A DNA stretch of 64,000 bases, taken from the NCBI RefSeq assembly GCF_036971445.1, contig NC_091469.1, positions 268,460,001 to 268,524,000 of the forward strand, read 5' to 3'. This DNA is from Narcine bancroftii (Eukaryota). Below are positions 1 to 64,000 of the stretch, piece by piece. How positions within the stretch are numbered: position 1 is the first letter of the stretch; the number at the start of each line of letters is the position of its first letter. Position numbers and translations under genes: made by a program. The notes under the pieces are model-generated. The model saw nothing but the letters and a program-made list of their open reading frames with translations, did not search any database and was not told the origin of the DNA.

Positions 1-613
1 GGTGATCTGAATGGCCCAAGAGCAGAGGTGATACCCTGTGTAGCCTTGAATGATGCAAGTGGGTGATGAGGTTGGACCAGACCACATAGCCCTCCAGAAA
101 TATCGAACAGATCACAAACCTGTGACCAATCTGTCAGAAGACATTTTTTGTTTGTTTCTGATGTCTCCTACTACTGAAATATTGAATAAAACCATTAAAA
201 ATGAAATGTCCCTGTACAAAAATGAAGTAAAAATTAGGAAGGTAAAATCAATTAAAAACACATAACTTAATTAAACAGTAATAATATATAAAAAAAACAA
301 CATGGAGAGTTAAACCAATTTGAAACTTATCTTTGTTGAAATAAAAGGATTGACAGATCCTGCTTAAGCTCCTTTCTAGTGCAAGCCTTGAGAGTAGAGT
401 CCATGGTGTAAATACTGGGGAGGCTTAGAAAGCTTTTAATCTTCCACAGTCAGTCCAATAGCAGAAGTTACCAGTAAAGTTCAGGTGGAGCTCAAACTAT
501 GGAGTTTAAGGGTTCCACTTAGAACACAAATGCTGAAACATCCCAATATTTTCATGAAGAAATGCTACCAGTTCAGTGGTTAAAGTTCTGGCATTCAGTG
601 GTAAAGTGCGTAT

Positions 614-788
614 TGTCATGATAATGAATATGTATGAGATGTACCAGAAGTCACGTGGTATGAGAGAGAGATAAGAGCACAAGCAGGAGAACAAAGGAAA
701 CTAGAAAATAAAGACACTGAGAAGTTTACCTGATAAAACTTGTGTTCGATGTTTTATTAACTTCACATTTCGGGCCACAAATGTGACA
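614..788 (+). repeat. 5' LTR of gypsy element
   Basis: Direct repeat of 5190-5364, starts TGTCA and ends TGACA, contains AATAAA. Confidence 0.97.
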
Positions 789-789
789 T

Positions 790-803
790 TGGCGACGAGG
801 ATG
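790..803 (+). promoter_or_regulatory. Primer-binding site complementary to the tRNA-Ser(GCT) 3' end
   Basis: TGGCGACGAGGATG directly after the LTR; reverse complement of the vertebrate tRNA-Ser(GCT) end ...CATCCTCGTCGCCA. Confidence 0.8.
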
Positions 804-918
804 AAAGAAGCTTGAAGAAAATTAAAGACTAAAGAAGATTACAGAGGATTACAGACAACTTCAAGGTGATAAGAATTTTCTCTTTGACTCAGTACTTTTG
901 GGGCTGGAATATTTCCTC

Positions 919-3900
919 ATGGCTGGGGCAGACGGTGACTTTCTAACACATAGTGGAATTGCTCATTTTGACCCGACTGGTGATGCAAGCACTGTAAGTG
1001 TGAAGTGGAATGCATGGCTGGAAGAATTTGAATCCTACGCCGACAGTCGTGGCCTATTTCTAGATACCGGTATGGTTGAACAAAAGGCGCAGAGAAGGGC
1101 GTTACTTCTTTTTACTGCTGGACCCGCAGTTCGGGAAACATTTAAGACACTTTTGAATACAGGAAGAAAGGATGAATACCGGAAAGTGGTAGATGCATTA
1201 AATGCACACTATGTAGTGACACCGAATGCTACATTTCAACGCCATTTGTTTCGGAGAATGAGACAAGAAGATGGCCAGACAATTGCTCAGTACGTGACGA
1301 GACTACGCCAGCTAGCTGTTGGATGCAATTACATGCCAGCTGATTTGGACAACCAATTACTGGATCAAGTCGTACAGCACTGCAGATCAGATAAACGTCT
1401 ACTGGAAAGAGGGAGTGAGTTGGAACTTACCGATGCTTTAGCCATTGCTGCTGCATTAGAGGCTGTTGAAGGGCCATTTCATACCATGACCCTGAAAGAC
1501 AACTCAAGCCAGCAAATTAAGAGGCTCTCACATCGCCATAACTAGCCAAGATATGCGTCGACACAGGACGTGGAGTGTTATCGATGTGGAAACCGAGGTA
1601 ACTTTGGAAAAGACCCATATTGCCCAGCCAAAGGCAAAGTTTGCAGAAAGTGTGGAGGTAAGGACCACTTTGCAAAGAAGTGCAAAAGCAAGTCCAGTGC
1701 AGACCCGAAGAGGAAGAGTACAACTTCCAAAGGCAAAGCCTGGGGGAAAGGAAAGTATCCTGGAAAGAAAGATACCATTCGCCAGATAGACGGTGACGAT
1801 GATGATACCCAGGAGGAACAGAGTTGTTACAAATTTACGTTGAATGAAGTACGTCATGAGAAGGTCCCAGTGATCATTGGTGGAGTGACAGTTCAGGTCA
1901 TTGTAGACTCAGGCAGTGACAGTAATGTGATTGATCGACATTTATGGGAGAAGTTGAAAAGGAAAAAGATCATCTGTACCTCAAAGAAATGTTCCAAAAA
2001 ACTATATCCATACACAGCAACCAAGCCATTGCAGACCATTGGATGTTTTACTGCAACTGTTGAAGCTGGAGATAAGTACACCGAAGCAGAGTTTATGGTC
2101 ATAGAAGAGAGGGGAGAACCATTGCTGAGTAGAAGCACAGCGCAAGACCTGGCAATACTTCATATTGGAGCTTGTGTCAATTCAATTCAGTCATACGAGG
2201 ATATGAAGCAAGAATTCCCCGCAGTCTTCCAAGGAGTAGGAAAGCTGAAAGGTCGACAATTGAAGCTAGCGGTAGATGAAACGGTCAAACCCAAGGCACA
2301 ACCAATGCGCCGAACTCCATTTGGACTTCGTGGGAAAGTCAAAGCCAAAATTAAAGAATTGATCGAACAAGACATTATTGAACCGGTGGAACATTCGACA
2401 CAATGGGTCAGTCCCGTAGTGATTGTGCCCAAACCAAAGGGTGACATAAGACTATGTGTTGACATGAGAATGGCCAATGAAGCTATAATTAGAGAACAAC
2501 ACCCTATACCAACAGTGGAGGAAATACTTCAAGAACTAACTACCAGTAAGATATTCTCAAAAATTGATCTGAAAAGGGGCTATCATCAATTAGAGCTGGA
2601 TCCAGGTTCCCGAGATGTAACAACATTTGTGACTCACTGTGGATTGTATCGTTACAAGAGACTATAATTTGGAATTAATGCAGCTTCAGAGATCTATCAG
2701 TATGAAAACCATCGAGTGATTCAAGGCATTCCTGGAGTTGCCAACATTTCTGACGACATCATAGTCCATGCACCAACGAAGGAAGAGCATGACAAACGGT
2801 TGAGGCATGTACTATCTAGACTACAGGAGGTAGGCCTTACCGTGAATGGAAACAAGTGCCAGTTCGGTGTGTCAGAAATGGACTTCATGGGACACAGACT
2901 TACACGGGAAGGACTAAACCCCGCAGAGGCCAAGGTGAAAGCTATTGCAGAGGCACGTGCACCTCAGAATGCAACAGAGGTGAGGAGTTTCCTGGGATTG
3001 GTCAATTTTTGTGCAAAGTTCATTCCTAATTTCGCTACAGTGGCAGAACCACTAAGGAAACTAACCAGGAAAGGTGTACCTTTTCATTTTGGATCTGAGC
3101 AGAAGAAAGCGTTCACAGCGCTGAAGCAAAGCCTGACAGATGCAAAAACTCTTGGATATTACGATCCGGCGGCATCAACCAAAGTCATAGCGGATGCTAG
3201 CCTGGTTGGTTTAGGAGCCGTGTTAGTCCAGATGCATGATGGAGGACCGAGAATCATTGCCTATGCCAGCAAATCGTTATCGGATGTGGAAAGAAGATAC
3301 TCTCAGACAGAGAAAGAAGCACTCGGACTTGTATGGGCCTGTGAGAGGTTCCATGCATATTTATACGGCATTGAATTTGAACTCATCACAGATCATAAGC
3401 CATTAGAGGTGATCTATGCACCTAGATCCAAACCATGTGCCAGAATAGAGAGATGGGTACTCAGACTACAACCCTACAAATATAAAGTAATCCACATTGC
3501 AGGGAAAACAAACATTGCAGATCCGCTGTCCAGATTGGTGAAGGATGGTGGTCCACAATCCAAGTCAGAATTGGGAACAGAAACAGAGAGCTTTGTACGC
3601 TTCGTAGCTATTCAGTCGACACCGAAAGCTGTGACTACGAAGGAGGTCGAGAGAGAATCCGAACGTGATCCAGAACTCAGGGAAGTAAGAGAATGCATAC
3701 AGAGTGGACAATGGGACAAGTGTACTCACAAGGCTTACATTCCCATTAGAGACGAACTTTGTTGCATCAGACAGTGTGTATTAAGAGGTTGCAGATTGGT
3801 GATACCGCAAAGATTGAGACCGAAGATCGTATCCTTAGCGCATGAAGGACACCTAGGTATTGTTGGTACCAAGCAAAACCTCAGGACCAAGGTATGGTGG

Positions 3901-5011
3901 CCAGGTTGTTATAAGGATGCAGAGAAATTTGTTAAAACTTGTCATGGATGTCAAATCACAAGTAGGAGTAATCCGCCAGAACCGATCCGGAGTACGCAAC
4001 TCCCGACAGGACCATGGATCAACGTAGCTGTTGATTTTCTTGGACCTTTACCGACGGGTGAATCAATTATGGTAGTGATAGATTACTACAGCAGATACTA
4101 TGAGTATGTGGTGTTGAAGTCCACAACCACTGAAAAAACAATACAAGCGTTAGTAGAGATATTCGCAAGATATGGATTACCTGTTACATTATACTCTGAC
4201 AATGGTCCTCAATTCATTTCAGAGACATTTGCGGAATACATGAGGACCACAGGTATCCACCATCATAAAGTAACTCCGAAATGGCCGCAAGCCAACGGAG
4301 AAGTAGAGAGACAAAATCAGTCCATTGAAAAACGATTGAGGATTGCACACGCAGAAGGACAAAATTGGCGAGAAGCATTGCTATCTTATGTGGCTGTCTA
4401 TCGAGTAACGCCTCATGCAACCACTGGAAAAAGTCCTGCAGAAGCATTTTTTGGGAGAAAAATCCGCTCAAAAATGCCAGAAATAAAGGAAATCCGAGAC
4501 GACCAGGAGATGAAGGACCACGATGCTGAAAAGAAAGGTGCAGCAAAGCTGTACGTACATAGATTCGAAACATGGAGCCAAGTACTCAGACATCATGCCA
4601 GGAAATAATGTTCTAGTGAGGCATGAAACTGGTGGTAAGCTAGACACACCTTATTACCCTCAACCCTATACTGTCGTATCCAGAAGTGGCAGTATGGTGA
4701 CAGTCAAGTCTCCGACTGGAGTCCTGTATAAGAGAAATGTATCAGGTGTAAAAAGGTACCAGTCCAGAGATACATCGAGCGAAGAGGTTGAAAGGCCAAT
4801 ATGAGATGCTGAAACTGAGAGACCTGATGATGTTCCAGAGGCAGTTTCCAGCACTCCTGATGAAGTGACTAGAGCGGCAGAAACACCCGAAGCCGTGGCG
4901 AGCAGTATTTCCGACGCTGAGAGTGAACAACCGAGAAGCGACGACAATATCGCAGGCAGGCCGAAACGAAACCGAAAAGTGCCCAAACGATATGAAGACT
5001 TTGTGCCATAG
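919..5011 (+). pseudogene. Gypsy gag-pol polyprotein, disrupted
   Basis: ATG at 919. Two zinc-knuckle motifs (CYRC...C, CRKCGGKDHFAKKC), protease VDSGS, RT NISDDII, RNase H (DAS, TDHKPL, NIADPLSR), integrase HHCC and D-D-E, C-terminal RPKRNRKVPKRYEDF. In-frame stops at 1543, 2665 and 4802; GTAC duplication frameshift near 4556. Confidence 0.95.
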
Positions 5012-5189
5012 TTTTAATAAGAACTTTGGGACAGTATTTTAATCTTATATCATAAAGTGCATGTATGAGTGCTGTAGGAAGTAAATTTTATGTAGTTGAG
5101 TTATAGTATTACCATTAGTTACGATGTTTGTAGGTTTCCGAGGGATATTGGTAAGTGAAGGTAAAGTTTATTTCTGATTAAAGGAGGGA

Positions 5190-5364
5190 TGTCATGATAA
5201 TGAATATGTATGAGATGTACCGGAAGTCACGTGGTATGAGAGAGAGATAAGAGCACAAGCAGGAGAACAAAGGAAACTAGAAAATAAAGACACTGAGAAG
5301 TTTACCTGATTAAACTTGTGTTCAATGTTTTATTAACTTCACATTTCGGGCCACAAATGTGACA
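5190..5364 (+). repeat. 3' LTR of gypsy element
   Basis: Copy of 614-788, preceded by the PPT and followed by TSD CGTAT. Confidence 0.97.
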
Positions 5365-5929
5365 CGTATTTATCTCCTGTGATGCATATTTGCCCATTTT
5401 CATTGCATGAAGTGTATGACAAATTGCCGCAGCCTAATTAAAAAATAATTTAATGGAGTACAAAAATCTTTCAGCAAAATACAGGAGGACCTAAAAGAAA
5501 TACGAGGTATTCTGCTTTTTTCCGGGCTTCCGGAAATACAGTAAAATCCCCTAGTATCCACGACCTATGGGTATTGATAGATGCCAGTTGTTTGAGATTG
5601 CAATTTACTTGATTGGAAAACTAACCACTAGGGAGCCCAATTTTAAAGTTTCATTTTTTAATGCCTATTTATTTTCTGCAATTTTTATTCTGGTTGCTTG
5701 AGGTTGCTGGTTGTTTGAATTCCAAATAACATGAATTTTACAGTATTACTGTCAGAGGCTAGTGCATCCATCCCTTCTTGTCTTTTTATTGTGACCTTTG
5801 AATGTCTCTTGTTTGCTGGTAGTTGCAAGTTGTGGGCATGTACTTACTTACCTTCATTGGTAATTATGCAGGCCGCCAATGACAACGTAAGCAATGCGAT
5901 GCGCGGGAGTAATAGTGTGCATGCAGGGT

Positions 5930-8420
5930 TGTGTTAAGCGTCAGTATATGGGTGATGAATCTCATATGCAGGAGGAGGAGATTGAGAGCATCAGGATCAC
6001 TCGTGTGGCAGTGAGCCACTGAGAAGGTCAGAAGAGTTTAGCTGGGTGGTGTTTGGGGAGTTGAAGAATGCAATGTTGTGTCGAGTGAATAATAATGGAA
6101 AGTCAACTTCACGTGTGCTGAAAGAAACGAGTGACTGTATTCTTTATTTGTTTGTAAGTTGTGGTAAATCAGTGCCATTACAAATGGTGACCCTGTGACC
6201 TTCAAATTTAAAATGGATGGTGATGTGGATAAACCCATTAAAGGAGCAGTTGGGGAGGTCAAACTAAAGATTTATCCCTTTTTATTAATAATACACCAGC
6301 ATGGTTCATGATCCTTGAAGCACATTTCTCAGCCCTCAGTGTGACAATCAGAAGATGAAGTACGGTTTACATGTGGAGCATCTTCCAGAGCAAATTGCCT
6401 GTGAAGTGCAGGATGTCTTAGTGGATCCGGATTGTAATCTTCCATACGACATCCAGGGACACTCATATTGCCCAATTATTAGCTGATGACATCCTACATG
6501 ATAGGCAACACGATGATGAGAAGGTGGTGCAGGCTAGCTGAAACAGACCGTCGAAGCTGATTTACCTCGTCATTGTGAAGGAATTGTGTTATTATTAATC
6601 TTTAGTTATGAAATATATATTTCTTAGTAAAGGAATTGTGGGCTGGACAGGGACACACACAGAAACATGCAATCACACTTAGAGAGAAGCCATTTTCAGA
6701 GATGCAAAATCTGGTAAACAGGGCAATAAAACCAGAAGGGATTTTTGTTCACTGAAATATCGGACAACAGGGTATGCTCAAGGAGGACATCTGGTGAAAC
6801 AAAAGACTCTCTGCTTGTTTACTTATTTTGTGAGAATGGAAATTCAGAAGCATCTGTTCATAAAAGATGGATTTTGCTTGTGGCTTCAGCAGATAATTCG
6901 AAACTGTATCAACTCATACTTTTGGAAGAGAAGAAACTTCAAAGGCAGCAATAATGTCATTTCATGTGATTAAAGACATTTGAAAAACTATATTTTAATA
7001 TTGCACCAAGAAACATCTAAGGTCAGAAATGCAGTTGCCTCTGGTTGGAGAGGTACTCTTGTGTTGTATTCTCTTTATTATGAGAGATACACAAAATCAG
7101 TAGTAAAGAATAACCACTTCAGCTGTCTCTTTGAAAAGAGGACAGTTTCACCATGTCCATTTTTATATGATCACTTCATGTTACCCTTGTCTGGGTTTAT
7201 GAGATAATCATGCAGAGATCACAAGTACTGCAACCTCCAGCAAGAGAGGGCAATCGTTCGTATGAAGAAACAATTCTCTGAAAAACAACTCTACAAAAAT
7301 TTTGTGAGTTTTGAGAAGTCTGAGGCCTCACATCTACTCGATAATTACTTTTGAGCAACAATTTAAAGAATCTGAGTTTCAACACAAACTGACTGAACTT
7401 TAAAAATTGATTCTTTTTACAATAGTGCCTAAACTGCAATGGTTTGGGAACCNNNNNNNNNNNNNNNNNNNNNNNNNNNNNNNNNNNNNNNNNNNNNNNN
7501 NNNNNNNNNNNNNNNNNNNNNNNNNNNNNNNNNNNNNNNNNNNNNNNNNNNNNNNNNNNNNNNNNNNNNNNNNNNNNNNNNNNNNNNNNNNNNNNNNNNN
7601 NNNNNNNNNNNATGTAAGAAGCGTTATGTTATTAATAAAAATTATTGTTTTGAGGATACCATTGTCTTGGTGAATTTCTTTTGCTGCTGGTCCAGGTCAT
7701 AACAGTCATGTTCAAGAGCAAATGGTGAGTGTCTTTTGAATGTCCCCCCTTGATTAGTAAGCAGATCATATTGACCTGGTTATGTCCATGACCTCTGCAT
7801 TGAAGATAGATGGATTGACTTCTTCCCCTAGTCAACAGGAGCAAATGGAACTGGAACAACTGCTTACTGCACCACCTTGTGAAGTGCCAGCATCTTCTTA
7901 ATCGAAGATAGCATCGGCACCATAACAATCAAACTTATTTGGAGCAGCAAATAGCAGCACTGTCTATGCAGGTCCAGGCTTTAACATACAATGGATCGAG
8001 GGTCTCAGTTTGAGTTGGTGTTGTTCCAAACTGAATAATCTTCTGGGCACTACCAATATTTGCACTACAGCTTACCATCTGCAAGACAACAGCCTTGTTG
8101 AGCATTTTCATCAACAAATGAAGGCAGCATTACAGGAGGTGGTGATGCATCTACATGGAACGAGCATTTGCTCATGGTTCTCCTTGGAGTGCGTACTGCT
8201 GTTAAGGCAGATCTTGGATGTTCTCTGGCTGATCTAGTACATGGCACTACATTAACTTTGCCTGGCGAGTTTGTGAATCTGAGTCCAGGCGCAAAGCTCG
8301 TTATGTTGATCATTTTCCGGAAAACATGAGATAACTCCAACCTACTCTATGCAGCATCATCACCTGTAGTGTATGTGCTAAATGATTTATAACACTCTAC
8401 TCATGTGTTCCTCCGGTATG
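5930..8420 (+). mobile_element. Decayed gypsy element (gag and integrase remnants), interrupted by other repeats and an assembly gap
   Basis: PBS-like TGGTGACCC at about 6186. Gag-like ...PAWFMILEAHF...PEQIACEVQDVLVDP...PYD at about 6260-6450. Integrase remnant TTAYHLQDNSLVEHFHQQMKAAL...LPGEF at about 8040-8275. Boundaries approximate. Confidence 0.7.
7453..7610. other. Assembly gap (158 N)
   Basis: Run of N. Confidence 1.
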
Positions 8421-8734
8421 ATGCTACTCTTTTTAAAACAACGGCACAACATTAGCCACCCTCCAGTACTCCGACACTTCAGCCAAGGCAAACAACTATG
8501 TCATTATCTCAGCAAGGGCCTTCTTAATTTCTTCCCTATGGATAGGAGCTGCTGTACCAGCAGCACTGACACTGGTAAGGACCCTCATAGAGAGGGGAAA
8601 GGGGACACAGCACTCCTCTACAGGGTTCTACTGCCAAGTCCAACTACCAACAGCTCCTCTCCGGTTTTAAGCGGATTGTTAAAGGAGCCAACGGCGGTTT
8701 ATTTTAAAATCCTGTGTCTGCTGGGTCTAGGCCC

Positions 8735-9365
8735 AAGATGGCGGCACCTGTGTTTTGTAGTGACTTCAAGGGGCTACAGACTCTGAGGAAGCAGAGGACT
8801 GGTGCAGGACACCAGAAAACAGGGAGACTGAGGTCTGTTTGAGAAGGAGAAGCAGATGAGACATCCTTATGGGACAGTGACCAACACAGTGGATTAGTAA
8901 GGGGTTTTACTGCTGGAAAACACACAGGAGACAGAGAGGCTATTGGTGGCTCAAGGCGAGGAACCCACACAGGCTGCTGGGTACTGAGGTCAAAGGTCTC
9001 ACACCAGGCTGTGGGCTGCTGGAGACTGGCTGAAGAGGTACCAGGTATCAGATGTGAGAGGATGCTGAGGGTGCTGAAGGCTTCCTGATTGAGTCGGCGG
9101 TTAGGAACTGGAGCTCAGGTTGCCAATAGTTTGGACTGAAGTCTGCGGCTGCAGAGGCTGTGAGAGCGCTGCAGGCAAATCCACAGACACTACGACTCTG
9201 AATGGACTTTCTTTTGCTTCTCTTTCTCTAACTGTTAGGGACGCTGGGTAATTTCTGCTTATGGCAAATCTTTGTCTGCCTAAAGGAAGATTAAAAGCAG
9301 TTTTGTATAAAATTACATCTGTTTTATCACATGATAATAAAAGAATCTTGAATTTAAATTTCAAA
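8735..9365 (+). repeat. Non-autonomous retroposon/SINE-like repeat
   Basis: 3' part (GGACTTTCTTTTGCTTCTCTTT...GGCAAATC...AATAAAAGAATCTTGAAT) is shared with an inverted copy at about 17663-18050. Confidence 0.55.
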
Positions 9366-9859
9366 TTTCTGAAGAAATAAATTTCAACGCATTTCTTATT
9401 ATGGTCTTTTAAAAATCAATAAATAATGCAGATGTACCAAAAGTTGCTAAATTGATTTGAATTTTGCAATTACTTTTATCAAAATAAATGCTGTCTCACT
9501 GACTATGGCAATCCATCTGTCAGATGTCCATCTCTGTAAATGATTGGCTGCGTTGAGATGAACAGCATTTAGAATGTTGGAAGCAGCGATGAATTGGCCA
9601 GAGGACATGACCTAAAATGTAGGTATTTAAAATGATTAAATAGCAGCAGGAATCACATTCACTTTTCCATCTCTTGTGACAGCTCAGAAATAGTAACTCT
9701 ACTGGGGTTCTCCAGCATTACCTGTTTCATCACATTTACCTGTTCCTTTTATTTCATTCTTTTCTCCCAATTTCCATCCCTTCCTCTGCTCATTTTCTTA
9801 TGGAGGATATTCCAGCTAATTCTTTCCCTGCTTGACAGCTAAATTTTCCAAACTGTACA

Positions 9860-10490
9860 GCAACCTTTTATAGGAGCTCTATCAAGAGCATTCTTGCTGG
9901 CTGCATCATGGTGTGGTATGGTTGCTGCAGAGAAAATGGATCGGAGGTCAATCCACAGGACCAGAAGAGTCTCCCTCCCCACTACTGACGTGACCTACCA
10001 TGATCATTGTCTGAAGAGGCCGGGCAAAATCATTGAGGACCCTGCACACAGCATCTTTCAGCTGTGTGATAGTACAGATCTATCACCAATGTATATAGTG
10101 TATATAGTTACAGTATCTAGACTGTGCTTACAGCGATTGGCTGAGAGCTAAGCCACGCTGGGCCTTAAAGGCCTTAAAGGGTTGTGTCCCTAGCCAGGTC
10201 GGATCATTCCGGACTGGTCGGCCACCTGTGAAGAGCTCCTGTCTTTTGCTAATAAAAGCCTTGGTTTGGATCAACAAGTCTTTGATTCTTTCAACGAGCT
10301 CTACAAGCTGCTCACATCACGAAGAAGATACAGGAGGATCAGAGCCAACACTACCAGGCTGAGGAACAGCTTCTTCTCACGGGCACTAAGAATGCTGGAT
10401 GACCACTAACCATCCAAGACTCTCATTTGTACAAAACAATAATATTTATTTTTTAGAGATATAACACGTCCTGCATTTATATTATTTGCA
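9860..10490 (+). mobile_element. Rex1/Babar-like LINE 3' fragment, split by a solo LTR
   Basis: Decayed RT C-terminus (YRSSIKSILAGCIMVWYGC...RLRNSFF) resumes after the LTR. Confidence 0.65.
10065..10305 (+). mobile_element. Solo LTR (241 bp)
   Basis: TG...CA ends, AATAAA, 5-bp TSD AGCTG at 10060-10064 and 10306-10310. Confidence 0.9.
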
Positions 10491-11002
10491 GGGGGTCTAG
10501 GTCTAGTGCTGCAGGAGGGCACGGGAGCTTTGCTCCTGTACATCTGGAAAAAAAAACGGCAACAAAGAGCGGGGAATTTGAAGGAGTGTAGTGGGGATTG
10601 AACAGTGGTGGCAGCGGTTGCATCTAAAGCACAGCAGGAGTTTCAGGGAAGCAAGTGTTGGGGTGGGGAGGGGAAAGCGGGGTGCGTGAGGCACATGTGC
10701 GTGATGTCTGATCCACCAAGGTTGGTTCTACTGCGAGTTTAGCACCATCGTCATTTCCAGCTCCTCTGACGGAAGCACATGGTCGGCAGCGGGAAAAAGA
10801 AAAGGAAGGAACTAAAGAGGAAAATTAGCACTGCACCCTTGATTATTTGTCTGCATGTGTGTTAGGTCTGGTTGTGTGCCTGCATGTATTGCACCGAAGA
10901 CTGGAGAATGATGTTTTGTCGAGTTTTACTTGTGCAATCAGATGAGAATAAACTTGACTTAACATAATTGTTCCTAACCCATCTCTCCCTTTAATCCCAG
11001 TT

Positions 11003-11245
11003 ATTCCACAGACAATTTCGAAAGAACCAAAGACTTGTTGGTCCAAATCAAGGCTTTTATTAACTAAAAGACTGGAGCATATCACAAGTAGGTCGACCAG
11101 TCCAGAATGACCTGGTCTGGCTAGGAGCAATCCTTTAAGACCTGCCAGTAGGTGTGGGTACACTCTCAGACAATCACAGTCATCCTACACTACCATCTGT
11201 ACTTATATACATATACACATTGGTGATAGAATCTGTACTGTCACA
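11003..11245 (-). mobile_element. Solo LTR related to 10065-10305, inverted
   Basis: Reverse complement matches the 10065 LTR over most of its length; flanked by CAGTT on both sides. Confidence 0.7.
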
Positions 11246-11389
11246 CAGTTTAATCTAATGATTTAAAAACTACTGCTGGAATATTTTTGGTTGCCTAAAA
11301 TAAAGGTATTTCTAGTTTGTAATCAAGAGAATGGAACAGAAAGTGGAAATAAATGAACCATATTCAGACAGTAATTAATAATGAACAGA

Positions 11390-12695
11390 AAGGATCAGAG
11401 GTGGAGAGGGTCAGCAAATTTAGGTCCTTGAGAGTCACTGTCTCAGAGGATCTTTTCTGGACCCAACACACCAATGACATCAGGAAGAATGCACATCAGC
11501 ACCTCGACTTCCTCAGGAGTTTGTGGAGGTTTGGTATGACTCCAGAAATATTGGCAAACTTCTACAGATGTCTGGTGGAAAGTGTGCTGACCGGCTGCAC
11601 CATGGTCTAGTATGGGGACTTTAATACCCTGAGTATAAAGACCTGCAAAAGAAAGTGGAGTGTAATGTGGATTGTGGAGGGTCATGAGATCTCTCCAGAG
11701 ACCCTGAGATCTGAAGTGATCTCGCCTACCAATCAAGGGTAGATTCTGCCCACAGGTGAGGCTGACAATTCCAAGCAAGCTATGTGAATGGGCCCTGCAT
11801 TCAAAAGCCGTACATGGAGCCTGTGTGTTCCCTTTTTGCTGCTGCTGCCTTGAGACCAGCACTAAGTCTAAGCTGCCAGCCATGGGTGGGGATCGGATGG
11901 CCGACTGCAGTGGGCCCGTCTAAGATTCCGAGATGAGGTCGATGCTGGAAATCAGGTTCATTGGATATATTTGTTAGTTGTAATTAATTTACTGTTCATA
12001 GGTGTGTTGTGCTTGAGGGTGGATGGGCACTGAGTGTTTAACCTTTGCATTCCTGATTGGGAGTTAAGAATGTTTAGCAGATATTTATTTGCACCCGATG
12101 TGTTGTTATTTGAGTATTATTTGGGGTTAGTCTGTGTGAGTGTGTGCCCTTTGTGAATTCCCCTGTGTGTAAATAAGTCTATTGTTTGTTGATCATGAAT
12201 GTCCAGCCTTGATTCACTTTGAACCCATAAAACCTATTCTGAACACAATATTGACCCACAGCCCAGGACATCACAGGCAAAACCATTGAAAACATCTACA
12301 GGGAACACTGCCTTTGTAGAGCAGCAGTAATCATCAAGGATGCACACTATGCAGTACATGCTCTGTTCTCGCTGCTGCCATCAGGAAAGAGATATAGGTG
12401 CCACGAGAATTACATCACCAGGTTCAGGAACAGCTGCTATCCCTCCACCATCAGACTCCTCAACAATAAATCAATCAGGGACTCATTTACGGACTCTTAA
12501 TTTATACTCTTTTGATTTTTTTTTCCCCTCGCTGTATTGCATAGTCAGTTTGGTTACATTTCTTTATTTGTTTACATGTGTATGTTGTGTACAGTTTTTT
12601 TTGCTTTACCAATAAGTGGTCATTTTTCCTCACCTGCCGGAAAAAGAATCTCAGGGTTGTATGTGATGTCATGCATATAGTCTGAAATAAATCCA
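11390..12695 (+). mobile_element. Rex1/Babar-like LINE 3' portion with an LTR-like insert at about 11661-12250
   Basis: VERVSKF..L.VTVSEDL.WTQHT...FYRCLVESVLTGC motif; 3' tail GTATGTGATGTCATG...AATAAATC. Confidence 0.7.
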
Positions 12696-14899
12696 AGAGT
12701 CACTGTTTGGGGCCCCAACAGTTCACAGTATATTATCAGTGATTTGGATAAAGGATCTACATGTAATATTTTCAACAGAAAATGCTTTAACATAAAAACA
12801 CAGGCCAGATAGCATATGTGGTAAGAGCTACAAAGTTAAAATTTAAGTTGAAATCACTTCATCAGAACTGGGAAAGTGAGGAAATAGAGATGGAAACCAC
12901 AAAGGGAATTCCTGAAGGTTGCAGAGGTGATCCCAATGTTTGTGGAGACCTCTAGTTAATAGCTGAATGAAAGAGAGAAGCAAAGCTGTGAACATTTAAG
13001 CCAGAACTATTGCTGAACCTTAAAATCAAGCAGAGAATGCTGGAAACATGCAGCACATTAGGACATCTCTGTAGAGGGAGAAAAAAATGAATTAATGTTA
13101 CGGGAGAATATTCTGACAGCAGAGATGGTGAGTGCTGATTCAGCTGGGAAGATGAACTACTGGAAATTGTTGCCTCAAGGGCATAGAAGGAAGATGAAGG
13201 ACTATTCCTTTAGCTTTCTCTGAGCTTGGTAAAAAGAGCAGAGTGTGGGGAGGCACCAACAAAAGAGACAGGCATTTGGAAGCACAAGATAAACACTGTG
13301 TTCTGATTGGAGATGATCTGGAAAGCAGCCACACAACCCAGATTTTATTTCTCCATTGTAGGGGAGATCAAATCAATACATGCAATTAGCAAACATGCAA
13401 ATGAATTGAGATTTCACGTGGAAGAACAGTTTGACTCTCTGAATAGTTGGAATCAACAAGATTCGAGCACAGTTGTGCCACTCCCCAGTGACCTGGGAAT
13501 GTGCTGTGAATAAGGGAAAGGTTGGTGAAGATAGAAGAGTGGATCTAGAAGTTGTGAAGAAAACAGTCCACACCCACTCTGGTCAACCTGTCTGTGGCCT
13601 TCTACGCTGACCCAACAGCCCAGCATTATCTTGAGGAACAGCATCATCCACCCACATTGTAGCCTCTGGGGTTCAATTTTGAATTCAATGCTTTTGCAAT
13701 TGTATCAGAAATAGTGTTCAACTATTAGAATATTCTTTTGAAATATTAAGTCCCCCCCCCACCCCCCCTTTCTGCTGGACATTTCTGGTATTATCCTTTT
13801 GGTTCCAACAACAGTTCTAAATGACACTTCACAGCATTAATGTGTCCCTTTATTCATTTCCTTTCTCTCCATCTTTAATGAATGAACCTGACACCAAAGT
13901 AAACATTGGGATCACCTCGGTGGCACTGGGATCACCCTTTGTTCAATCCACCTGTACAACCTGAAACTATAACTTTATCCTAGCTCTAACCCAGGATCTT
14001 TGACCTGAAATGTTCCCTCATGTCAGAGATGCTGCGCAAATCGCTGGGTTTTCCCAGCATTTCCTGTTTATATTTCAGATTTTCAGCAACTGCTGCTTTA
14101 GATTTTGATTGAAAGTTGCACATGGCCTTGTGAAAGCAGACCTGGAATACTGTGAGCAATCTCATCCTTGTTTGAAGAAATGATAGATCTGTGTGAGAGG
14201 GAATGCAGCAACAGTGCATGGGCTGATCCCCAGGATATCCATTGCGGAGAGATAGGGTATTCTTGCCTGTGTTCACTCAAGTTTAGAAGGAGGAGAGATT
14301 TCATTGAAATATATCTTTCTTGGTTGGGAATCTACATGTTGCTTCAAGAAACTCTCCTGGGAAAGGCCTAACAAATTGTGCTCCAACTGAGCTTTTGGCA
14401 CTAAGAATCTCCCAATCAATATTGGGAAAATTAGGCTCCTACTAATGACAACCCTGTTGCTTTTGCAATTTTCCATAATCTGTCCACAGATCTGTTCCTC
14501 CACCTCTAGTGGCTATCAGAGTTACTGCGTCTTTCTTATCTCTCTCCGTATTGCCTCAGAAGTTGAGCCCACCATTAGGCCTTCTCTAAGTGCAGATCTG
14601 ACACCCTCCCTAATCAGCAATGCTATGCTTTCACCTCTTTTACCTCCCTTACCATTGTAATATGGGAGAACCATGAGAATCACACAACCGTACCAGCAGG
14701 TACCCTGTTAGAAGTTGCATCAACTCATGATCAAGGTCAAGCCCCACCCAAAGGTTAGTGCAAACCTCGTCACTGGTTCCTTTAAATACTTAATCAATAC
14801 CTGGGTTGGACTCTCTAGCCAATGGCACTATAAAGTCCACCATGTGTAGACCATTGGTCCCTTTGCTTCTTCCTCTGGGATGAACCCAGCTCGCAGCAC

Positions 14900-15870
14900 C
14901 AACAGACAGCATTGGAAGGTGGCGGTGCTCCACAGATGAAACAATCATGCAAGAGGGTGGGGTGGGGGTGGCAGGGGTCCAGCCAACTGGTACTCTCCTT
15001 AAAGGAAACTACTGGGCCAGTCCACATCCACACAGACTCCTGGGCTGCTCGAAATAGCATAGGAGTGTGGATCATCCAGTGGCAGGCCACTCTGGGGACA
15101 GCTGCACTAGCAGTTGATTTGGGAGATAGCAAAACAAAGAATGGTCATGGTCCACCACATCGATGCACATACCTCCAGGAACACTACTGAAGCTGCCCAC
15201 ATGCCTCTATGGACCGAGCTGCTCAAATCTGCTCTGCCACTATTCATCTCGTGCAGAGCAACCTCAGCGCATTGGCATCCTGGGTGCACTATAAAAGTGG
15301 GCATCTGGGCCAATAGTACACGACAGTGGGAAGAAGTGCAAGGGGTCATACTGACCCATTATCAAGCCAGAACCATGATTTTCCACTGCCGTACTTGTCA
15401 ACGAATGAGACCACATGGGTGGCCAAATCTCTAGGCCGCATTTGCCGGGATACAGGGACAGGTCAGGTATGGCAGATGAACTATATTGGGCCTCTCCCAC
15501 ACCAAAATAAAAAATAATACATGCTCACAATGTCCATTTCTTACTGTGGTGTCCTGGTGGGAGTGCCCTGAAAGTGGGCTGACCGAGACAGTGCCATTAA
15601 AGGGCTACAGTACCTTTCCTCCATTTATGGAGTGCTGTGGGAGGTACAATCAGAGCAGGGTTCACATTTCCATCAGGCAAAAATTCAGGACTGGGCGGCA
15701 GACTCTGGCATCTCATGGCCTGCTGCATATTCCCCATCACCCACAGGCACCTGGCTTTATTGAGCGAATGAATGGCCAACTCAAAGAGCCGATATGCACA
15801 CTAATGTCCACCAAGGCCCTGCAGGGGTGGCTCAGTGTGCTGCAGCAGGAAGTGGACAACCTCAATTCAC
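14900..15870 (+). pseudogene. Decayed class III (ERV-L/ERV-S-like) retroviral pol remnant: RNase H and integrase
   Basis: Frameshifted motifs IHTDSWAARNSIGVW, VHHIDAH, WQMNYIGPLP, HIPHHPQAPGFIERMNGQLK resemble class III pol consensus motifs (YTDSWAV, WQxDYIGPLP, HHPxAxGLIERxNG). Confidence 0.65.
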
Positions 15871-16747
15871 GTTCAACTGGCCGGGAGAGGGGGGGGGTGG
15901 GGGTATCCCACTCTCATGCTATCTGGCAGCCTCCAACATCCCCAAGTTGGAAGAGGGTGTGGTTGAGCACACCGAAGAATAGAATAGAGGGTGGGTACAG
16001 CAGCCACAAGGTTCACCTCAAAGGGTGAACCCAGGGATACACAGTGGGTTGTGACACAGGGCAAAGGTAATATTTCATATCATTTATACCCGCCAACTAA
16101 CAAGACGAGTGAGTTTTGCACTCCCTCTCCCCCCCCACCCCAAAAAGGAGAATGATGCTGTTGAGAATCATTCCTGATCATTGCTGCATCAATCGGCGTC
16201 GTGGAAGGCTACAACATGTTGCTCAAGGTGGCCTACGAATACAACAGCAGCACCAACAGATCAAACGGGTGGATCTGCATCAGAATTCTGGCACACACTG
16301 CTGAGGGACTTCCACTCATGTTGATCCCATTTGATAACACTGAAATGGACTGTGTTGCATGAACTGGTTGATTCCCTGGCCTTCAGTATTCTGATCTGGG
16401 GTGGGGTGGGGGGGGGGGGGGGGAAACAAATGGCACCTAACTCCCTGTCACACATCATCTCCAGTGACCTCAGATGGAGTGAATGTTTCTTTTCCTCCCT
16501 ACAATCTGGCAAGCTCTAGAGTCTCGACTCTCAGATTGATTCCCTGAACGGTGGACAGGGCGAGGGAAGGAATGTTGCTGCAATCTGTCAGTAGGGCACA
16601 GCAAGTGTGAATGAACCGTAGCTCCACTCCAGGTTGTGAACTGTGATAATGCTGGAGAAGGTGTGTGCTGACAAAGGGTTTGGAGCTGTAGTATTGTGTG
16701 TCTAGGAATCACTGTCCCTAATTTAGTTGTGAGCCATACTTGATTGT

Positions 16748-17037
16748 TGTGGTGGTACACCACGGCCTACTGCAGGGGGAAACCTCTGTATCTGCAGGAG
16801 TGTAAGGGGACAGGACAACACCTGGCCGGCTGCCAATCAGTCGGCCTGAATGGATCAAGCCCCACCCAGTTGGATGTTAATCGCCCTCTGGGATATAAGC
16901 CTGTGCCGGCCTCCCGAGGCCTCACACAGAGTTGCTGCAGCCACAGCCAGCCTAGCTCTGTGGAAGTATTTGTGGATTAAAGCCTGTTGTACAGTCTTTA
17001 ACTCTGTGTGTCTGATTCTGTCTAACAGCACACCACA
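16748..17037 (+). mobile_element. Solo LTR (290 bp)
   Basis: TGTGGTG...CACCACA inverted termini, TATAA and ATTAAA, TSD ATTGT at 16743-16747 and 17038-17042. Confidence 0.9.
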
Positions 17038-17171
17038 ATTGTAAAGCTATCTCTCCGTGGATGGTTGCTAGTATTGGGTAGTTGTTACTTCTGATGTGAG
17101 CGTGTCATACAATCATGTGTTATTCTTGTCATAACTTCCTTACATGTGCAAATCAAGATCACTTTTTAACT

Positions 17172-17425
17172 GGGGCAGCATGGTTGGCATAGTGGTCAGC
17201 TTAACGACTTGACAGCAATTGGGACATGGATTCGAATAACGTGCTGTCTACAAGGAGTTTTTACATTCTCCCTGTGCCTGTGTGCATTTTCCCCAGGTGC
17301 TCTGGTTTCCTCCCACTGTTCAAAACGTACCAGGGGTGTAGGTTTATTGGGTGTAAATTGGACAGCATGGGCTCGTGGGCTGAAATGGCCTGCTACTGTG
17401 CTGTATGTCTAAATTTTAAAAATTA
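17172..17425 (+). repeat. tRNA-derived V-SINE (HE1-like)
   Basis: tRNA-like head and V-domain core GGTGCTCTGGTTTCCTCCCAC; inverted copies near 19300-19460, 36430-36600, 41530-41640 and 59950-60220. Confidence 0.7.
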
Positions 17426-18050
17426 ACCTGCTCTTGTGTCCTGTCAAATTTGTCTTTCCACACACAACCATCCCATCTAAAATAATGAACCAAGCAACAT
17501 TGTGCTGCCAATCCTGTCCCTCTGGCAGCCTTGTCTCTAATGGCCATAACATCATAATTCACAAATTAAGATGAGCAAGGCTGACAATGTTATTTATATG
17601 GATTTTCGTAAAACTTCCCAAGTGATTGGTGCGTATGGAAAGTGAGGGCACAGCAGAGAGGAAGATTCAAGATTCAGTTTATTGTCATGTAATAAAAGGC
17701 AATGCAATATTGCGGGGAATTTGTTTTCTTCTGTTGAAAGGCAGACAGATTTGCCATTGGCAGTAATTGCCTGAAGCACCTCTTGCAGTCAAAGAGAAGC
17801 AAAAGAGAGTCCCCCCAATCTCACCATCCGTGGATTCACCTCCAACGCTTCCACAGCACCCGCAGTCACACAGAGTCCAGTCCAAATCATCGGCAACCCG
17901 AGCTCCAGATCCGAACCTCCAACACGATCAGGAACACTTCAGCACCCTCTCGCATCCCAGTTCCAATACCCAGTACAGTCTCAAGCCTATCTCCAGCAGT
18001 CCACAGCCTGATGTGAATCTGACTGCAGTTATCAGCAGTCCACAATCTGC

Positions 18051-18337
18051 ATCACCGCCAGTGGGCTGATATCGCCTCAAACCGTGCATCTTGGCGCCTC
18101 ACAGTTTGGCGGGCAGCAACCTCCTTTGAAGAAGACCGCAGAGCCCACCTCACTGACAAAAGGCAAAGGAGGAAAAACCCAACACCCAACCCCAACCAAC
18201 CAATTTTCCCTTGCAACCGCTGCAACCGTGTCTGCCTGTCCCGCATCGGACTGGTCAGCCACAAACGAGCCTGCAGCTGACGTGGACTTTTACCCCCTCC
18301 ATAAATCTTCGTCAGCGAAGCCAAGCCAAAGAAGAGA
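18051..18337 (+). mobile_element. RTE LINE, 5'-truncated 3' fragment
   Basis: Near-identical to the 3' end of the RTE copies at 23634, 41800 and 51482; ends GCCAAGCCAAAGAAGA. Confidence 0.9.
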
Positions 18338-18399
18338 CAATCTGCATGGGCAGCTAGCCAACGAGATAAAACATTTGAGAGTTGTTGTAGAAGGCAGCT

Positions 18400-19030
18400 T
18401 TTAATACTGGAGAACCGTGACCAGTGGAGTGCTTCAGGGTTTGGCACTGGAACCCTTGCTTTTTGATATTTACATTAAGGATTTGGACAAGTATGTTTGT
18501 GGCAAGATAAGTTTGCTGATGACATGAAAATATGTGCTACAGTAGATAGTAAAAAGGTTATCTCAGTTGACAACAGGATCTAGAACTCGGCTAAGGAATG
18601 CAGATCCAGTTCAACTTGGAGAAGTGTGAGATGCTATATTTAGGTAAATCGAACCAGGACAGGACTTACTCTGTTAACAACAATGCCCTAAAAGGTGTTA
18701 TGGAGCCCCAGTGAACAGAGTAGTGAAAATAGTATTTGGGTTGCTTGCCCTCATTGGTTGGGACATTGAATACAAGTATTGGGATATCAAGTTGAAATTA
18801 TGCAAGTCATTTGAGAGGCCACACTTGAAATATTGTGCGCTGTTTTGCTTGCCTTACCAGAGGAAGAATATTATACAGCTAGGAAGGGTTTAGAAGAGAT
18901 TTACAAAATTGTTGCCAGGATTAGGGAGTTATTATGAGAGACTGTAAAAAACTAGGGCAGTTTTCTTCAGAGTGTAGGAATATGAGAGGTGATCTTATTG
19001 GTTTATCAAAATATTGTGGAGCACAGATAA
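18400..19030 (+). mobile_element. CR1 LINE fragment
   Basis: VTSGVLQG..L, KFADDMK and RPHLKYC motifs, decayed. Confidence 0.75.
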
Positions 19031-19519
19031 GGTGAATAGTGACTGTAGAGTAAAATGTAAGGGCACAACGAAAGGTGAGGTGACCTAAATTAGTAATGTG
19101 CAAATTTGTTATTTGAAAAACCGACTAACTAGTTAACAGAAACAGTTGGCTAAGAGATTATTTTCACTAAGTATAATTATTAATCACAACATGATTTTAG
19201 GTAACCGACATTTTATGCACACATTAATTTTCTTTGTGTGCTGGTTGCAAAATGTGTGCGCACACATACACGCACAGCTTAAAGGGAACAGTGCCTACAA
19301 CCCTGGTTCTGGTTTGAATGGTGGGAGGAAACCGGAGCACCCAGAGGAAACACATGCGGACAAGGGGAGAATGTGCAAATTCCTTATAGACAGCACTGGA
19401 TTCAAACCCCAGTCAGTGGCACTGTAATAGCATTGCACTAATGGCTACACTAACCATGTTGTTTCTTTAAGGGGGCTACAGACTAAAGTCCTTAATAAAG
19501 TGGGGGGGGGGCAAGGTGT

Positions 19520-19700
19520 AAAGGAAATGGAAGTTTTAATTGCCTTTCCCTCAACATACTTAATTGAATATGGACTCAGCAAGGCAAAATCTAGGAACAG
19601 ACTTGATGTCACAAGAGGTGGCCTTCGACTATCACTAACCAATATGGAGCTTGACATCAAAAAATTTGTTCAGGAACATCAAGTACAAGGATCTCACTAA
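19520..19700 (+). mobile_element. hAT (Buster/Charlie-type) transposase C-terminal remnant
   Basis: IAFPSTYLIEYGLS..KSRNRLD...LRLSLT...QGSH* matches the C-terminal motif of Buster/Charlie transposases. Confidence 0.6.
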
Positions 19701-20079
19701 AATTTTCATTTTTTAATAATTATTTTTTAAAGTTATTTTTATTAAGTTTTCACATCCTCGAGTTATGCCCATTTTCCACTGGCATCCCAGTTAATCGGCC
19801 ATGCAGTGCCTTGAGATAGGAAGCCCATTGTGCTGGGCCACCCTTAAGTGGGACACTAATTGCTTTTCCACTGAACATATGGGGATCAGAGTGTTCTACC
19901 TTCAACTGGAAATGGATGACTTTCTGCTGTCCCTTTTCCATTGGATTCTGTCCCAGTAAATTCCCACTGGATTCCTGGGGCAGGGTGACAGTGGAAAAGG
20001 GCCTATTGTGTACAAATCATTGTGCACTAAGAACCTTTAAAAAAAATTGTAATATACATGTTCACCTTTTCTTTCTTTT

Positions 20080-21050
20080 TAAGATATTTTTATTGTATTT
20101 TGCAGTAATGCAAAAATTAAACAATATTATTATATATTGAAATACCAATTACAAGAAAAAGAAAAAAATGTGAATTCAAAACCCCTATCACTATGCAAGA
20201 TTGGAAAAAATGAACTAATGTGTGGGTATCAAGTGACGACAACCTGGAAATAGACAGCGCAGCATCGACAACCCTATAACTCTAGATTATGATAATGGTC
20301 CATAAAAGTGCCCCATGTCCTTTTTAGTATTTAAATCTTTAATAGCATATCTAATTTTTTTTTCTAAACTTAAACAAGACATACTGTAATATCACTTAAC
20401 CATTGTGTATGTGTAGGTGGAGTGTTATCGTTCCATTTAATCAAAATTGTACATCTGGCTATCAATGATAAAATTTATCAAAGATAAAATTTGATATTGG
20501 GTTGAAGCCAATAAAATGTCATTATCTTAAAATGATCCGAAAAGAGCAATTAAAGGCCAAGGTTCCGATTTAATCTTCAGAATCACCAATAATGTTTGAA
20601 AAATATCTTTGCAAAATTTTTCTAAGCTAGGGCAAGTCCAAAACATATGAATCAAAGAAACCTCAGCAACTTTAAATTTGTCATAAAGAGGATTTATATC
20701 AGAATAAAAACAAGATAATTTAACTTTATACATATGTCCTCCATGAACAACTTTAAATACCAGTAAGCAATGTCATATTAAACAGATTACAAATAGAGTC
20801 CCAAACGTCATCAGAGAATGAAAGATTCAAATCCTGTTCCCAGTCTCTCTTGATCTTAACTAACAAGGCCATTCTTAAATCAAGCAAATTGTTATAAATA
20901 AAAGATAATGAATCAAAAAGTAAATTAAGAATGTTTGTCTCGGGAATTCGCGGTAAGTCAAGGATCTGAGATTGAAACAAATGTCTAACTTGTAAATATC
21001 TTAAAAAAAAGTGTTTGGTAAGTTAAATTTTACCACAAGTTGTTCAAAGG
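20080..21050 (-). mobile_element. L1-clade LINE ORF2 3' fragment
   Basis: HMFWTCPSLEKF and KRDWEQDL motifs on the minus strand, A-rich 3' end. Confidence 0.7.
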
Positions 21051-22879
21051 AAGTGAATGTTCATGTTTTCTTCTTTCCTACATGAGAATGTTTTCCCATT
21101 TGTCTGTTTGTTCTAGAATCACAAGCCACTGTTGTTATGCTCAGAGTAAAAACCTTGTTTCTTTTCACCTCACATAACTTTTTGTTTTTCTGCAGTTGCT
21201 AGGAGAGATGTACATAAGAAACCAACTAAATGTGACTGCTTCACAGGAAAGGGGGCCCATTGACTTTGCGCCAAGTCCTAAGGGGACCATAGCTAAAAAC
21301 AAAGATTGAGAATGGCTGCACTGTTGTGTTATCTGCAAACTTACTGCCATTGCCATCCAAGTTGTTAATATAGATAACAAACAACAGCAAGGGTGAAGAA
21401 GCAACATAATTTAGAAGAAAATAAGTCATATGCCTAGAGGATAGATCATAAACAGTGTGAATATTGAATATACAATTTCAGATAATCATCACATTCTGTG
21501 TTTTCCACTCTCTCTGCTTTCACTTTACCTTTGGTCCTCCCCTTTCTCAGACCTACCCCAGAACCTCATCACACCTCTTCACCCCTCCCCTCCAACTTCC
21601 ATCCACTGACAATGTACAAGCTTCACCCATGGGACATGCCCCACTTATCTGATTCATTATGCCCTTCAATAGTAGCCATATCATCTTCCTTTCTTCTCAG
21701 ATTCAATCATTCGTATTCTTTGTGTCCCAACAACATCACCCACACATCCCCAACTTGATTCCATTTACTCCCTTTTTTCCTTTATTCTCAGCTGCTTCCA
21801 TCCATCACCCACTTGTCTCTACCTCCAATCTCCAGCACTCCCACTTCTCCAATTGGTCAATCATTTATCCCTCCAACAAAGATCTCAGAGCCAGCTAATT
21901 CCAAAGTTTGGTTTCTGGGAAAACATCTTTGATCATAAATCCATCAGGCAGTGGTCAGCATGGAACATCATGCAGACACTGAGTGACAAGCACTTGATGG
22001 ATACTGTGGGGTGGTTTCCCTGAGCAGGCTTTCCTGATCTTCTGACAGAATGTCTAATTGCCAGAATTCCTTAACAAACACCAGGACCTGGCCTGCATGG
22101 CAGTGAGAAGAGCCCTCCTGGTAAGATCCTCCTGTGCCAATGGCATATCTACAATGAATGTTGTCCGTGATGTGGGTATGATGGGCAGGAGACAGTCACC
22201 CACTGTAGAAAACGGATTTCTAAGAGTAAGGGTAAAGGTTCCATTATTGTCAACAAAAGACTCAGGCCCAAAATATTGTTTATCTTTTACTTTTTCTAGA
22301 TGGTGTGTGACCTGGTGAGTTTCTTCAGCACTTTTGTTTATTGCAAAGGAAAAAAAAAATGAGAGATTTCATTTCTGAGGTGTTGGTTAGAATCTCAGGA
22401 TGTCCCAGAACATGAATGTCATTGTCAAGATGCAGGAACTGTAGGAGTAAAGTTTTAGAGAGCAAGCTAATAACGAATAGATGGTCTCTGGGATGAACTT
22501 GGTCAATGGGGAATTGTTTGTTTTCTGAATTCTGGGCAAATTCCTCTGTGCTTGTTCAAAGCAATGGTGTTCTTTCTGTATACTCACTTGAAGTTGTACA
22601 GGAGTGCCACGTTACCTTCAGTCCTCTGGGGATTAAGTTTTCAACTTTTTGACTCATTGCTACTCACAGAATTAAATCCAATTATTTCCAAGAGGTAACT
22701 TGTCTGGCCATCTTTGGGTAGTGAGGCATAACCTGGAGGGACATACCACACAGTAACAGGCCCTTCCAGTCATACTGTACAGTAACAAAATTAAAATGCA
22801 AATATGACATTAGGAATATGAAAAGACCTTGCACAGTATATTTGAGTAAAACACGAAAGTCTGCAGACACCGTATTAGA

Positions 22880-25800
22880 AGTGTTGATCAGTCACTCTTT
22901 TCGTATCCCGTATATTCAGGTTACTGGGGGATTCTTTATGCTGGCACTTTCCAGTGGCCATGTTCTATTACTTCACATCCTCGATGTATATAATTAATAA
23001 TAATCCACTTGGTTTCATTTATCTCAACTCACAACATGGTGTTAGAAGTGGAATGGCCCTGACTTTTCAAGATTAATGTTTTTCATCCAGGCTTTCTTTT
23101 TTTCAAGCGAGGACAACTAAGCCAACCATGACAGCACAGCTAAATGGTGAATATGGCAGATGGATTCTGGAGGCCCGACCCTCTTGTCTTTGACGGTAAC
23201 ATCACTAAAAACTGGCAGATCTTTGAACAAGAATATGATATTTTTGTTGTTGTGGCACACTGACAAGCCAACCCATACTCGAGCATACATTCTCCTCAAT
23301 CTAGCGGGGCTGGAGACCATTCAACGTGAACAGACTCATGTACACAGGAGAAGTGAGAGATCTCACTGAGAGAGGACCAATCCTCATTCCCACGGAATCC
23401 AAGGTGGATCCTGAATGCCTCAAGAGAAAATTTAGAGAAATGTACAACCTTCAAACCAATGTTACTATGGAAAGACACAAGTTCAATGCACAAAATCAGA
23501 AAGCTGATGAGACAATTGACGAATATGTCAGTAATTTAAAAATCAAAGTGAAAAGCTGCAGTTTTGGAGTTATCTGTGAGGAGTTTATTAGAGATAGACT
23601 AGTCTGTGGTATTAATAATAACATAATTAGAAAACAGCAGGTATGGATGGAATCCCCCCCCAGAGGTCTGGAAGGCTGGCGGCAAAACTCTGCATGTCAA
23701 ACTGCATGAGTTTTTCAAGCTTTGTTGGGACCAAGGAAAACTGCCTCAGGACCTTCGTGATGCCATCATCATCACCCTGTACAAAAACAAAGGCGAGAAA
23801 TCAGACTGCTCAAACTACAGGGGAATCACGCTGCTCTCCATTGCAGGCAAAGTCTTCGCTAGGATTCTCCTAAATAGAATAATACCTAGTGTCGCCGAGA
23901 ATATTCTCCCAAAATCACAGTGCAGCTTTCGCGCAAACAGAGGAACTACTGACATGATCTTTGCCCTCAGACAGCTCCAAGAAAAGTGCAGAGAACAAAA
24001 CAAAGGACTCTAATCACATTTGTTGACCTCACCAAAGCCTTCGACACCGTGAGCAGGAAAGGGCTTTGGCAAATACTAGAGCGCATCGGATGCCCCCCAA
24101 AGTTCCTCAGCATGGTTATCCAACTGCACGAAAACCAACAAGGTCGGGTCAGATACAGCAATGAGCTCTCTGAACCCTTCTCCATTAACAATGGCGTGAA
24201 GCAAGGCTGTGTTCTCGCACCAACCCTCTTTTCAATCTTCTTCAGCATGATGCTGAACCAAGCCATGAAAGACCTCAACAATGAAGACGCTGTTTACATC
24301 TGGTACCGCACGGATGGCAGTCTCTTCAATCTGAGGCGCCTGCAAGCTCACACCAAGACACAAGAGAAACTTGTCCGTGAACTACTCTTTGCAGACGATG
24401 CCGCTTAAGTTGCTTGACGTCCTGTTTTGCGGAAACTGCCAAAATGTTTGGCCTGGAAGTCAGCCTGAAGAAAATGGAGGTCCTCCATCAGCCAGCTCCC
24501 CACCATGACTACCAGCCCCCCCACATCTCCATCGGGCACACAAAACTCAAAACGGTCAACCAGTTTACCTATCTCGGCTGCACCATTTCATCAGATGCAA
24601 GGATCGACAATGAGATAGACAACAGACTCGCCAAGGCAAATAGCGCCTTTGGAAGACTACACAAAAGAGTCTGGAAAAACAACCAACTGAAAAACCTCAC
24701 AAAGATAAGCATATACAGAGCCGTTGTCATACCCACACTCCTGTTCGGCTCCGAATCATGGGTCCTCTACCGGCACCACCTACGGCTCCTAGAATGCTTC
24801 CACCAGCGTTGTCTCCGCTCCATCCTCAACATCCATTGGAGCGCTTTCATCCCTAACGTCGAAGTACTCGAGATGGCAGAGGTCGACAGCATCGAGTCCA
24901 CGCTACTGAAGATCCAGCTGCGCTGGATGGGTCACGTCTCCAGAATGGAGGACCATCGCCTTCCCAAGATCGTGTTATATGGCGAGCTCTCCACCGGCCA
25001 CCGTGACAGAGGTGCACCAAAGAAAAGGTACAAGGACTGCCTAAAGAAATCTCTTGGTGCCTGCCACATTGACCACCGCCAGTGGGCTGATAACGCCTCA
25101 AACCGTGCATCTTGGCGCCTCACAGTTTGGCGGGCAGCAACCTCCTTTGAAGAAGACCGCAGAGCCCACCTCACTGACAAAAGAGGAAAAACCCAACACC
25201 CAACCCCAACCAACCAATTTTCCCCTGCAACCGCTGCAACCGTGTCTGCCTGTCCCGCATCGGACTTGTCAGCCACAATCGAGCCTGCAGCTGACGTGGA
25301 CATTTACCCCCTCCATAAATCTTCATCCGCGAAGCCAAGCCAAAGAATTAGAAAGGTGCTATGGTGTGATAGTGATTTTACATTAGTTAAGGCTATCTCC
25401 ATCTGTCAAATTCATGAGATAATTCCAAAGAACACAACAAAACACTGGCTTCTCCACAGCACTCAGTCAAAAAAACGTTGATGCAGTCCAGGCTGGGTTC
25501 ATGGGAAAACAAAAGTATGAGACAAAAATGAAGAACCAGCCAGGAAATTTGTGACACAGTTTATTGCTAACTGCATTAACTGTGGTGTTGATCATTTGGC
25601 TAAAAGAGTCAAATGTCCAGCTTTTGGTCAACAGAGCCATACCTGTAACAAATTGAATCATTTAAAAAAATGCTGCGTCCAAACAACGGACTTTCAGTAG
25701 GCAGAAACCTAGGAGAACTGTTCACCAGATAGAACCAGACCAAACTGATAGCGATACAGATGAAGGATGCTATGTCAAAGCAAATGGCTGTTAATTCAAC

Positions 25801-25920
25801 TGATGCACAGGTAAAAGAAAACGATGAAGCTTTTTTACTCTGTGCAAGTTAGTGGGACTTCAGTTAAAATGAAAGATGACACAGGTGCCAAATATAATGT
25901 TATGAACTAATAACCCTTTT
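22880..25920 (+). mobile_element. Decayed gypsy element (LTR, PBS, gag) split by an RTE insertion
   Basis: LTR end ...CACAACA at 23036 followed by PBS-like TGGTGTTAGAAGTGG (tRNA-Leu-like). Gag ERHKFNAQNQKADETID...IRDRLVCGI..IRK resumes as VLWCDSDFTLVKAISIC after 25354. Confidence 0.75.
23634..25345 (+). mobile_element. RTE LINE, 5'-truncated (RT domain)
   Basis: RT motifs FVDLTKAFDTV, GVKQGC, LLFADD; 9-bp TSD AATTAGAAA at 23625-23633 and 25346-25354. Confidence 0.95.
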
Positions 25921-27006
25921 AAATTTTATTTGGGACTAAACGGACGTTGTTAGCACTAACACAGAAACAGTAATGAAAAATTTACCAGACAATAGTAAAT
26001 TCAAAATAATAGCTTTTTAATTAAACTAGTAACGGTATAACATTTCTTACTTTTCTATAAACTTACTTAACTCTAAATTTAACCCCACTATGCATGTGTG
26101 TGTAATTAAAGTCCCACTCTGAAAAGTCGATCTTTAAAAAGTCAGCATCATTTTAGTCTTGCTTGAAGGTCTTAAATTCTCAATTCTAAAATAATTAAAA
26201 AGCACTTTTAAACATAATTTAAACATCAAATCTTCAGGCCTCTTTACTCACAATTCTGCTTTCCACACGAAGATCTCTCTGTATGTGTGTGTGTCTCTCT
26301 CTCTACCTCAGAGAGAAAAACCTGTTTGACTCTCCCTGCATGAAAAACCACAACCCTCTTAAAACAGCAAGTTCCACTCCAGACAGAATGCGGCTCCAAC
26401 AAGTTCTTTCATCTGTTGCCTTTTTGTAAAGAACAATCCATTAGTGAAGTCTCTTGGGCACTCTCCAAAGCTTTTGCAAAGGCTGTTGGCCCTGACATGT
26501 CTAGCAGTAGCAGAGCTCCAGTATTTTAAATAAGATTTGTTTTAAAGTGTTTGTATATGACCTACACTAAGAATCCTGCCCCAATTTATCTCCCAAAAAC
26601 ATACCTATATTCAATTACACCTGTTTCTCAATTCAGTCATACTTTCTTCCATTTTCTGTACATGTGAAAAATCTGTGCCTCTCAAATGCCATGTTACATT
26701 TAGGTATGCAGTATGCCTCAAACTCTTCCATTATTTTATCCAGTTTCATTTTGTCTCCTTGAGCAACAAATGTGAAGTTATTGTACACCTCCAGGGCTTC
26801 ATTGCCCATGTAAGAAAACTGAAGCTTTCACTTTATCACTTTTCCTGTCAGCTCCAACTACCACTAAATACAATTCAAAATGCTGTTTAAATCTGTTCCA
26901 ATTTTCAGCCACATGACCTGCCAGCTGAAGTTTTGTACATGGATGTAATCCTTGCACTTTTCACTGTGTTAGCTTCTCCTCACTGATCAGTTTAGATTTT
27001 ACCTTT

Positions 27007-27266
27007 TGTGGTGGTATGACCACCAGCCGACTGGAAGGGGTGATCTCTGTACCTGCAGGAAGACCACCTGGTCGCCTGTCAATGGATGGACCTAAATAGA
27101 CCCCTTGGGGGGCTGACGCCACCTGGCCGGCTGTCCATCAGCCAACCTTAATGTAGACCTGAGCCAGTCGCAAGGGGAGCCACCAAGGCATGAACTGGTG
27201 TTCGGACTTTTACTGGAATAAGTTGCCCCATCTTTCGAGTTTTGTGTTTGCTTGCTGCTACCTCAG
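27007..27266 (+). mobile_element. LTR-like repeat related to 16748-17037
   Basis: Starts TGTGGTGGTA and shares CTCTGTA(C/T)CTGCAGGA and CACCTGGCCGGCTG blocks; no clear TSD. Confidence 0.5.
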
Positions 27267-27729
27267 GGCGCCATTTCCTTCTAGTTTCCCCACATCTGAC
27301 ACCATGTTTCATCATATATTCCTGTGTGTGTGTGTTCTTAAGATAACGCAAGGATGAAGGAAAGGGTTCTTTACTGTAAACTTGATAATGAACAGGGTCA
27401 TGAGACTAAAAATCTTCACTACAGCTCCAACACCCTGTGAGCCTCTAGCCCCTGGAAGCAGCCAAGTATAATCAAACAGTTAGGCATTGCTAATTGCTTT
27501 GCATCCTTGCATGTATATAGTTTTGCAATTAATCCGCTTGCTTTCATTTATCCAAACTGGCAACGGGAAGTAAAAATGTTTTGCTGTATAAAGTTTGACC
27601 TGCTGGACCGTATTGTGCTTTCATTGCCCCCCACCACCTTGTGAATAAAGCCTAATTTGAAATTTAGAAATAAAATCCAAACAGTTCGTGGAGATCTTTC
27701 TTTTTATGGCACTTTAATTTATTTTGGTG

Positions 27730-28100
27730 CATCAGACCGAGCCCGCCGCTCGCAGCTCAGCCCCGTCCCCTAGTGCTGAGTGGCGGCAATCGGGCTGCTT
27801 CCACACCCACTGCGGCCAGAACGAGAAGACATCGGAAGCGCTCGGCTGACGCAAGCTGGGTGAAAGTGAAAGGACATCGACGTTTGTGAGATGGCAAGGG
27901 AGGCGATCGTTCGTCGCTGGCGGGTGCGGTCCGGCTCGGCCACGGACGGCCGGTCGGGGATCCGAGGGTTCGTGATGCGGGCGCTGCTCGCTGGCTCCCT
28001 CGTCGCCCTGGCAGGTAAACGGGCGGCTCGTCCCGCTGGGGCAGCTCCCAAATGTGGGGCCCGACAGAGGCGGGGAGGGTGGGGTGATCAAGCTTCTCTT
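27730..28100 (+). promoter_or_regulatory. CpG-island promoter with ISRE/IRF-E, CRE-like and ETS-like motifs
   Basis: GC/CpG-rich patch in AT-rich surroundings. GAAAGTGAAAG at 27862-27872, TGACGCAA at 27847, CGGAAG at 27833, all just upstream of the signal-peptide exon. Confidence 0.65.
27975..28014 (+). CDS. Exon 1, signal peptide (alternative in-frame ATG at 27891)
   Basis: MRALLAGSLVALA followed by phase-1 donor G|GTAAAC, inside the CpG island. Confidence 0.65.
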
Positions 28101-31100
28101 GGAGCAGCGTCCCCTGGAATCACTGGAGGTTGAGACCTTTGCAGCGAGTTTAGTGTCCACTTGCGATTGTTTCAATCAGACGTTAAAAGATGGTCTTGAC
28201 TCCATCCGGAGGTCCCACCCATACATTTTATCTTCAGCTTCGTCAGAGGATCTTCAGGGGACACTTGGCGAAGTGGAGGAATGGGTTTAATACAGGACAA
28301 ACCCGGTCATGAATCAACAATGGGCAGTCAGTCCCGACCACAGGCTTGGGGGCAGGAGAAGGGAAGGTTCTGCCTTATGTGAATCCAGTGCAAGATTTGG
28401 GGTGTCATTTGTGGATGCTCAACATGGTGTGGCTTTCCTGTGGTCACATGACAACCCTTCGTCCTAGCCCATATTGACCCAATTTTGGCTTGCCCTTTCA
28501 TCAGGGGCTCGGGCGCGGCTGGCACGTTCAGGTGGCCGCGGAGAAGACGCCTTTCTGCCACCTGAACTGGCCAGATGAAGGAGAGCCGAGTCCGAGTGAA
28601 CGCCGGCTCCTGTGGACTGCGGCCGTCGTCCCACTGCTGCTTCCAGGTGCCACCGGGGATTCTCCGAGCCGGAGATTATACCTACTGGAGGAGGGTTAGG
28701 TCAGAGCTCCGCCTGGCTGGGTTCTCCACTTTCAGGTGGCCTCCCGACAGCCACAATAGGCGGCCTGACAGTCGGGGTATTTTGTCCCTAATGTGCCACA
28801 ACCCTTCTCAATACAATGCCTTAACTCCAAAACTCGAGCTTTTTAAAAGGGTCGAACATGACTTGTTTCTTATTTGTCCAATACAAATACAACTTTTAAA
28901 GAGCAAGTCTAAGTTCTGTATGCATGGTGAAAAGGCAGGAAAAACGTTAAAATTATGCAGCTAAACGACTTATTACTGAGGTTCATGGAGATGATGGTAA
29001 GGTTACTAATGATCATGTTGAAATAAATGACACTTTCTCTCGGTTCTATTATAAGTTGGACAGCTCTGATTTGATCAAAGACCGAAATTCTCTATAGCAA
29101 TTCCTGGTTGGTTTGACTATTCCTACCGTTTCATCAGACAATAAATTAAAATTGGAGCAGCCTATCTCTGAGCAGGAGATTGCAGTAGCTATTAAGTCTT
29201 TGCTGTCTAGCATGGTCCCAAGTGCTTCCTTGTGGAGTTTTATCAATCATTTTCCCAGTTACTGATACCCCATTTGAGCTGTCTTTACTCAATCCGTAGT
29301 GGGAAATTGCCTGAAACTTTTAATGAATCCTCGATATCTCTTATTATTAAAAAGAATAAGGACTCTTTCGACTGCTCCTCCTATCGACTACGTTCTCGGC
29401 CAAAATACTCTAAGATTTTAGCTTGTAGATTTCAGAATATTATGCCTTTAGTTTTTTTCTGAAGACTAAACTGGGTTTATTAAGGGATGTTACTTACAAT
29501 TTAATATTCGTCGGTTGTTAGAAATTATTTTTTCTCCTACAGTTTTGATCTCTGAATATATTATTTATTTAGATGCCAAAAAAAGCTTTTGATAGAGTAG
29601 AATGGGAATATTTATTCAGTGTATTAGGAAATTTAATTTTGGTCCCCAGTTTATAAATTGGAATAAGCTGATTTATTTATCTCTATAGCTTCAGTTTTTA
29701 CTAATTCAAGTTGTATCATCAAACAAGCAGGGATGTCCTCAAAGCCCATTATTATTTAATTTGGCTTTAGAACCTCTAGCAGTGGCTTTTTGGCAATCAG
29801 CTGATATCTCAGGAATCGTGAGCAGGAAATATACATAAGATGTCTCAATGCAGATGACCTGTTGTTTATATCGAATCCTCACTGGTCGATCTCATCCATT
29901 TTATTACTTCTTTATCAATTCAGGCAATTTTCAGGATATAAATTGAATGCAGAAGAGTGAGATGTTTTGGGTGGTTCTTGCTCTCTATTTCCTTTTTAAA
30001 ATAGCTAAAATCAGTTCAACTAACTATCTTGGAATTGCTATTACTAAGAAATTCAATAATTTGTTGAAAGAAAATTTTCTTGCTTTAATGAGTCATGTAA
30101 AGAGGTCCTTGACACAGTGGTCTCTTCTTTCAATGATATTAATTGTCAATATTATTAAAATGAATATACTTCCTCATTATTTTTATATATTTTTTCAAGC
30201 TATACTCGTTTTTGTTTCCATATCCTATTTTGATTTGTTGGATTCTATCATATCTTCTTTTATATGGAAAAATAAGTACCCCTGTCTTAGGAAAGTCTTC
30301 CTTCAAAAGAATTACCTAACTTTAGATTTTATTATTGGGCAGCTAATGTTAGATACATTACTTTTTGGATTCATCACAATGAAAAATTTAGGTGCTTCAA
30401 GTTGGATTAATATAGAAATTAAATCTACCAAAAAGTATTCTCTTCTTTCAGTACTTGGAGCACCTTTACTTTTTTTGGCCTCCAAATTAACTGATAATTT
30501 TGTTGTTAGACATACAATGAGTAAATGGTTTCAATTTAGAAAATATTTTGTGAACCGTAGATTTTTATTATTTTAGGTCATTCTTTCTTTTTACCTTCGG
30601 TTCAAGATATCGTTTACCTACATTGGTCAAATTTGGGTTTCCAATCCTATATAACCATATAACAATTACAGTACGGAAACAGGCCATCTCAGCCCCTTTA
30701 GTCTGCACCGATTTAACTGAACTCCTCTAGTCCCACCTACTCGCTCCCTGTCCATAACTCTCCAATCCTCTCACATCCATGCACTCATCCAACTTTCTCT
30801 TAAATGACAAAATTGACCCTGCTGCAACCACTGCTTCCGGAAGGTCATTCCACGCAGCCACCACTCTCTGAGTGAAGAAGCTTCCTCTCATGTTACTTCT
30901 AAACTTTTGCTCCCTAACCCTTAACTTATGATGCCTCGTTAATCTCACCTACCCTCAAGGGGAAGAACCTATTCACATCTACTCTGTTTGTCCCCCCTCA
31001 TAATTTTAAATCCCCCCCCCCCCTCAACCTACGCTCCAATGAATAAAGACCCAGTCTATTCAATCTTTCTTTGTATTCTAGATACTGCAATCCAGGCAAC

Positions 31101-34100
31101 ATTTTAGTAAATCTTTTGTGAACCCTCTCTACCTTATTGATATCCTTCCTATAATTTAGGGACCAGAACTGCACAGTGTATTCCAAATTTGGCCTCATCA
31201 ATGCCAACATCACCTCCCAGCATCTATATTCTATGCTTTGATTTATGAAAGCCAGCATACCAAAAGCCGCCTTTACCACCCTATCTACATGAGAATCCAC
31301 TTTCAAAGAACGATGAACCGTTATTCCAAGATCTCTCTGTTTCTCTGCATTCCTCAACACCCTTCCCTTCACTGAACATGTCCTGTTTTGATTATTCTTC
31401 CCAAAATGAAGCACTTCATACTTATCAATATTAAACTCCCATCTGCCATCTTTCAGCCCACTCTTCTAAGCAGTCCAAATCCTCCTGCAGTCCCTGAAAA
31501 CCATCTTCACTATCCACAACTTCCCCCTATTTTTGTATCATCTGCATATTTACTAACCCAATTTACCACTCCATCATCCATATCATTAATATAAATGATG
31601 AACAACAAGGGAACCAACACCAAACCCTGAGGCACACCACTCATCACTAGCCTCCATTCTGACAGACAGTTATCCACCATGACTCTCTGCCATCTATCTT
31701 CTAGCCACCATTGAACCCATCTGACTGTCTCAACATTTAATATCTAGCGCCTGAACTTTCCATGTGGAACCTTAACAAAGGCATTACTGAAATCCACATA
31801 GACTACATCCACTACTCTACCCTCATTGACCTTCCTAGTCACCTCCTCAAAAAATTCAACAAGATTTGTAAAACATGACCTTCACCTCACAAACCCATGT
31901 TGGGTGTCCTTGATCAAACCCTGCCCCTCTAGATACTTATACATATCTCTAAGAATACTTTCTATTAGTTTACCAATCACTGACGTCGAACTTACTGGCC
32001 GATCATTGCTGTGCCTACACCTGGAGCCCTTTTTAAACGGAGGAACCACATCTGCAACACGCGAATCCCACGGCACCATGCCTCCCTTTAGTGACTATTG
32101 AAAAGTCACTGTCTGAGCTATTCATAGATTTGTAAAAACCATTCAGATTTACTTTCACTCTATTTGCTATAGGCACCTTCTTTTCACTATCCTAATTTCT
32201 TTCTTAAGCTTTTTACAATTCATGTATTTTCCAAGCATCTCGTCCATACCTTGCTTCTTGTATTTAATGTAGGCCTCCCTTTTATCTCAAACCAACTTTC
32301 TAATCTCCCTTCAAAACCACGGCTTTCTCGAACTTTTGGCCCTGCCTTTTATCCTAACAGGAACATAAAGATTTTGCACCTTCAAAATCTTACCTTTAAA
32401 TGACCTCCAATTCTCCTCTACCTCCTTCCCATAAAACAAATCAGCCCACACCATTCCTTGCAAATCCCTTCTCATTTAATCAAATCTGGCTTTCCCCCCA
32501 CTCAAAAATCAGACCTATCCCTTTTCATAATTATATTGAAACTATTAATTGTGGACAAAGTTGTAAAAGGCTTTATTTCAGATATGTATAGGTTGTTACA
32601 GGAGAAAATGGAGAAAGTAGATATGAATAAGGTTAAAGAGAAATGGGAAAAAGATTTAGATATTGTGACCTGGGAAGAATGGTCAAAAATGTGTGTGGAT
32701 AGTGTTACAAAGTTAATTAGCATGAGGTTTAATATGGTTAATTATAATTTTTTACATCAATTATATTTAACTCCTGAGAAATTAAAGAGATATGGATTTA
32801 GTCTAACAGACTTGTGTTTGAGATGTGGAGGGAAAAAAGGTACTTCTATACATTCAGTTGTACTTTGTCAAAGACCCAAACACGAACATACACTATTAGT
32901 TAAAATAACAACCTTTTCTCTTTGGCTTATATCATCAGAATTCCTTTGCCTATATATTGGCCACCTGCAGCAACATTAGTGGTGAAAGAAAATCCCCCTC
33001 TGAACGTATCTTCAGTTTGATCATGGGTTTCAATGGAGGTGGGAGGGAAGAGTTGACGTAATGGAAAATCACAATATAGATGGTTTTCTAGGAATGCAAT
33101 CCCTCTGTAATGCAGGGATGCACTGTAATTTACTGTTAGCATTCAGTAAATGGGATGCCACTTCCATCAAGGTGATAAAATAATTGCCACCATGTGTGAG
33201 ACCACAGCAAGCTGCTTGGAAGACCAAGATGGTATCTGAACTGTTCACAAAGGGGCCAGGCTCATTTGAATGTTGCTTATAGAACTTTCCTGCACTGTCC
33301 TCTGAGAAGGGCATTAGCTCTTTGAGACTTTGAAAAGGGCATAGAAGAGATTTACAAGGATGCTGTCTGGTTTAGACGGTACAAGGAGAGGTTGGACAAA
33401 CTTCGCTTGATTTCTCAGAGGCTGAAGGGAGAACTAATGGAATTATTTTAAATTATGAGAGGCACATATGGGTAGAGAGAACATTTTTCTCAGGGTAAAA
33501 TGCCACGTAGTAAAAGATATCAGTTTAAGGGAAAGGAGGTGGGAAAGGGGGGATTTTAAACGAAATGTACGGGGCAATTTTTTTTTCACATGGAGATTGG
33601 AGGTGTCTGGAAGGGGCTGCCAGGAAGACTGGTGAAAGATGATGCAGTTGTGGTATTTAAGAGACATCTAGGAGGACACACGACTATAAAGGGAATAGTG
33701 GGATACAAGTCAGGTGTAACATTTTAGTTTAAACTGGGCATCATGTTTGGTGCAGACATGAGCCAAAGGGCTTATTTCTGTACTCTACTCAGGAGGTTGT
33801 CTAACTTCAAGGATTTATGCAGTCTGATAGAGGTAGTGAAGGTGAGGTGGATATCAAATAAGTCCTATTTTGTGCCATGAATTGAATCGACTTAACTCCC
33901 AATTACAATTCTTGAATGGAGATTGTTTGATTTTTCTATTTACATTTAGAAACATGGGATGTGACAATTTTTAACGGACCAAAGGATGTATTATTGAATA
34001 CAAGCATTTCATTGGAATGTAAAATTACTGGGTTCAACACACCAGTGCTTGATCTAAAGAATGTTGGAATCCAGTGGTTGTTTGGACCTCATCGGCAAGA

Positions 34101-37100
34101 AATCTATGTCGTTAATGCAGGAAGACATTCCTCCAGTAGAGCAGGAACAGAAGTATTTGAAACTCTTTTACAGAAAGGAGATGTTTCACTTCATCTTACA
34201 AACGTCCAATTAAAAGACGAAGGAGAATACACTTGCGTTGTGTTTATCACTCCTGAGAAGGTAGAAAGGAGTTCAAAGCTGCTAGTGCTTGGTAAGAGAC
34301 TTCCAAAAAGTTACTTAATATGAATCTTTCTGTTAATATTGGATCAGAAGGAATACTGATTAGAAATTATGTCACATGGAGTTTCTAATGGTACACATAC
34401 ATGGACTACTGTATATGTCATAGTATAGGATGACTCGTGTATAGGACGACTACAAAATTTTCACCTAAAATGTTGGTTTTGAGCAAGACCCTTTGAATAA
34501 GACCCCCCCCCAAAAAAAAAACTGGCCCTTACTGCTTACCAGTGTATGCTGCTAAAAGCAAATCACAATATTTTTTAATAACAAATTATCATTTAAAGTT
34601 TAAATTTTATTTGGATATTTTAAAATAAACTAATGTTGGCTCATGTGACGGGGCATTTAAAGCCTGTACAGAGCCAACAGCAGTCGAACTGGGTGGATGG
34701 ACCCTGCGGTGGAGCGCCGAGACTAACAGGGCATGTGCAAGATTGCACTGGAGCCAGTCGGAAGATGGAGGCGATGTTGCAACTTTGTCATCAAGTTAAG
34801 AATATTAGTCTCTGTATATTCCAGATTTTAAGGTGAAAATTTTGTTTTGAGGATTGTAAAGGCTTAAGGAAATCTTATAAGATCAATATTTGAAAGAAGA
34901 AATGTACAGTAAAATCCCTGCTTCCAGAATTCAAGCACTCAGCAACAAGGTTGGAGAAAATAAATTGGTAAAAAGTACAAAAATTTAAAATTGGTTAGTT
35001 TGCCAATCGCGCAACATGCCATCTCAAACAACTGGAAAATTCACTAATCCCCATAGGAGCAGGAAACAGGGGGATTTCACTTTAGTACATTTTGTATGAG
35101 CGCAGCGGTAGTTTAGAATTGGCTTTCGGTATTTATGATGATGTAATTCATCCTGACCGATGTTGCAATTGTTTCAAAACAGCACAGCCAGCAGTGCATT
35201 TATCTACAGAACGTGTTACTATTCAGGATGGTGAGGAAAAATCTGTGTTCTGTGAAGCATCAAGATTTTATCCTCAACTGCATGAGATGTTCTGGCAAAT
35301 AATATCGAAGGGCGTAACAAAGAAAGTGAAAACAGATGTCCTGCTTGGAGCTGCGATTCTTAATCGTGATGGAACATTTAATGTTTCCAGTGGATTGAGA
35401 ATTAAACCAACTCTGGATGATGATGGTAATCTGTACAGATGTACTGTGAGGCATCAGTCCTTTTCTGGCACTCGTTCAAAAGACGTGGAACTCACAGTGG
35501 CAGGTACTTTCTATCCTTTGGATCGGTTATGCTGCATACTTTTGTCAAATGTTTAATATTTATTAAATGGTTTATTCATATTTAACAAATAACTTCACCT
35601 GAGATTTGCAGCTTATTAAAATCAAAGATTCACTGTTTCTTATTGCACCACAAGAAGATAATTGGCTTAGAAGTTGGGTCATGTCTCAAAATGAACATTC
35701 GAATGGGGTTTGAGCAAGGATGTTTGGTGACTGTTCTCACTGACCTGGTCAGTAATTCATTCATCTTTCCATGCCACTGTCAGTGCTGTCCCTTCCTAGC
35801 TGCCTTGAGTATCTATTTTGCCATGAGTATTTTTTTCTATGTTCACTATTGTTCTGTCTCTAGTTTTTTTTTTAAATTTAGTCCATGCAGGGCCAGTTTT
35901 TAACCTCTTCATTCTAATTTTCAACGACCGAACCAATTACTGCTGTGACACACTCTGATGCACATGCAAATAAATTGAGTCAAACATTGAGCTACAAATA
36001 GCTCTCACAATTCTTCAGTTATTTCTTGTTGCATCAAAGTAATGGAATTGTTAAATTAAAATCTAAGTCCCTTAATTAATGCAAATATAAGAAAAATATT
36101 TACAGTGTTCATGTACTGTTATTCATATTTTACAAAAATGGATGAGTATCAAAGCATAAAAGCTTATCTCGCATGGGAATTTTTTGTGTAAATGCTCATT
36201 ATTGTGTCTTATACATTTCAGAGCCATCGAAATCTTCAAAAGGACCTTTAATTGCAGTTATAATTGTTGCATTTCTGGTGTTACTTGCTGCCTGCTTATT
36301 TTTTTATTACTACATGAAACTGCGAAAAGGTAATTCGATGACTGGTAAAACCCCTTTCTTGTTTTGAAAATGCGTGGGTTAGATCAGAGAATCTAGCATG
36401 GATTCTGTCCATTCAGCTCATTGAGACCTTGCTAATCATCAAGCATTCATTTAATCAAATTCCATTTCATTTTCCTATCATCCACCCCAGATTCTATTGC
36501 TCACCTAAGCACCAGGGGTAAATCATAATGGACAATTCACTGGCCGACTAGCTTGGTTTTGAGGTGTGGTAGAAAGTGGAAGATCCCAGAGGAAACTCCC
36601 TTAGTAATTGTGAACGTGACTCAGGCAGGCACAGAAACACACGGGGCACAGACTCATACGGCATCATCTGGTCATTCGATTCCCACATTGTTGTTGGGCA
36701 GAAGACCTGGTTTGAGGATTTAATTATGAATGGAATTTGGCATTCTTGGCTCAACATAATAAAATTTGATATGCAATAGGCAAAATTGATGGAGACACTC
36801 AGCATCTTCAGGAAGTAAAGGATAACCAACATTTTGGGCCTGGGTCCTTCATTCATGTGTTGTCAAATGCCTCGGGCTGGAAACACCGGGTACCCATTAC
36901 TCTTTAGATTTATTGACTAAGAGTACGTGCATGACATCACGTACAACCCTGAGATTATTTTCCTCTAGGTGAGGCAGAATTAGCACTTATTGGTTGTGCA
37001 AAAAAAAACTGTACCCAATCTACACAGGTGAACAAATAAGGTAATGTAAAGAAAATGCAATGCCGAGAGGAGGAAAAAAACAATAAAAAAGAAAAAGTAA

Positions 37101-40100
37101 GGAGTCCTTAAATGAATCTTTGAATTTGTTGTTGAGGAGTCTGAAGGCGGAGGGGGAGCAACTGTTTCTGAACCTGGTGATACGAGTCTTGTGGCACCTT
37201 TGCCTCTTTCCTAATGGCAGCAGTGAGACAGAATGTGTGCAGGGTGGTGTGGGTCCTTGATGACTGCTATTACTCTCTGATGGCAGAATTCCCCATATAT
37301 GTTCTCAGTGGTGGGGGAGAGTTTTGCCTATGATGTCCTGAACTGTGTCCATGGCCTATTTGCAGGGCTTTATGCTTGGGGGTATTGGTGTCCCTATACT
37401 GACCGTGATGCAACTGGTCAGCATACTTTCCACCACACCTCTGCAGAAATTTGCCAGGGTTTCTGATGTCATACCAACCCTCCTCAAATTCCTGAAGAAG
37501 TAGTGTGTTGGGTCCAGGAAAGATCCTCTGAGATAGTGACTCCCAAGAACTTAAATTTGCTCATCCTCACCACCTCTGCTTGCCCAGTGATCACTGGATC
37601 ATGTACCTCTGGTTTTCCCTTCCTGAAGTCAACAATCAACTCTTTAGTTTTGGTAACATTGAGTGCAAGGTTGTTGTTGGTGCACCATTTAGCCAAGTCT
37701 TCAATCTCCCTCCTGTATGCTGGCCTATTGCCCCTTTTAATACAACCCACTACTATGGAATCAGCAAATTTGTAGATGGTGGTGTTATAATTAATTTCTC
37801 TCCCCCCAAGTTTACCAATAAAGTCTCACTAATGTACTTAATAATATACTAAAAAAGACTCTTATCAGGCAGGGATAGGGAGACACTTTGGAAGAGTCAC
37901 CCCAGTGACAAATGACATCGATCATCTCTTCATCCTGGATGCCAGTACTTAATTCAAACACAACTTTATTGAAACTTTATTCAAAAGCTACTTTGGGCTG
38001 GTCACAACTGGGGTGCTTGCAGGCTGAACGTTTGTTTCCAAGGGTTTTGTGTGGCTTTGGAGAACGTTTATTTAAAACTTTATTTAAATTCTTATTTATC
38101 TCAAATTCTATTTATTTATTTATTATTTTTGCTGGTTGTTTGAGATTCTGGTTGAATGAGTAACAGATAATGGGGATTTTACTGTATAACCTAAGGGAAA
38201 TCCCCATCCTGTTTATCTACATGAACACAAATTGTACCTTCAAGTCGATTGTCATCTGATTGTACAAGTATAACCCTATGAAACAGCGTTCTCTGGTCCT
38301 CGGTGCAAAAGATGCAGACACACAACCAGGCATAACGTACATACAGACAAACAATACATAAGCAGTGCAAGTATTTCACCTATACAAATAAATCAATAAG
38401 AATTGCTTTTTGTACATATGGGAGTCTCGGATGGCTAGTGGTTGTTCGGCATTCTGACTGCCAGTGGCAGGAGCTGTTCCTCAGCCTGGTGAAGCTGGCT
38501 CTGATATTCCTGTATCTCTTTCCAGACAGGAGCAGCTGAAATATGCTGTATGCAGGGTGGGAAGGGGTGCTCAATGATTCTCATTGATTTTGTGCATCTT
38601 GGCTTAAAGATTGAACATACAAGGAAAACAAATGATTGTCAAATTTTAATTACTTGTTTTATTTTGACTAGTTGCTCCAGAAATTACTGGATGTGAGGAC
38701 CGTAAAATCATGAAACATTTAGAAGAAGAAGTAGTCACTTGGAACATTAGCTCATTTCGACCTTGTGAGATTATAATTTGGTTGTATGTAAAGAGGAAGG
38801 AGAAGCATGCGAAAAGTCCAATTTTTAATTGGAGTGCCAAAAATCGTACTGAGAAAGCAAATGGATTAAAGGTCAAAGGTGATCATGAAAACGTGAAACT
38901 ACTTGTGAATTCAGATTGGAAAGATGAATCATTTAAGCCTTTGGATCCTGAATTTGAAACTAATTCAGAAGGAATTTCCAGAGTCAAGATCAGTGTTAAA
39001 ATATATCCTGATGTTATCACTGATGATGAGGCTGAATTAATTATAGAAGTTCAACATCAAGCTCTCAAGCAACCAATAACAAAGTCTTTAACATTGGATG
39101 TTAAAGGAGGTAAATTACAATCATTTACTATGACCATTAATCTCTTTATTGATTTCTTTCTGAAAATCTATGCTTAACATCTATAGTTTATGACATTGAT
39201 GTGGATGTTTGTGTTAAATACAGTTCTGACATGGTGAACTAAACATTGAGAAATATTAAGACAGTAAAAATAATATTTTCTTGCTCGTGTGGTTGTCAAT
39301 TAGCGTGATTACATTATTTTCTTTTTCTTTCCCAAAGTTCCACCTAAGGTTTTAAACATTTTGGTGCCACCTCACGTCAATCACAATGAATTTGTGGCTT
39401 TGGCTTGTACAATCACTGGATTTAAGCCAAGCCCACTAAGTATTATCTGGCAACAGAAGAGAAAGAACAGTGATTTGGAAGAAATTGTTCGGCTGGAGAG
39501 GGACAACAGAACAATCTTTTTCAGTGGCACAAGGGAAAAATATAATGAAAAACATTACATCTGTGAAGCACAGCATGATGACAAAACTTGGAGCAAAACC
39601 AGTGTATTGGTTATTGTGCCAGATATAAACCAAGACCAGGACTCGCAGTACCTCTGTCAGATACAGCACCCCTGCACTAACAGTAAACAAGAGCAAGAAA
39701 TAATGCTAAAAATTGCAGGTATGTATACTTTTATCTAAGCCCTTGCATAGATAGAAGACACAGAATTAGAGGATACTCCAAAGAGCGCAGTGTCTTGAAT
39801 GGCATATTTTACTAATTTCTGTCTGAAGGCAGAAATATGTTTACAAAGAAAAGGATTTAAGAACATGCAAAATAAATCAATTAATAGGATATGATTATAC
39901 TGAAGTTAAAAAAATAATGTAATTTATAGTTTTATTTTTTATCTTTTTTCCATAGTTTTCAAAACCATATGTGATAACTTTTCTGGCTGTTGGCCATGTA
40001 AAAGCAAAATAGTTTCACCAATCTGCTTTGTTTTCTCTTTCAGCCACACCTAAACTGGGCACTATAAAATGTAGCTCAGAAAAAATAATTCTAAATGTAC

Positions 40101-43100
40101 CCATGACTTTAAGCTGCTCAATATTTGGATTTTACCCCAAAGAAATCTTAGTAACTTGGCTCAAAAATGGTAAAAACATGGACGAATGCCCAACTGATAA
40201 AAAAATAATTGAACAAGATGGACTCTATGACTTGACAAGTAATTTGAAGGTTGTCCCCACTAACTCTACACTAAAATATACGTGCCAAGTAGAACATGTG
40301 AGCCTTTCGAAACCTATAAAGACTGATTGGGTACCTGGTAAAATGAGTAAGTAACAAACTTTCAATTTTGAACTTCTGAAAAAATAAGTAGCTGGTAATG
40401 AATGGATATCTGATGAAAGTGTTTAGAATTTCCTTTTTTTTGGAGAATTTTATTTATCGTTTGCATCAATACAAATACTAATTCAATAAAGATAATATCT
40501 TATAGCAACATAATACAAAATTTTTATCTATTTTCTCCCCCACCCCCTCCCTCCTAGCCCCCAAAGAAAAGAAAGAGAGAAAAACACCTAAATCTATACT
40601 TTGAATATTTATTTTACTATAGTTATTTTTTTCTAACTATTAATTGTTAACTGAGAGGACTGGGTGATGTGGAGAATGTAGATGGACTTTTATTCACGAA
40701 ATCCATATACGTTTCCCAGATCTTATAAAAACTCCCAATATGATTCCTTAAACTATAAGTAATTTTTTCTAATGGTATACAGTTTTTCATTTCAGTGTTC
40801 CGTTTATCTACTTTTACACAGAACTAAACCGAATGTAAAAAAAAAGTCCTTTTTACATCAAAAGCATTTATCAGAATAATTGGAGTTAAGTCTATTTAAT
40901 TTATGTAGTGTATAGTATAGTTGATGTAGAAAATTGTTTTGAACCATTTCATATCTGGCATTAATCGTATTTGTAACACTCGCTTGACCATATTTCTTCT
41001 TGAATTTGTAGACTTAAATCTTTTTCCCACCTTTGTTTAGATTTATATAAATCCTTTTTTCTCCCATAGTATCTTGCAATTTTATATACATAATAATCAT
41101 ATAACAATTACAGTATGGAAACAGGCCATCTCGGCCCCTCTGGTCTGTACTGACCTAAGTGAACTCCTCTAGTCCCACCAACCTGCATTTTGCCCATAAC
41201 CCTCCAATTCCCTCTCATCCACATACCTATCCAACCTTTTCTTAAATTACAAAATTGACTTTGCAGTGACCACCTCTTCCAAAAGGTCATTCCACTCAGC
41301 CACCACTCTCTGAGGGAAGAAGTTTCCTCTTGTATTACTTCTAAACTTTTACCCCCAACTCTTAATTTGTGACCTCTTGTTAGTAATAAATTTCTTAATA
41401 AATGTACCTGTAATTAAATGTTCAAATTGACTTTGCTCTGCAAGTCTTAGATTCGTACCTAATTTCCTTTTTAAATAAGATTTGTTGACAATATGCAAAA
41501 ATTGTGTTATTTTGCATGTCATATCCACAGGAAGCCCTTCACTGACACTGAGAGAGCATACAAAATCCTTATGGACAGCGCTAGATTCAAAGCTGAGTCT
41601 CTGGTACTGCAGTAATGTTATGCTATCTGCAATACTAACAATGCAGTGTGGAAATTATATCCATATAACAATTTTCAGTACAGAAACAGGCCATATTGGC
41701 CCTTCTCGTCTGCACCGATTTACGTGAAAGTCCACTAGTTCCACCTATCCACTTCCATGTCCATAACCCTCCAATCCCCTCACATCCATGTACTCCTCTT
41801 CTTCTTTGGCTTGGCTTCGCGGACGAAGATTTATGGAGGGGGTAAAAGTCCACGTCAGCTGCAGGCTCGATTGTGGCTGACAAGTCCGATGCGGGACAGG
41901 CAGACACGGTTGCAGCGGTTGCAGGGGAAAATTGGTTGGTTGGGGTTGGGTGTTGGGTTTTTCCTCCTTTGTCTTTTGTCAGTGAGGTGGGCTCTGCGGT
42001 CTTCTTCAAAGGAGGTTGCTGCCCGCCGAACTGTGAGGCGCCAAGATGCATGATTTGAGGCGAGATCAGCCCACTGGCGGTGGTCAATGTGGCAGGCACC
42101 AAGAGATTTCTTTAGGCAGTCCTTGTACCTCTTCTTTGGTGCACCTCTGTCACGGTGGCCAGTGGAGAGCTCGCCATATAACACGATCTTGGGAAGGCGA
42201 TGGTCCTCCATTCTGGAGACGTGACCCACCCAGCGCAGCTGGATCTTCAGCAGCGTGGAGTCGATGCTGTCGGCCGCTGCCATCTCGAGTACTTCGATGT
42301 TAGGGATGAAGTCGCTCCAATGAATTTTGAGGATGGAGCGGAGACAACGCTGGTGGAAGCGTTCTAGGAGCCGTAGGTGATGCCGGTAGAGGACCCATGA
42401 TTCGGAGCCGAACAGGTGTGTGGGTATGACAACGGCTCTGTATACGCTTATCTTTGTGAGGTTTTTCAGTTGGTTGTTTTTCCAGACTCTTTTATGTAGT
42501 CTTCCAAAGGCGCTATTTACCTTGGAGAGTCTGTTGTCTATCTCGTTGTCGATCCTTGCATCTGATGAAATGGTGCAGCCGAGATAGGTAAACTGGTTGA
42601 CCGTTTTGAGTTTTGTGTGCCCGATGGAGATGTGGGGGGGCTGGTAGTCATGGTGGGGAGCTGGCTGATGGAGGACCTCAGTTTTCTTCAGGCTGAATTC
42701 CAGGCCAAACATTTTGGCAGTTTCCGCAAAACAGGACGTCAAGCGCTGAAGAGCTGGCTCTGAATGGGCAACTAAAGCGGCATCATCTGCAAAGAGTAGT
42801 TCACGGACAAGTTGCTCTTGTGTCTTGGTGTGAGCTTGCAGGCGCCTCAGATTGAAGAGACTGCCATCCATGCGGTACCGGATATAAACAGCGTCTTCAT
42901 TGTTGAGGTCTTTCATGGCTTGTTTCAACATCATGCTGAAGAAGATTGAAAAGAGGGTTGGTGCGAGAACACAGCCTTGCTTCACGCCCTTGTTAATGGA
43001 GAAGGGTTCAGAGAGCTCATTGCTGTATCTGACCCGACCTTGTTGGTTTTCGTGCAGTTGGATAATCATGTTGAGGAACTTTGGGGGGCATCCGATGCGC

Positions 43101-46100
43101 TCTAGTATTTGCCAAAGCCCTTTCCTGCTCACGGTGTCGAAGGCTTTGGTGAGGTCAACAAAGGTGATGTAGAGTCCTTTGTTTTGTTCTCTGCACTTTT
43201 CTTGGAGCTGTCTGAGGGCAAAGACCATGTCAGTAGTTCCTCTGTTTGTGCGAAAGCCGCACTGTGATTCTGGGAGAATATTCTCGGCGACACTAGGTAT
43301 TATTCTATTTAGGAGAATCCTAGCGAAGATTTTGCCTGCAATGGAGAGCAGCGTGATTCCCCTGTAGTTTGAGCAGTCTGATTTCTCGCCTTTGTTTTTG
43401 TACAGGGTGATGATGATGGCATCACGAAGGTCCTGAGGCAGTTTTCCTTGGTCCCAACAAAGCTTGAAAAACTCATGCAGTTTGGCATGCAGAGTTTTGC
43501 CGCCAGCCTTCCAGACCTCTGGGGGGGATTCCATCCCTACCTGCTGCTTTGCCACTTTTCAGTTGTTCGATTGCCTTATATGTCTCATCCTGCTCTAGCC
43601 TTAGGGGCTGTTGAGGGAGCTGGAGCAGGGCGGAATCTTGGACTGAGCGGTTGGCACTGAAAAGAGATTGGAAGTGTTCTGACCATCGGATGAGGATGGA
43701 GATCTTGTCGCTGAGGAGGACTTTGCCGTCTGAGCTGTGCAGCGGGCTTTGGACTTGGGGTGAGGGGCCGTACACAGCCTTTAGAGCCTCATAGAAACCC
43801 CTGAAGTCGCCAATGTCCACACTGAGTTGGGTTCGCTTGGCGAGGCTAGTCCACCACTCATTTTGGATCTCCTGGAGTTTTCGCTGAAGATGGCTGCATG
43901 CGCGACGGAAGGCTTGTTCCTTCTCGGGACAGGACGGCTTTGTAAGGTGAGCCTGGTAGGCAGCTCGCTTCTTTGCCAGCAGCTCCTGGATTTCCTGGCT
44001 GTTATCGTCGAACCAGTCCTTGTTTTTCCTGGAGGAGAAGCCCAGTACCTCTTCAGTGGATTGCAGTATGGTAGTCTTCATCTGATCCCAGAGGGTTTCA
44101 GGGGACGAGTCCGTGAGGCGGATTGCATCGTGTAAGTTAAAACATCATGAGATGGGAATGTGTAAGGAGTTACCCTGTACAGGGCTGTAACAAGATGTGA
44201 ATGCATCCTTGTACTTACAAGATAAGAGAGACATTGATGGATTGAGAGGCAGGAAGCTAGCAGGGAAAGGATAGCAACAGTTTTAGTCATTGGACAAGTA
44301 ATGATATGATGATGTTCTAAGCACGTATCCAAGGGTATAAAAAATCACCATTTTGCTGATAACGGCAGAATGCATTCTCCGACTAACATGGTTAGTCGCA
44401 AGTGTTACAATCCGGTAATAAAGAACAAAGAACCCTGATTTCGACTCAGTCTGGTGTTTGTCTCACTCATTCATGAACAAAGCAGACCTAACAATTTGGT
44501 GACCCCGACGTGATGGGTGAGTGAACACTGGACGACGGTTTCTGTTTTTTCTGACAATCATCTCAGCCGGCTGATAAAAAGGTCCAGAGAAGCCTGTTTT
44601 AACAAAATTCTCTTTTTTTTTTAAAATCTTTATGATTGTCAGTAAGAACTGGAGATCGGACAAATTAGACGACCACAATTGAAGGTCGCATGCCAGGATT
44701 GTAACACGTAAGTGATTACAGACAAGATAAAAGTCCTTAAGGTGTTTGAATGACATTTATTAAGTGCTTCGCAAGAAACTACTAGAGTTTAAAAGTCTTT
44801 ATTGTGTCGTTGCAAAGTCCAATAGAGTGAGAAGGTGGTCTATAAACAATTGAGGACCTGAGTTTTCTGCCCTAAACTGGTTATTAAGAGGAGAAATCTC
44901 CCACGTGAAGGTTGGGCTTTGAAAGAAAACAAAGGTTCAGGCTTATTGGCCTCAATTGTATCTGAGAGACTGACTTATAAATGTCCGGTAGGTATGATAA
45001 TGTCTGTACACTTGAGAAGTTAAGAATTTATTTCCCCAATTCGCCGTGGTGGAATACCACAGCAGACACTAGAGACCTTGAGACAACAAAAAAAGTACTC
45101 AGGGACGCCTGCCTGGTGAACAAGAACGACGACAGAAGGCTGCGACAGCTGTGTCCGGATCAGGTAGGAGATATTAATGAAAAAGTTGACAAACTCCTAA
45201 GAGACACCCAGTTTATTCGAAATACTTTTGATAAGTTAAATGAGGGTATTCCCAACATCACCAAGGAGATAAAGTTACGTAAATTCATAGATTGGTACAG
45301 GGAAACAGGACAAAAGTATAGCCCAAATATTTGGTTTTCTAGTTGTAATTTAACTTTCAGACCCCTTTGGGAAAACAGAGAGTGGAAAACGAGCAATCAG
45401 AGTATACAGGACAGTCTGAAGTCAATTGGAGGACAAGACTTAGAGACTGTTCCTTTAAAAGATATTAGTCATCCAGCTTGCAAGGAGACATTTTTAAAAG
45501 CAATTTTCGTTGACATAGATCCCCTAAATGGACAAGAACCTAAATTAAAACAGGCATTAGAAAGCGGTCCCGCAGCTTTGGCTGTACAGTTGCCTGCTAA
45601 GACTTTTGACCAAGTTATTAAGGAAATTAATCAGGAATTAGAGGAGCGAAATACCAGTAATGCGGCATTGGAAAAACAAAAAATGCTCCAAAAATGTGTA
45701 GACCGCTGGAGGAAGAGGGGTTGGTTACCCGGGGGCACTGAGATGTTCCTGACAGGTGAGGGAAACAAAATTCTAAAGCGTAGTGTCTTAGATAAGCTGG
45801 AAGAAACAAAACACAGAAGGGAAAGGAAAAGTGCCTGTTTCCAGTTTCCAGCCACGAAGTGTCCGGGTTTGCTCTCTCCCTCCCTCCTTTCACCCTCCCC
45901 TCTCTCTCTTCTCTCCCCTCTCTCTCTCTTCTCCCCCCCCTCCTCTCTCACCCACTCCCCCTCCCAATCCCAATCTGTGGCGGTGCTGCCCTGAAATCCC
46001 CAGGTTGGGCAGGGCAGAGAAATACAATTTGGTTTTAATTTTGTGCCCACAATTCCAGCTCCGCATCAAATGGGATCCTGTTTTATCCTCTCTCCCTCCC

Positions 46101-46376
46101 TCTTTCCCGCACCCCCACCATTGCGGGATCAGGGCAGACATTGTGGGCTGACGTGTAGCTCACTCGAGGTGGGAGGGAAGGAAGGAGTGATAGTTCCCAG
46201 TGGTGGGAGACCCAATCTGATCCAGACCAGTGATCACAGGATGAGAACCTTTTAAAACCTTTGAAACGAAAGTGTTAATCTGAAGACTTTTCTCCCAGTG
46301 GGGCCAGTGCAAGGCATTTTCTCTCTCTATCTCTTGTGCTCTGTGTATCTGCCTCTCTATCTCTTTCTCTCGCTAT

Positions 46377-46436
<60 letters not shown>

Positions 46437-49400
46437 TCTCTGGATGTATATGATGTCATGTATGTACTCTGACAATAAATCATTTATAAGTGAGTCTTAT
46501 ACAATTAAACAAAACGGGACACAGAAAACAAAATCTTTAATCGCGAGTCAGCAAAAAAGAGGGTGAGAGACAAGGAGATGCAGTACCGCGATGTCCTAGC
46601 TATATTCGAAGAATTTGGTCTCCCTGATAACCCACCTATTATGGCCCCTGTAGAAATAGCTTGTAGACCCCCGCCCTATGCATATGTGGAGTCACAAGGT
46701 GCCCCTGGCACCCCAGATGGGATCCTGGAGTCACGTCCCTTATATCCAGATATTGAGACACTGGGGTGTGACAAGAACCGCGGGAATAGGGACACATCAG
46801 ACGAGGTACAGGCCCCTTTAATAAAAATAGAAGGGGGAGTAATAGATGTAGAGACCCCTCTGGAGTCCAAGAAAATAGAAAAGGAGTTAGAGATACAGAA
46901 ATGGAACATGAAAAAGGTTCAGGATAACATTAAAAACTTAAACAGAGATATTAATGTGCTGGGGCAGATCAGTGAGGATCAAAAAGAATTAATGGTAGGT
47001 GTATTGAAGGAAGTGGAAAAGATAACTACAACACTGTCAGGAGAAATTAAAGCTGAAGGAATGGTAATAGGAGTAAAGGACGAAAAGTGTAGTACAGATG
47101 AGGAAACGAGATACGATCCACCATGGGAGGAAAGTAAAAGGAAAAGACTCGGGAGGGAGAAAAATAGACATGCCTATCTGGACATAGTTAGGACAAAAGA
47201 GAAAGATGTGAAACAACTAAACTATGGCTGAAAAGATTATCTTAGAGATGAACGTGACCAATATACCTTTGACCCTGAGACATTGGAAGCTGATAGGGAC
47301 AGTGACAGTGACGAAGAAGAGTCAGAACAAGGTGGGATAAATAAATGCATGCCAAGAGTAAAGAAGGAGCAGAAATCCCCAAAATTGAGATATCAATGCC
47401 CATTACTGATCACGGGACGGGGAACTCAAAAATATGTACCCTGGTCACGAATGGACTTAGAGAGTTTAATGAAAAAACTACCTCCGTTGAGTAATGGGGC
47501 TAGTCCATGGATTTCTTGTTTTGAGCGAGAAACCTGCCAAGAACAATTAGCACTCGCAGATGTCAGAACTATCATGATAAGATTAAAGGCAGAAGGGGCC
47601 CTGAAGCAAATAGAGAGAATTGTAAGAAGCAGTAAATTGGGGGATGAAATAGAATTTAACCCACTTCGGAATAAATTTTGGGAAGCACTTAGAGAAACAT
47701 TTCCTACACCCTATAGTTTGGATGCCTTGGTAACCCTTCAACTAAAGGAAGGAGAGACTGCACACGAGTATTTCACTCGAGCATGGGACTTATGGGAAAC
47801 AGGGACTGGAGAAAGACCCGACCACAGCCCCTTAGGAAGGGCTCACTTTCGTAATGGGATAATAAACGGACTACCTGCTACGGTTCAAGCAAAATTAAGG
47901 GACATTGTGGGAGTAGAGACAATGTCAGAGGATTTGTGGAAAAGACACCTGACACATGCAATCAAACGACATCGTCAATCAGAGCATGCTAGGTCAGAAA
48001 GTGCGTCCCAGAAGGAGGTGGACAAGACAACCGATAAATTGGTGAGAGCCATAGAACATATAGGGGTTAAATTAGCGGCCCAACAGATAGTCCCACAGGT
48101 CATGGGGCCAGTGATAAATCCGGGACCCCAAGTAAGAAATGGTTGGGAAAGACAGCTAGGTACAATGTATAGAGGGGAACATGCAGTATGCTGGTACTGC
48201 CAAAATCCTGGACACTACCAGCGGAACTGTCCGGAGGCTGGGAGAGCAAGGGGAAAAAGATTACCCTCTATTAGAGGCTATCGGGGAAGAGGAGGAAACT
48301 TAAGAGGACAAGCAAGGGGTAGGGGTGGACACATTGATGGGCCCCAGAGAATCGGGGGGTGGCAGAGTGATCAACAAGTCCAGGCACCTCAGTGTAATGA
48401 CTATATTGAGGAAGGTGCTGAATTTGATTATTGAAGGTGCCCTGGAGAATCAAAAATCACGCCTCCCTGGGAGCCACCAAAAATTTGGGGGACGGTAAAT
48501 GGAGAAAAAATTGAATTTATGGTTGACACAGGGGCAGCAGTTACGACAGTGATTAAAAAACCCCCAGGGAGCACATTTTCGGGCAAAACATTATCTACAA
48601 TAGGATTCTCCGGGATAAGGGAAACACAGCCCTATACAGATAACATCGACATGACATTTGGACGACAAAGGGTTAAAACGCCTGTCCTGGTTGTGCCAAG
48701 TTGCCCCATTAATTTATTAGCAAGGGACATTCTTACCAAACTAGGAATAACCATACAATGTTCTGAGAAGGGCCTTCGGTTAACATACCCAGGGGATACA
48801 ATAAGAAGGGGAGGACAGTTTATAGTAATGACCCCATCTAACGCTTCAGAAGACTCTGTGGAGGTTAGTATTTTCTGGAGTCGGCTACTGTATGATGAAC
48901 CAGGCCCAGGGCTGGTTAAACAGTTTTTTGAGTGGAGGGCCAGTATTCCTCGGTATGGGGATTACCATTCTCCACTAGATCCTATGCATGTTACATTAAA
49001 CTACACCATCCACCCGGACCAGGAATATGAGGAGAGGTGGGACTCTCTAAAAGAAGGGAAGACAGAAACGATACATTGTCCATTTATCTTTGTAGGTAAG
49101 GAGGGAATAGCTGCTATGGTTGTCATGACAGAAGAACAAATGGAGTGGTTCTGCTTAGGAGTAGAAAGTGTGCCTCATGTGACCTTGGGTATTGCCAAAG
49201 ATCATCACGCTCGACAGCTGGGTCCGATGGTAAAGGAAGCGATAGGGTGTGAATACAGGCAGACAGAAATCCCGGGATATTCCACCTCGGAGGGAGGAAA
49301 ATTTGTCAGACTGAATATTGAAGCATGGGACCAGGTAGTGAATGAGAAAGTAGAAAGAGACCGAGCCATAGAAGGAGAAAATATTGATCACAGAGACTCA

Positions 49401-52400
49401 GACAAATATCTTTCTAATCTGAGTCCACATATATGGACAACGGGGCCCTATGATGTGGGAGTAATGAAAGGAGAGGTATTTCTAGAATTGGCCAACCCCG
49501 GGCAGAAACCAATATGGAGAAAACAATACCGCTTGTCGCCCAGTCAGGAGGAGGGTATTAAAGGAACGATAGAAGGGTTAATGGAGTCAGGGGTTTTAAG
49601 GGCAGCACCTGACAGTATGTGGAACACGCCCATCATGCCTGTTCCCAAACCGGGTAGAAAAGACTGGAGGATGGTACACGACCTCCGGGAGATTAACTTG
49701 GCTACCAAGACCATCGGGAGACCAGTCCCAGACCCATATGTAGCACTTAGGGCTCTGAGTCCGGAGCACGAATACTATACTGTCATTGATCTGGCAAACG
49801 CATTCTTCTGCTTGAAATTAGCTGAGGAATGCCAAGACTGGTTCACTTTCACTTACCAAGCACATCGGTACACATACACTAGATTACCTCAGGGTTATAA
49901 GGATAGTCCAGGACTGTTCAATCAGGCCCTTAGCGAATCCTAATGAAATTAAAGCTCCCGGAAGATGTTACACTGATTCAGTATGTAGACGACCTACTAT
50001 TAGCAGGGAAAACGCCACATGAGTGCCTGACAGGGACAGCAGTTTTACTCAAGGGGTTAGGCGAGGCTGGATTTAAAGTAAAAAGGTCGAAATGTCAGAT
50101 CGGAAGGAGGGTGGTAACTTTCCTAGGAAGACTCGTGGGTAAAAACGGTACGGCCATGTCTGAGGCACATAGAGAAAAGATACTAGGGTATCGAAAACCT
50201 ACTACAGTACAGGTCATGCTTCCCCGGGCTCTGAGCCTAATTAAGGTGGCGGGCCATTCCCCAGATAACACAAAGGAAGGGAAGGGAAACACGGCGGCTG
50301 ACAGGGCAGCCAAACAGGTTACTGGTTATCATGAACATATACAGGGGATGATTTTGAGGTCCCATAACAAAAAAAATGAATCTGAAACTAAGGAGACTTG
50401 TAGCAGATTGAATGACTACACAGATGAGAAGGGAGAGGGACCCCCACCGAATATTGAGCACCTAATAGAAATACAGGAAAAAGCTAGCCCAAGTGAGAAA
50501 GAGGAATGGATGAAACGCGGTGCCACTCGACAGGAGATCAGCTATGAAAATCAGACAGTACATGTTTGGCGCTCCCCTATAGGTACGATAGTTGCCCCTC
50601 GTCAATTACTCCCACTATTATTTGAAGAAGCTCATGGGCCGACTCACATTAGCGCCACCAAAACTTATAATACGCTTAAACAACATTGGTGGAATCCCCA
50701 CTTACGCGAGCACATTGACAACTTTAGAGCTGAATGTACTATCTGCAACGGGGATAACCAAAGGATCACCTTACCCCACCCGCTTTTACGATTTCCAGTA
50801 CCGACAGCCCCGTGGAAAGAGATCTATATTGACTATACAGATATGGGTACTGACCTTAGGACAAAGGAGGGTTACCGATATCTTTTAGTGGCAGTAGATA
50901 GGTTCTCACGATGGGTGGAGGCTATTCCAACAAAGAAAGAAGATGCGGATAGTGTAATAGGCTGGCTAACGCGAGAGTTAATACCCCGCTATGGAGTCCC
51001 CAGCAGGATATGCTCTGATAATGGGTCTCATTTTAAGAATGAGCTGATCCGACAGGTTGAAGAATACCTAGGGATCAAACATCGTTTTGGTAGTGTCTAT
51101 AGGCCTGAGAGCCAGGGGTTAGTAGAAAGGGCAAACAGAATGATAAAATCTAAATTAGGGAAAGTTTTAGGGGGGACCAGGTTGAATTGGGTTGAGGCAT
51201 TGCCATTAGTACTGATGTCTATGCGACAAGAGAAGGCCAAAGATACCTTCCTGTCACCGCATGAGATTCTAACGGGTTGACCCATGCCCGGTCCAAAGAC
51301 TGATCCAGCATGGGTTAAGTTGTGGGAAGAAAGGGAAGTGGAACTAGATCATTATATGCAGATGCTGGGTAATATGGTTGCTTTAGTTTCACAACAGGTG
51401 GCGAATGCTAGTAAGGAGAACCCGGACACTGAAGGAGTTTCAGTAAAGGAGGGAGACCTGGTGTATATCCGTAAACCAGGTCTTTGCAGATGATGCCGCT
51501 TTAGTTGCCCATTCAGAGCCAGCTCTTCAGCGCTTGACGTCCTGCTTTGCGGAAACTGCCAAAATGTTTGGCCTGGAAGTCAGCCTGAAGAAAACTGAGG
51601 TCCTCCATCAGCCAGCTCCCCACCATGACTACCAGCCCCCCCACATCTCCATCGGGCACACAAAACTCAAAACGGTCAACCAGTTTACCTATCTCGGCTG
51701 CACCATTTCATCAGATGCAAGGATCGACAATGAGATAGACAACAGACTCGCCAAGGCAAATAGCGCCTTTGGAAGACTACACAAAAGAGTCTGGAAAAAC
51801 AACCAACTGAAAAACCTCACAAAGATAAGCGTATACAGAGCCGTTGTCATACCCACACTCCTGTTCGGCTCCGAATCATGGGTCCTCTACCGGCACCACC
51901 TACGGCTCCTAGAACGCTTCCACCAGCGTTGTCTCCGCTCCATCCTCAACATCCATTGGAGCGCTCACACCCCTAACGTCGAGGTACTCGAGATGGCAGA
52001 GGTCGACAGCATCGAGTCCACGCTGCTGAAGATCCAGCTGCGCTGGATGGGTCACGTCTCCAGAATGGAGGACCATCGCCTTCCCAAGATCGTATTATAT
52101 GGCGAGCTCTCCACTGGCCACCGTGACAGAGGTGCACCAAAGAAAAGGTACAAGGACTGCCTAAAGAAATCTCTTGGTGCCTGCCACATTGACCACCGCC
52201 AGTGGCCTGATAACGCCTCAAACCGTGCATCTTGGCGCCTCACAGTTTGGCGGGCAGCAGCCTCCTTTGAAGAAGACCGCAGAGCCCACCTCACTGACAA
52301 AAGGCAAAGGAGGAAAAACCCAACACCCAACCCCAACCAACCAATTTTCCCTTGCAACCGCTGCAATCGTGTCTGCCTGTCCCGCATCGGACTGGTCAGC

Positions 52401-55400
52401 CACAAACGAGCCTGCAGCTGACGTGGACTTTTTACCCCCTCCATAAATCTTCGTCCGCGAAGCCAAGCCAAAGAAAAGGTAAAGTACATTGGACTGAATT
52501 TAGGTGGTCTGGACCATACACTGTTACCGCCGTAACAGATAGGTCGGTAAGAATTGACAAACCAGGGGATCATAATTGGCATCATTTTGCCTACTGTTCC
52601 AAGGCAAAACAGCACGTAGCCAGCCTTGATAGAATTGATGAGACTCATGCAGACGATACCGGGGGCCCTATGGGCAGTACTACTAATGGGATGCCAGATA
52701 AGTCAGCAGAATAGCTCGGATTCCTGCGGGGCCAAAGTTATTCTAAAGGTAGACAAAGACAGGGATAACACCTTCCAGTTCGATCTATGCAGTATAATAG
52801 CGTGTGGTAAGAATGAGGCGTCCTGGAGAGGATATGATGTTTACATGTGTGCCTTTCAAATAGGATATCCTAAATGGGGTCTACATGTCTGTCCGTCTTG
52901 GGGTGAGGTTTGGTGGTGGACAGGACCCGACACTAGATGGATAAGAAAACCCCTTAACAAAGGGTCCAGCAAACCTTATTATAATTTTTTCACTAAAATC
53001 TCCCTGATACGTGGTGCTGTGACCTATTCAATGAAAGGAGAGAATCCCCTGATTTTGACAGTAAAGGCGGGGCTGCGCAACCCGTGGAATATGAAGGGAT
53101 GGAGCTCTAAGACATGCGAGGGGGGCACAGGGAGAGAACATGGTGTCGGAGACCTCTTCTATCTAATGATTGGAGTGTCTATTAATGGAAAAGATCCTTG
53201 GGGAGTGGTGAGGTTCGACTTACTAACATACACAAAGGTCATAATTAAACCCACTTCGAAAGAGGGGGAAGTGAGAAAATTCGACAGTACGAAGATGTCC
53301 AGGGGAGAGAAGATAGCAATTGAGACAGGTATTGATGAGTCAAACTCCTGGATAGATCAGATGGGTAAATATGCGGACCAAGCAGGCTATGGGAACTGCT
53401 GGGTCTGTGCCCGAGGAAGGCCATTATTACGGATGAGCAGATCAATTTTTGAGGAGACAGATGCTATGGACTGCGCCTTGAACCTAATGTCTGATATGGG
53501 AACAGACGTTTCCCATAGCTCCGGCTAATGTAGCTCCCCCTGTCTTTAGATCCACAGGCATAACTAATGTTACTTGTTTTGCCAACAACAACACAGCAGC
53601 GCACGTTTTCCATGTGGGTTGGCTGCCCAGCGACTCGTGCAGGACTCATGTTGATCTCTCACATAGCAGTAGTGCAACCCGCTTGACCCAGGCTAGGGCG
53701 GATATTTGGTGGTTTTGTGGAGGAAGAGTGCTGTACAACTGGCTCCCCGCTAACTGGGATGGTCGGTGTGCTCTAGTAACCCTTAATGCGCCAGTGCTGA
53801 TTGTCAAAAGGCAGGAGGGAGACGAGGATTCCCTAGAATTGCACCACACAGAGAGTTGGCTGTGGAGAAAAAGGAGGAGTGTTGGACTCTTGGGGCCGGG
53901 AGGAAGGAACCCTGATGGGGTATGGATTGATGCCATTGGCCAAGCCCGGAATATTCCGGACGAATTTAAATTAGCCGATGAGATTGCAGCTGGGTTTGAA
54001 AGCTTTCCTGTTTTTAGTGCAATTTTTCCCATCACTGTAAATAAGAATGTTAATAGGATCAACCTTATTCACTATAATGTCCAGCGCCTTGCAAATTTGA
54101 CCAGGGACGTTGTTGAGGCAATACATCAACAACTGTCAGAAACTTCCCTTATGACACTTCAAAATAGGATAGCGATTGATATGGTCCTGGCAGAGAAAGG
54201 TGGAGTGTGTGCTATGTTTGGAGATCTATGCTGCACTTCTATCTCTAATAACACAGGGCCAGATGGATCACTCACTAAGGGGTTAACGAAACTTAGGGCA
54301 TTGGCGAAAGAATTAAAAGCCCAGTCTGGAGTCTCCAATCCTGTTTTATCCTGGTTACAGGGAGTGTTTGGGAGATGGAGCACATTGTTAGGACAACTTT
54401 TGCTGGTTTTGTTCATTTCTGTATCAATTTTTATCACTTGTGGCTGTTGTTGTATTCCATGCATTCGAACGCTGGTCACGAGGACCATAGAGAGAGCCTT
54501 TGCTGACCGTGATGAACTGCCTCCGAAATATCAAGCTGTGCAGGCTGTGGAGCAAGACTATCTCACATTACAGGAGGCGGAGAAAGTTGCTGAGATCGAT
54601 CTGGAGTCTGAAGGGGAATGTGATGGGAAGGAGGGATTGTGAATTAGATTGTTACACATATAATTTTAACCTTGCTTGTAACCTAAATATTATAACCTTG
54701 ATTGTAGAACAAATATTATAACATTGATTGTAACACAAACATTATTAATCAGATTGTAGAACAAGTATTATGAATTAGATTGTAGACCATATGTTAACTT
54801 GGGAATTTACTAATGTACGGGGGGGTTAGCTAGTTTTTTGCTTGGGGGCAAATGGGATGAAACTTGTAAACGGGCAATGGGATCGGGGTGACGGATGGGG
54901 GATGTACGCAAAGGAGGGTTGGGGGAGCCCTCGCCCACCAGCCGAACTAACCTGTGAACAGAACCCGTATAGAGCTTGGCAATAATAGGCGAACTAATGT
55001 AACGCGGTGGTAGCATAGTCAGGGCGAGATTGTCCTCTAAAGAGGACAAAGGAGGGATTGTAAGGTAAAACATCATGAGATGGGAATGTGTAAGGAGTTA
55101 CCCTGTACAGGGCTGTAACAAGATGTGAATGCATCCTTGTACTTACAAGATAAGAGAGACATTGATGGATTGAGAGGCAGGAAGCTAGCAGGGAAAGGAT
55201 AGCAACAGTTTTAGTCATTGGACAAGTAATGATATGATGATGTTCTAAGCACGTATCCAAGGGTATAAAAAATCACCATTTTGCTGATAACAGCAGAATG
55301 CATTCTCCGACTAACATGGTTAGTCGCAAGTGTTACAATCCGGTAATAAAGAACAAAGAGCCCTGATTTCGACTCAGTCTGGTGTTTGTCTCACTCACTC

Positions 55401-58400
55401 ATGAACAAAGCAGACCTAACAATTGTCGAGCTTTGCTTTGAGGTTTGCCTGGAAGTTTCCTCTCACTTCGTCTGACTGCAGGTTTCCAACATTGAACCTC
55501 TTTCTAGGGGCTCTACTGTTCCTGGGGTTTGGCTTGAAGTGAAGGTTGAGCTTGCAGCGAACCAGCCGGTGGTCAGTGTGACATTCCGTGCTGGGCATGA
55601 CCCTGGTGTGGAGCACATCTCGTTTGTCTCTTTCTCTCACCAGGACGTAGTCCAGGAGGTGCCAGTGTTTGGATCGGGGATGCATCCAGGTAGTCTTCAG
55701 GCTGTCCCTCTGCTGAAAAAGGGTGTTTGTAATGACAAGCCGCTGTTCTGCGCAGAGCTCCAACAGGAGGCGCCCATTCTCGTTGCACTTGCCGACACCA
55801 TGCTTGCCCAGGATTCCTGGCCAGGTTTCTGAGTCTTTGCCGACGCGAGCGTTGAAGTTGCCAAGGATGACAACCTTGTCGGCTGTAGGGGTGTGTTGAA
55901 TGAGGTTGTGCAGGTCAGTGTAGAACTTGTCCTTTTCTGCTGGTTCTGCCTGGAGGGTTGGAGCATAGACACTGATGAGGGTGATGCGACGCTTGTTTTG
56001 AAGGGGGAGTCGCATGGACATGATCCGGTCCGAGTGGCCTGTCGGGAGGTTTTCGAGTTTGGAGGCAATGGAGTTCTTGACCAAGAAGCCTACACCAGAG
56101 AGGCGTCATTCATCCAAAGGCTTGCCAGACCAGTAGAGTGTGTAGAGTGTGTAGCCTGCGCCGCGTTCTTGGAGGCTGTCTACATCTGCCAGGCGGACTT
56201 CACTGAGAGCGGCTATGTCAATGTCAAGTCTGAGGAGTTCATGTGCAATGAGGGTAGACCGACGTTCAGGTCGGTGGCTGTCAGCCTTGTCTAGCATGGT
56301 TCTGATGTTCCAGCATGCTAGCTTGAGTTTGTGAGCATCTTTTGAGGGGGAGGACGTGGAGGGGGAGGACGTGGACCTGTCCTCGGGCCTGCGCAAAGGA
56401 GCTTTTAGGTGGAGTGCAGTGTGCGCAGTACTGGCCCCACCCTTTACACCCATGCTTCGTGTGCCGTGGCCAAGCAAGCTGGGACGTGGCAGCGATGTCC
56501 TTGGGTCGTAGGTTTTATATCGGAGTTGCCTTCTCCTATGCAGTTTTCTTACCAGGGCTGGAGGGGTCTGCCTCCCCTCCTAGGTCGGCCCATACTGCCT
56601 GGACTGGGGCCGCCGCCTCCAACTCTCTGCCCGGACCGGGGCCTCCAAAATACTCCTCTAACCTCCTCTTAAATGATAGAACTGACCCTGCCACAACTTC
56701 TTCCTCAGGTAGATCATTCCACTCAGCCACCACTCTCTGAGTGAAGAAGCATCCTCTTATATTACTCCTAAAGTTTTGACCTCTAACCCTTAACTTATGA
56801 CCCCTTGTTCCAATCTCACCTACACTTAGGGGAAAGTGCCTATTCACATCTACTCTATCTATTCCCTTCATAATTTTAAATACCTCTCAACCTTCTACGC
56901 TCCAGTTAATAAAGTCCTGGTCGACTCACTCTTCCTCTGTATTCAAGATTATATGAAAATCTTGTTCTCTTTCGAGAATAAAGTGACGTGGTTTTCATCG
57001 TCTTCTGATGAATGATGCAGTATATGGGGGGGGGGGGGGAGGAGGAAAGAATCATGACAAATAACAAAACAATTAAGAACCATTATGAGAAAGAAAGAAA
57101 GTACTTTTCATTTTCTATTCATGACAGTCAATTGCCTGTCGCCATTGAATATCTATTGCCATTTTTGTCCTTGCTGTTTATTAACCAGAGATAATGTGGA
57201 ATTTGTACATATCAGGATTACACCAACAGCAATGTATTAAATGAACACTTGATCTGTTTTGATGAATTTTGAGGGTAAAATAGTGGTCAAGACATCGGGA
57301 GAGCTATCTGTTCTTCAGATAAAGTGCAATCAAACTTTTGATGTTTACATGAACAAGTGGTCCAGAATCTTTTTAAGGCTTCAGAGTTCTTTAAACATTA
57401 TTTTAAGGTCCTAATGTAAATTACTTCAAGTCCAACATTGTGAATATAATTCAGGCTTCATTTCAGGTACAGAAGAATTTCTGAATGTAGTTGGGTGGAA
57501 ATATTTGTGCCCAACTCTATATTTGGCCAGTGAAAAAATCCATGTACGAAACTTTAAAGCTGCAGGCCTGACCTTTGAGTTAACTAATCTATGGCAGGGA
57601 TAAATTGCTAAAATCTATCTCTGGCTTAGACCTTGGGAGATGAATTGTCGCGTGCGTGCGTGCGTGCGTGCGTAAAACCTCAACTATGAACTGTTCTATA
57701 GAATTTAAAAAAGAGAAAGGATAGCGTCTCATATTTTCTGAGCTTGACCACTTAAAAATCAGAACCAGAATTTATTGTCATGAACAAGTCATGAAGTTTG
57801 GTGTTTGTCAGCAGCGTCATAGAGCAAACGTACATATTATAACCATCTTACAACATTACTAAAATAAAATAATACTAGTGTACGAAAAGTAAGGTAGTAC
57901 CTTTGGTTCATTGATTATTCCAGAATCTGATGGCAGCAGGGAAGAAGCTGTCCTTGTGCCGCTGAGTGCTCGTATTTAGGCTCCTGTATTTTTTCCCCGA
58001 TGGTAGCAGAGTGAAGAGGGCCTGGCCTGAGTGGTGGGGGTCTTTTGAGGATAGAGGCTGCTTTTTTAAGACACTGCCTCATGACTAGTGTCAATTTTCG
58101 TTTAAATTGTCATGTTCTTTAAGTTATGCATTTAGTTGAACTTTCTTTTTTTCTCTCCCTTTTCTCTGTCCAGGTTCATTGCCGACGCTCACAGCAATTG
58201 AGGCAAATCCACCTTGCCCGGAACTAGGACATCCTTTAATACTTTCCTGCAAAGCTTCTGGATTCTATCCAGAAACAAATCAAGTACTCTGGTTCAAAGA
58301 ATTTGATAAAATCACAGATGGAATTGAAACAGGAAGAAATGTTTTAGATACAGCCAGTGGTTTGTACTCACGATCATCCCAGTGGAGATTCAAACCAACT

Positions 58401-61400
58401 GTTAATGATCACGGAAAAGAGTACAAAATGCAATTCCTTCATTTTGAAACTTCAAACAAGCCTCTCACAGCCAGTTATGTTTTGAAATTGAAAGGTAAGC
58501 CCTGTTTCCACAAAAGCGTAGGACCAAAAGAACAAAAATGGAAGCAGGAAAGGCCCTTCATGGGTGGCCTGACATTCTGTAAGAGCACAGCTGAACTTTT
58601 ACCTCAGTTCCATATTCTTGCCCTCGCCCACATCCATTAGATACTAAAGAGTTCTCAATCTCTGTCTCGAATATAAGCAGCCTTCACAGCCACCTTTATT
58701 CTCATCATTTTTCAGCCAGTTGAAATAACAATTTCATAATCGGCCTGGCCAGCCCCATAAGATTTATTTTTGTATTTTAGTGGGATCTGTTATAAAGTGA
58801 GTAGCATAAAGTTGTGAGGTGTCTGAAATATCACCAGAAGCAAAACTTGAGCCATTGATTTTGGATTTTATTTCATCTTAAATATTCATTACTGTAAATG
58901 ACTGGTTTCATGAATTTCAACAGGAATTCCCTATGTTGAAGACATAAAATGGAAACCACAGAAAGCAATGTATGGCACAGAACTTGCTCTCACCTGTGAA
59001 GTAAATAACTTTATTCCAAGAGACATCAGAACACAATGGCAAAGAGGAAAAATTCCAATAACCAAAGGAGTTGAAATTGACGGTCCTAAGATGAACCAAA
59101 ATCAATGTTTTCAATTGGTGTCCTGCTTGTATGTAAAGACAACTGCTCTGGATTTTGATGAAGACATTTCCTTTTGTGTGTCCCATTCTAAATTATCTGA
59201 GATAATAATTAAAAAGGCATCTTTAAAACTTCAAGGTACGTTTCACAAAATCTCCTTGGCTTTTTACATTTCCCATCCCACCCAAAGATTTGAATATGTT
59301 CACTTTATATAGGTACACAATCCTTTATCTGGACATCTAAAATCCAGAAGCTCAAAAATCTGGCAAATGGGGAGAGAGAAGGCAGCGCGAGTCAGGCAGG
59401 CGAGGGGGAGAGACCAGAAATATGAGTCAGGCGGGTGAGAGACCGGCAGTGCGAGTCGGGAGGGCAAGGGGAAGAGACTGGATGCGCGAGTCGCTTGGGC
59501 GAGAGACCGGCAGGACAAGTCGGGCAGGTGAGAGACTGGCAATGCGAGGGGGAGAGACTGGATGTGCGAGTTGCACGGGCGAGAGACCGGCAGGGCAAGT
59601 CGGGCGGGCAAGTGGGGGGGAAGACTGGCAGCGCGAGTCAGGTGGGCGAGGGGGTATGGAAGGGGGTGGGGTTGGATATGGCATCACAATTTGGTGGGCT
59701 TAAATCTGGCTTTCCAACATCCGGGAAAAATCCACAATTCAGAACACACTGTCCCCCAAGGGTTCCGGATAAAGGATTGAGTACCTATATTTGCACGTGG
59801 CACATCATGATTGATTGTTGAGTGAGAAAATCACTGATTTATGTCCCACTTTTGCAATAAATTGCCAAAAAAGTTGGAATTAGTTAAGTTTATTCATAAA
59901 ACTGCAACATAAAGTTATTAAAATGGAGCATATATGGTTTAAATTTAAAATGTTTAAATTATTGATAGACAGCACGGTAACAGGCCATTTTGGCCCAAGA
60001 GCCTGCGCTGCCCAATAACACCCAATTAACACAGCGCCTTGTACGCTTCAAACAGTGGGAGAAAACCGGAGTCCCTGGGGTGGGGGGGGGGGGGGTGGAA
60101 CTATGTAGACATGGGGAAAATGCACCAACTCCTTACAGACAGCACGGGATTCGTACCCCTGTCCATATGCTGGCACAGTAACACTAAATAATTGCACTAA
60201 CTGCAGAGTTAACCGTGCTGCCTAGTAAAAGTTTAAGTAAATTGTAAAAAAAAAAGGATTTAAAATAAATGCATCTTTTAAATATTAATCAGAATAAAAT
60301 TACATAAAAGATCAAAATATTTTAATTGATCAGATTCAGAATTGATATTTATAGTGGTCTGTCACCTTTGCTACAAGGTGGGATACTTTGAATAAAGTGA
60401 TGAACTGGATATCTATAAAAATATTCCAGTGATTCAAACAAGTAATTTTCAAAATGGTTCATGTGCTTTTAACTTGTGTCTATTGCAAACAATTTTTTTT
60501 TCATGTTGTTTAAAATTAATTATCTTGATTCACTGGCTAAACATTCAACTTTTTTTTTCTCAGCTCTTGCTCCTGACATGTCTGATATTACAAGTAATCC
60601 AAAGATACTTAAGGTTAACCAGAATGCAGAATTCAGTGTCTCATTGACACATTATGTTCCTGATAAACTGCAAATAAAGTGGTTTAAAAATGAAAAGCTT
60701 TATGAAGATGTGGTTAAGAGCCCTCCTAAGATTGCAGATGATGGTTTATTTTCATCAGTTACAAGCTTAACATTTATGACAACAGAAAATGATCATGAAA
60801 ATATCATCAAATGTGAGGTGTTTCATGAAAAGACAAAACGAAGACAAGAAAAACTTTTCAAATTACTTTTTGAAGGTGAATCTTGTTCGATAAATGTTGA
60901 GTTTAGCATGACACATTTTATTTAAGTTTTAACTGCATTGATGATTTCTTTAAACTTAAAAATATTAATTTAAATGTTTCACATCAAAGCTTCTCATTGA
61001 GTAAACTAGTTATTTACTGACGCGGAGAATAGATCATTTTGATGACTTCATTTGTTTAAAATCTGATGAGGTGAGATACTTAACCTTTCAACTGCTGATT
61101 TGATTTGACTAATGTCCGGCATAACTTATATCCTGTTTTATCCTACAGATGGTGGAGAAATTAAACCGGTTGCCAGTTTCGACAGTAAAGGTAAATTGTT
61201 CATTTTGAGAAGTTCCAGTTTTGTATATGTTCACTTAAATCTTTTGTCGCGTGCGTGAGATTTTAGACCCATGTATTACCATTTGAAATGGCATCTGTGA
61301 GTTGCCCTATGCTGCCTGCCAGCCTTCTTCATAGCTCAGCTAATCCATTGTCTTCATTACTTTAAAACAAAAAAAGGGTGGTAATGATGTGATAATTTTC

Positions 61401-63069
61401 CATTATTGATTTGATTTGCAGTCAGTTTTACCAATCCAATGAATTTCCACACTTTCTAGGTGAAAAATAGAAAAAATGCACTTATATAGCCAAATACAGC
61501 TGCAATAAAGACTTTGTAAAAAAAAAAATTATTCACAAATGTGTATATTTTTGTGTTTTTCCTAATTGAATTAGGAAAGATTAATGAAATGCTCCTCTCC
61601 AAATGGACTCCTATGCACCATGTATATAGAAATATGGAACATAGATATATCAGCGGTGTACAGGTACTTCGGCTCACGCACATGTGCCCACCCTATAAAC
61701 TTACCAAAAACTCCTCCATACTTTGTAACCCTCTATTTTCATTTCATCCATGATCCTGTCTTAGTCTCTTAAATACCCCTATTGTTCCAGCCTTCATTAC
61801 CACCCCTGGCAATGCATTCCAGGTACCCACAACTCTCTATGTACAAAAAAAAAGTAACCCCTCGTCTCTCCTAAAGTTTATGAGCTGCAATTTAAAAAGA
61901 ACTGTTGACTCTTCCATGGGCTTTGTCCTCATCAAACATTCAACATGGATTGGATACTCATTCTGAATTTTTGTGGATTTTTTTGTGCAAATTTCAGGGT
62001 CTACAAAAGTGTGTAATATCCTGTGAGCATCTACTTTAAAACAAGAATTGGTGATCACGATTGCTTGCTTTTTCTGCCAAGATCTTCCTGATCCTAACTC
62101 AGAACCTCATTCAATATGGATCCCACCCTGGTCTTGATTGTACATTTGTGATCAGTGAATTAACCAATCAAGTCCCTTTTAATCTTAGCCCTAGTGAATG
62201 GTATGGTTCAGACTCTAGAGTGTAGGCGGGGCAAGATTAGGTATGCTGACATCTGATTTGCTGTGTTCAGGAGGAAAGAGAAATACAGTCAGTGTGTGCG
62301 GAGATGGCGTCAGAACAAGCCTAAGCGGGGGCATTAGGGTAACCATGGGGTGGGAGGAGGGGGCATGAACTGTTGTTCGAGAACACACACAATGCGGGGG
62401 GGAGGGGGAGAGCGGGTGCTCTGTGCACCACTGTCACACTTTGCCCTCTCCGAGGTAACCGACAAACATGTGCTTATAGCACATGGAGACGAAACCACGT
62501 GATTCATTTTGGTGACATCTCCTGGTGTGGTCTGCAACCCCCAGTGATGGGTGGGGGGGAGGGCTATGGCCCACGGATGCCATCCCCCAAAGACCCTGAC
62601 CCTGTGTATGTGTCTATGGAGTGGATGTGATATTTTGTTGACACGAAAGCTGGTGATTTATAGAAAATCTTGTTGAAGAGTCTTAATTTTAAGAAAATAT
62701 TTCAGAAATCAACATTTTTGAAATGTCATGAAGATTTTCAAGTTATTTATTGTAAATTATATTCCAACAGGTACAGTTGAAGTGGTATCAAATGTGACTT
62801 GTCAAACAAAAAATCCTAAAGTTGGACGACCTGTTACTCTTTCCTGCGACGTTTATGGACATTTTGCAGAAGATGCTCATATCATTTGGTACAGAGCTGC
62901 TTATCCTTTTGATGAAAGAAAATTTGTCACAAACACACCATTCAAAAATAATAAAGGATTCACTACAGCACTCACTTATACGCCGAAAGAGAAAGATAAT
63001 AGCATCCAAGTTTTTATTGATATTGATATGTCGGAACATATCAGAAGTTACAACTTGCAATTACATTGA
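27975..63069 (+). CDS. NCR3LG1-like: B7-H6 (NCR3LG1)-like type I membrane IgSF protein: SP-IgV-IgC1-TM plus seven C-terminal Ig C1-like domains; 12 exons, about 1072 aa
   Basis: join(27975-28014, 33950-34291, 35183-35503, 36222-36329, 38672-39109, 39338-39718, 40044-40346, 58174-58494, 58924-59235, 60564-60875, 61149-61190, 62771-63069). All introns GT-AG and phase 1, no stops. The V domain (VGIQW...GDVSLHL...EGEYTCVVFITPEK) and C1 domain (CEASRFYP) resemble B7-H6. Confidence 0.8.
28860..30640 (+). mobile_element. L1-clade LINE ORF2 fragment, decayed
   Basis: LDAKKAFDRVEW, QGCP.SPLLFNLALEPL and NIIKMNILP motifs across frameshifts. Confidence 0.75.
30650..32475 (-). mobile_element. CR1 LINE 3' portion
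   Basis: VPWDSRVADVVPPFKKGSR, QHGF, RPNLEY and FFTQRVVAAWNDLP motifs; short-repeat 3' tail at about 30650. Confidence 0.85.
32475..32860 (+). mobile_element. L1-clade LINE 3' fragment
   Basis: KEKWEKDL...NFLHQLYLTPEKL...CLRCG motif. Confidence 0.65.
33950..34291 (+). CDS. Exon 2, IgV domain (B7-family-like)
   Basis: Acceptor TTTAG|, donor G|GTAAG; canonical Cys-Trp-Cys with DEGEYTC. Confidence 0.92.
35183..35503 (+). CDS. Exon 3, IgC1 domain
   Basis: CEASRFYP...W...DGTFNVSS...YRCTVRH; phase 1-1 splice sites. Confidence 0.92.
36222..36329 (+). CDS. Exon 4, transmembrane helix
   Basis: LIAVIIVAFLVLLAACLFFYYYM followed by basic KLRK; TTTCAG| acceptor and G|GTAAT donor. Confidence 0.88.
36880..37790 (-). 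mobile_element. Rex1/Babar-like LINE 3' portion
   Basis: AYRREIEDLAKWCTNNNLALNVTKTKELIVDFRK...FKFLGVTISEDLSW. Confidence 0.8.
38672..39109 (+). CDS. Exon 5, C1-like Ig domain without canonical cysteines, with a long loop insertion
   Basis: VTWNISSFRP...EGISRVKISV...LIIEVQHQALKQPITKSLTL; 146 codons, phase 1-1. Confidence 0.82.
39338..39718 (+). CDS. Exon 6, IgC1 domain
   Basis: LACTITGFKPSPLSIIW...YLCQIQHP; phase 1-1. Confidence 0.9.
40044..40346 (+). CDS. Exon 7, IgC1 domain
   Basis: LSCSIFGFYPKEILVTWLKNG...DGLY...YTCQVEHVSL; donor A|GTAAGT (alternative phase-1 donor after 40337). Confidence 0.9.
40440..41100 (-). mobile_element. L1-clade LINE 3' end fragment
   Basis: AT-rich decayed ORF2 C-terminus (..CIPLEKITY..) and poly-T at about 40432. 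Confidence 0.55.
44131..44493 (+). repeat. ERV 5' LTR
   Basis: TG...CA; TATAAAA at 44336 and AATAAA at 44417. Confidence 0.97.
44497..44514 (+). promoter_or_regulatory. Primer-binding site, tRNA-Trp
   Basis: TGGTGACCCCGACGTGAT, an 18-nt complement of the vertebrate tRNA-Trp 3' end. Confidence 0.92.
45813..46515 (+). other. 703-bp non-viral insertion in gag, bounded by a 9-bp direct repeat
   Basis: AAACAAAAC at 45804-45812 and 46507-46515; pyrimidine tracts, (CT)n and AATAAA at 46474. Confidence 0.8.
46378..46432 (+). repeat. (CT)n microsatellite
   Basis: Pure CT dinucleotide run. Confidence 0.95.
48435..52714 (+). pseudogene. pol: ERV pro-pol: protease, 2H phosphoesterase-like domain, RT, partial RNase H, integrase
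   Basis: In frame with gag across a TGA. Motifs VDTGA, HVTL twice, LPQGY, YVDD, HHCC, D-D-E and WSGPY. Lesions: frameshift near 49932, large in-frame deletion near 50212, stop at 51278, RTE insertion at 51482. Confidence 0.93.
51482..52476 (+). mobile_element. 5'-truncated RTE LINE inserted in the ERV integrase
   Basis: Near-identical to the other RTE copies. AGGT is duplicated at 51478-51481 and 52477-52480; removal restores IRKPG-KVHWTEFRWSGPY. Confidence 0.95.
52638..54642 (+). pseudogene. env: ERV env (gamma-type) with one frameshift near 53505
   Basis: Signal peptide, SU CWVC, furin site RKRR at 53866, ISD-like LQNRIAIDMVLAEKGG, CX6CC, membrane anchor. Confidence 0.93.
54641..54800 (+). 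repeat. Degenerate ~26-bp tandem repeat (about 6 units) in the ERV 3' UTR
   Basis: Units such as CTTGATTGTAGAACAAATATTATAAC and ATTGATTGTAACACAAACATTATTAA. Confidence 0.8.
55059..55421 (+). repeat. ERV 3' LTR
   Basis: Copy of 44131-44493, preceded by PPT AAAGGAGGGA at 55048-55057. Confidence 0.97.
58174..58494 (+). CDS. Exon 8, C1-like Ig domain (F-strand Cys replaced by Met)
   Basis: LSCKASGFYP...W...SGLYSRSS...YKMQFLH; long pyrimidine acceptor and G|GTAAG donor. Confidence 0.9.
58924..59235 (+). CDS. Exon 9, C1-like Ig domain
   Basis: LTCEVNNFIPRDIRTQW...ISFCVSHSKL; phase 1-1. Confidence 0.88.
59310..59787. mobile_element. Tc1/mariner (Tigger-like) MITE with internal GC-rich tandem repeats
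   Basis: TIRs AGGTACACAATCCTTTATCTGGA and TCCGGATAAAGGATTGAGTACCT with TA flanks; ~33-bp GAGAGACCGGCA...GCGAGTC units at 59370-59650. Confidence 0.75.
60564..60875 (+). CDS. Exon 10, C1-like Ig domain (B-strand Cys replaced by Val)
   Basis: FSVSLTHYVPDKLQIKWFKN...DGLFSSVTSL...IKCEVFH; phase 1-1. Confidence 0.88.
61149..61190 (+). CDS. Exon 11, 14-aa linker micro-exon
   Basis: TTTTATCCTACAG| acceptor and AAG|GTAAAT donor; 42 bp, DGGEIKPVASFDSK, phase 1-1. Confidence 0.65.
62771..63069 (+). CDS. Exon 12, terminal Ig-like domain ending in a stop codon
   Basis: GRPVTLSCDVYG...IIWYR...FTTALTYTP...YNLQLH*; no second transmembrane segment. Confidence 0.82.
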
Positions 63070-63579
63070 ATTGATATGACATCTTCTGATGAATGTACAC
63101 TGAATTGTAATTTGCAATTGAAGATCAATCTTTCTATGTGAGTGTGAAACGATGAGTTGTCATCTTCATGTTTACTTTTCCATTTTTACCACTCAGTATA
63201 TGTTGATTTAATTGTGAAAAAGAAAATAATTAAGAGTTCCACAATGCCTCAGGAACTCTAGTACAATGGGCGTTTCCTGATTAGCCACTGAAATTTAATT
63301 AATTGTTTCACTCTAGCCAGCCAGTCAAATTCTTCCAAAAAAAAATCTATTGTAGACAACATGTACTTCTACCTGCAGCGGAAGGAATCTTCCCCCAAAC
63401 AGGTGACTTCAGGGGATAATGATTGTTACACCCTCTCTTCTCAGACTTTTGATGCAGCTAAACTACTGGATCAAAAGCTCCTACCAATTTTTTGGAATTT
63501 TCATATCTGTTTGCATGTGTTGTTTGTACAAAAATAACATCCTTGTTACCTTAACAAAATGTGTGAAATGAAATGTTAA

Positions 63580-64000
63580 CTCAATAACTCCCACAATTAC
63601 CTAGACTACATTGCTTCATACTCAGTCCTCTGCAAGGATTCTGTTCCTTTCTCCCGTCTCCACCATATTGGTTCCCAAGAGGAGGTTTTCCAATCTAGAT
63701 CATCTGAAATGTCCTTCTTCCACAAACGTGGCTTCACCTCTCAGCCCTCACCCGCATTTCCTCCATTTTTTGCTCATCTGCCCCCTCTGCCTTCAGACGT
63801 TAATGAAGTATTTCCCTTTTTCACACCTACCACCCTACTGGCCTCCGCTTCCAACACATTATCCACCATAATTTCCGGCACCTTCCACACAATCCTACCC
63901 CTCTGCCTTCTGTTGGGGCTGCTCGCTCCATGACTCCCTCATCCCTTCCTACTAATCACCACCTTTCTCTGCAACCGCAGTAAGGGCCATGCCTGTGCCC
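63580..64000 (+). mobile_element. Penelope-like element fragment
   Basis: Decayed NSHNYLDY..S....CKDSVPFS...FH KRGF motif typical of the PLE RT C-terminus. Confidence 0.65.

What the first reader, a model, noticed from the sequence alone, without database searches (positions are those of the whole stretch)
27975..63069. B7-H6-like receptor with seven Ig domains on the cytoplasmic side of the membrane
Seen: signal peptide, IgV, IgC1 and a hydrophobic helix ending in basic KLRK, followed by seven further C1-like Ig exons. All splice in phase 1 into one stop-free frame of about 1072 aa that ends without a second membrane anchor. Established: B7-family proteins are V-C-TM with tails that lack Ig domains, C1-set domains are normally extracellular or luminal, and the positive-inside rule predicts type I topology. 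Inference: this is a B7-H6-like ligand or receptor with an ~800-aa cytosolic Ig array acting as a scaffold or sensor. I cannot tell from the sequence whether this architecture is already described in fishes.
Basis: partly seen in the sequence, partly recalled or inferred. Interest (0 to 1): 0.9.

Follow-up and report, generated by a model that had tools for sequence, protein, structure and literature searches.

The report
Ray B7-H6 with inward Ig chain
This is an electric ray's copy of the immune gene B7-H6, and behind its membrane helix it carries seven antibody-like domains that are predicted to sit inside the cell and likely act as a scaffold; chimaeras, coelacanth, lungfish, bichir and amphibians have the same layout, whereas the human protein has a retrovirus-like tail there.

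Summary
The ectodomain's best solved match is human B7-H6, and the gene lies between a nucleobindin and KCNJ11 as mammalian NCR3LG1 does, with two tandem paralogues of the same layout: a B7-H6 co-orthologue. The layout is old: 76 of the 150 best relatives have it, including chimaera, coelacanth, lungfish, bichir and amphibians, and domains cluster by position. A cytosolic location is predicted, not measured: N-glycan sequons are enriched only before the helix (227 against 126 expected; 202 against 194 behind), and the Ig cysteine pair is kept in 146 of 147 outer but 117 of 276 inner domains. The tail's job is inferred (scaffold for display or turnover of the ligand). This scan already noted the same thing in a skate (e1-8584256). 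Ten literature searches found no description, but the key B7H6 evolution papers were unreadable and I recall a zebrafish report of intracellular-Ig membrane proteins.

The parts
27891..28014 (+). Exon 1 coding part: long basic n-region and signal peptide (aa 1-41); second in-frame ATG at 27975
   Evidence: signal peptide is predicted from a hydrophobic stretch present in 15 of 17 aligned relatives
33950..34291 (+). Exon 2, IgV domain (outer)
   Evidence: Pfam V-set E 1.8e-11; spliced in contigs
35183..35503 (+). Exon 3, IgC1 domain (outer)
   Evidence: Pfam C1-set E 1.4e-8; V+C1 matches human B7-H6 at E 2.9e-30
36222..36329 (+). Exon 4, transmembrane helix followed by KLRK
   Evidence: joined to exons 3 and 5 in 4 of 4 runs
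38672..39109 (+). Exon 5, inner C1-like domain 1 (D5), neither canonical cysteine, long C-D insertion
   Evidence: no Pfam Ig hit; hhalign 99.8% to D6; beta-sandwich model
39338..39718 (+). Exon 6, inner domain 2 (D6), both cysteines kept
   Evidence: C1-set E 5.3e-7
40044..40346 (+). Exon 7, inner domain 3 (D7), both cysteines kept
   Evidence: C1-set E 6.1e-17
44131..55424 (+). Endogenous retrovirus inside intron 7 (not part of the protein)
   Evidence: LTRs 362 of 366 identical; gag knuckle, protease, RT, integrase, env Pfam hits
58174..58494 (+). Exon 8, inner domain 4 (D8), F-strand cysteine lost
   Evidence: C1-set E 3.2e-8
58924..59235 (+). Exon 9, inner domain 5 (D9), F-strand cysteine displaced by one residue
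   Evidence: C1-set E 2.3e-9
60564..60875 (+). Exon 10, inner domain 6 (D10), B-strand cysteine lost
   Evidence: C1-set E 5.2e-9
61149..61190 (+). Exon 11, 14-aa flexible linker
   Evidence: pLDDT under 50 at aa 988-1004
62771..63069 (+). Exon 12, inner domain 7 (D12) and stop codon
   Evidence: C1-set E 0.011; hhalign 99.1% to D8

Best explanation
This gene is one of three tandem B7-H6 (NCR3LG1) co-orthologues of an electric ray, encoding a V-C1 ectodomain, one membrane helix and seven C1-like Ig domains that are predicted to lie in the cytosol and likely form a flexible, non-enzymatic scaffold controlling where and how long the ligand is displayed. Shown: exons, splicing of exons 1-7, identity with the RefSeq protein, gene order nucleobindin - gene - two paralogues - KCNJ11, and the same layout across jawed vertebrates. 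Predicted from sequence (about 0.9): type I topology with the array inside. Inferred from human B7-H6 (about 0.55): the V domain is a ligand for an NKp30-type receptor on killer lymphocytes. Inferred (about 0.4): the inner chain, some 30 nm if stretched out and folded largely without disulfides, binds cytosolic trafficking or cortical partners, or pairs with a second chain as C1 domains do in antibodies, and so clusters, retains or turns over the ligand; each position has kept its identity since the common ancestor of sharks and bony fish, which fits position-specific partners.
For: Orthology: human B7-H6 is the best PDB sequence match (E 2.9e-30, 108 bits; next B7-H3 85 bits) and the modelled ectodomain fits it at TM-score 0.88, rmsd 2.4; NUCB exons 97-111 kb upstream and KCNJ11 136 kb downstream on the opposite strand, the order tabulated for human and cattle (PMC3608171, PMC4831767, passages). 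Topology, on 75 relatives: sequons 227 against 125.7 +- 10.2 shuffled before the helix (0 of 300 shuffles as high), 202 against 193.5 +- 12.7 behind it (78 of 300); cysteine pair 146 of 147 outer, 117 of 276 inner domains; net charge higher behind the helix in 57 of 75; signal-peptide-like stretch in 15 of 17. Scaffold: no ITIM, ITSM, ITAM or C-terminal PDZ-type motif in the tail and no Yxx-hydrophobic or di-leucine motif kept in more than 4 of 17 relatives; nine well-folded domains with no fixed mutual arrangement (mean pLDDT 79.9, pTM 0.40); inner domains about as conserved as outer ones (mean pairwise identity 0.27-0.36 against 0.34-0.37); 7 of 8 domain positions form one branch in 94-100% of bootstrap trees, D10 in 44%.
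Against: No partner, localisation or binding was tested. D6 and D7 keep the cysteine pair in 43 of 45 and 45 of 47 cases, unexpected in a reducing cytosol. Positive-inside fails in 18 of 75. Tail length varies widely: 16 of the 150 best relatives show no Ig domain behind the helix, and others repeat one domain six or seven times, which argues against a fixed geometry. Low pTM is also what a 17-sequence alignment would give. No NKp30 gene was sought in this genome, and with three paralogues it is open which, if any, binds it. Related sequences are not independent counts.
Confidence: 0.55

Rival explanations
1. Same gene and topology, but the inner array is a decoy or sensor for pathogen proteins: viral or bacterial factors that attack Ig-type folds or try to remove B7-H6 bind the tail, which stabilises the ligand or signals infection.
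For: The tail is the labile part: six D8-like copies in a Mobula paralogue, seven D5-like copies in Heterodontus, low-complexity tails in other cartilaginous-fish paralogues, and a Gag-homologous tail in human B7-H6 (PMC2715080, passage).
Against: Inner domains are not less conserved than outer ones between Narcine and Pristis (0.53-0.71 against 0.53-0.61); no codon-level test of positive selection was run; no pathogen partner is known to me.
Confidence: 0.2
2. The array works after release: the ectodomain is shed by metalloproteases, the stub is cut in the membrane, and the freed Ig chain acts in cytosol or nucleus.
For: Human B7-H6 is shed by metalloproteases (PMC6514059 section 9); the tail is a string of stable folded domains starting a few residues after the helix.
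Against: Nothing here shows cleavage; intramembrane cutting of B7-H6 is not known to me.
Confidence: 0.12
3. The seven domains are not cytosolic: the helix inserts the other way round, or the protein has two topologies, so the array is luminal or extracellular.
For: C1-set domains are normally secretory-pathway domains (established knowledge); D6 and D7 keep their cysteine pairs; the Narcine signal peptide is long and only moderately hydrophobic.
Against: Sequons and cysteine pairs are kept on the V-C1 side and not behind the helix; charge bias and signal peptides agree; human B7-H6 is type I.
Confidence: 0.06
4. Exons 8-12 belong to a separate or rarely joined unit and the main product ends after D7.
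Against: Two contigs holding exons 1-7 run on for 2398 and 2429 letters, room for the 1286 coding bases of exons 8-12 plus a 3' UTR; orthologues and both paralogues carry the same order. Even the short form would have three inner Ig domains.
Confidence: 0.04

Closest known systems
Human B7-H6 (NCR3LG1), ligand of NKp30
   Same: IgV-IgC1 ectodomain (30% identity in the structural fit, TM-score 0.88), single helix, position between NUCB2 and KCNJ11.
   Different: Human protein is 454 aa with a Gag-homologous tail bearing ITIM, SH2- and SH3-binding motifs (PMC2715080, passage); here about 800 aa of seven C1-like domains and no such conserved motif; three tandem genes instead of one.
Zebrafish membrane proteins with intracellular Ig-like domains ('icIg', about 2016; name and paper recalled, not found by any search)
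   Same: As I recall, type I proteins with Ig domains on both sides of the helix, reported from fish and amphibians.
   Different: Could not be compared; they may be the B7-H6 type or the second Ig-TM-Ig family seen here (29 of 150 hits).
Shark UrIg2 (VJ plus nine C1 domains; PMC12227049, passage)
   Same: A V domain and a long run of C1 domains from repeated exon duplication in a cartilaginous fish.
   Different: In UrIg2 the TM/cytoplasmic part follows all the C1 domains; here the helix comes after the second domain.
Titin, filamin, myosin-binding protein C (cytosolic Ig chains; established knowledge)
   Same: Tandem Ig folds working in the cytosol mostly without disulfides; titin I65-I70 ranks second in the fold search by repeat likeness only (TM-score 0.20).
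   Different: Those are I-set or filamin folds in soluble proteins, not C1-like domains on a membrane immune ligand.

Membership tests
B7-H6 / NCR3LG1 orthologue group | IgV + IgC1 ectodomain closest to human B7-H6 | tested here: met
   with the V exon alone B7-H3 scores higher only through its two V repeats
B7-H6 / NCR3LG1 orthologue group | Position between NUCB2 and KCNJ11 | tested here: met
   nucleobindin N-terminal exons upstream (NUCB2 rather than NUCB1 is inferred from position), Kir6.2 best match downstream; mammalian order from PMC3608171 and PMC4831767
B7-H6 / NCR3LG1 orthologue group | Type I membrane protein, V-C1 outside | tested here: met
   by sequence signals only; no bench test
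B7-H6 / NCR3LG1 orthologue group | Binds NKp30 | not testable with these tools
   no NKp30 sequence of this species was in hand
B7-H6 / NCR3LG1 orthologue group | Low on normal cells, induced on stressed or tumour cells | not testable with these tools
   contigs give no expression level; spliced contigs are present in 4 of 4 runs
Human-type B7-H6 protein | Gag-homologous tail with ITIM | tested here: not met
   tail is C1-like domains; no ITIM pattern; so not filed as the human form
Canonical C1-set Ig domain (inner domains) | Pfam C1-set above cut-off or profile match to C1 | tested here: met
   5 of 7 by Pfam, the other two by hhalign
Canonical C1-set Ig domain (inner domains) | B- and F-strand cysteine pair | tested here: not met
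   kept in 2 of 7 here (D6, D7); 117 of 276 across relatives; hence 'C1-like'
Canonical C1-set Ig domain (inner domains) | Pairing through the ABED sheet | not tested
UrIg / UrIg2 | All C1 domains N-terminal to the membrane helix | tested here: not met
   helix after domain 2
Zebrafish icIg proteins (recalled) | Homology and shared layout | not testable with these tools
   paper and sequences not found

The most novel reading that the evidence does not exclude
The ancestral B7-H6 of jawed vertebrates was a two-sided receptor: outside a ligand for killer cells, inside a chain of C1-type domains, the fold of antibodies and MHC, put to work in the cytosol as a signalling or pathogen-sensing platform; the human Gag-derived tail is a later replacement, and a second family with Ig domains on both sides of the membrane exists in bichir, frogs and turtles, so cytosolic C1 arrays are an overlooked class of vertebrate immune receptor tails.
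Probability: 0.25. Interest if true: 0.85.

Novelty: new variant of a known kind. Interest (0 to 1): 0.62.

Why it matters
C1-type Ig domains are the building blocks of antibodies, T-cell receptors and MHC and are normally outside the cell. A 450-million-year-old array of them on the inner side of the NKp30 ligand would change the picture of what B7-H6 originally did, would mark the human Gag-like tail as a replacement, and gives a natural series of disulfide-free C1 folds. It can be tested in Xenopus or cell lines. Databases already hold these proteins, most as 'uncharacterized'.

Tried and rejected
Reads on exons 8-12: not obtained, so joints 7-12 stay open. ESM Atlas on D5-D6 gave only generic C1/C2-set clusters at 0.90 or less. 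A search for shorter relatives with the ectodomain found none, and a profile of 22 short relatives found 23 proteins, all from frogs or cartilaginous fish, none from amniotes; both are word-limited and show no absence. Whole-model fold search mostly returns unrelated multi-Ig chains at TM-score 0.2 or less. No run was on record as RNA; spliced GT-AG joints show the contigs come from transcripts. tblastn with 18 relatives found no further Ig exon in the window. My first F-strand positions for D5, D8, D9, D12 and B-strand position for D10 were off and were corrected. The ectodomain tree does not resolve which paralogue is nearest to the mammalian gene, and held no mammalian row. Weak Pfam hits at E above 0.05 (NgoFVII_C, TcdB middle region, DUF943) were dismissed as chance. 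Literature: ten searches listed no paper whose title or abstract start describes this layout; Flajnik 2012, Ohta and Flajnik 2015 and Ohta 2019 were not held and could describe it.
Full report
Observation. Twelve exons on the + strand (27891-28014, 33950-34291, 35183-35503, 36222-36329, 38672-39109, 39338-39718, 40044-40346, 58174-58494, 58924-59235, 60564-60875, 61149-61190, 62771-63069) are separated by 11 GT-AG introns, all phase 1, and join to a frame of 1100 aa with one stop. The 1100-aa product is identical to P0001, RefSeq XP_069754451.1, 'uncharacterized protein' of Narcine bancroftii. The upstream ATG lies inside the spliced contigs and rays and chimaera have equally long N-termini, so 27891 is the likelier start.

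Transcripts. Four runs of one study, kept as contigs and only guessed to be RNA, hold the stretch. Laid on 27700-41000, 4 of 4 show all six GT-AG joints of exons 1-7, including TM exon to exon 5, each in one contig. Two of these contigs run on 2398 and 2429 letters past exon 7; exons 8-12 need 1286. The study may be the one behind the RefSeq model, so the two are not independent.

Domains. Pfam gives V-set and C1-set for exons 2 and 3 and C1-set above cut-off for 5 of 7 later domain exons. The two misses are C1-like by profile comparison: D5 matches D6 at 99.8% and the outer C1 at 98.8%, D12 matches D8 at 99.1%, reversed controls reach at most 10%. AlphaFold2 on a 17-row alignment builds nine beta-sandwiches, mean pLDDT 79.9, pTM 0.40, with low confidence only in the leader, the helix, the D5 insertion and the exon 11 linker.

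Identity. Human B7-H6 is the best solved sequence match (E 2.9e-30; B7-H3 2.4e-23) and fits the modelled ectodomain at TM-score 0.88 over 220 columns. The window lies at C1:268,460,001-268,524,000; nucleobindin exons lie at 268,376,780-268,391,387, two paralogous V exons follow downstream, and then a Kir gene on the minus strand whose best match is KCNJ11. Tables in PMC3608171 and PMC4831767 (passages read) give NUCB2, NCR3LG1, KCNJ11 for human and cattle. The gene is therefore a B7-H6 co-orthologue. Both paralogues have open V, C1, TM and six inner exons, and relatives of both match human B7-H6 best. Human B7-H6 is a 454-aa type I protein with a Gag-homologous tail (PMC2715080, passage). PMC13262535 (passage) notes that NCR3LG1 groups more readily with tapasin than with other B7 ligands, so 'B7 family' is a loose label.

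Spread. Of the 150 best representatives at 50% identity, 76 have Ig domains of this type on both sides of one helix, 29 are a second Ig-TM-Ig family, 16 have no Ig hit behind the helix, 1 has none before it and 28 have no helix called (helix by hydropathy 2.0, domains by phmmer with the nine Narcine domains). I looked up names for 20 of those representatives plus three ray proteins: the layout is in Callorhinchus, Pristis, Mobula, Pristiophorus, Heterodontus, Scyliorhinus, Latimeria, Protopterus, Erpetoichthys, Microcaecilia and three frogs, one of them labelled NCR3LG1. In a tree of 68 domains from 9 proteins, 7 of 8 positions form one branch in 94-100% of bootstrap trees, D10 in 44% (109 columns only). 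The array thus predates the shark and bony-fish split. The outer C1 groups with D5 and D6 (96/94), which suggests the first inner domains arose from it; the tree has no outgroup.

Topology. On 75 of the 76 (one with two helices left out), N-glycan sequons number 227 before the helix against 125.7 +- 10.2 in shuffles (0 of 300 as high) and 202 behind it against 193.5 +- 12.7 (78 of 300). The cysteine pair is kept in 146 of 147 outer and 117 of 276 inner domains (D5 2 of 71, D6 43 of 45, D7 45 of 47, D8 3 of 37, D9 9 of 30, D10 8 of 29, D12 7 of 17). Net charge is higher behind the helix in 57 of 75 (16 of 17 among full-length relatives). A signal-peptide-like stretch is present in 15 of 17. These agree on V-C1 outside and the array inside. 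Against: D6 and D7 keep their cysteines, and the rows are related, not independent. No dedicated signal-peptide or topology predictor was on hand.

Mechanism. The tail has no catalytic domain and no conserved short signalling motif; its domains are as conserved as the ectodomain and keep positional identity. I read it as a flexible scaffold that sets display, clustering or turnover of an NKp30-type ligand (0.55 for the whole reading; the scaffold step alone about 0.4). C1 domains pair through the ABED sheet in antibodies (PMC11926128, passage); pairing here could not be tested. Rivals are a pathogen decoy, favoured by lineage-specific repeat expansions and the human Gag swap; a released fragment after shedding (PMC6514059, section 9 read); reversed topology; and a main transcript ending at exon 7.

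Prior knowledge. Ten full-text searches listed no paper whose title or abstract start describes this layout; I read passages of PMC11599192, PMC13262535, PMC10751288, PMC12227049, PMC11926128, PMC7071772 and found none there. Flajnik 2012, Ohta and Flajnik 2015 and Ohta 2019, the papers most likely to mention it, were not held, nor their supplements. I recall, unverified, a 2016 zebrafish paper on membrane proteins with intracellular Ig-like domains. This scan noted the same layout in a skate B7-H6 (e1-8584256), seen after my reading was formed; I confirmed sharks and amphibians, and saw a reptile only in the second family.

Verdict. Real, transcribed, ancient and unusual: a new variant of a known kind. 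Interest 0.62, held down by probable partial prior description and the lack of any tested function.

Noticed in passing
window 44131-55424: Young endogenous retrovirus in intron 7, same strand as the gene: LTRs 362 of 366 identical, Pfam hits for zinc knuckle, protease, RT, integrase and env; pol is in pieces, a LINE fragment lies between integrase and env (about 51447-52421), and the element sits inside another LINE. The primer site after the first LTR looks like tRNA-Trp (recalled). A parallel to the Gag-derived tail of human B7-H6, probably coincidence.
   Followed up: partly
G000:C1:268563569-268592608 and 268621006-268644296 (L004-L013): Two tandem paralogues with open V, C1, TM and six inner C1-like exons each; one is like Pristis LOC127577746, the other like a lineage shared with caecilian and lungfish.
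   Followed up: yes
P0053, P0070, P0076, P0086 and others (29 of 150 hits): A second family with Ig domains on both sides of one helix, V-C1(-C1)-TM-(C1)n, up to 2158 aa, in frogs, bichir and a turtle; its ectodomain lies outside the B7-H6 branch.
   Followed up: partly
window 40347-41000: Contigs at about a tenth of the main depth read on into intron 7, where the frame stops after four residues and an AATAAA lies at 40485: a possible short form with three inner domains, or unspliced RNA.
   Followed up: partly
P0003, P0035, P0082, P0121, P0132: Tail variation among cartilaginous-fish paralogues: six near-identical D8 copies (Mobula), seven D5-like copies (Heterodontus), or long acidic or proline-rich low-complexity tails.
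   Followed up: no
window 39338-40346 (D6, D7): These two inner domains keep the cysteine pair in 43 of 45 and 45 of 47 relatives while their neighbours lose it; unexplained, possibly a redox or stability role.
   Followed up: no
window 826-4608: LTR retrotransposon gag-pol remnant (protease, RT, RNase H, integrase) upstream of the gene.
   Followed up: no
L022:8027-9214, minus strand: A 396-aa open exon whose start resembles PIK3C2A (recalled; no Pfam hit), where mammalian gene order would put it.
   Followed up: partly

Follow-up and report, generated by a model that had tools for sequence, protein, structure and literature searches.

C1-set immunoglobulin (Ig) domains are known from the cell exterior and the secretory lumen, where antibodies, T-cell receptors, MHC molecules and tapasin carry them. 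A gene of the electric ray Narcine bancroftii raises the question of why seven C1-derived Ig domains (D3–D9) follow the transmembrane (TM) helix of a membrane protein, and why five of them lack one or both of the canonical B- and F-strand cysteines. The gene lies in the window analysed here, a stretch of 64,000 nucleotides, and an earlier note on this window had read the missing cysteines as relaxed selection on disulfides in the reducing cytosol. We consider it likely that the gene is a co-orthologue of NCR3LG1 (B7-H6) whose seven tail domains are probably cytosolic, and that in five of these a hydrophobic residue has replaced a canonical cysteine.

Gene structure and identity

The gene comprises 12 exons on the plus strand (Table 1) and encodes RefSeq XP_069754451.1, an "uncharacterized" Narcine bancroftii protein of 1100 residues with one strong hydrophobic segment, at residue 272. 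As had been claimed, the frames are open: all internal coding exons are of phase 1, bounded by AG/GT and joined in contigs.

Table 1. Exons, canonical cysteine sites (B and F strands) and an intronic element of the gene, in window positions
Feature	Position	Strand	B site	F site	Remarks
Leader exon	27891..28014	+			RefSeq model first ATG to donor; basic n-region, short hydrophobic h-region; joint 28012>33948, GT..AG
Exon 2, V-set domain	33950..34291	+	Cys, TGT 34018	Cys, TGC 34234	both Cys; FG loop TPEK
Exon 3, extracellular C1-set domain	35183..35503	+	Cys, TGT 35251	Cys, TGT 35440	both Cys; conserved sequon
Exon 4, single TM helix	36222..36329	+			followed by YYYMKLRK
Exon 5, D3	38672..39109	+	Trp, TGG 38740	Ile, ATA 39043	Ig fold with long insertion; no canonical Cys
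Exon 6, D4	39338..39718	+	Cys, 39406	Cys, 39655	both canonical Cys
Exon 7, D5	40044..40346	+	Cys, 40115	Cys, 40283	both canonical Cys; end corrected to 40346 (contig end and donor site), adding the last residues GKMS
Broken LTR retroelement, D5–D6 intron	44131..55358	+			gag, protease, RT, integrase, env; spliced out, outside the protein
Exon 8, D6	58174..58494	+	Cys, 58248	Met, ATG 58428
Exon 9, D7	58924..59235	+	Cys, 58995	Phe, TTT 59172
Exon 10, D8	60564..60875	+	Val, GTC 60638	Cys, 60812
Exon 11, 14-codon linker	61149..61190	+			acidic Tyr motif of sharks absent in this species
Exon 12, coding part, D9	62771..63069	+	Cys, 62845	Val, GTT 63010	invariant A-strand Cys; stop; 3′ UTR extends past 64000

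A profile of 14 elasmobranch orthologues, run against the PDB as a one-way search, placed human B7-H6 at the top over V-C1 (E = 1.9e-47, against 8.6e-26 for CD276), with bit scores of 165 for B7-H6, 94 for CD276 and 75 for TAPBPR. With the V exon alone CD276 ranked first, its two V repeats being summed; per domain, B7-H6 scored 37.6 versus 28.4. The V-domain FG loop, TPEK, corresponds to B7-H6 T127-P128-x-K130, and its Thr, Pro and Lys recur in 32, 36 and 29 of 42 homologues, respectively. In B7-H6, Thr127, Pro128 and Lys130 contact NKp30, according to PMC3135353. The FG loop suggests that the ray ectodomain may bind an NKp30-type receptor.

The gene belongs to a cluster of three tandem genes. 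Its two paralogues follow it within 125 kb (contig positions 268563635–268592608 and 268621036–268644296) and share the order V-C1-TM-D3...D8, D9 being found in neither. The third paralogue keeps both cysteines in D3 and D8, and has lost D4-B and both D7 sites. KCNJ11 is arranged tail-to-tail on the opposite strand, 14 kb past the final exon that could be placed in the third gene. We take human NCR3LG1 to adjoin KCNJ11 and to be a single gene, compared with three in the ray; a variant record lists both human genes together for one chromosome 11 variant. NUCB2 was not located with a crude ORF filter. A fourth V exon resembling that of this gene is unlinked (C22:88537332-88537637; E = 3e-7).

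The gene is best identified as an electric-ray NCR3LG1/B7-H6 co-orthologue. It resembles human B7-H6 in the V + C ectodomain, the one TM segment, the FG-loop T-P-x-K and the KCNJ11 neighbour, and differs in the tail, which in the ray is made of seven C1-derived Ig domains and is not of the Gag-homologous type. The human tail is homologous to Gag and contains ITIM-, SH2- and SH3-type motifs, as described in PMC2715080. SIRP, tapasin/TAPBPR and UrIg2 likewise combine V and C1-set domains, with PDB matches weaker than that of B7-H6. The Ig domains of SIRP and tapasin precede the TM segment. Those of UrIg2 do so too, unlike the ray tail domains (PMC12227049).

The same V-C1-TM-D3...D9 plan is found in sharks, chimaera, coelacanth, reedfish, lungfish and amphibians, and most of it in a caecilian homologue, a range drawn with 20 of 150 representatives named. 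Two frog homologues with this plan are named NCR3LG1 by NCBI. The NCR3LG1-like RefSeq models of amphibians, lungfish, coelacanth, reedfish and chimaera match the ray protein in domain order and mostly in cysteine pattern; they differ in that the D3-B Trp is ray-specific, both D7 cysteines are present in several amphibians, and the D9-F Cys is kept in chimaera and coelacanth. Tail length varies through exon duplication, with six D6 copies in Mobula, four D5–D6 pairs in Hypanus and seven D3 in Heterodontus, and some frog paralogues reach 14 post-TM domains. A search among proteins of 2145–5000 residues returned generic long Ig proteins, mostly hemicentins. The D8–D9 linker carries an acidic Y-x-N-I/L motif in four of five sharks (YSNL in one of them) and YEIQ in Mustelus; in rays the acidic Tyr motif is lost and the linker is often an expanded repeat. 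Motifs of the Y-x-N-I/L type bind SH2 domains.

Canonical cysteines across the family

All canonical residues lie where the earlier note had located them, with intact pairs in both pre-TM domains and changes in five of seven post-TM domains. This contrast (5/7 versus 0/2) is not significant within a single gene (Fisher p=0.17), and since one gene is insufficient, the case for a pattern beyond chance comes from the family comparison. We scored 165 of 177 proteins, dropping 10 isoform duplicates, one IgH and one MHC, and excluded every domain whose protein showed no detected TM or that lay between two TMs, together with 43 site-gapped domains. Both cysteines are intact in 291 of 300 pre-TM domains versus 256 of 573 post-TM domains, counts taken over related sequences in which some rows may be gene-model errors. 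That cysteines are lost only after the TM is accordingly true of this gene and not of the family, where nine of the 300 pre-TM domains also lack one. The residues that replace a canonical Cys are hydrophobic in 419 of 432 cases, and 202 post-TM domains retain one unpaired canonical Cys. A lungfish C domain situated between two predicted TM segments has neither.

On a tree of 42 sequences chosen for a D3-type array, with domain labels set by hand in 8, one loss falls on the four pre-TM sites versus 24–29 on the fourteen post-TM sites. The post-TM loss rate is ~12–14 times the pre-TM rate per branch length at risk, with p-values (1e-4 to 7e-4) that serve as a guide only, as the B and F sites within one domain do not change independently and several deep nodes are weak. 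Counts and tree (p<0.001) together bear out, family-wide, the proposed tie between cysteine loss and post-TM position. Orthologues share the losses instead of keeping the cysteines: among elasmobranch orthologues, D6-F is Met in 11/11, D7-F is Phe in 8/8, D8-B is Ile or Val in 8/8 and D9-F is Val or Ile in 11/11. D6-F lacks Cys in all 39 rows, and Cys at D3-F and D8-B is present only in the third-paralogue group. The swaps at D3-F, D6-F and D8-B predate the split between sharks and bony fish. Elasmobranchs and some amphibians appear to have lost the D9-F Cys again, and the D3-B Cys disappeared repeatedly, rays having Trp there. At D7-F (59172), Cys occurs in 7 of 32 homologues, in one clade with the named frogs; parsimony allows either a regain from Phe or several losses.

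Not every post-TM pair is affected. D4 keeps Cys in 37/38 at each site and D5 in 41/41 and 40/41; the D4 and D5 pairs show three losses versus one in the ectodomain (p=0.29), and far fewer than the other five post-TM domains (p<0.001). The step from reducing cytosol to disulfide loss therefore stands as a family-wide link with post-TM position and fails as a rule for every domain: because D4 and D5 retain their pairs, a cytosolic location permits cysteine loss and does not force it. That intracellular Ig domains often lack the disulfide is established, and the intracellular Ig domain of APEG-1 offers a precedent for the same kind of swap, with Ile/Cys at the B–F pair (PMC1352370).

We regard it as very likely that, where no disulfide forms, a canonical Cys would be a mere core-packing residue, exchangeable for Val, Leu, Ile, Phe, Trp or Met; purifying selection would then preserve the exchange, with the partner left unpaired as a buried thiol. 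Five domains would carry hydrophobic substitutes because a B–F disulfide would not form in the cytosol. A cytosolic tail might in addition have a redox function, with D4 and D5, and the D9 A-strand Cys, forming disulfides reversibly or undergoing thiol modification and so switching folding or binding, a role already suggested for titin, whose Ig domains may form intracellular disulfides (PMC1352370 and PMC6937205). The D4 and D5 pairs, lost no more often than those of the ectodomain, fit such a switch, as does the D9 A-strand Cys, which is found in 25/25 sequences and thus more often than either canonical D9 Cys. We nevertheless think it unlikely: the unpaired cysteines of D6, D7 and D8 are retained nearly as strictly (38/39, 30/32 and 29/29), which packing alone explains and which makes core packing the simplest account, and the D9 A-strand Cys persists in sequences that have lost the B or F Cys and can thus have no obligatory partner. 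In the homologue alignment, none of the other Cys columns covaries with an unpaired Cys as an alternative partner would. A redox role would in any case add to the core-packing explanation rather than replace it.

Two further cysteine positions were considered. The earlier note had seen in D7 a canonical Cys shifted by one residue; the adjacent Cys occurs in only 3 of 32 homologues, in a column of mostly R, Q, L, H, K or E, and we reject it both as a shifted canonical Cys and as a replacement partner, in favour of a rare surface variant. In the extracellular C1 domain (35183–35503), a third Cys is present in 38 of 42 homologues and may form an interchain bond; this gene has Leu there.

Conservation and fold of the tail domains

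Pfam C1-set matches D4–D8 above the cut-off (29.5–61.7 bits versus 21), scores 16 bits on D9 and does not match D3; NCBIfam gave no match. C1-set scores exceed I-set scores wherever both match. D3–D9 are best described as C1-derived and not as canonical C1-set domains, the B–F pair being absent in 5/7. AlphaFold models all seven as beta-sandwiches, including the Cys-free D3 (pLDDT 85.7), which overlays the B7-H6 C domain with Z 12.2 and an rmsd of 1.9 Å over 97 aligned residues at 20% identity; this domain ties with others, as D3 reaches Z 12–13 to Ig domains of several sets. Foldseek likewise retrieved only generic Ig arrays for the whole model and Ig domains of mixed sets for D3, and the ESM Atlas returned generic Ig clusters. 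A self-association prediction for D3–D5 scored 0.12, with the alignment not used, and weighs on neither side.

Titin, telokin, APEG-1 and obscurin resemble the ray tail in having an Ig fold without the B–F disulfide, a hydrophobic substitute, an unpaired core Cys and a tandem array. They are soluble muscle proteins of the I-set, whereas the ray domains score as C1-set and would hang on the cytosolic side of an immune ligand anchored in the membrane; given these scores and the TM segment, the ray array is not of the titin-type I-set class.

In a domain tree, sequences group by array position, one clade per position whatever the taxon or paralogue (bootstrap 95–100; for D3, 7/8), and the array is therefore older than the split between cartilaginous and bony fish. 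Derivation of the tail from the C1 exon of the same gene was considered and set aside, as the domain tree does not resolve at that depth.

Mean identities are 60% for V, 55% for C1, and 42, 59, 56, 60, 50, 55 and 53% for D3 to D9, so that D6–D9, four of the five Cys-affected domains, are conserved about as well as V and C1 (50–60% versus 55–60%), and D3 least. These values bear on whether selection on the post-TM domains is relaxed, with cysteines drifting away as in a decaying tail. Losses do recur on the tree (D3-B eight times, D9-F four times), D3 is the least conserved domain, and domain number is labile, rays dropping D7–D8 or repeating D6. Against ongoing relaxation, which we judge very unlikely, the substitutes are fixed and hydrophobic, D6–D9 match the ectodomain in identity, the C-strand Trp is invariant in D4–D9, and the reading frames are open and spliced. 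The earlier description of the Ig framework as mostly kept applies overall, with two exceptions where it is weaker: Leu replaces the C-strand Trp in D3, and in D9 the BC-loop Pro and FG His are missing. Fixed hydrophobic substitutes in conserved domains argue that the cysteine changes are replacement and not decay, which is where we depart from the relaxed selection first proposed.

Topology of the tail

The side of the membrane was assessed independently of the cysteines. Across 98 single-TM proteins, N-glycan sequons reach 1.79 times expectation before the TM and 1.10 times after it, with higher density before the TM in 88/98, and net charge is higher on the C-terminal TM flank in 80/98; 97 of 105 leaders have a hydrophobic core. 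These biases suggest that the tail is likely cytosolic. Leader, IgV, IgC and one TM segment correspond to a type I plan in predicted orientation, and we hold with high confidence that type I insertion would leave V-C1 outside and D3–D9 inside. The unusual topology of the earlier note is supported by the pre-TM sequon excess and the post-TM positive charge; the cysteine pattern of this gene, which the note had counted as independent support, is by itself no evidence (p=0.17).

Reversed insertion, or leaderless isoforms using the TM segment as a type II anchor, would instead make the post-TM domains luminal or extracellular, with cysteine losses like those of some extracellular Ig domains. The intact pairs of D4 and D5 would suit that arrangement, and so would a D4 sequon kept in 12/14 elasmobranchs (but 10/38 more widely), the 16 of 121 gene models that start without a leader, and the pre-TM domains that also lose a Cys. 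The charge bias of this species is moreover weak, with zero net charge on both 15/18-residue TM flanks and +1 and +2 on the 10-residue flanks, and sequons are uninformative in this protein (2 versus 1.3 expected before the TM, 6 versus 5.1 after). However, contigs show the leader exon joined by splicing (134–196 nt of leader in three runs, 29 nt in one), the family shows a sequon excess only before the TM along with the positive-inside bias, and the 202 unpaired core thiols would be out of place in an oxidising compartment, where such thiols are unusual. Human B7-H6 is also a type I membrane protein (PMC2715080), and we consider a luminal tail highly improbable.

Transcript evidence for a single gene

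Contigs came from four runs of one study, their RNA nature being deduced from GT..AG spliced joints. They connect leader-V-C1-TM with D3–D5, and D5 with D6–D9 and the 3′ UTR. In runs X2 and X4, a single contig each (4460 and 4484 nt) extends from leader to 3′ UTR with GT..AG joints and skips the 17.8 kb D5–D6 intron with its broken LTR element; in the two other runs, two contigs each cover the gene. That the annotation fused two genes, one for a short B7-H6 and one for a secreted Ig protein, deserves next to no credence, for although the retroelement-rich intron splits the array and the RefSeq records are uncharacterised predictions, single contigs cross TM>D3 in 4/4 runs and D5>D6 in 3/4, with long flanks, and domain order is identical in three paralogues and from chimaera to frogs.

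The X4 contig has C>T at window position 63032 (Ser to Leu in D9), probably an allele. A minor X1 contig reads from D5 into the intron (window 40319–40500; depth 19.5 versus 195) and may represent a retained intron or a shorter isoform. The LTRs of the intronic retroelement are 99% alike over 300 nt, indicating a recent insertion; its frames are broken, and a LINE piece interrupts it at 51447–52418. It is in sense orientation relative to the gene. Its presence offers a loose parallel with the Gag-like tail that human B7-H6 carries. Upstream of the gene, window 826–4605 (+) holds a Gypsy-like LTR element with gag and pol frames, recognised by eye.

Implications for B7-H6

Cysteine loss in intracellular Ig domains is a known principle and the less novel part of these findings; a cytosolic C1-derived array on B7-H6 is the more striking. 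No description of cytoplasmic Ig domains in B7-H6 was found in the literature searched, and a prior description is quite possible, as key comparative papers lay outside that search. The ectodomain may bind an NKp30-type receptor while the tail works as a scaffold of folded domains, variable in length, for tethering or for signalling from the ligand, a reading to which we give about even weight. In the human lineage, the Ig tail was probably replaced by the Gag-like tail, a direction suggested by the spread of the Ig tail. Tentatively, and with somewhat less than even confidence, we propose that the ancestral jawed-vertebrate B7-H6 was a membrane immune ligand whose seven cytosolic, C1-set-derived Ig domains formed a conserved array, which would signal or scaffold inside the target cell, possibly through a redox-sensitive D4–D5 module, and which a retroviral Gag-derived tail replaced in the human lineage. 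Such an array would put the C1 fold of adaptive immunity to an intracellular use that the searched literature does not describe.

If true, the retention of a C1 array in the cytosol from sharks to frogs would alter the view of the original role of B7-H6, pointing to reverse signalling or anchoring in an NKp30 ligand, and the human Gag-like tail would be the replacement of an older module. Within the family, antibody-type constant domains also occur naturally with two, one or no canonical cysteines, a series that lends itself to the study of disulfide-free Ig folding.

Follow-up and report, generated by a model that had tools for sequence, protein, structure and literature searches.

We found that the Pol polyprotein of an endogenous retrovirus (ERV) of the ray Narcine bancroftii contains a conserved two-histidine (2H) phosphoesterase domain, with a predicted CNPase-like fold, between the protease and the reverse transcriptase (RT). 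Within the window, the 64,000-nucleotide stretch of DNA that was analysed, the pro-pol frame (48435–49943) encodes protease, insert and RT in that order. Two HxT motifs, PMHVTL (His codon 48987) and VPHVTL (His codon 49176), lie 63 residues apart in this frame, exactly where a preliminary description of the sequence had placed them. That description had also counted about 190 extra residues. With the protease motif NLLARDIL ending at residue 100 and alignment to MLV RT beginning at residue 326, ~200 residues separate protease motif and RT, but ~30 of these are a normal protease tail and the true insert is ~170 residues long (142–310, or 48858–49364, by the model).

The motif pair alone proves little, since a bare HxT/S pair 50–100 residues apart arose in 8.8% of 20,000 shuffles of the 193-residue stretch, and the main support comes from conservation. 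With its hydrophobic context, a pattern picked after the motifs had been seen, the pair arose in 2 of 20,000 shuffles. A full HMMER scan recovered 196 proteins at E ≤ 0.001, far more than the 1 and 6 relatives returned by word-index searches, and conservation was counted over the best 150 of the 196. Among these, His50 was kept in 128/131 rows and His113 in 139/146, while both histidines were kept in 120 of the 127 rows covering both columns and both full HxT/S motifs in 109/127. The two histidines and the T/S residues were among the best-kept positions at 25–40% overall identity. Mean pairwise identity across 32 rows was 36% for the 2H domain, 35% for the protease and 53% for the RT, so that the 2H domain and the protease are conserved to about the same degree. 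Retroviral Pol domains (Pfam) were found in 29 of 32 long relatives scanned, and the other three had no Pfam match. In two relatives (P0027 and P0084) the domain is matched by two stretches each; P0084 lacks a Pfam Pol domain. Of 20 relative clusters looked up, 13 were named, 12 from teleosts and one from a ray; a separate search added three more teleosts, and a public protein among the relatives, 99% identical, was labelled Narcine bancroftii.

Sequence comparison with known enzymes gave weaker signals. A phmmer search of the domain against PDB sequences returned nothing under E 0.7, and the domain profile reached CNPase only at E 1.5–1.9, with an SSB protein at 0.16. The Pfam CNPase family was matched by 1 of 88 members (E 0.011), and Pfam matches for the window domain fell below the cut-off. 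The profile of the relatives matched the host CNPase exon with a probability of 89% and a score of 39.3 (best of 100 shuffles, 16.4); local hhalign stopped short of the region of helix α7, and global hhalign misaligned it. By Atlas features, tRNA-ligase cyclic phosphodiesterase clusters, likewise a cyclic-phosphate enzyme class, ranked first (0.96–0.97; PF08302 on 31–63% of members), at an Atlas recognition value of 2071, under the Atlas threshold.

AlphaFold modeling from an 88-row alignment predicted a two-lobed 2H fold with high confidence (pLDDT 95.0, pTM 0.89) and the HxT motifs on β-strands 50–56 and 113–119; a single-sequence model was set aside (pLDDT 44.7). All 42 Foldseek matches listed from the PDB were CNPase or goldfish RICH (best E 2.5 × 10−7; identity 14–20%). 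VIA-align against 48,161 chains ranked mouse CNPase first (Z 16.3, rmsd 3.8, 168 aligned residues, model 4–173 on 160–378), with the next match at 8.8, and the other viral 2H enzymes scored lower (NS2 7.6, Acb1 7.5, VP3 6.9, penguinpox cGAMP phosphodiesterase 6.4). Ranks 1–21 (Z 5.6–16.3) are proteins that we take, in part by their titles, to be of 2H type. Fungal Trl1 CPD structures were absent among the VIA-align matches listed, so kinship to the Trl1 CPD may still hold. AlphaFold and Foldseek thus bear out the 2H assignment of the preliminary description, with CNPase nearest, as does the survey of relatives for its two motifs (both histidines in 120/127 rows); the construct it had proposed (residues 110–275 of ORF 48519) would clip the last predicted β-strand, which reaches ~residue 282.

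The resemblance to CNPase extends beyond the HxT strands. A predicted helix (124–135; 49209–49244) directly follows the second HxT strand, in the place of α7 by motif spacing and alignment range. In the available text of PMC4643303, α7 is described as conserved in vertebrate CNPases, absent from other 2H enzymes and linked to the 2′-phosphate outcome. Gln at His+13 and Gly at His+15 have the same spacing in the host ray’s own CNPase exon, and this Gly (49221) was kept in 127/138 relatives. At the place of Phe235, equated by motif spacing, an aromatic residue occurred in 109/132 rows (Tyr at 49002 in the window copy). The first strand carries an aromatic pair (Tyr/Phe in 90/104 rows, Trp in 87/104) that may match CNPase Tyr168. 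The place of Val321 is Lys or Arg in 114/141 rows and that of Arg307 mostly Val or Ala, both located by motif spacing rather than superposition; because these two places differ from CNPase, the substrate may have shifted.

The provirus that carries the domain is an SSSV/ZFERV-type ERV of the ray, young and broken. It is full-length with 363-bp LTRs and sits inside an RTE LINE (Table 1). gag terminates at a UGA (48432–48434, context UGA-AGG) in the same frame as pro-pol, and among 30 copies examined the anchor could be located in 21 loci, all of which had UGA at the gag end. Among solved structures the RT was closest to MLV/XMRV, and env has no long tail beyond the membrane segment. The 337-residue ORF matched no Pfam family, and its best Atlas score was 0.89, under the 0.9 lead threshold.

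Table 1 Features of the provirus in the window, in order along the forward strand
Feature	Position	Strand	Remarks
4-bp target-site copy, 5′ side	44127–44130		Abuts 5′ LTR
5′ LTR (TG...CA)	44131–44493	+	4 mismatches in 366 aligned columns against 3′ LTR
Primer-binding site	44497–44514	+	3-base spacer from the CA of the LTR; presumably tRNA-Trp type
337-aa ORF, ATG start, 5′ of gag	44981–45994	+	Candidate accessory gene
gag frame with CCHC knuckle	46509–48434	+	Internal stop 47229–47231 in window copy
Retroviral aspartic protease	48492–48830	+	DTGA at 48525, NLLARD at 48711; Pfam RVP residues 20–107
Predicted CNPase-like 2H phosphoesterase domain	48858–49364	+	HVT at 48987 and 49176
Reverse transcriptase	49410–50220	+	Stop 49941–49943 with frame change; YVDD in next frame
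RNase H tail, then integrase	50221–51460	+	Integrase stop at 51278–51280
RTE-type LINE fragment inside provirus, near pol end	51468–52489	+	95.6% to copy at 41788–42807
env, two frames (52620–53528, 53488–54642)	52620–54642	+	TLV_coat match
3′ LTR	55059–55421	+	Polypurine tract precedes it
Target-site copy, 3′ side	55422–55425		One mismatch against 5′ copy

The window copy is a dead fossil that cannot make a full Pol: gag contains a stop, RT is broken by a stop and a change of frame, RNase H is mostly gone, a LINE fragment interrupts the provirus and env is split. An internal deletion near 50220 removes most of RNase H and is common to 12 of the 30 copies examined, the window copy included. 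Common internal deletions of pol, at least two in number (near 50220; 50040–50298), mark sub-families among these 30 copies, and such sub-families spread without a full pol. In a genome search, 150 of 1573 candidates were scored and all were 98–100% identical over the 2H domain (at least 150 copies), with 13 of the 150 in open frames of at least 1400 residues, which indicates that the provirus family expanded recently. Since the 30 copies were picked by domain score, their intact motifs (30/30) are uninformative on selection. Immunoglobulin C1-like exons flank the provirus (40013–40354, 58140–58640 and 58914–59312), which seems to sit within an intron of a host gene with several Ig domains. 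Elsewhere in the window, a 98% direct repeat (614–788 and 5190–5364) around a purine-rich 4.5-kb stretch possibly represents the LTRs of a second element.

The domain may have been captured from a host CNPase, given the profile match to the host exon and CNPase as the best structural match, although Atlas features put tRNA-ligase clusters first. Trees of the 2H domain and RT (32 rows, several of them near-identical) had 6 of 28 splits in common, too few to establish a single ancient capture; all three strong 2H splits occurred in the RT tree, three of six strong RT splits occurred in the 2H tree, and the Spearman correlation was 0.57, inflated by duplicates. The best match among viral models (BFVD) was Q2VF30, which we take to be the SSSV polyprotein (TM 0.89, 30% identity). 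Foldseek against BFVD also matched, over 172–180 columns, the Env polyproteins of the walleye viruses WEHV1 (Q9WHI8; TM 0.69, E 1.9 × 10−10) and WDSV (A4GTG3; TM 0.70, E 3.1 × 10−9), in which the fold lies in Env, unlike its place in Pol in the ray provirus, at 17–18% identity. This distribution may reflect a move of the enzyme between Pol and Env or two separate captures. Within the ray Pol, the protease ends in a hydrophobic stretch (48813–48830) that is likely the cleavage site between protease and 2H domain, whereas the junction between 2H domain and RT is charged, of near-constant length and without a hydrophobic, cleavage-like stretch.

Because similarity to CNPase (Z 16.3) far exceeded that to the other viral 2H enzymes (6.4–7.6) and a predicted helix fills the α7 place, 2′,3′-cyclic phosphates are the most likely substrate. 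We consider it moderately likely, judging from the model, that the domain hydrolyses them to 2′-phosphates, both at RNA ends and on free nucleotides. Function does not follow from a shared fold, and the substrates of viral 2H enzymes differ widely (available text of bioRxiv 10.1101/2025.08.21.671373). Three substrates had been put forward at the outset; the predicted structure favors cyclic-phosphate ends, host range disfavors 2-5A, and cGAMP is possible. In intact members, the domain would be made with Gag-Pol by UGA readthrough and then packaged, as expected from retroviral biology; it would be cut from the protease and, to judge from the junctions, probably remain attached to the RT N-terminus. 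Inside the virion, and at any site where it opens, the domain would remove the cyclic-phosphate products of host endoribonucleases on viral RNA.

A tentative, if rather unlikely, purpose for such an activity is the removal of immune signals, namely 2′,3′-cGMP for TLR7 and cyclic-phosphate oligonucleotides for TLR8. RNase T2 and PLD3/4 are described as converting RNA to 2′,3′-cGMP, the TLR7 pocket-1 ligand (available text of PMC11470960), and a CNPase carried in the virion would accompany the RNA from which this ligand arises. TLR7 and a TLR7/8-like neighbor are present as intact frames in the host ray genome. Against an endolysosomal role, an enzyme freed in that compartment would face proteases. 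RNA-end repair for reverse transcription, ranked slightly below immune-signal removal, is a doubtful second purpose, and the Env placement in the walleye viruses suggests that presence in the particle matters more than adjacency to RT. The fullest scenario is that a retrovirus lineage of aquatic vertebrates captured a CNPase and loaded it into the virion, through Pol here and through Env in the walleye viruses, where, during digestion of the viral genome, it would destroy 2′,3′-cGMP and cyclic-phosphate RNA fragments and so disarm TLR7 and TLR8; taken as a whole, we regard it as rather unlikely.

Among other readings, the one that survives best, itself unlikely, is that the domain is a cGAMP nuclease like Acb1 or the avian poxvirus enzyme, destroying 2′3′-cGAMP that comes from the virion or from cGAS sensing reverse-transcribed DNA. 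Phage and avian poxvirus 2H enzymes do so (available text of bioRxiv 10.1101/2025.08.21.671373 and of a 2024 structural-virome preprint), cGAMP can be incorporated into virions (available text of PMC13577500), and STING is present in the host ray. The conserved basic residue at the Val321 place lies beside the cleft, and Acb1 entries appeared among the BFVD matches (E 0.007–0.03). However, structural similarity to Acb1 (Z 7.5) and the penguinpox phosphodiesterase (Z 6.4) was far below that to CNPase, in which α7 is thought to limit substrate size (available text of PMC4643303).

It is very improbable that the domain acts mainly as a non-catalytic module, for instance by decoying host CNP or by extending RT with an RNA-binding part. 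The domain does seem to stay on RT, and host CNP is reported to bind HIV-1 Gag-MA and inhibit particle formation (available text of PMC7471995), but the two histidines and T/S residues are among the best-kept positions, which points to catalysis. Degradation of 2-5A, which would block the OAS–RNase L pathway as coronavirus NS2 and rotavirus VP3 do, is very improbable. NS2 (Z 7.6) and VP3 (Z 6.9) belong to the same superfamily and the host ray has two tandem OAS-family genes (G000:C9:128717215-128773133); against this, a PF06479 search of the ray genome returned three matches at two loci among 13 candidates, all three presumably IRE1-like by motif, which is weak evidence that RNase L is absent. 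Moreover, 12 of the 13 named clusters are teleost, and OAS and RNASEL are reported absent in teleosts (available text of bioRxiv 10.1101/693333), yet the catalytic histidines are still kept; the available text of PMC6307210 and PMC7157566 gave no settling statement on RNase L in fish. A chance motif pair in a spacer, for which the frequency of the bare pair in shuffles and the sub-threshold Pfam matches could be cited, is refuted by the retention of both histidines in relatives, the confident model and the CNPase match at Z 16.3.

The domain type is not new, having been on record since 2002, and the ray copy adds a member. 2H/CNPase domains were noted in fish retroviruses by Mazumder et al. 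2002 and Basta et al. 2009 (cited in the available text of PMC9503650 and PMC4977317, respectively), in agreement with the preliminary description. Our literature search, mostly of main texts outside subscription journals, found no functional study of a retroviral 2H domain. By term search, the available text of PMC8672886 and PMC2684134 held no mention of the domain, and the main text of the 2024 structural-virome preprint gave no match for ‘retrovir’, nor did the search listing for the 2025 viral 2H survey. A small predicted enzyme that folds well and persists in retroviruses of both teleosts and rays would be an extra virion enzyme of retroviruses. If it removes 2′,3′-cGMP, it would represent a new class of immune evasion, a counter-defence directed at what an RNA-sensing Toll-like receptor binds rather than at cGAMP or 2-5A, and would have implications for the antiviral effect of host CNPase. 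Cleavage of cGAMP would make it a retrovirus-encoded cGAS–STING antagonist enzyme, and if only cyclic-phosphate ends are opened, it would be a modest addition to retroviral anatomy.

Compared with known systems, Acb1, the avian poxvirus cGAMP phosphodiesterase, NS2 and VP3 are also viral 2H phosphoesterases with two HxT/S motifs, but their structural similarity to the ray domain is much lower (Z 6.4–7.6) and no sequence similarity to them was found. The catalytic domain of vertebrate CNPase (2xmi, 1woj; RICH 2i3e; PF05881) shares the predicted fold, the two HxT motifs, the aromatic residue at the Phe235 place and the α7-place helix with its Gly, whereas it is ~215 residues long compared with ~170 in the ray domain, is 14–20% identical and differs at the Arg307 and Val321 places. 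Unlike CNPase, the ray domain has neither P-loop domain nor membrane anchor and is embedded in Pol. In SSSV, ZFERV and a toad ERV, as in the ray provirus, gag and pro-pol lie in one frame divided by a UGA, an unusual readthrough signal known from these viruses (UGAAGA in SSSV and UGACGA in ZFERV; available text of PMC13517186). The fish retroviruses in which 2H/CNPase domains were already known are likewise epsilon-like, and the ray carrier is a cartilaginous fish.
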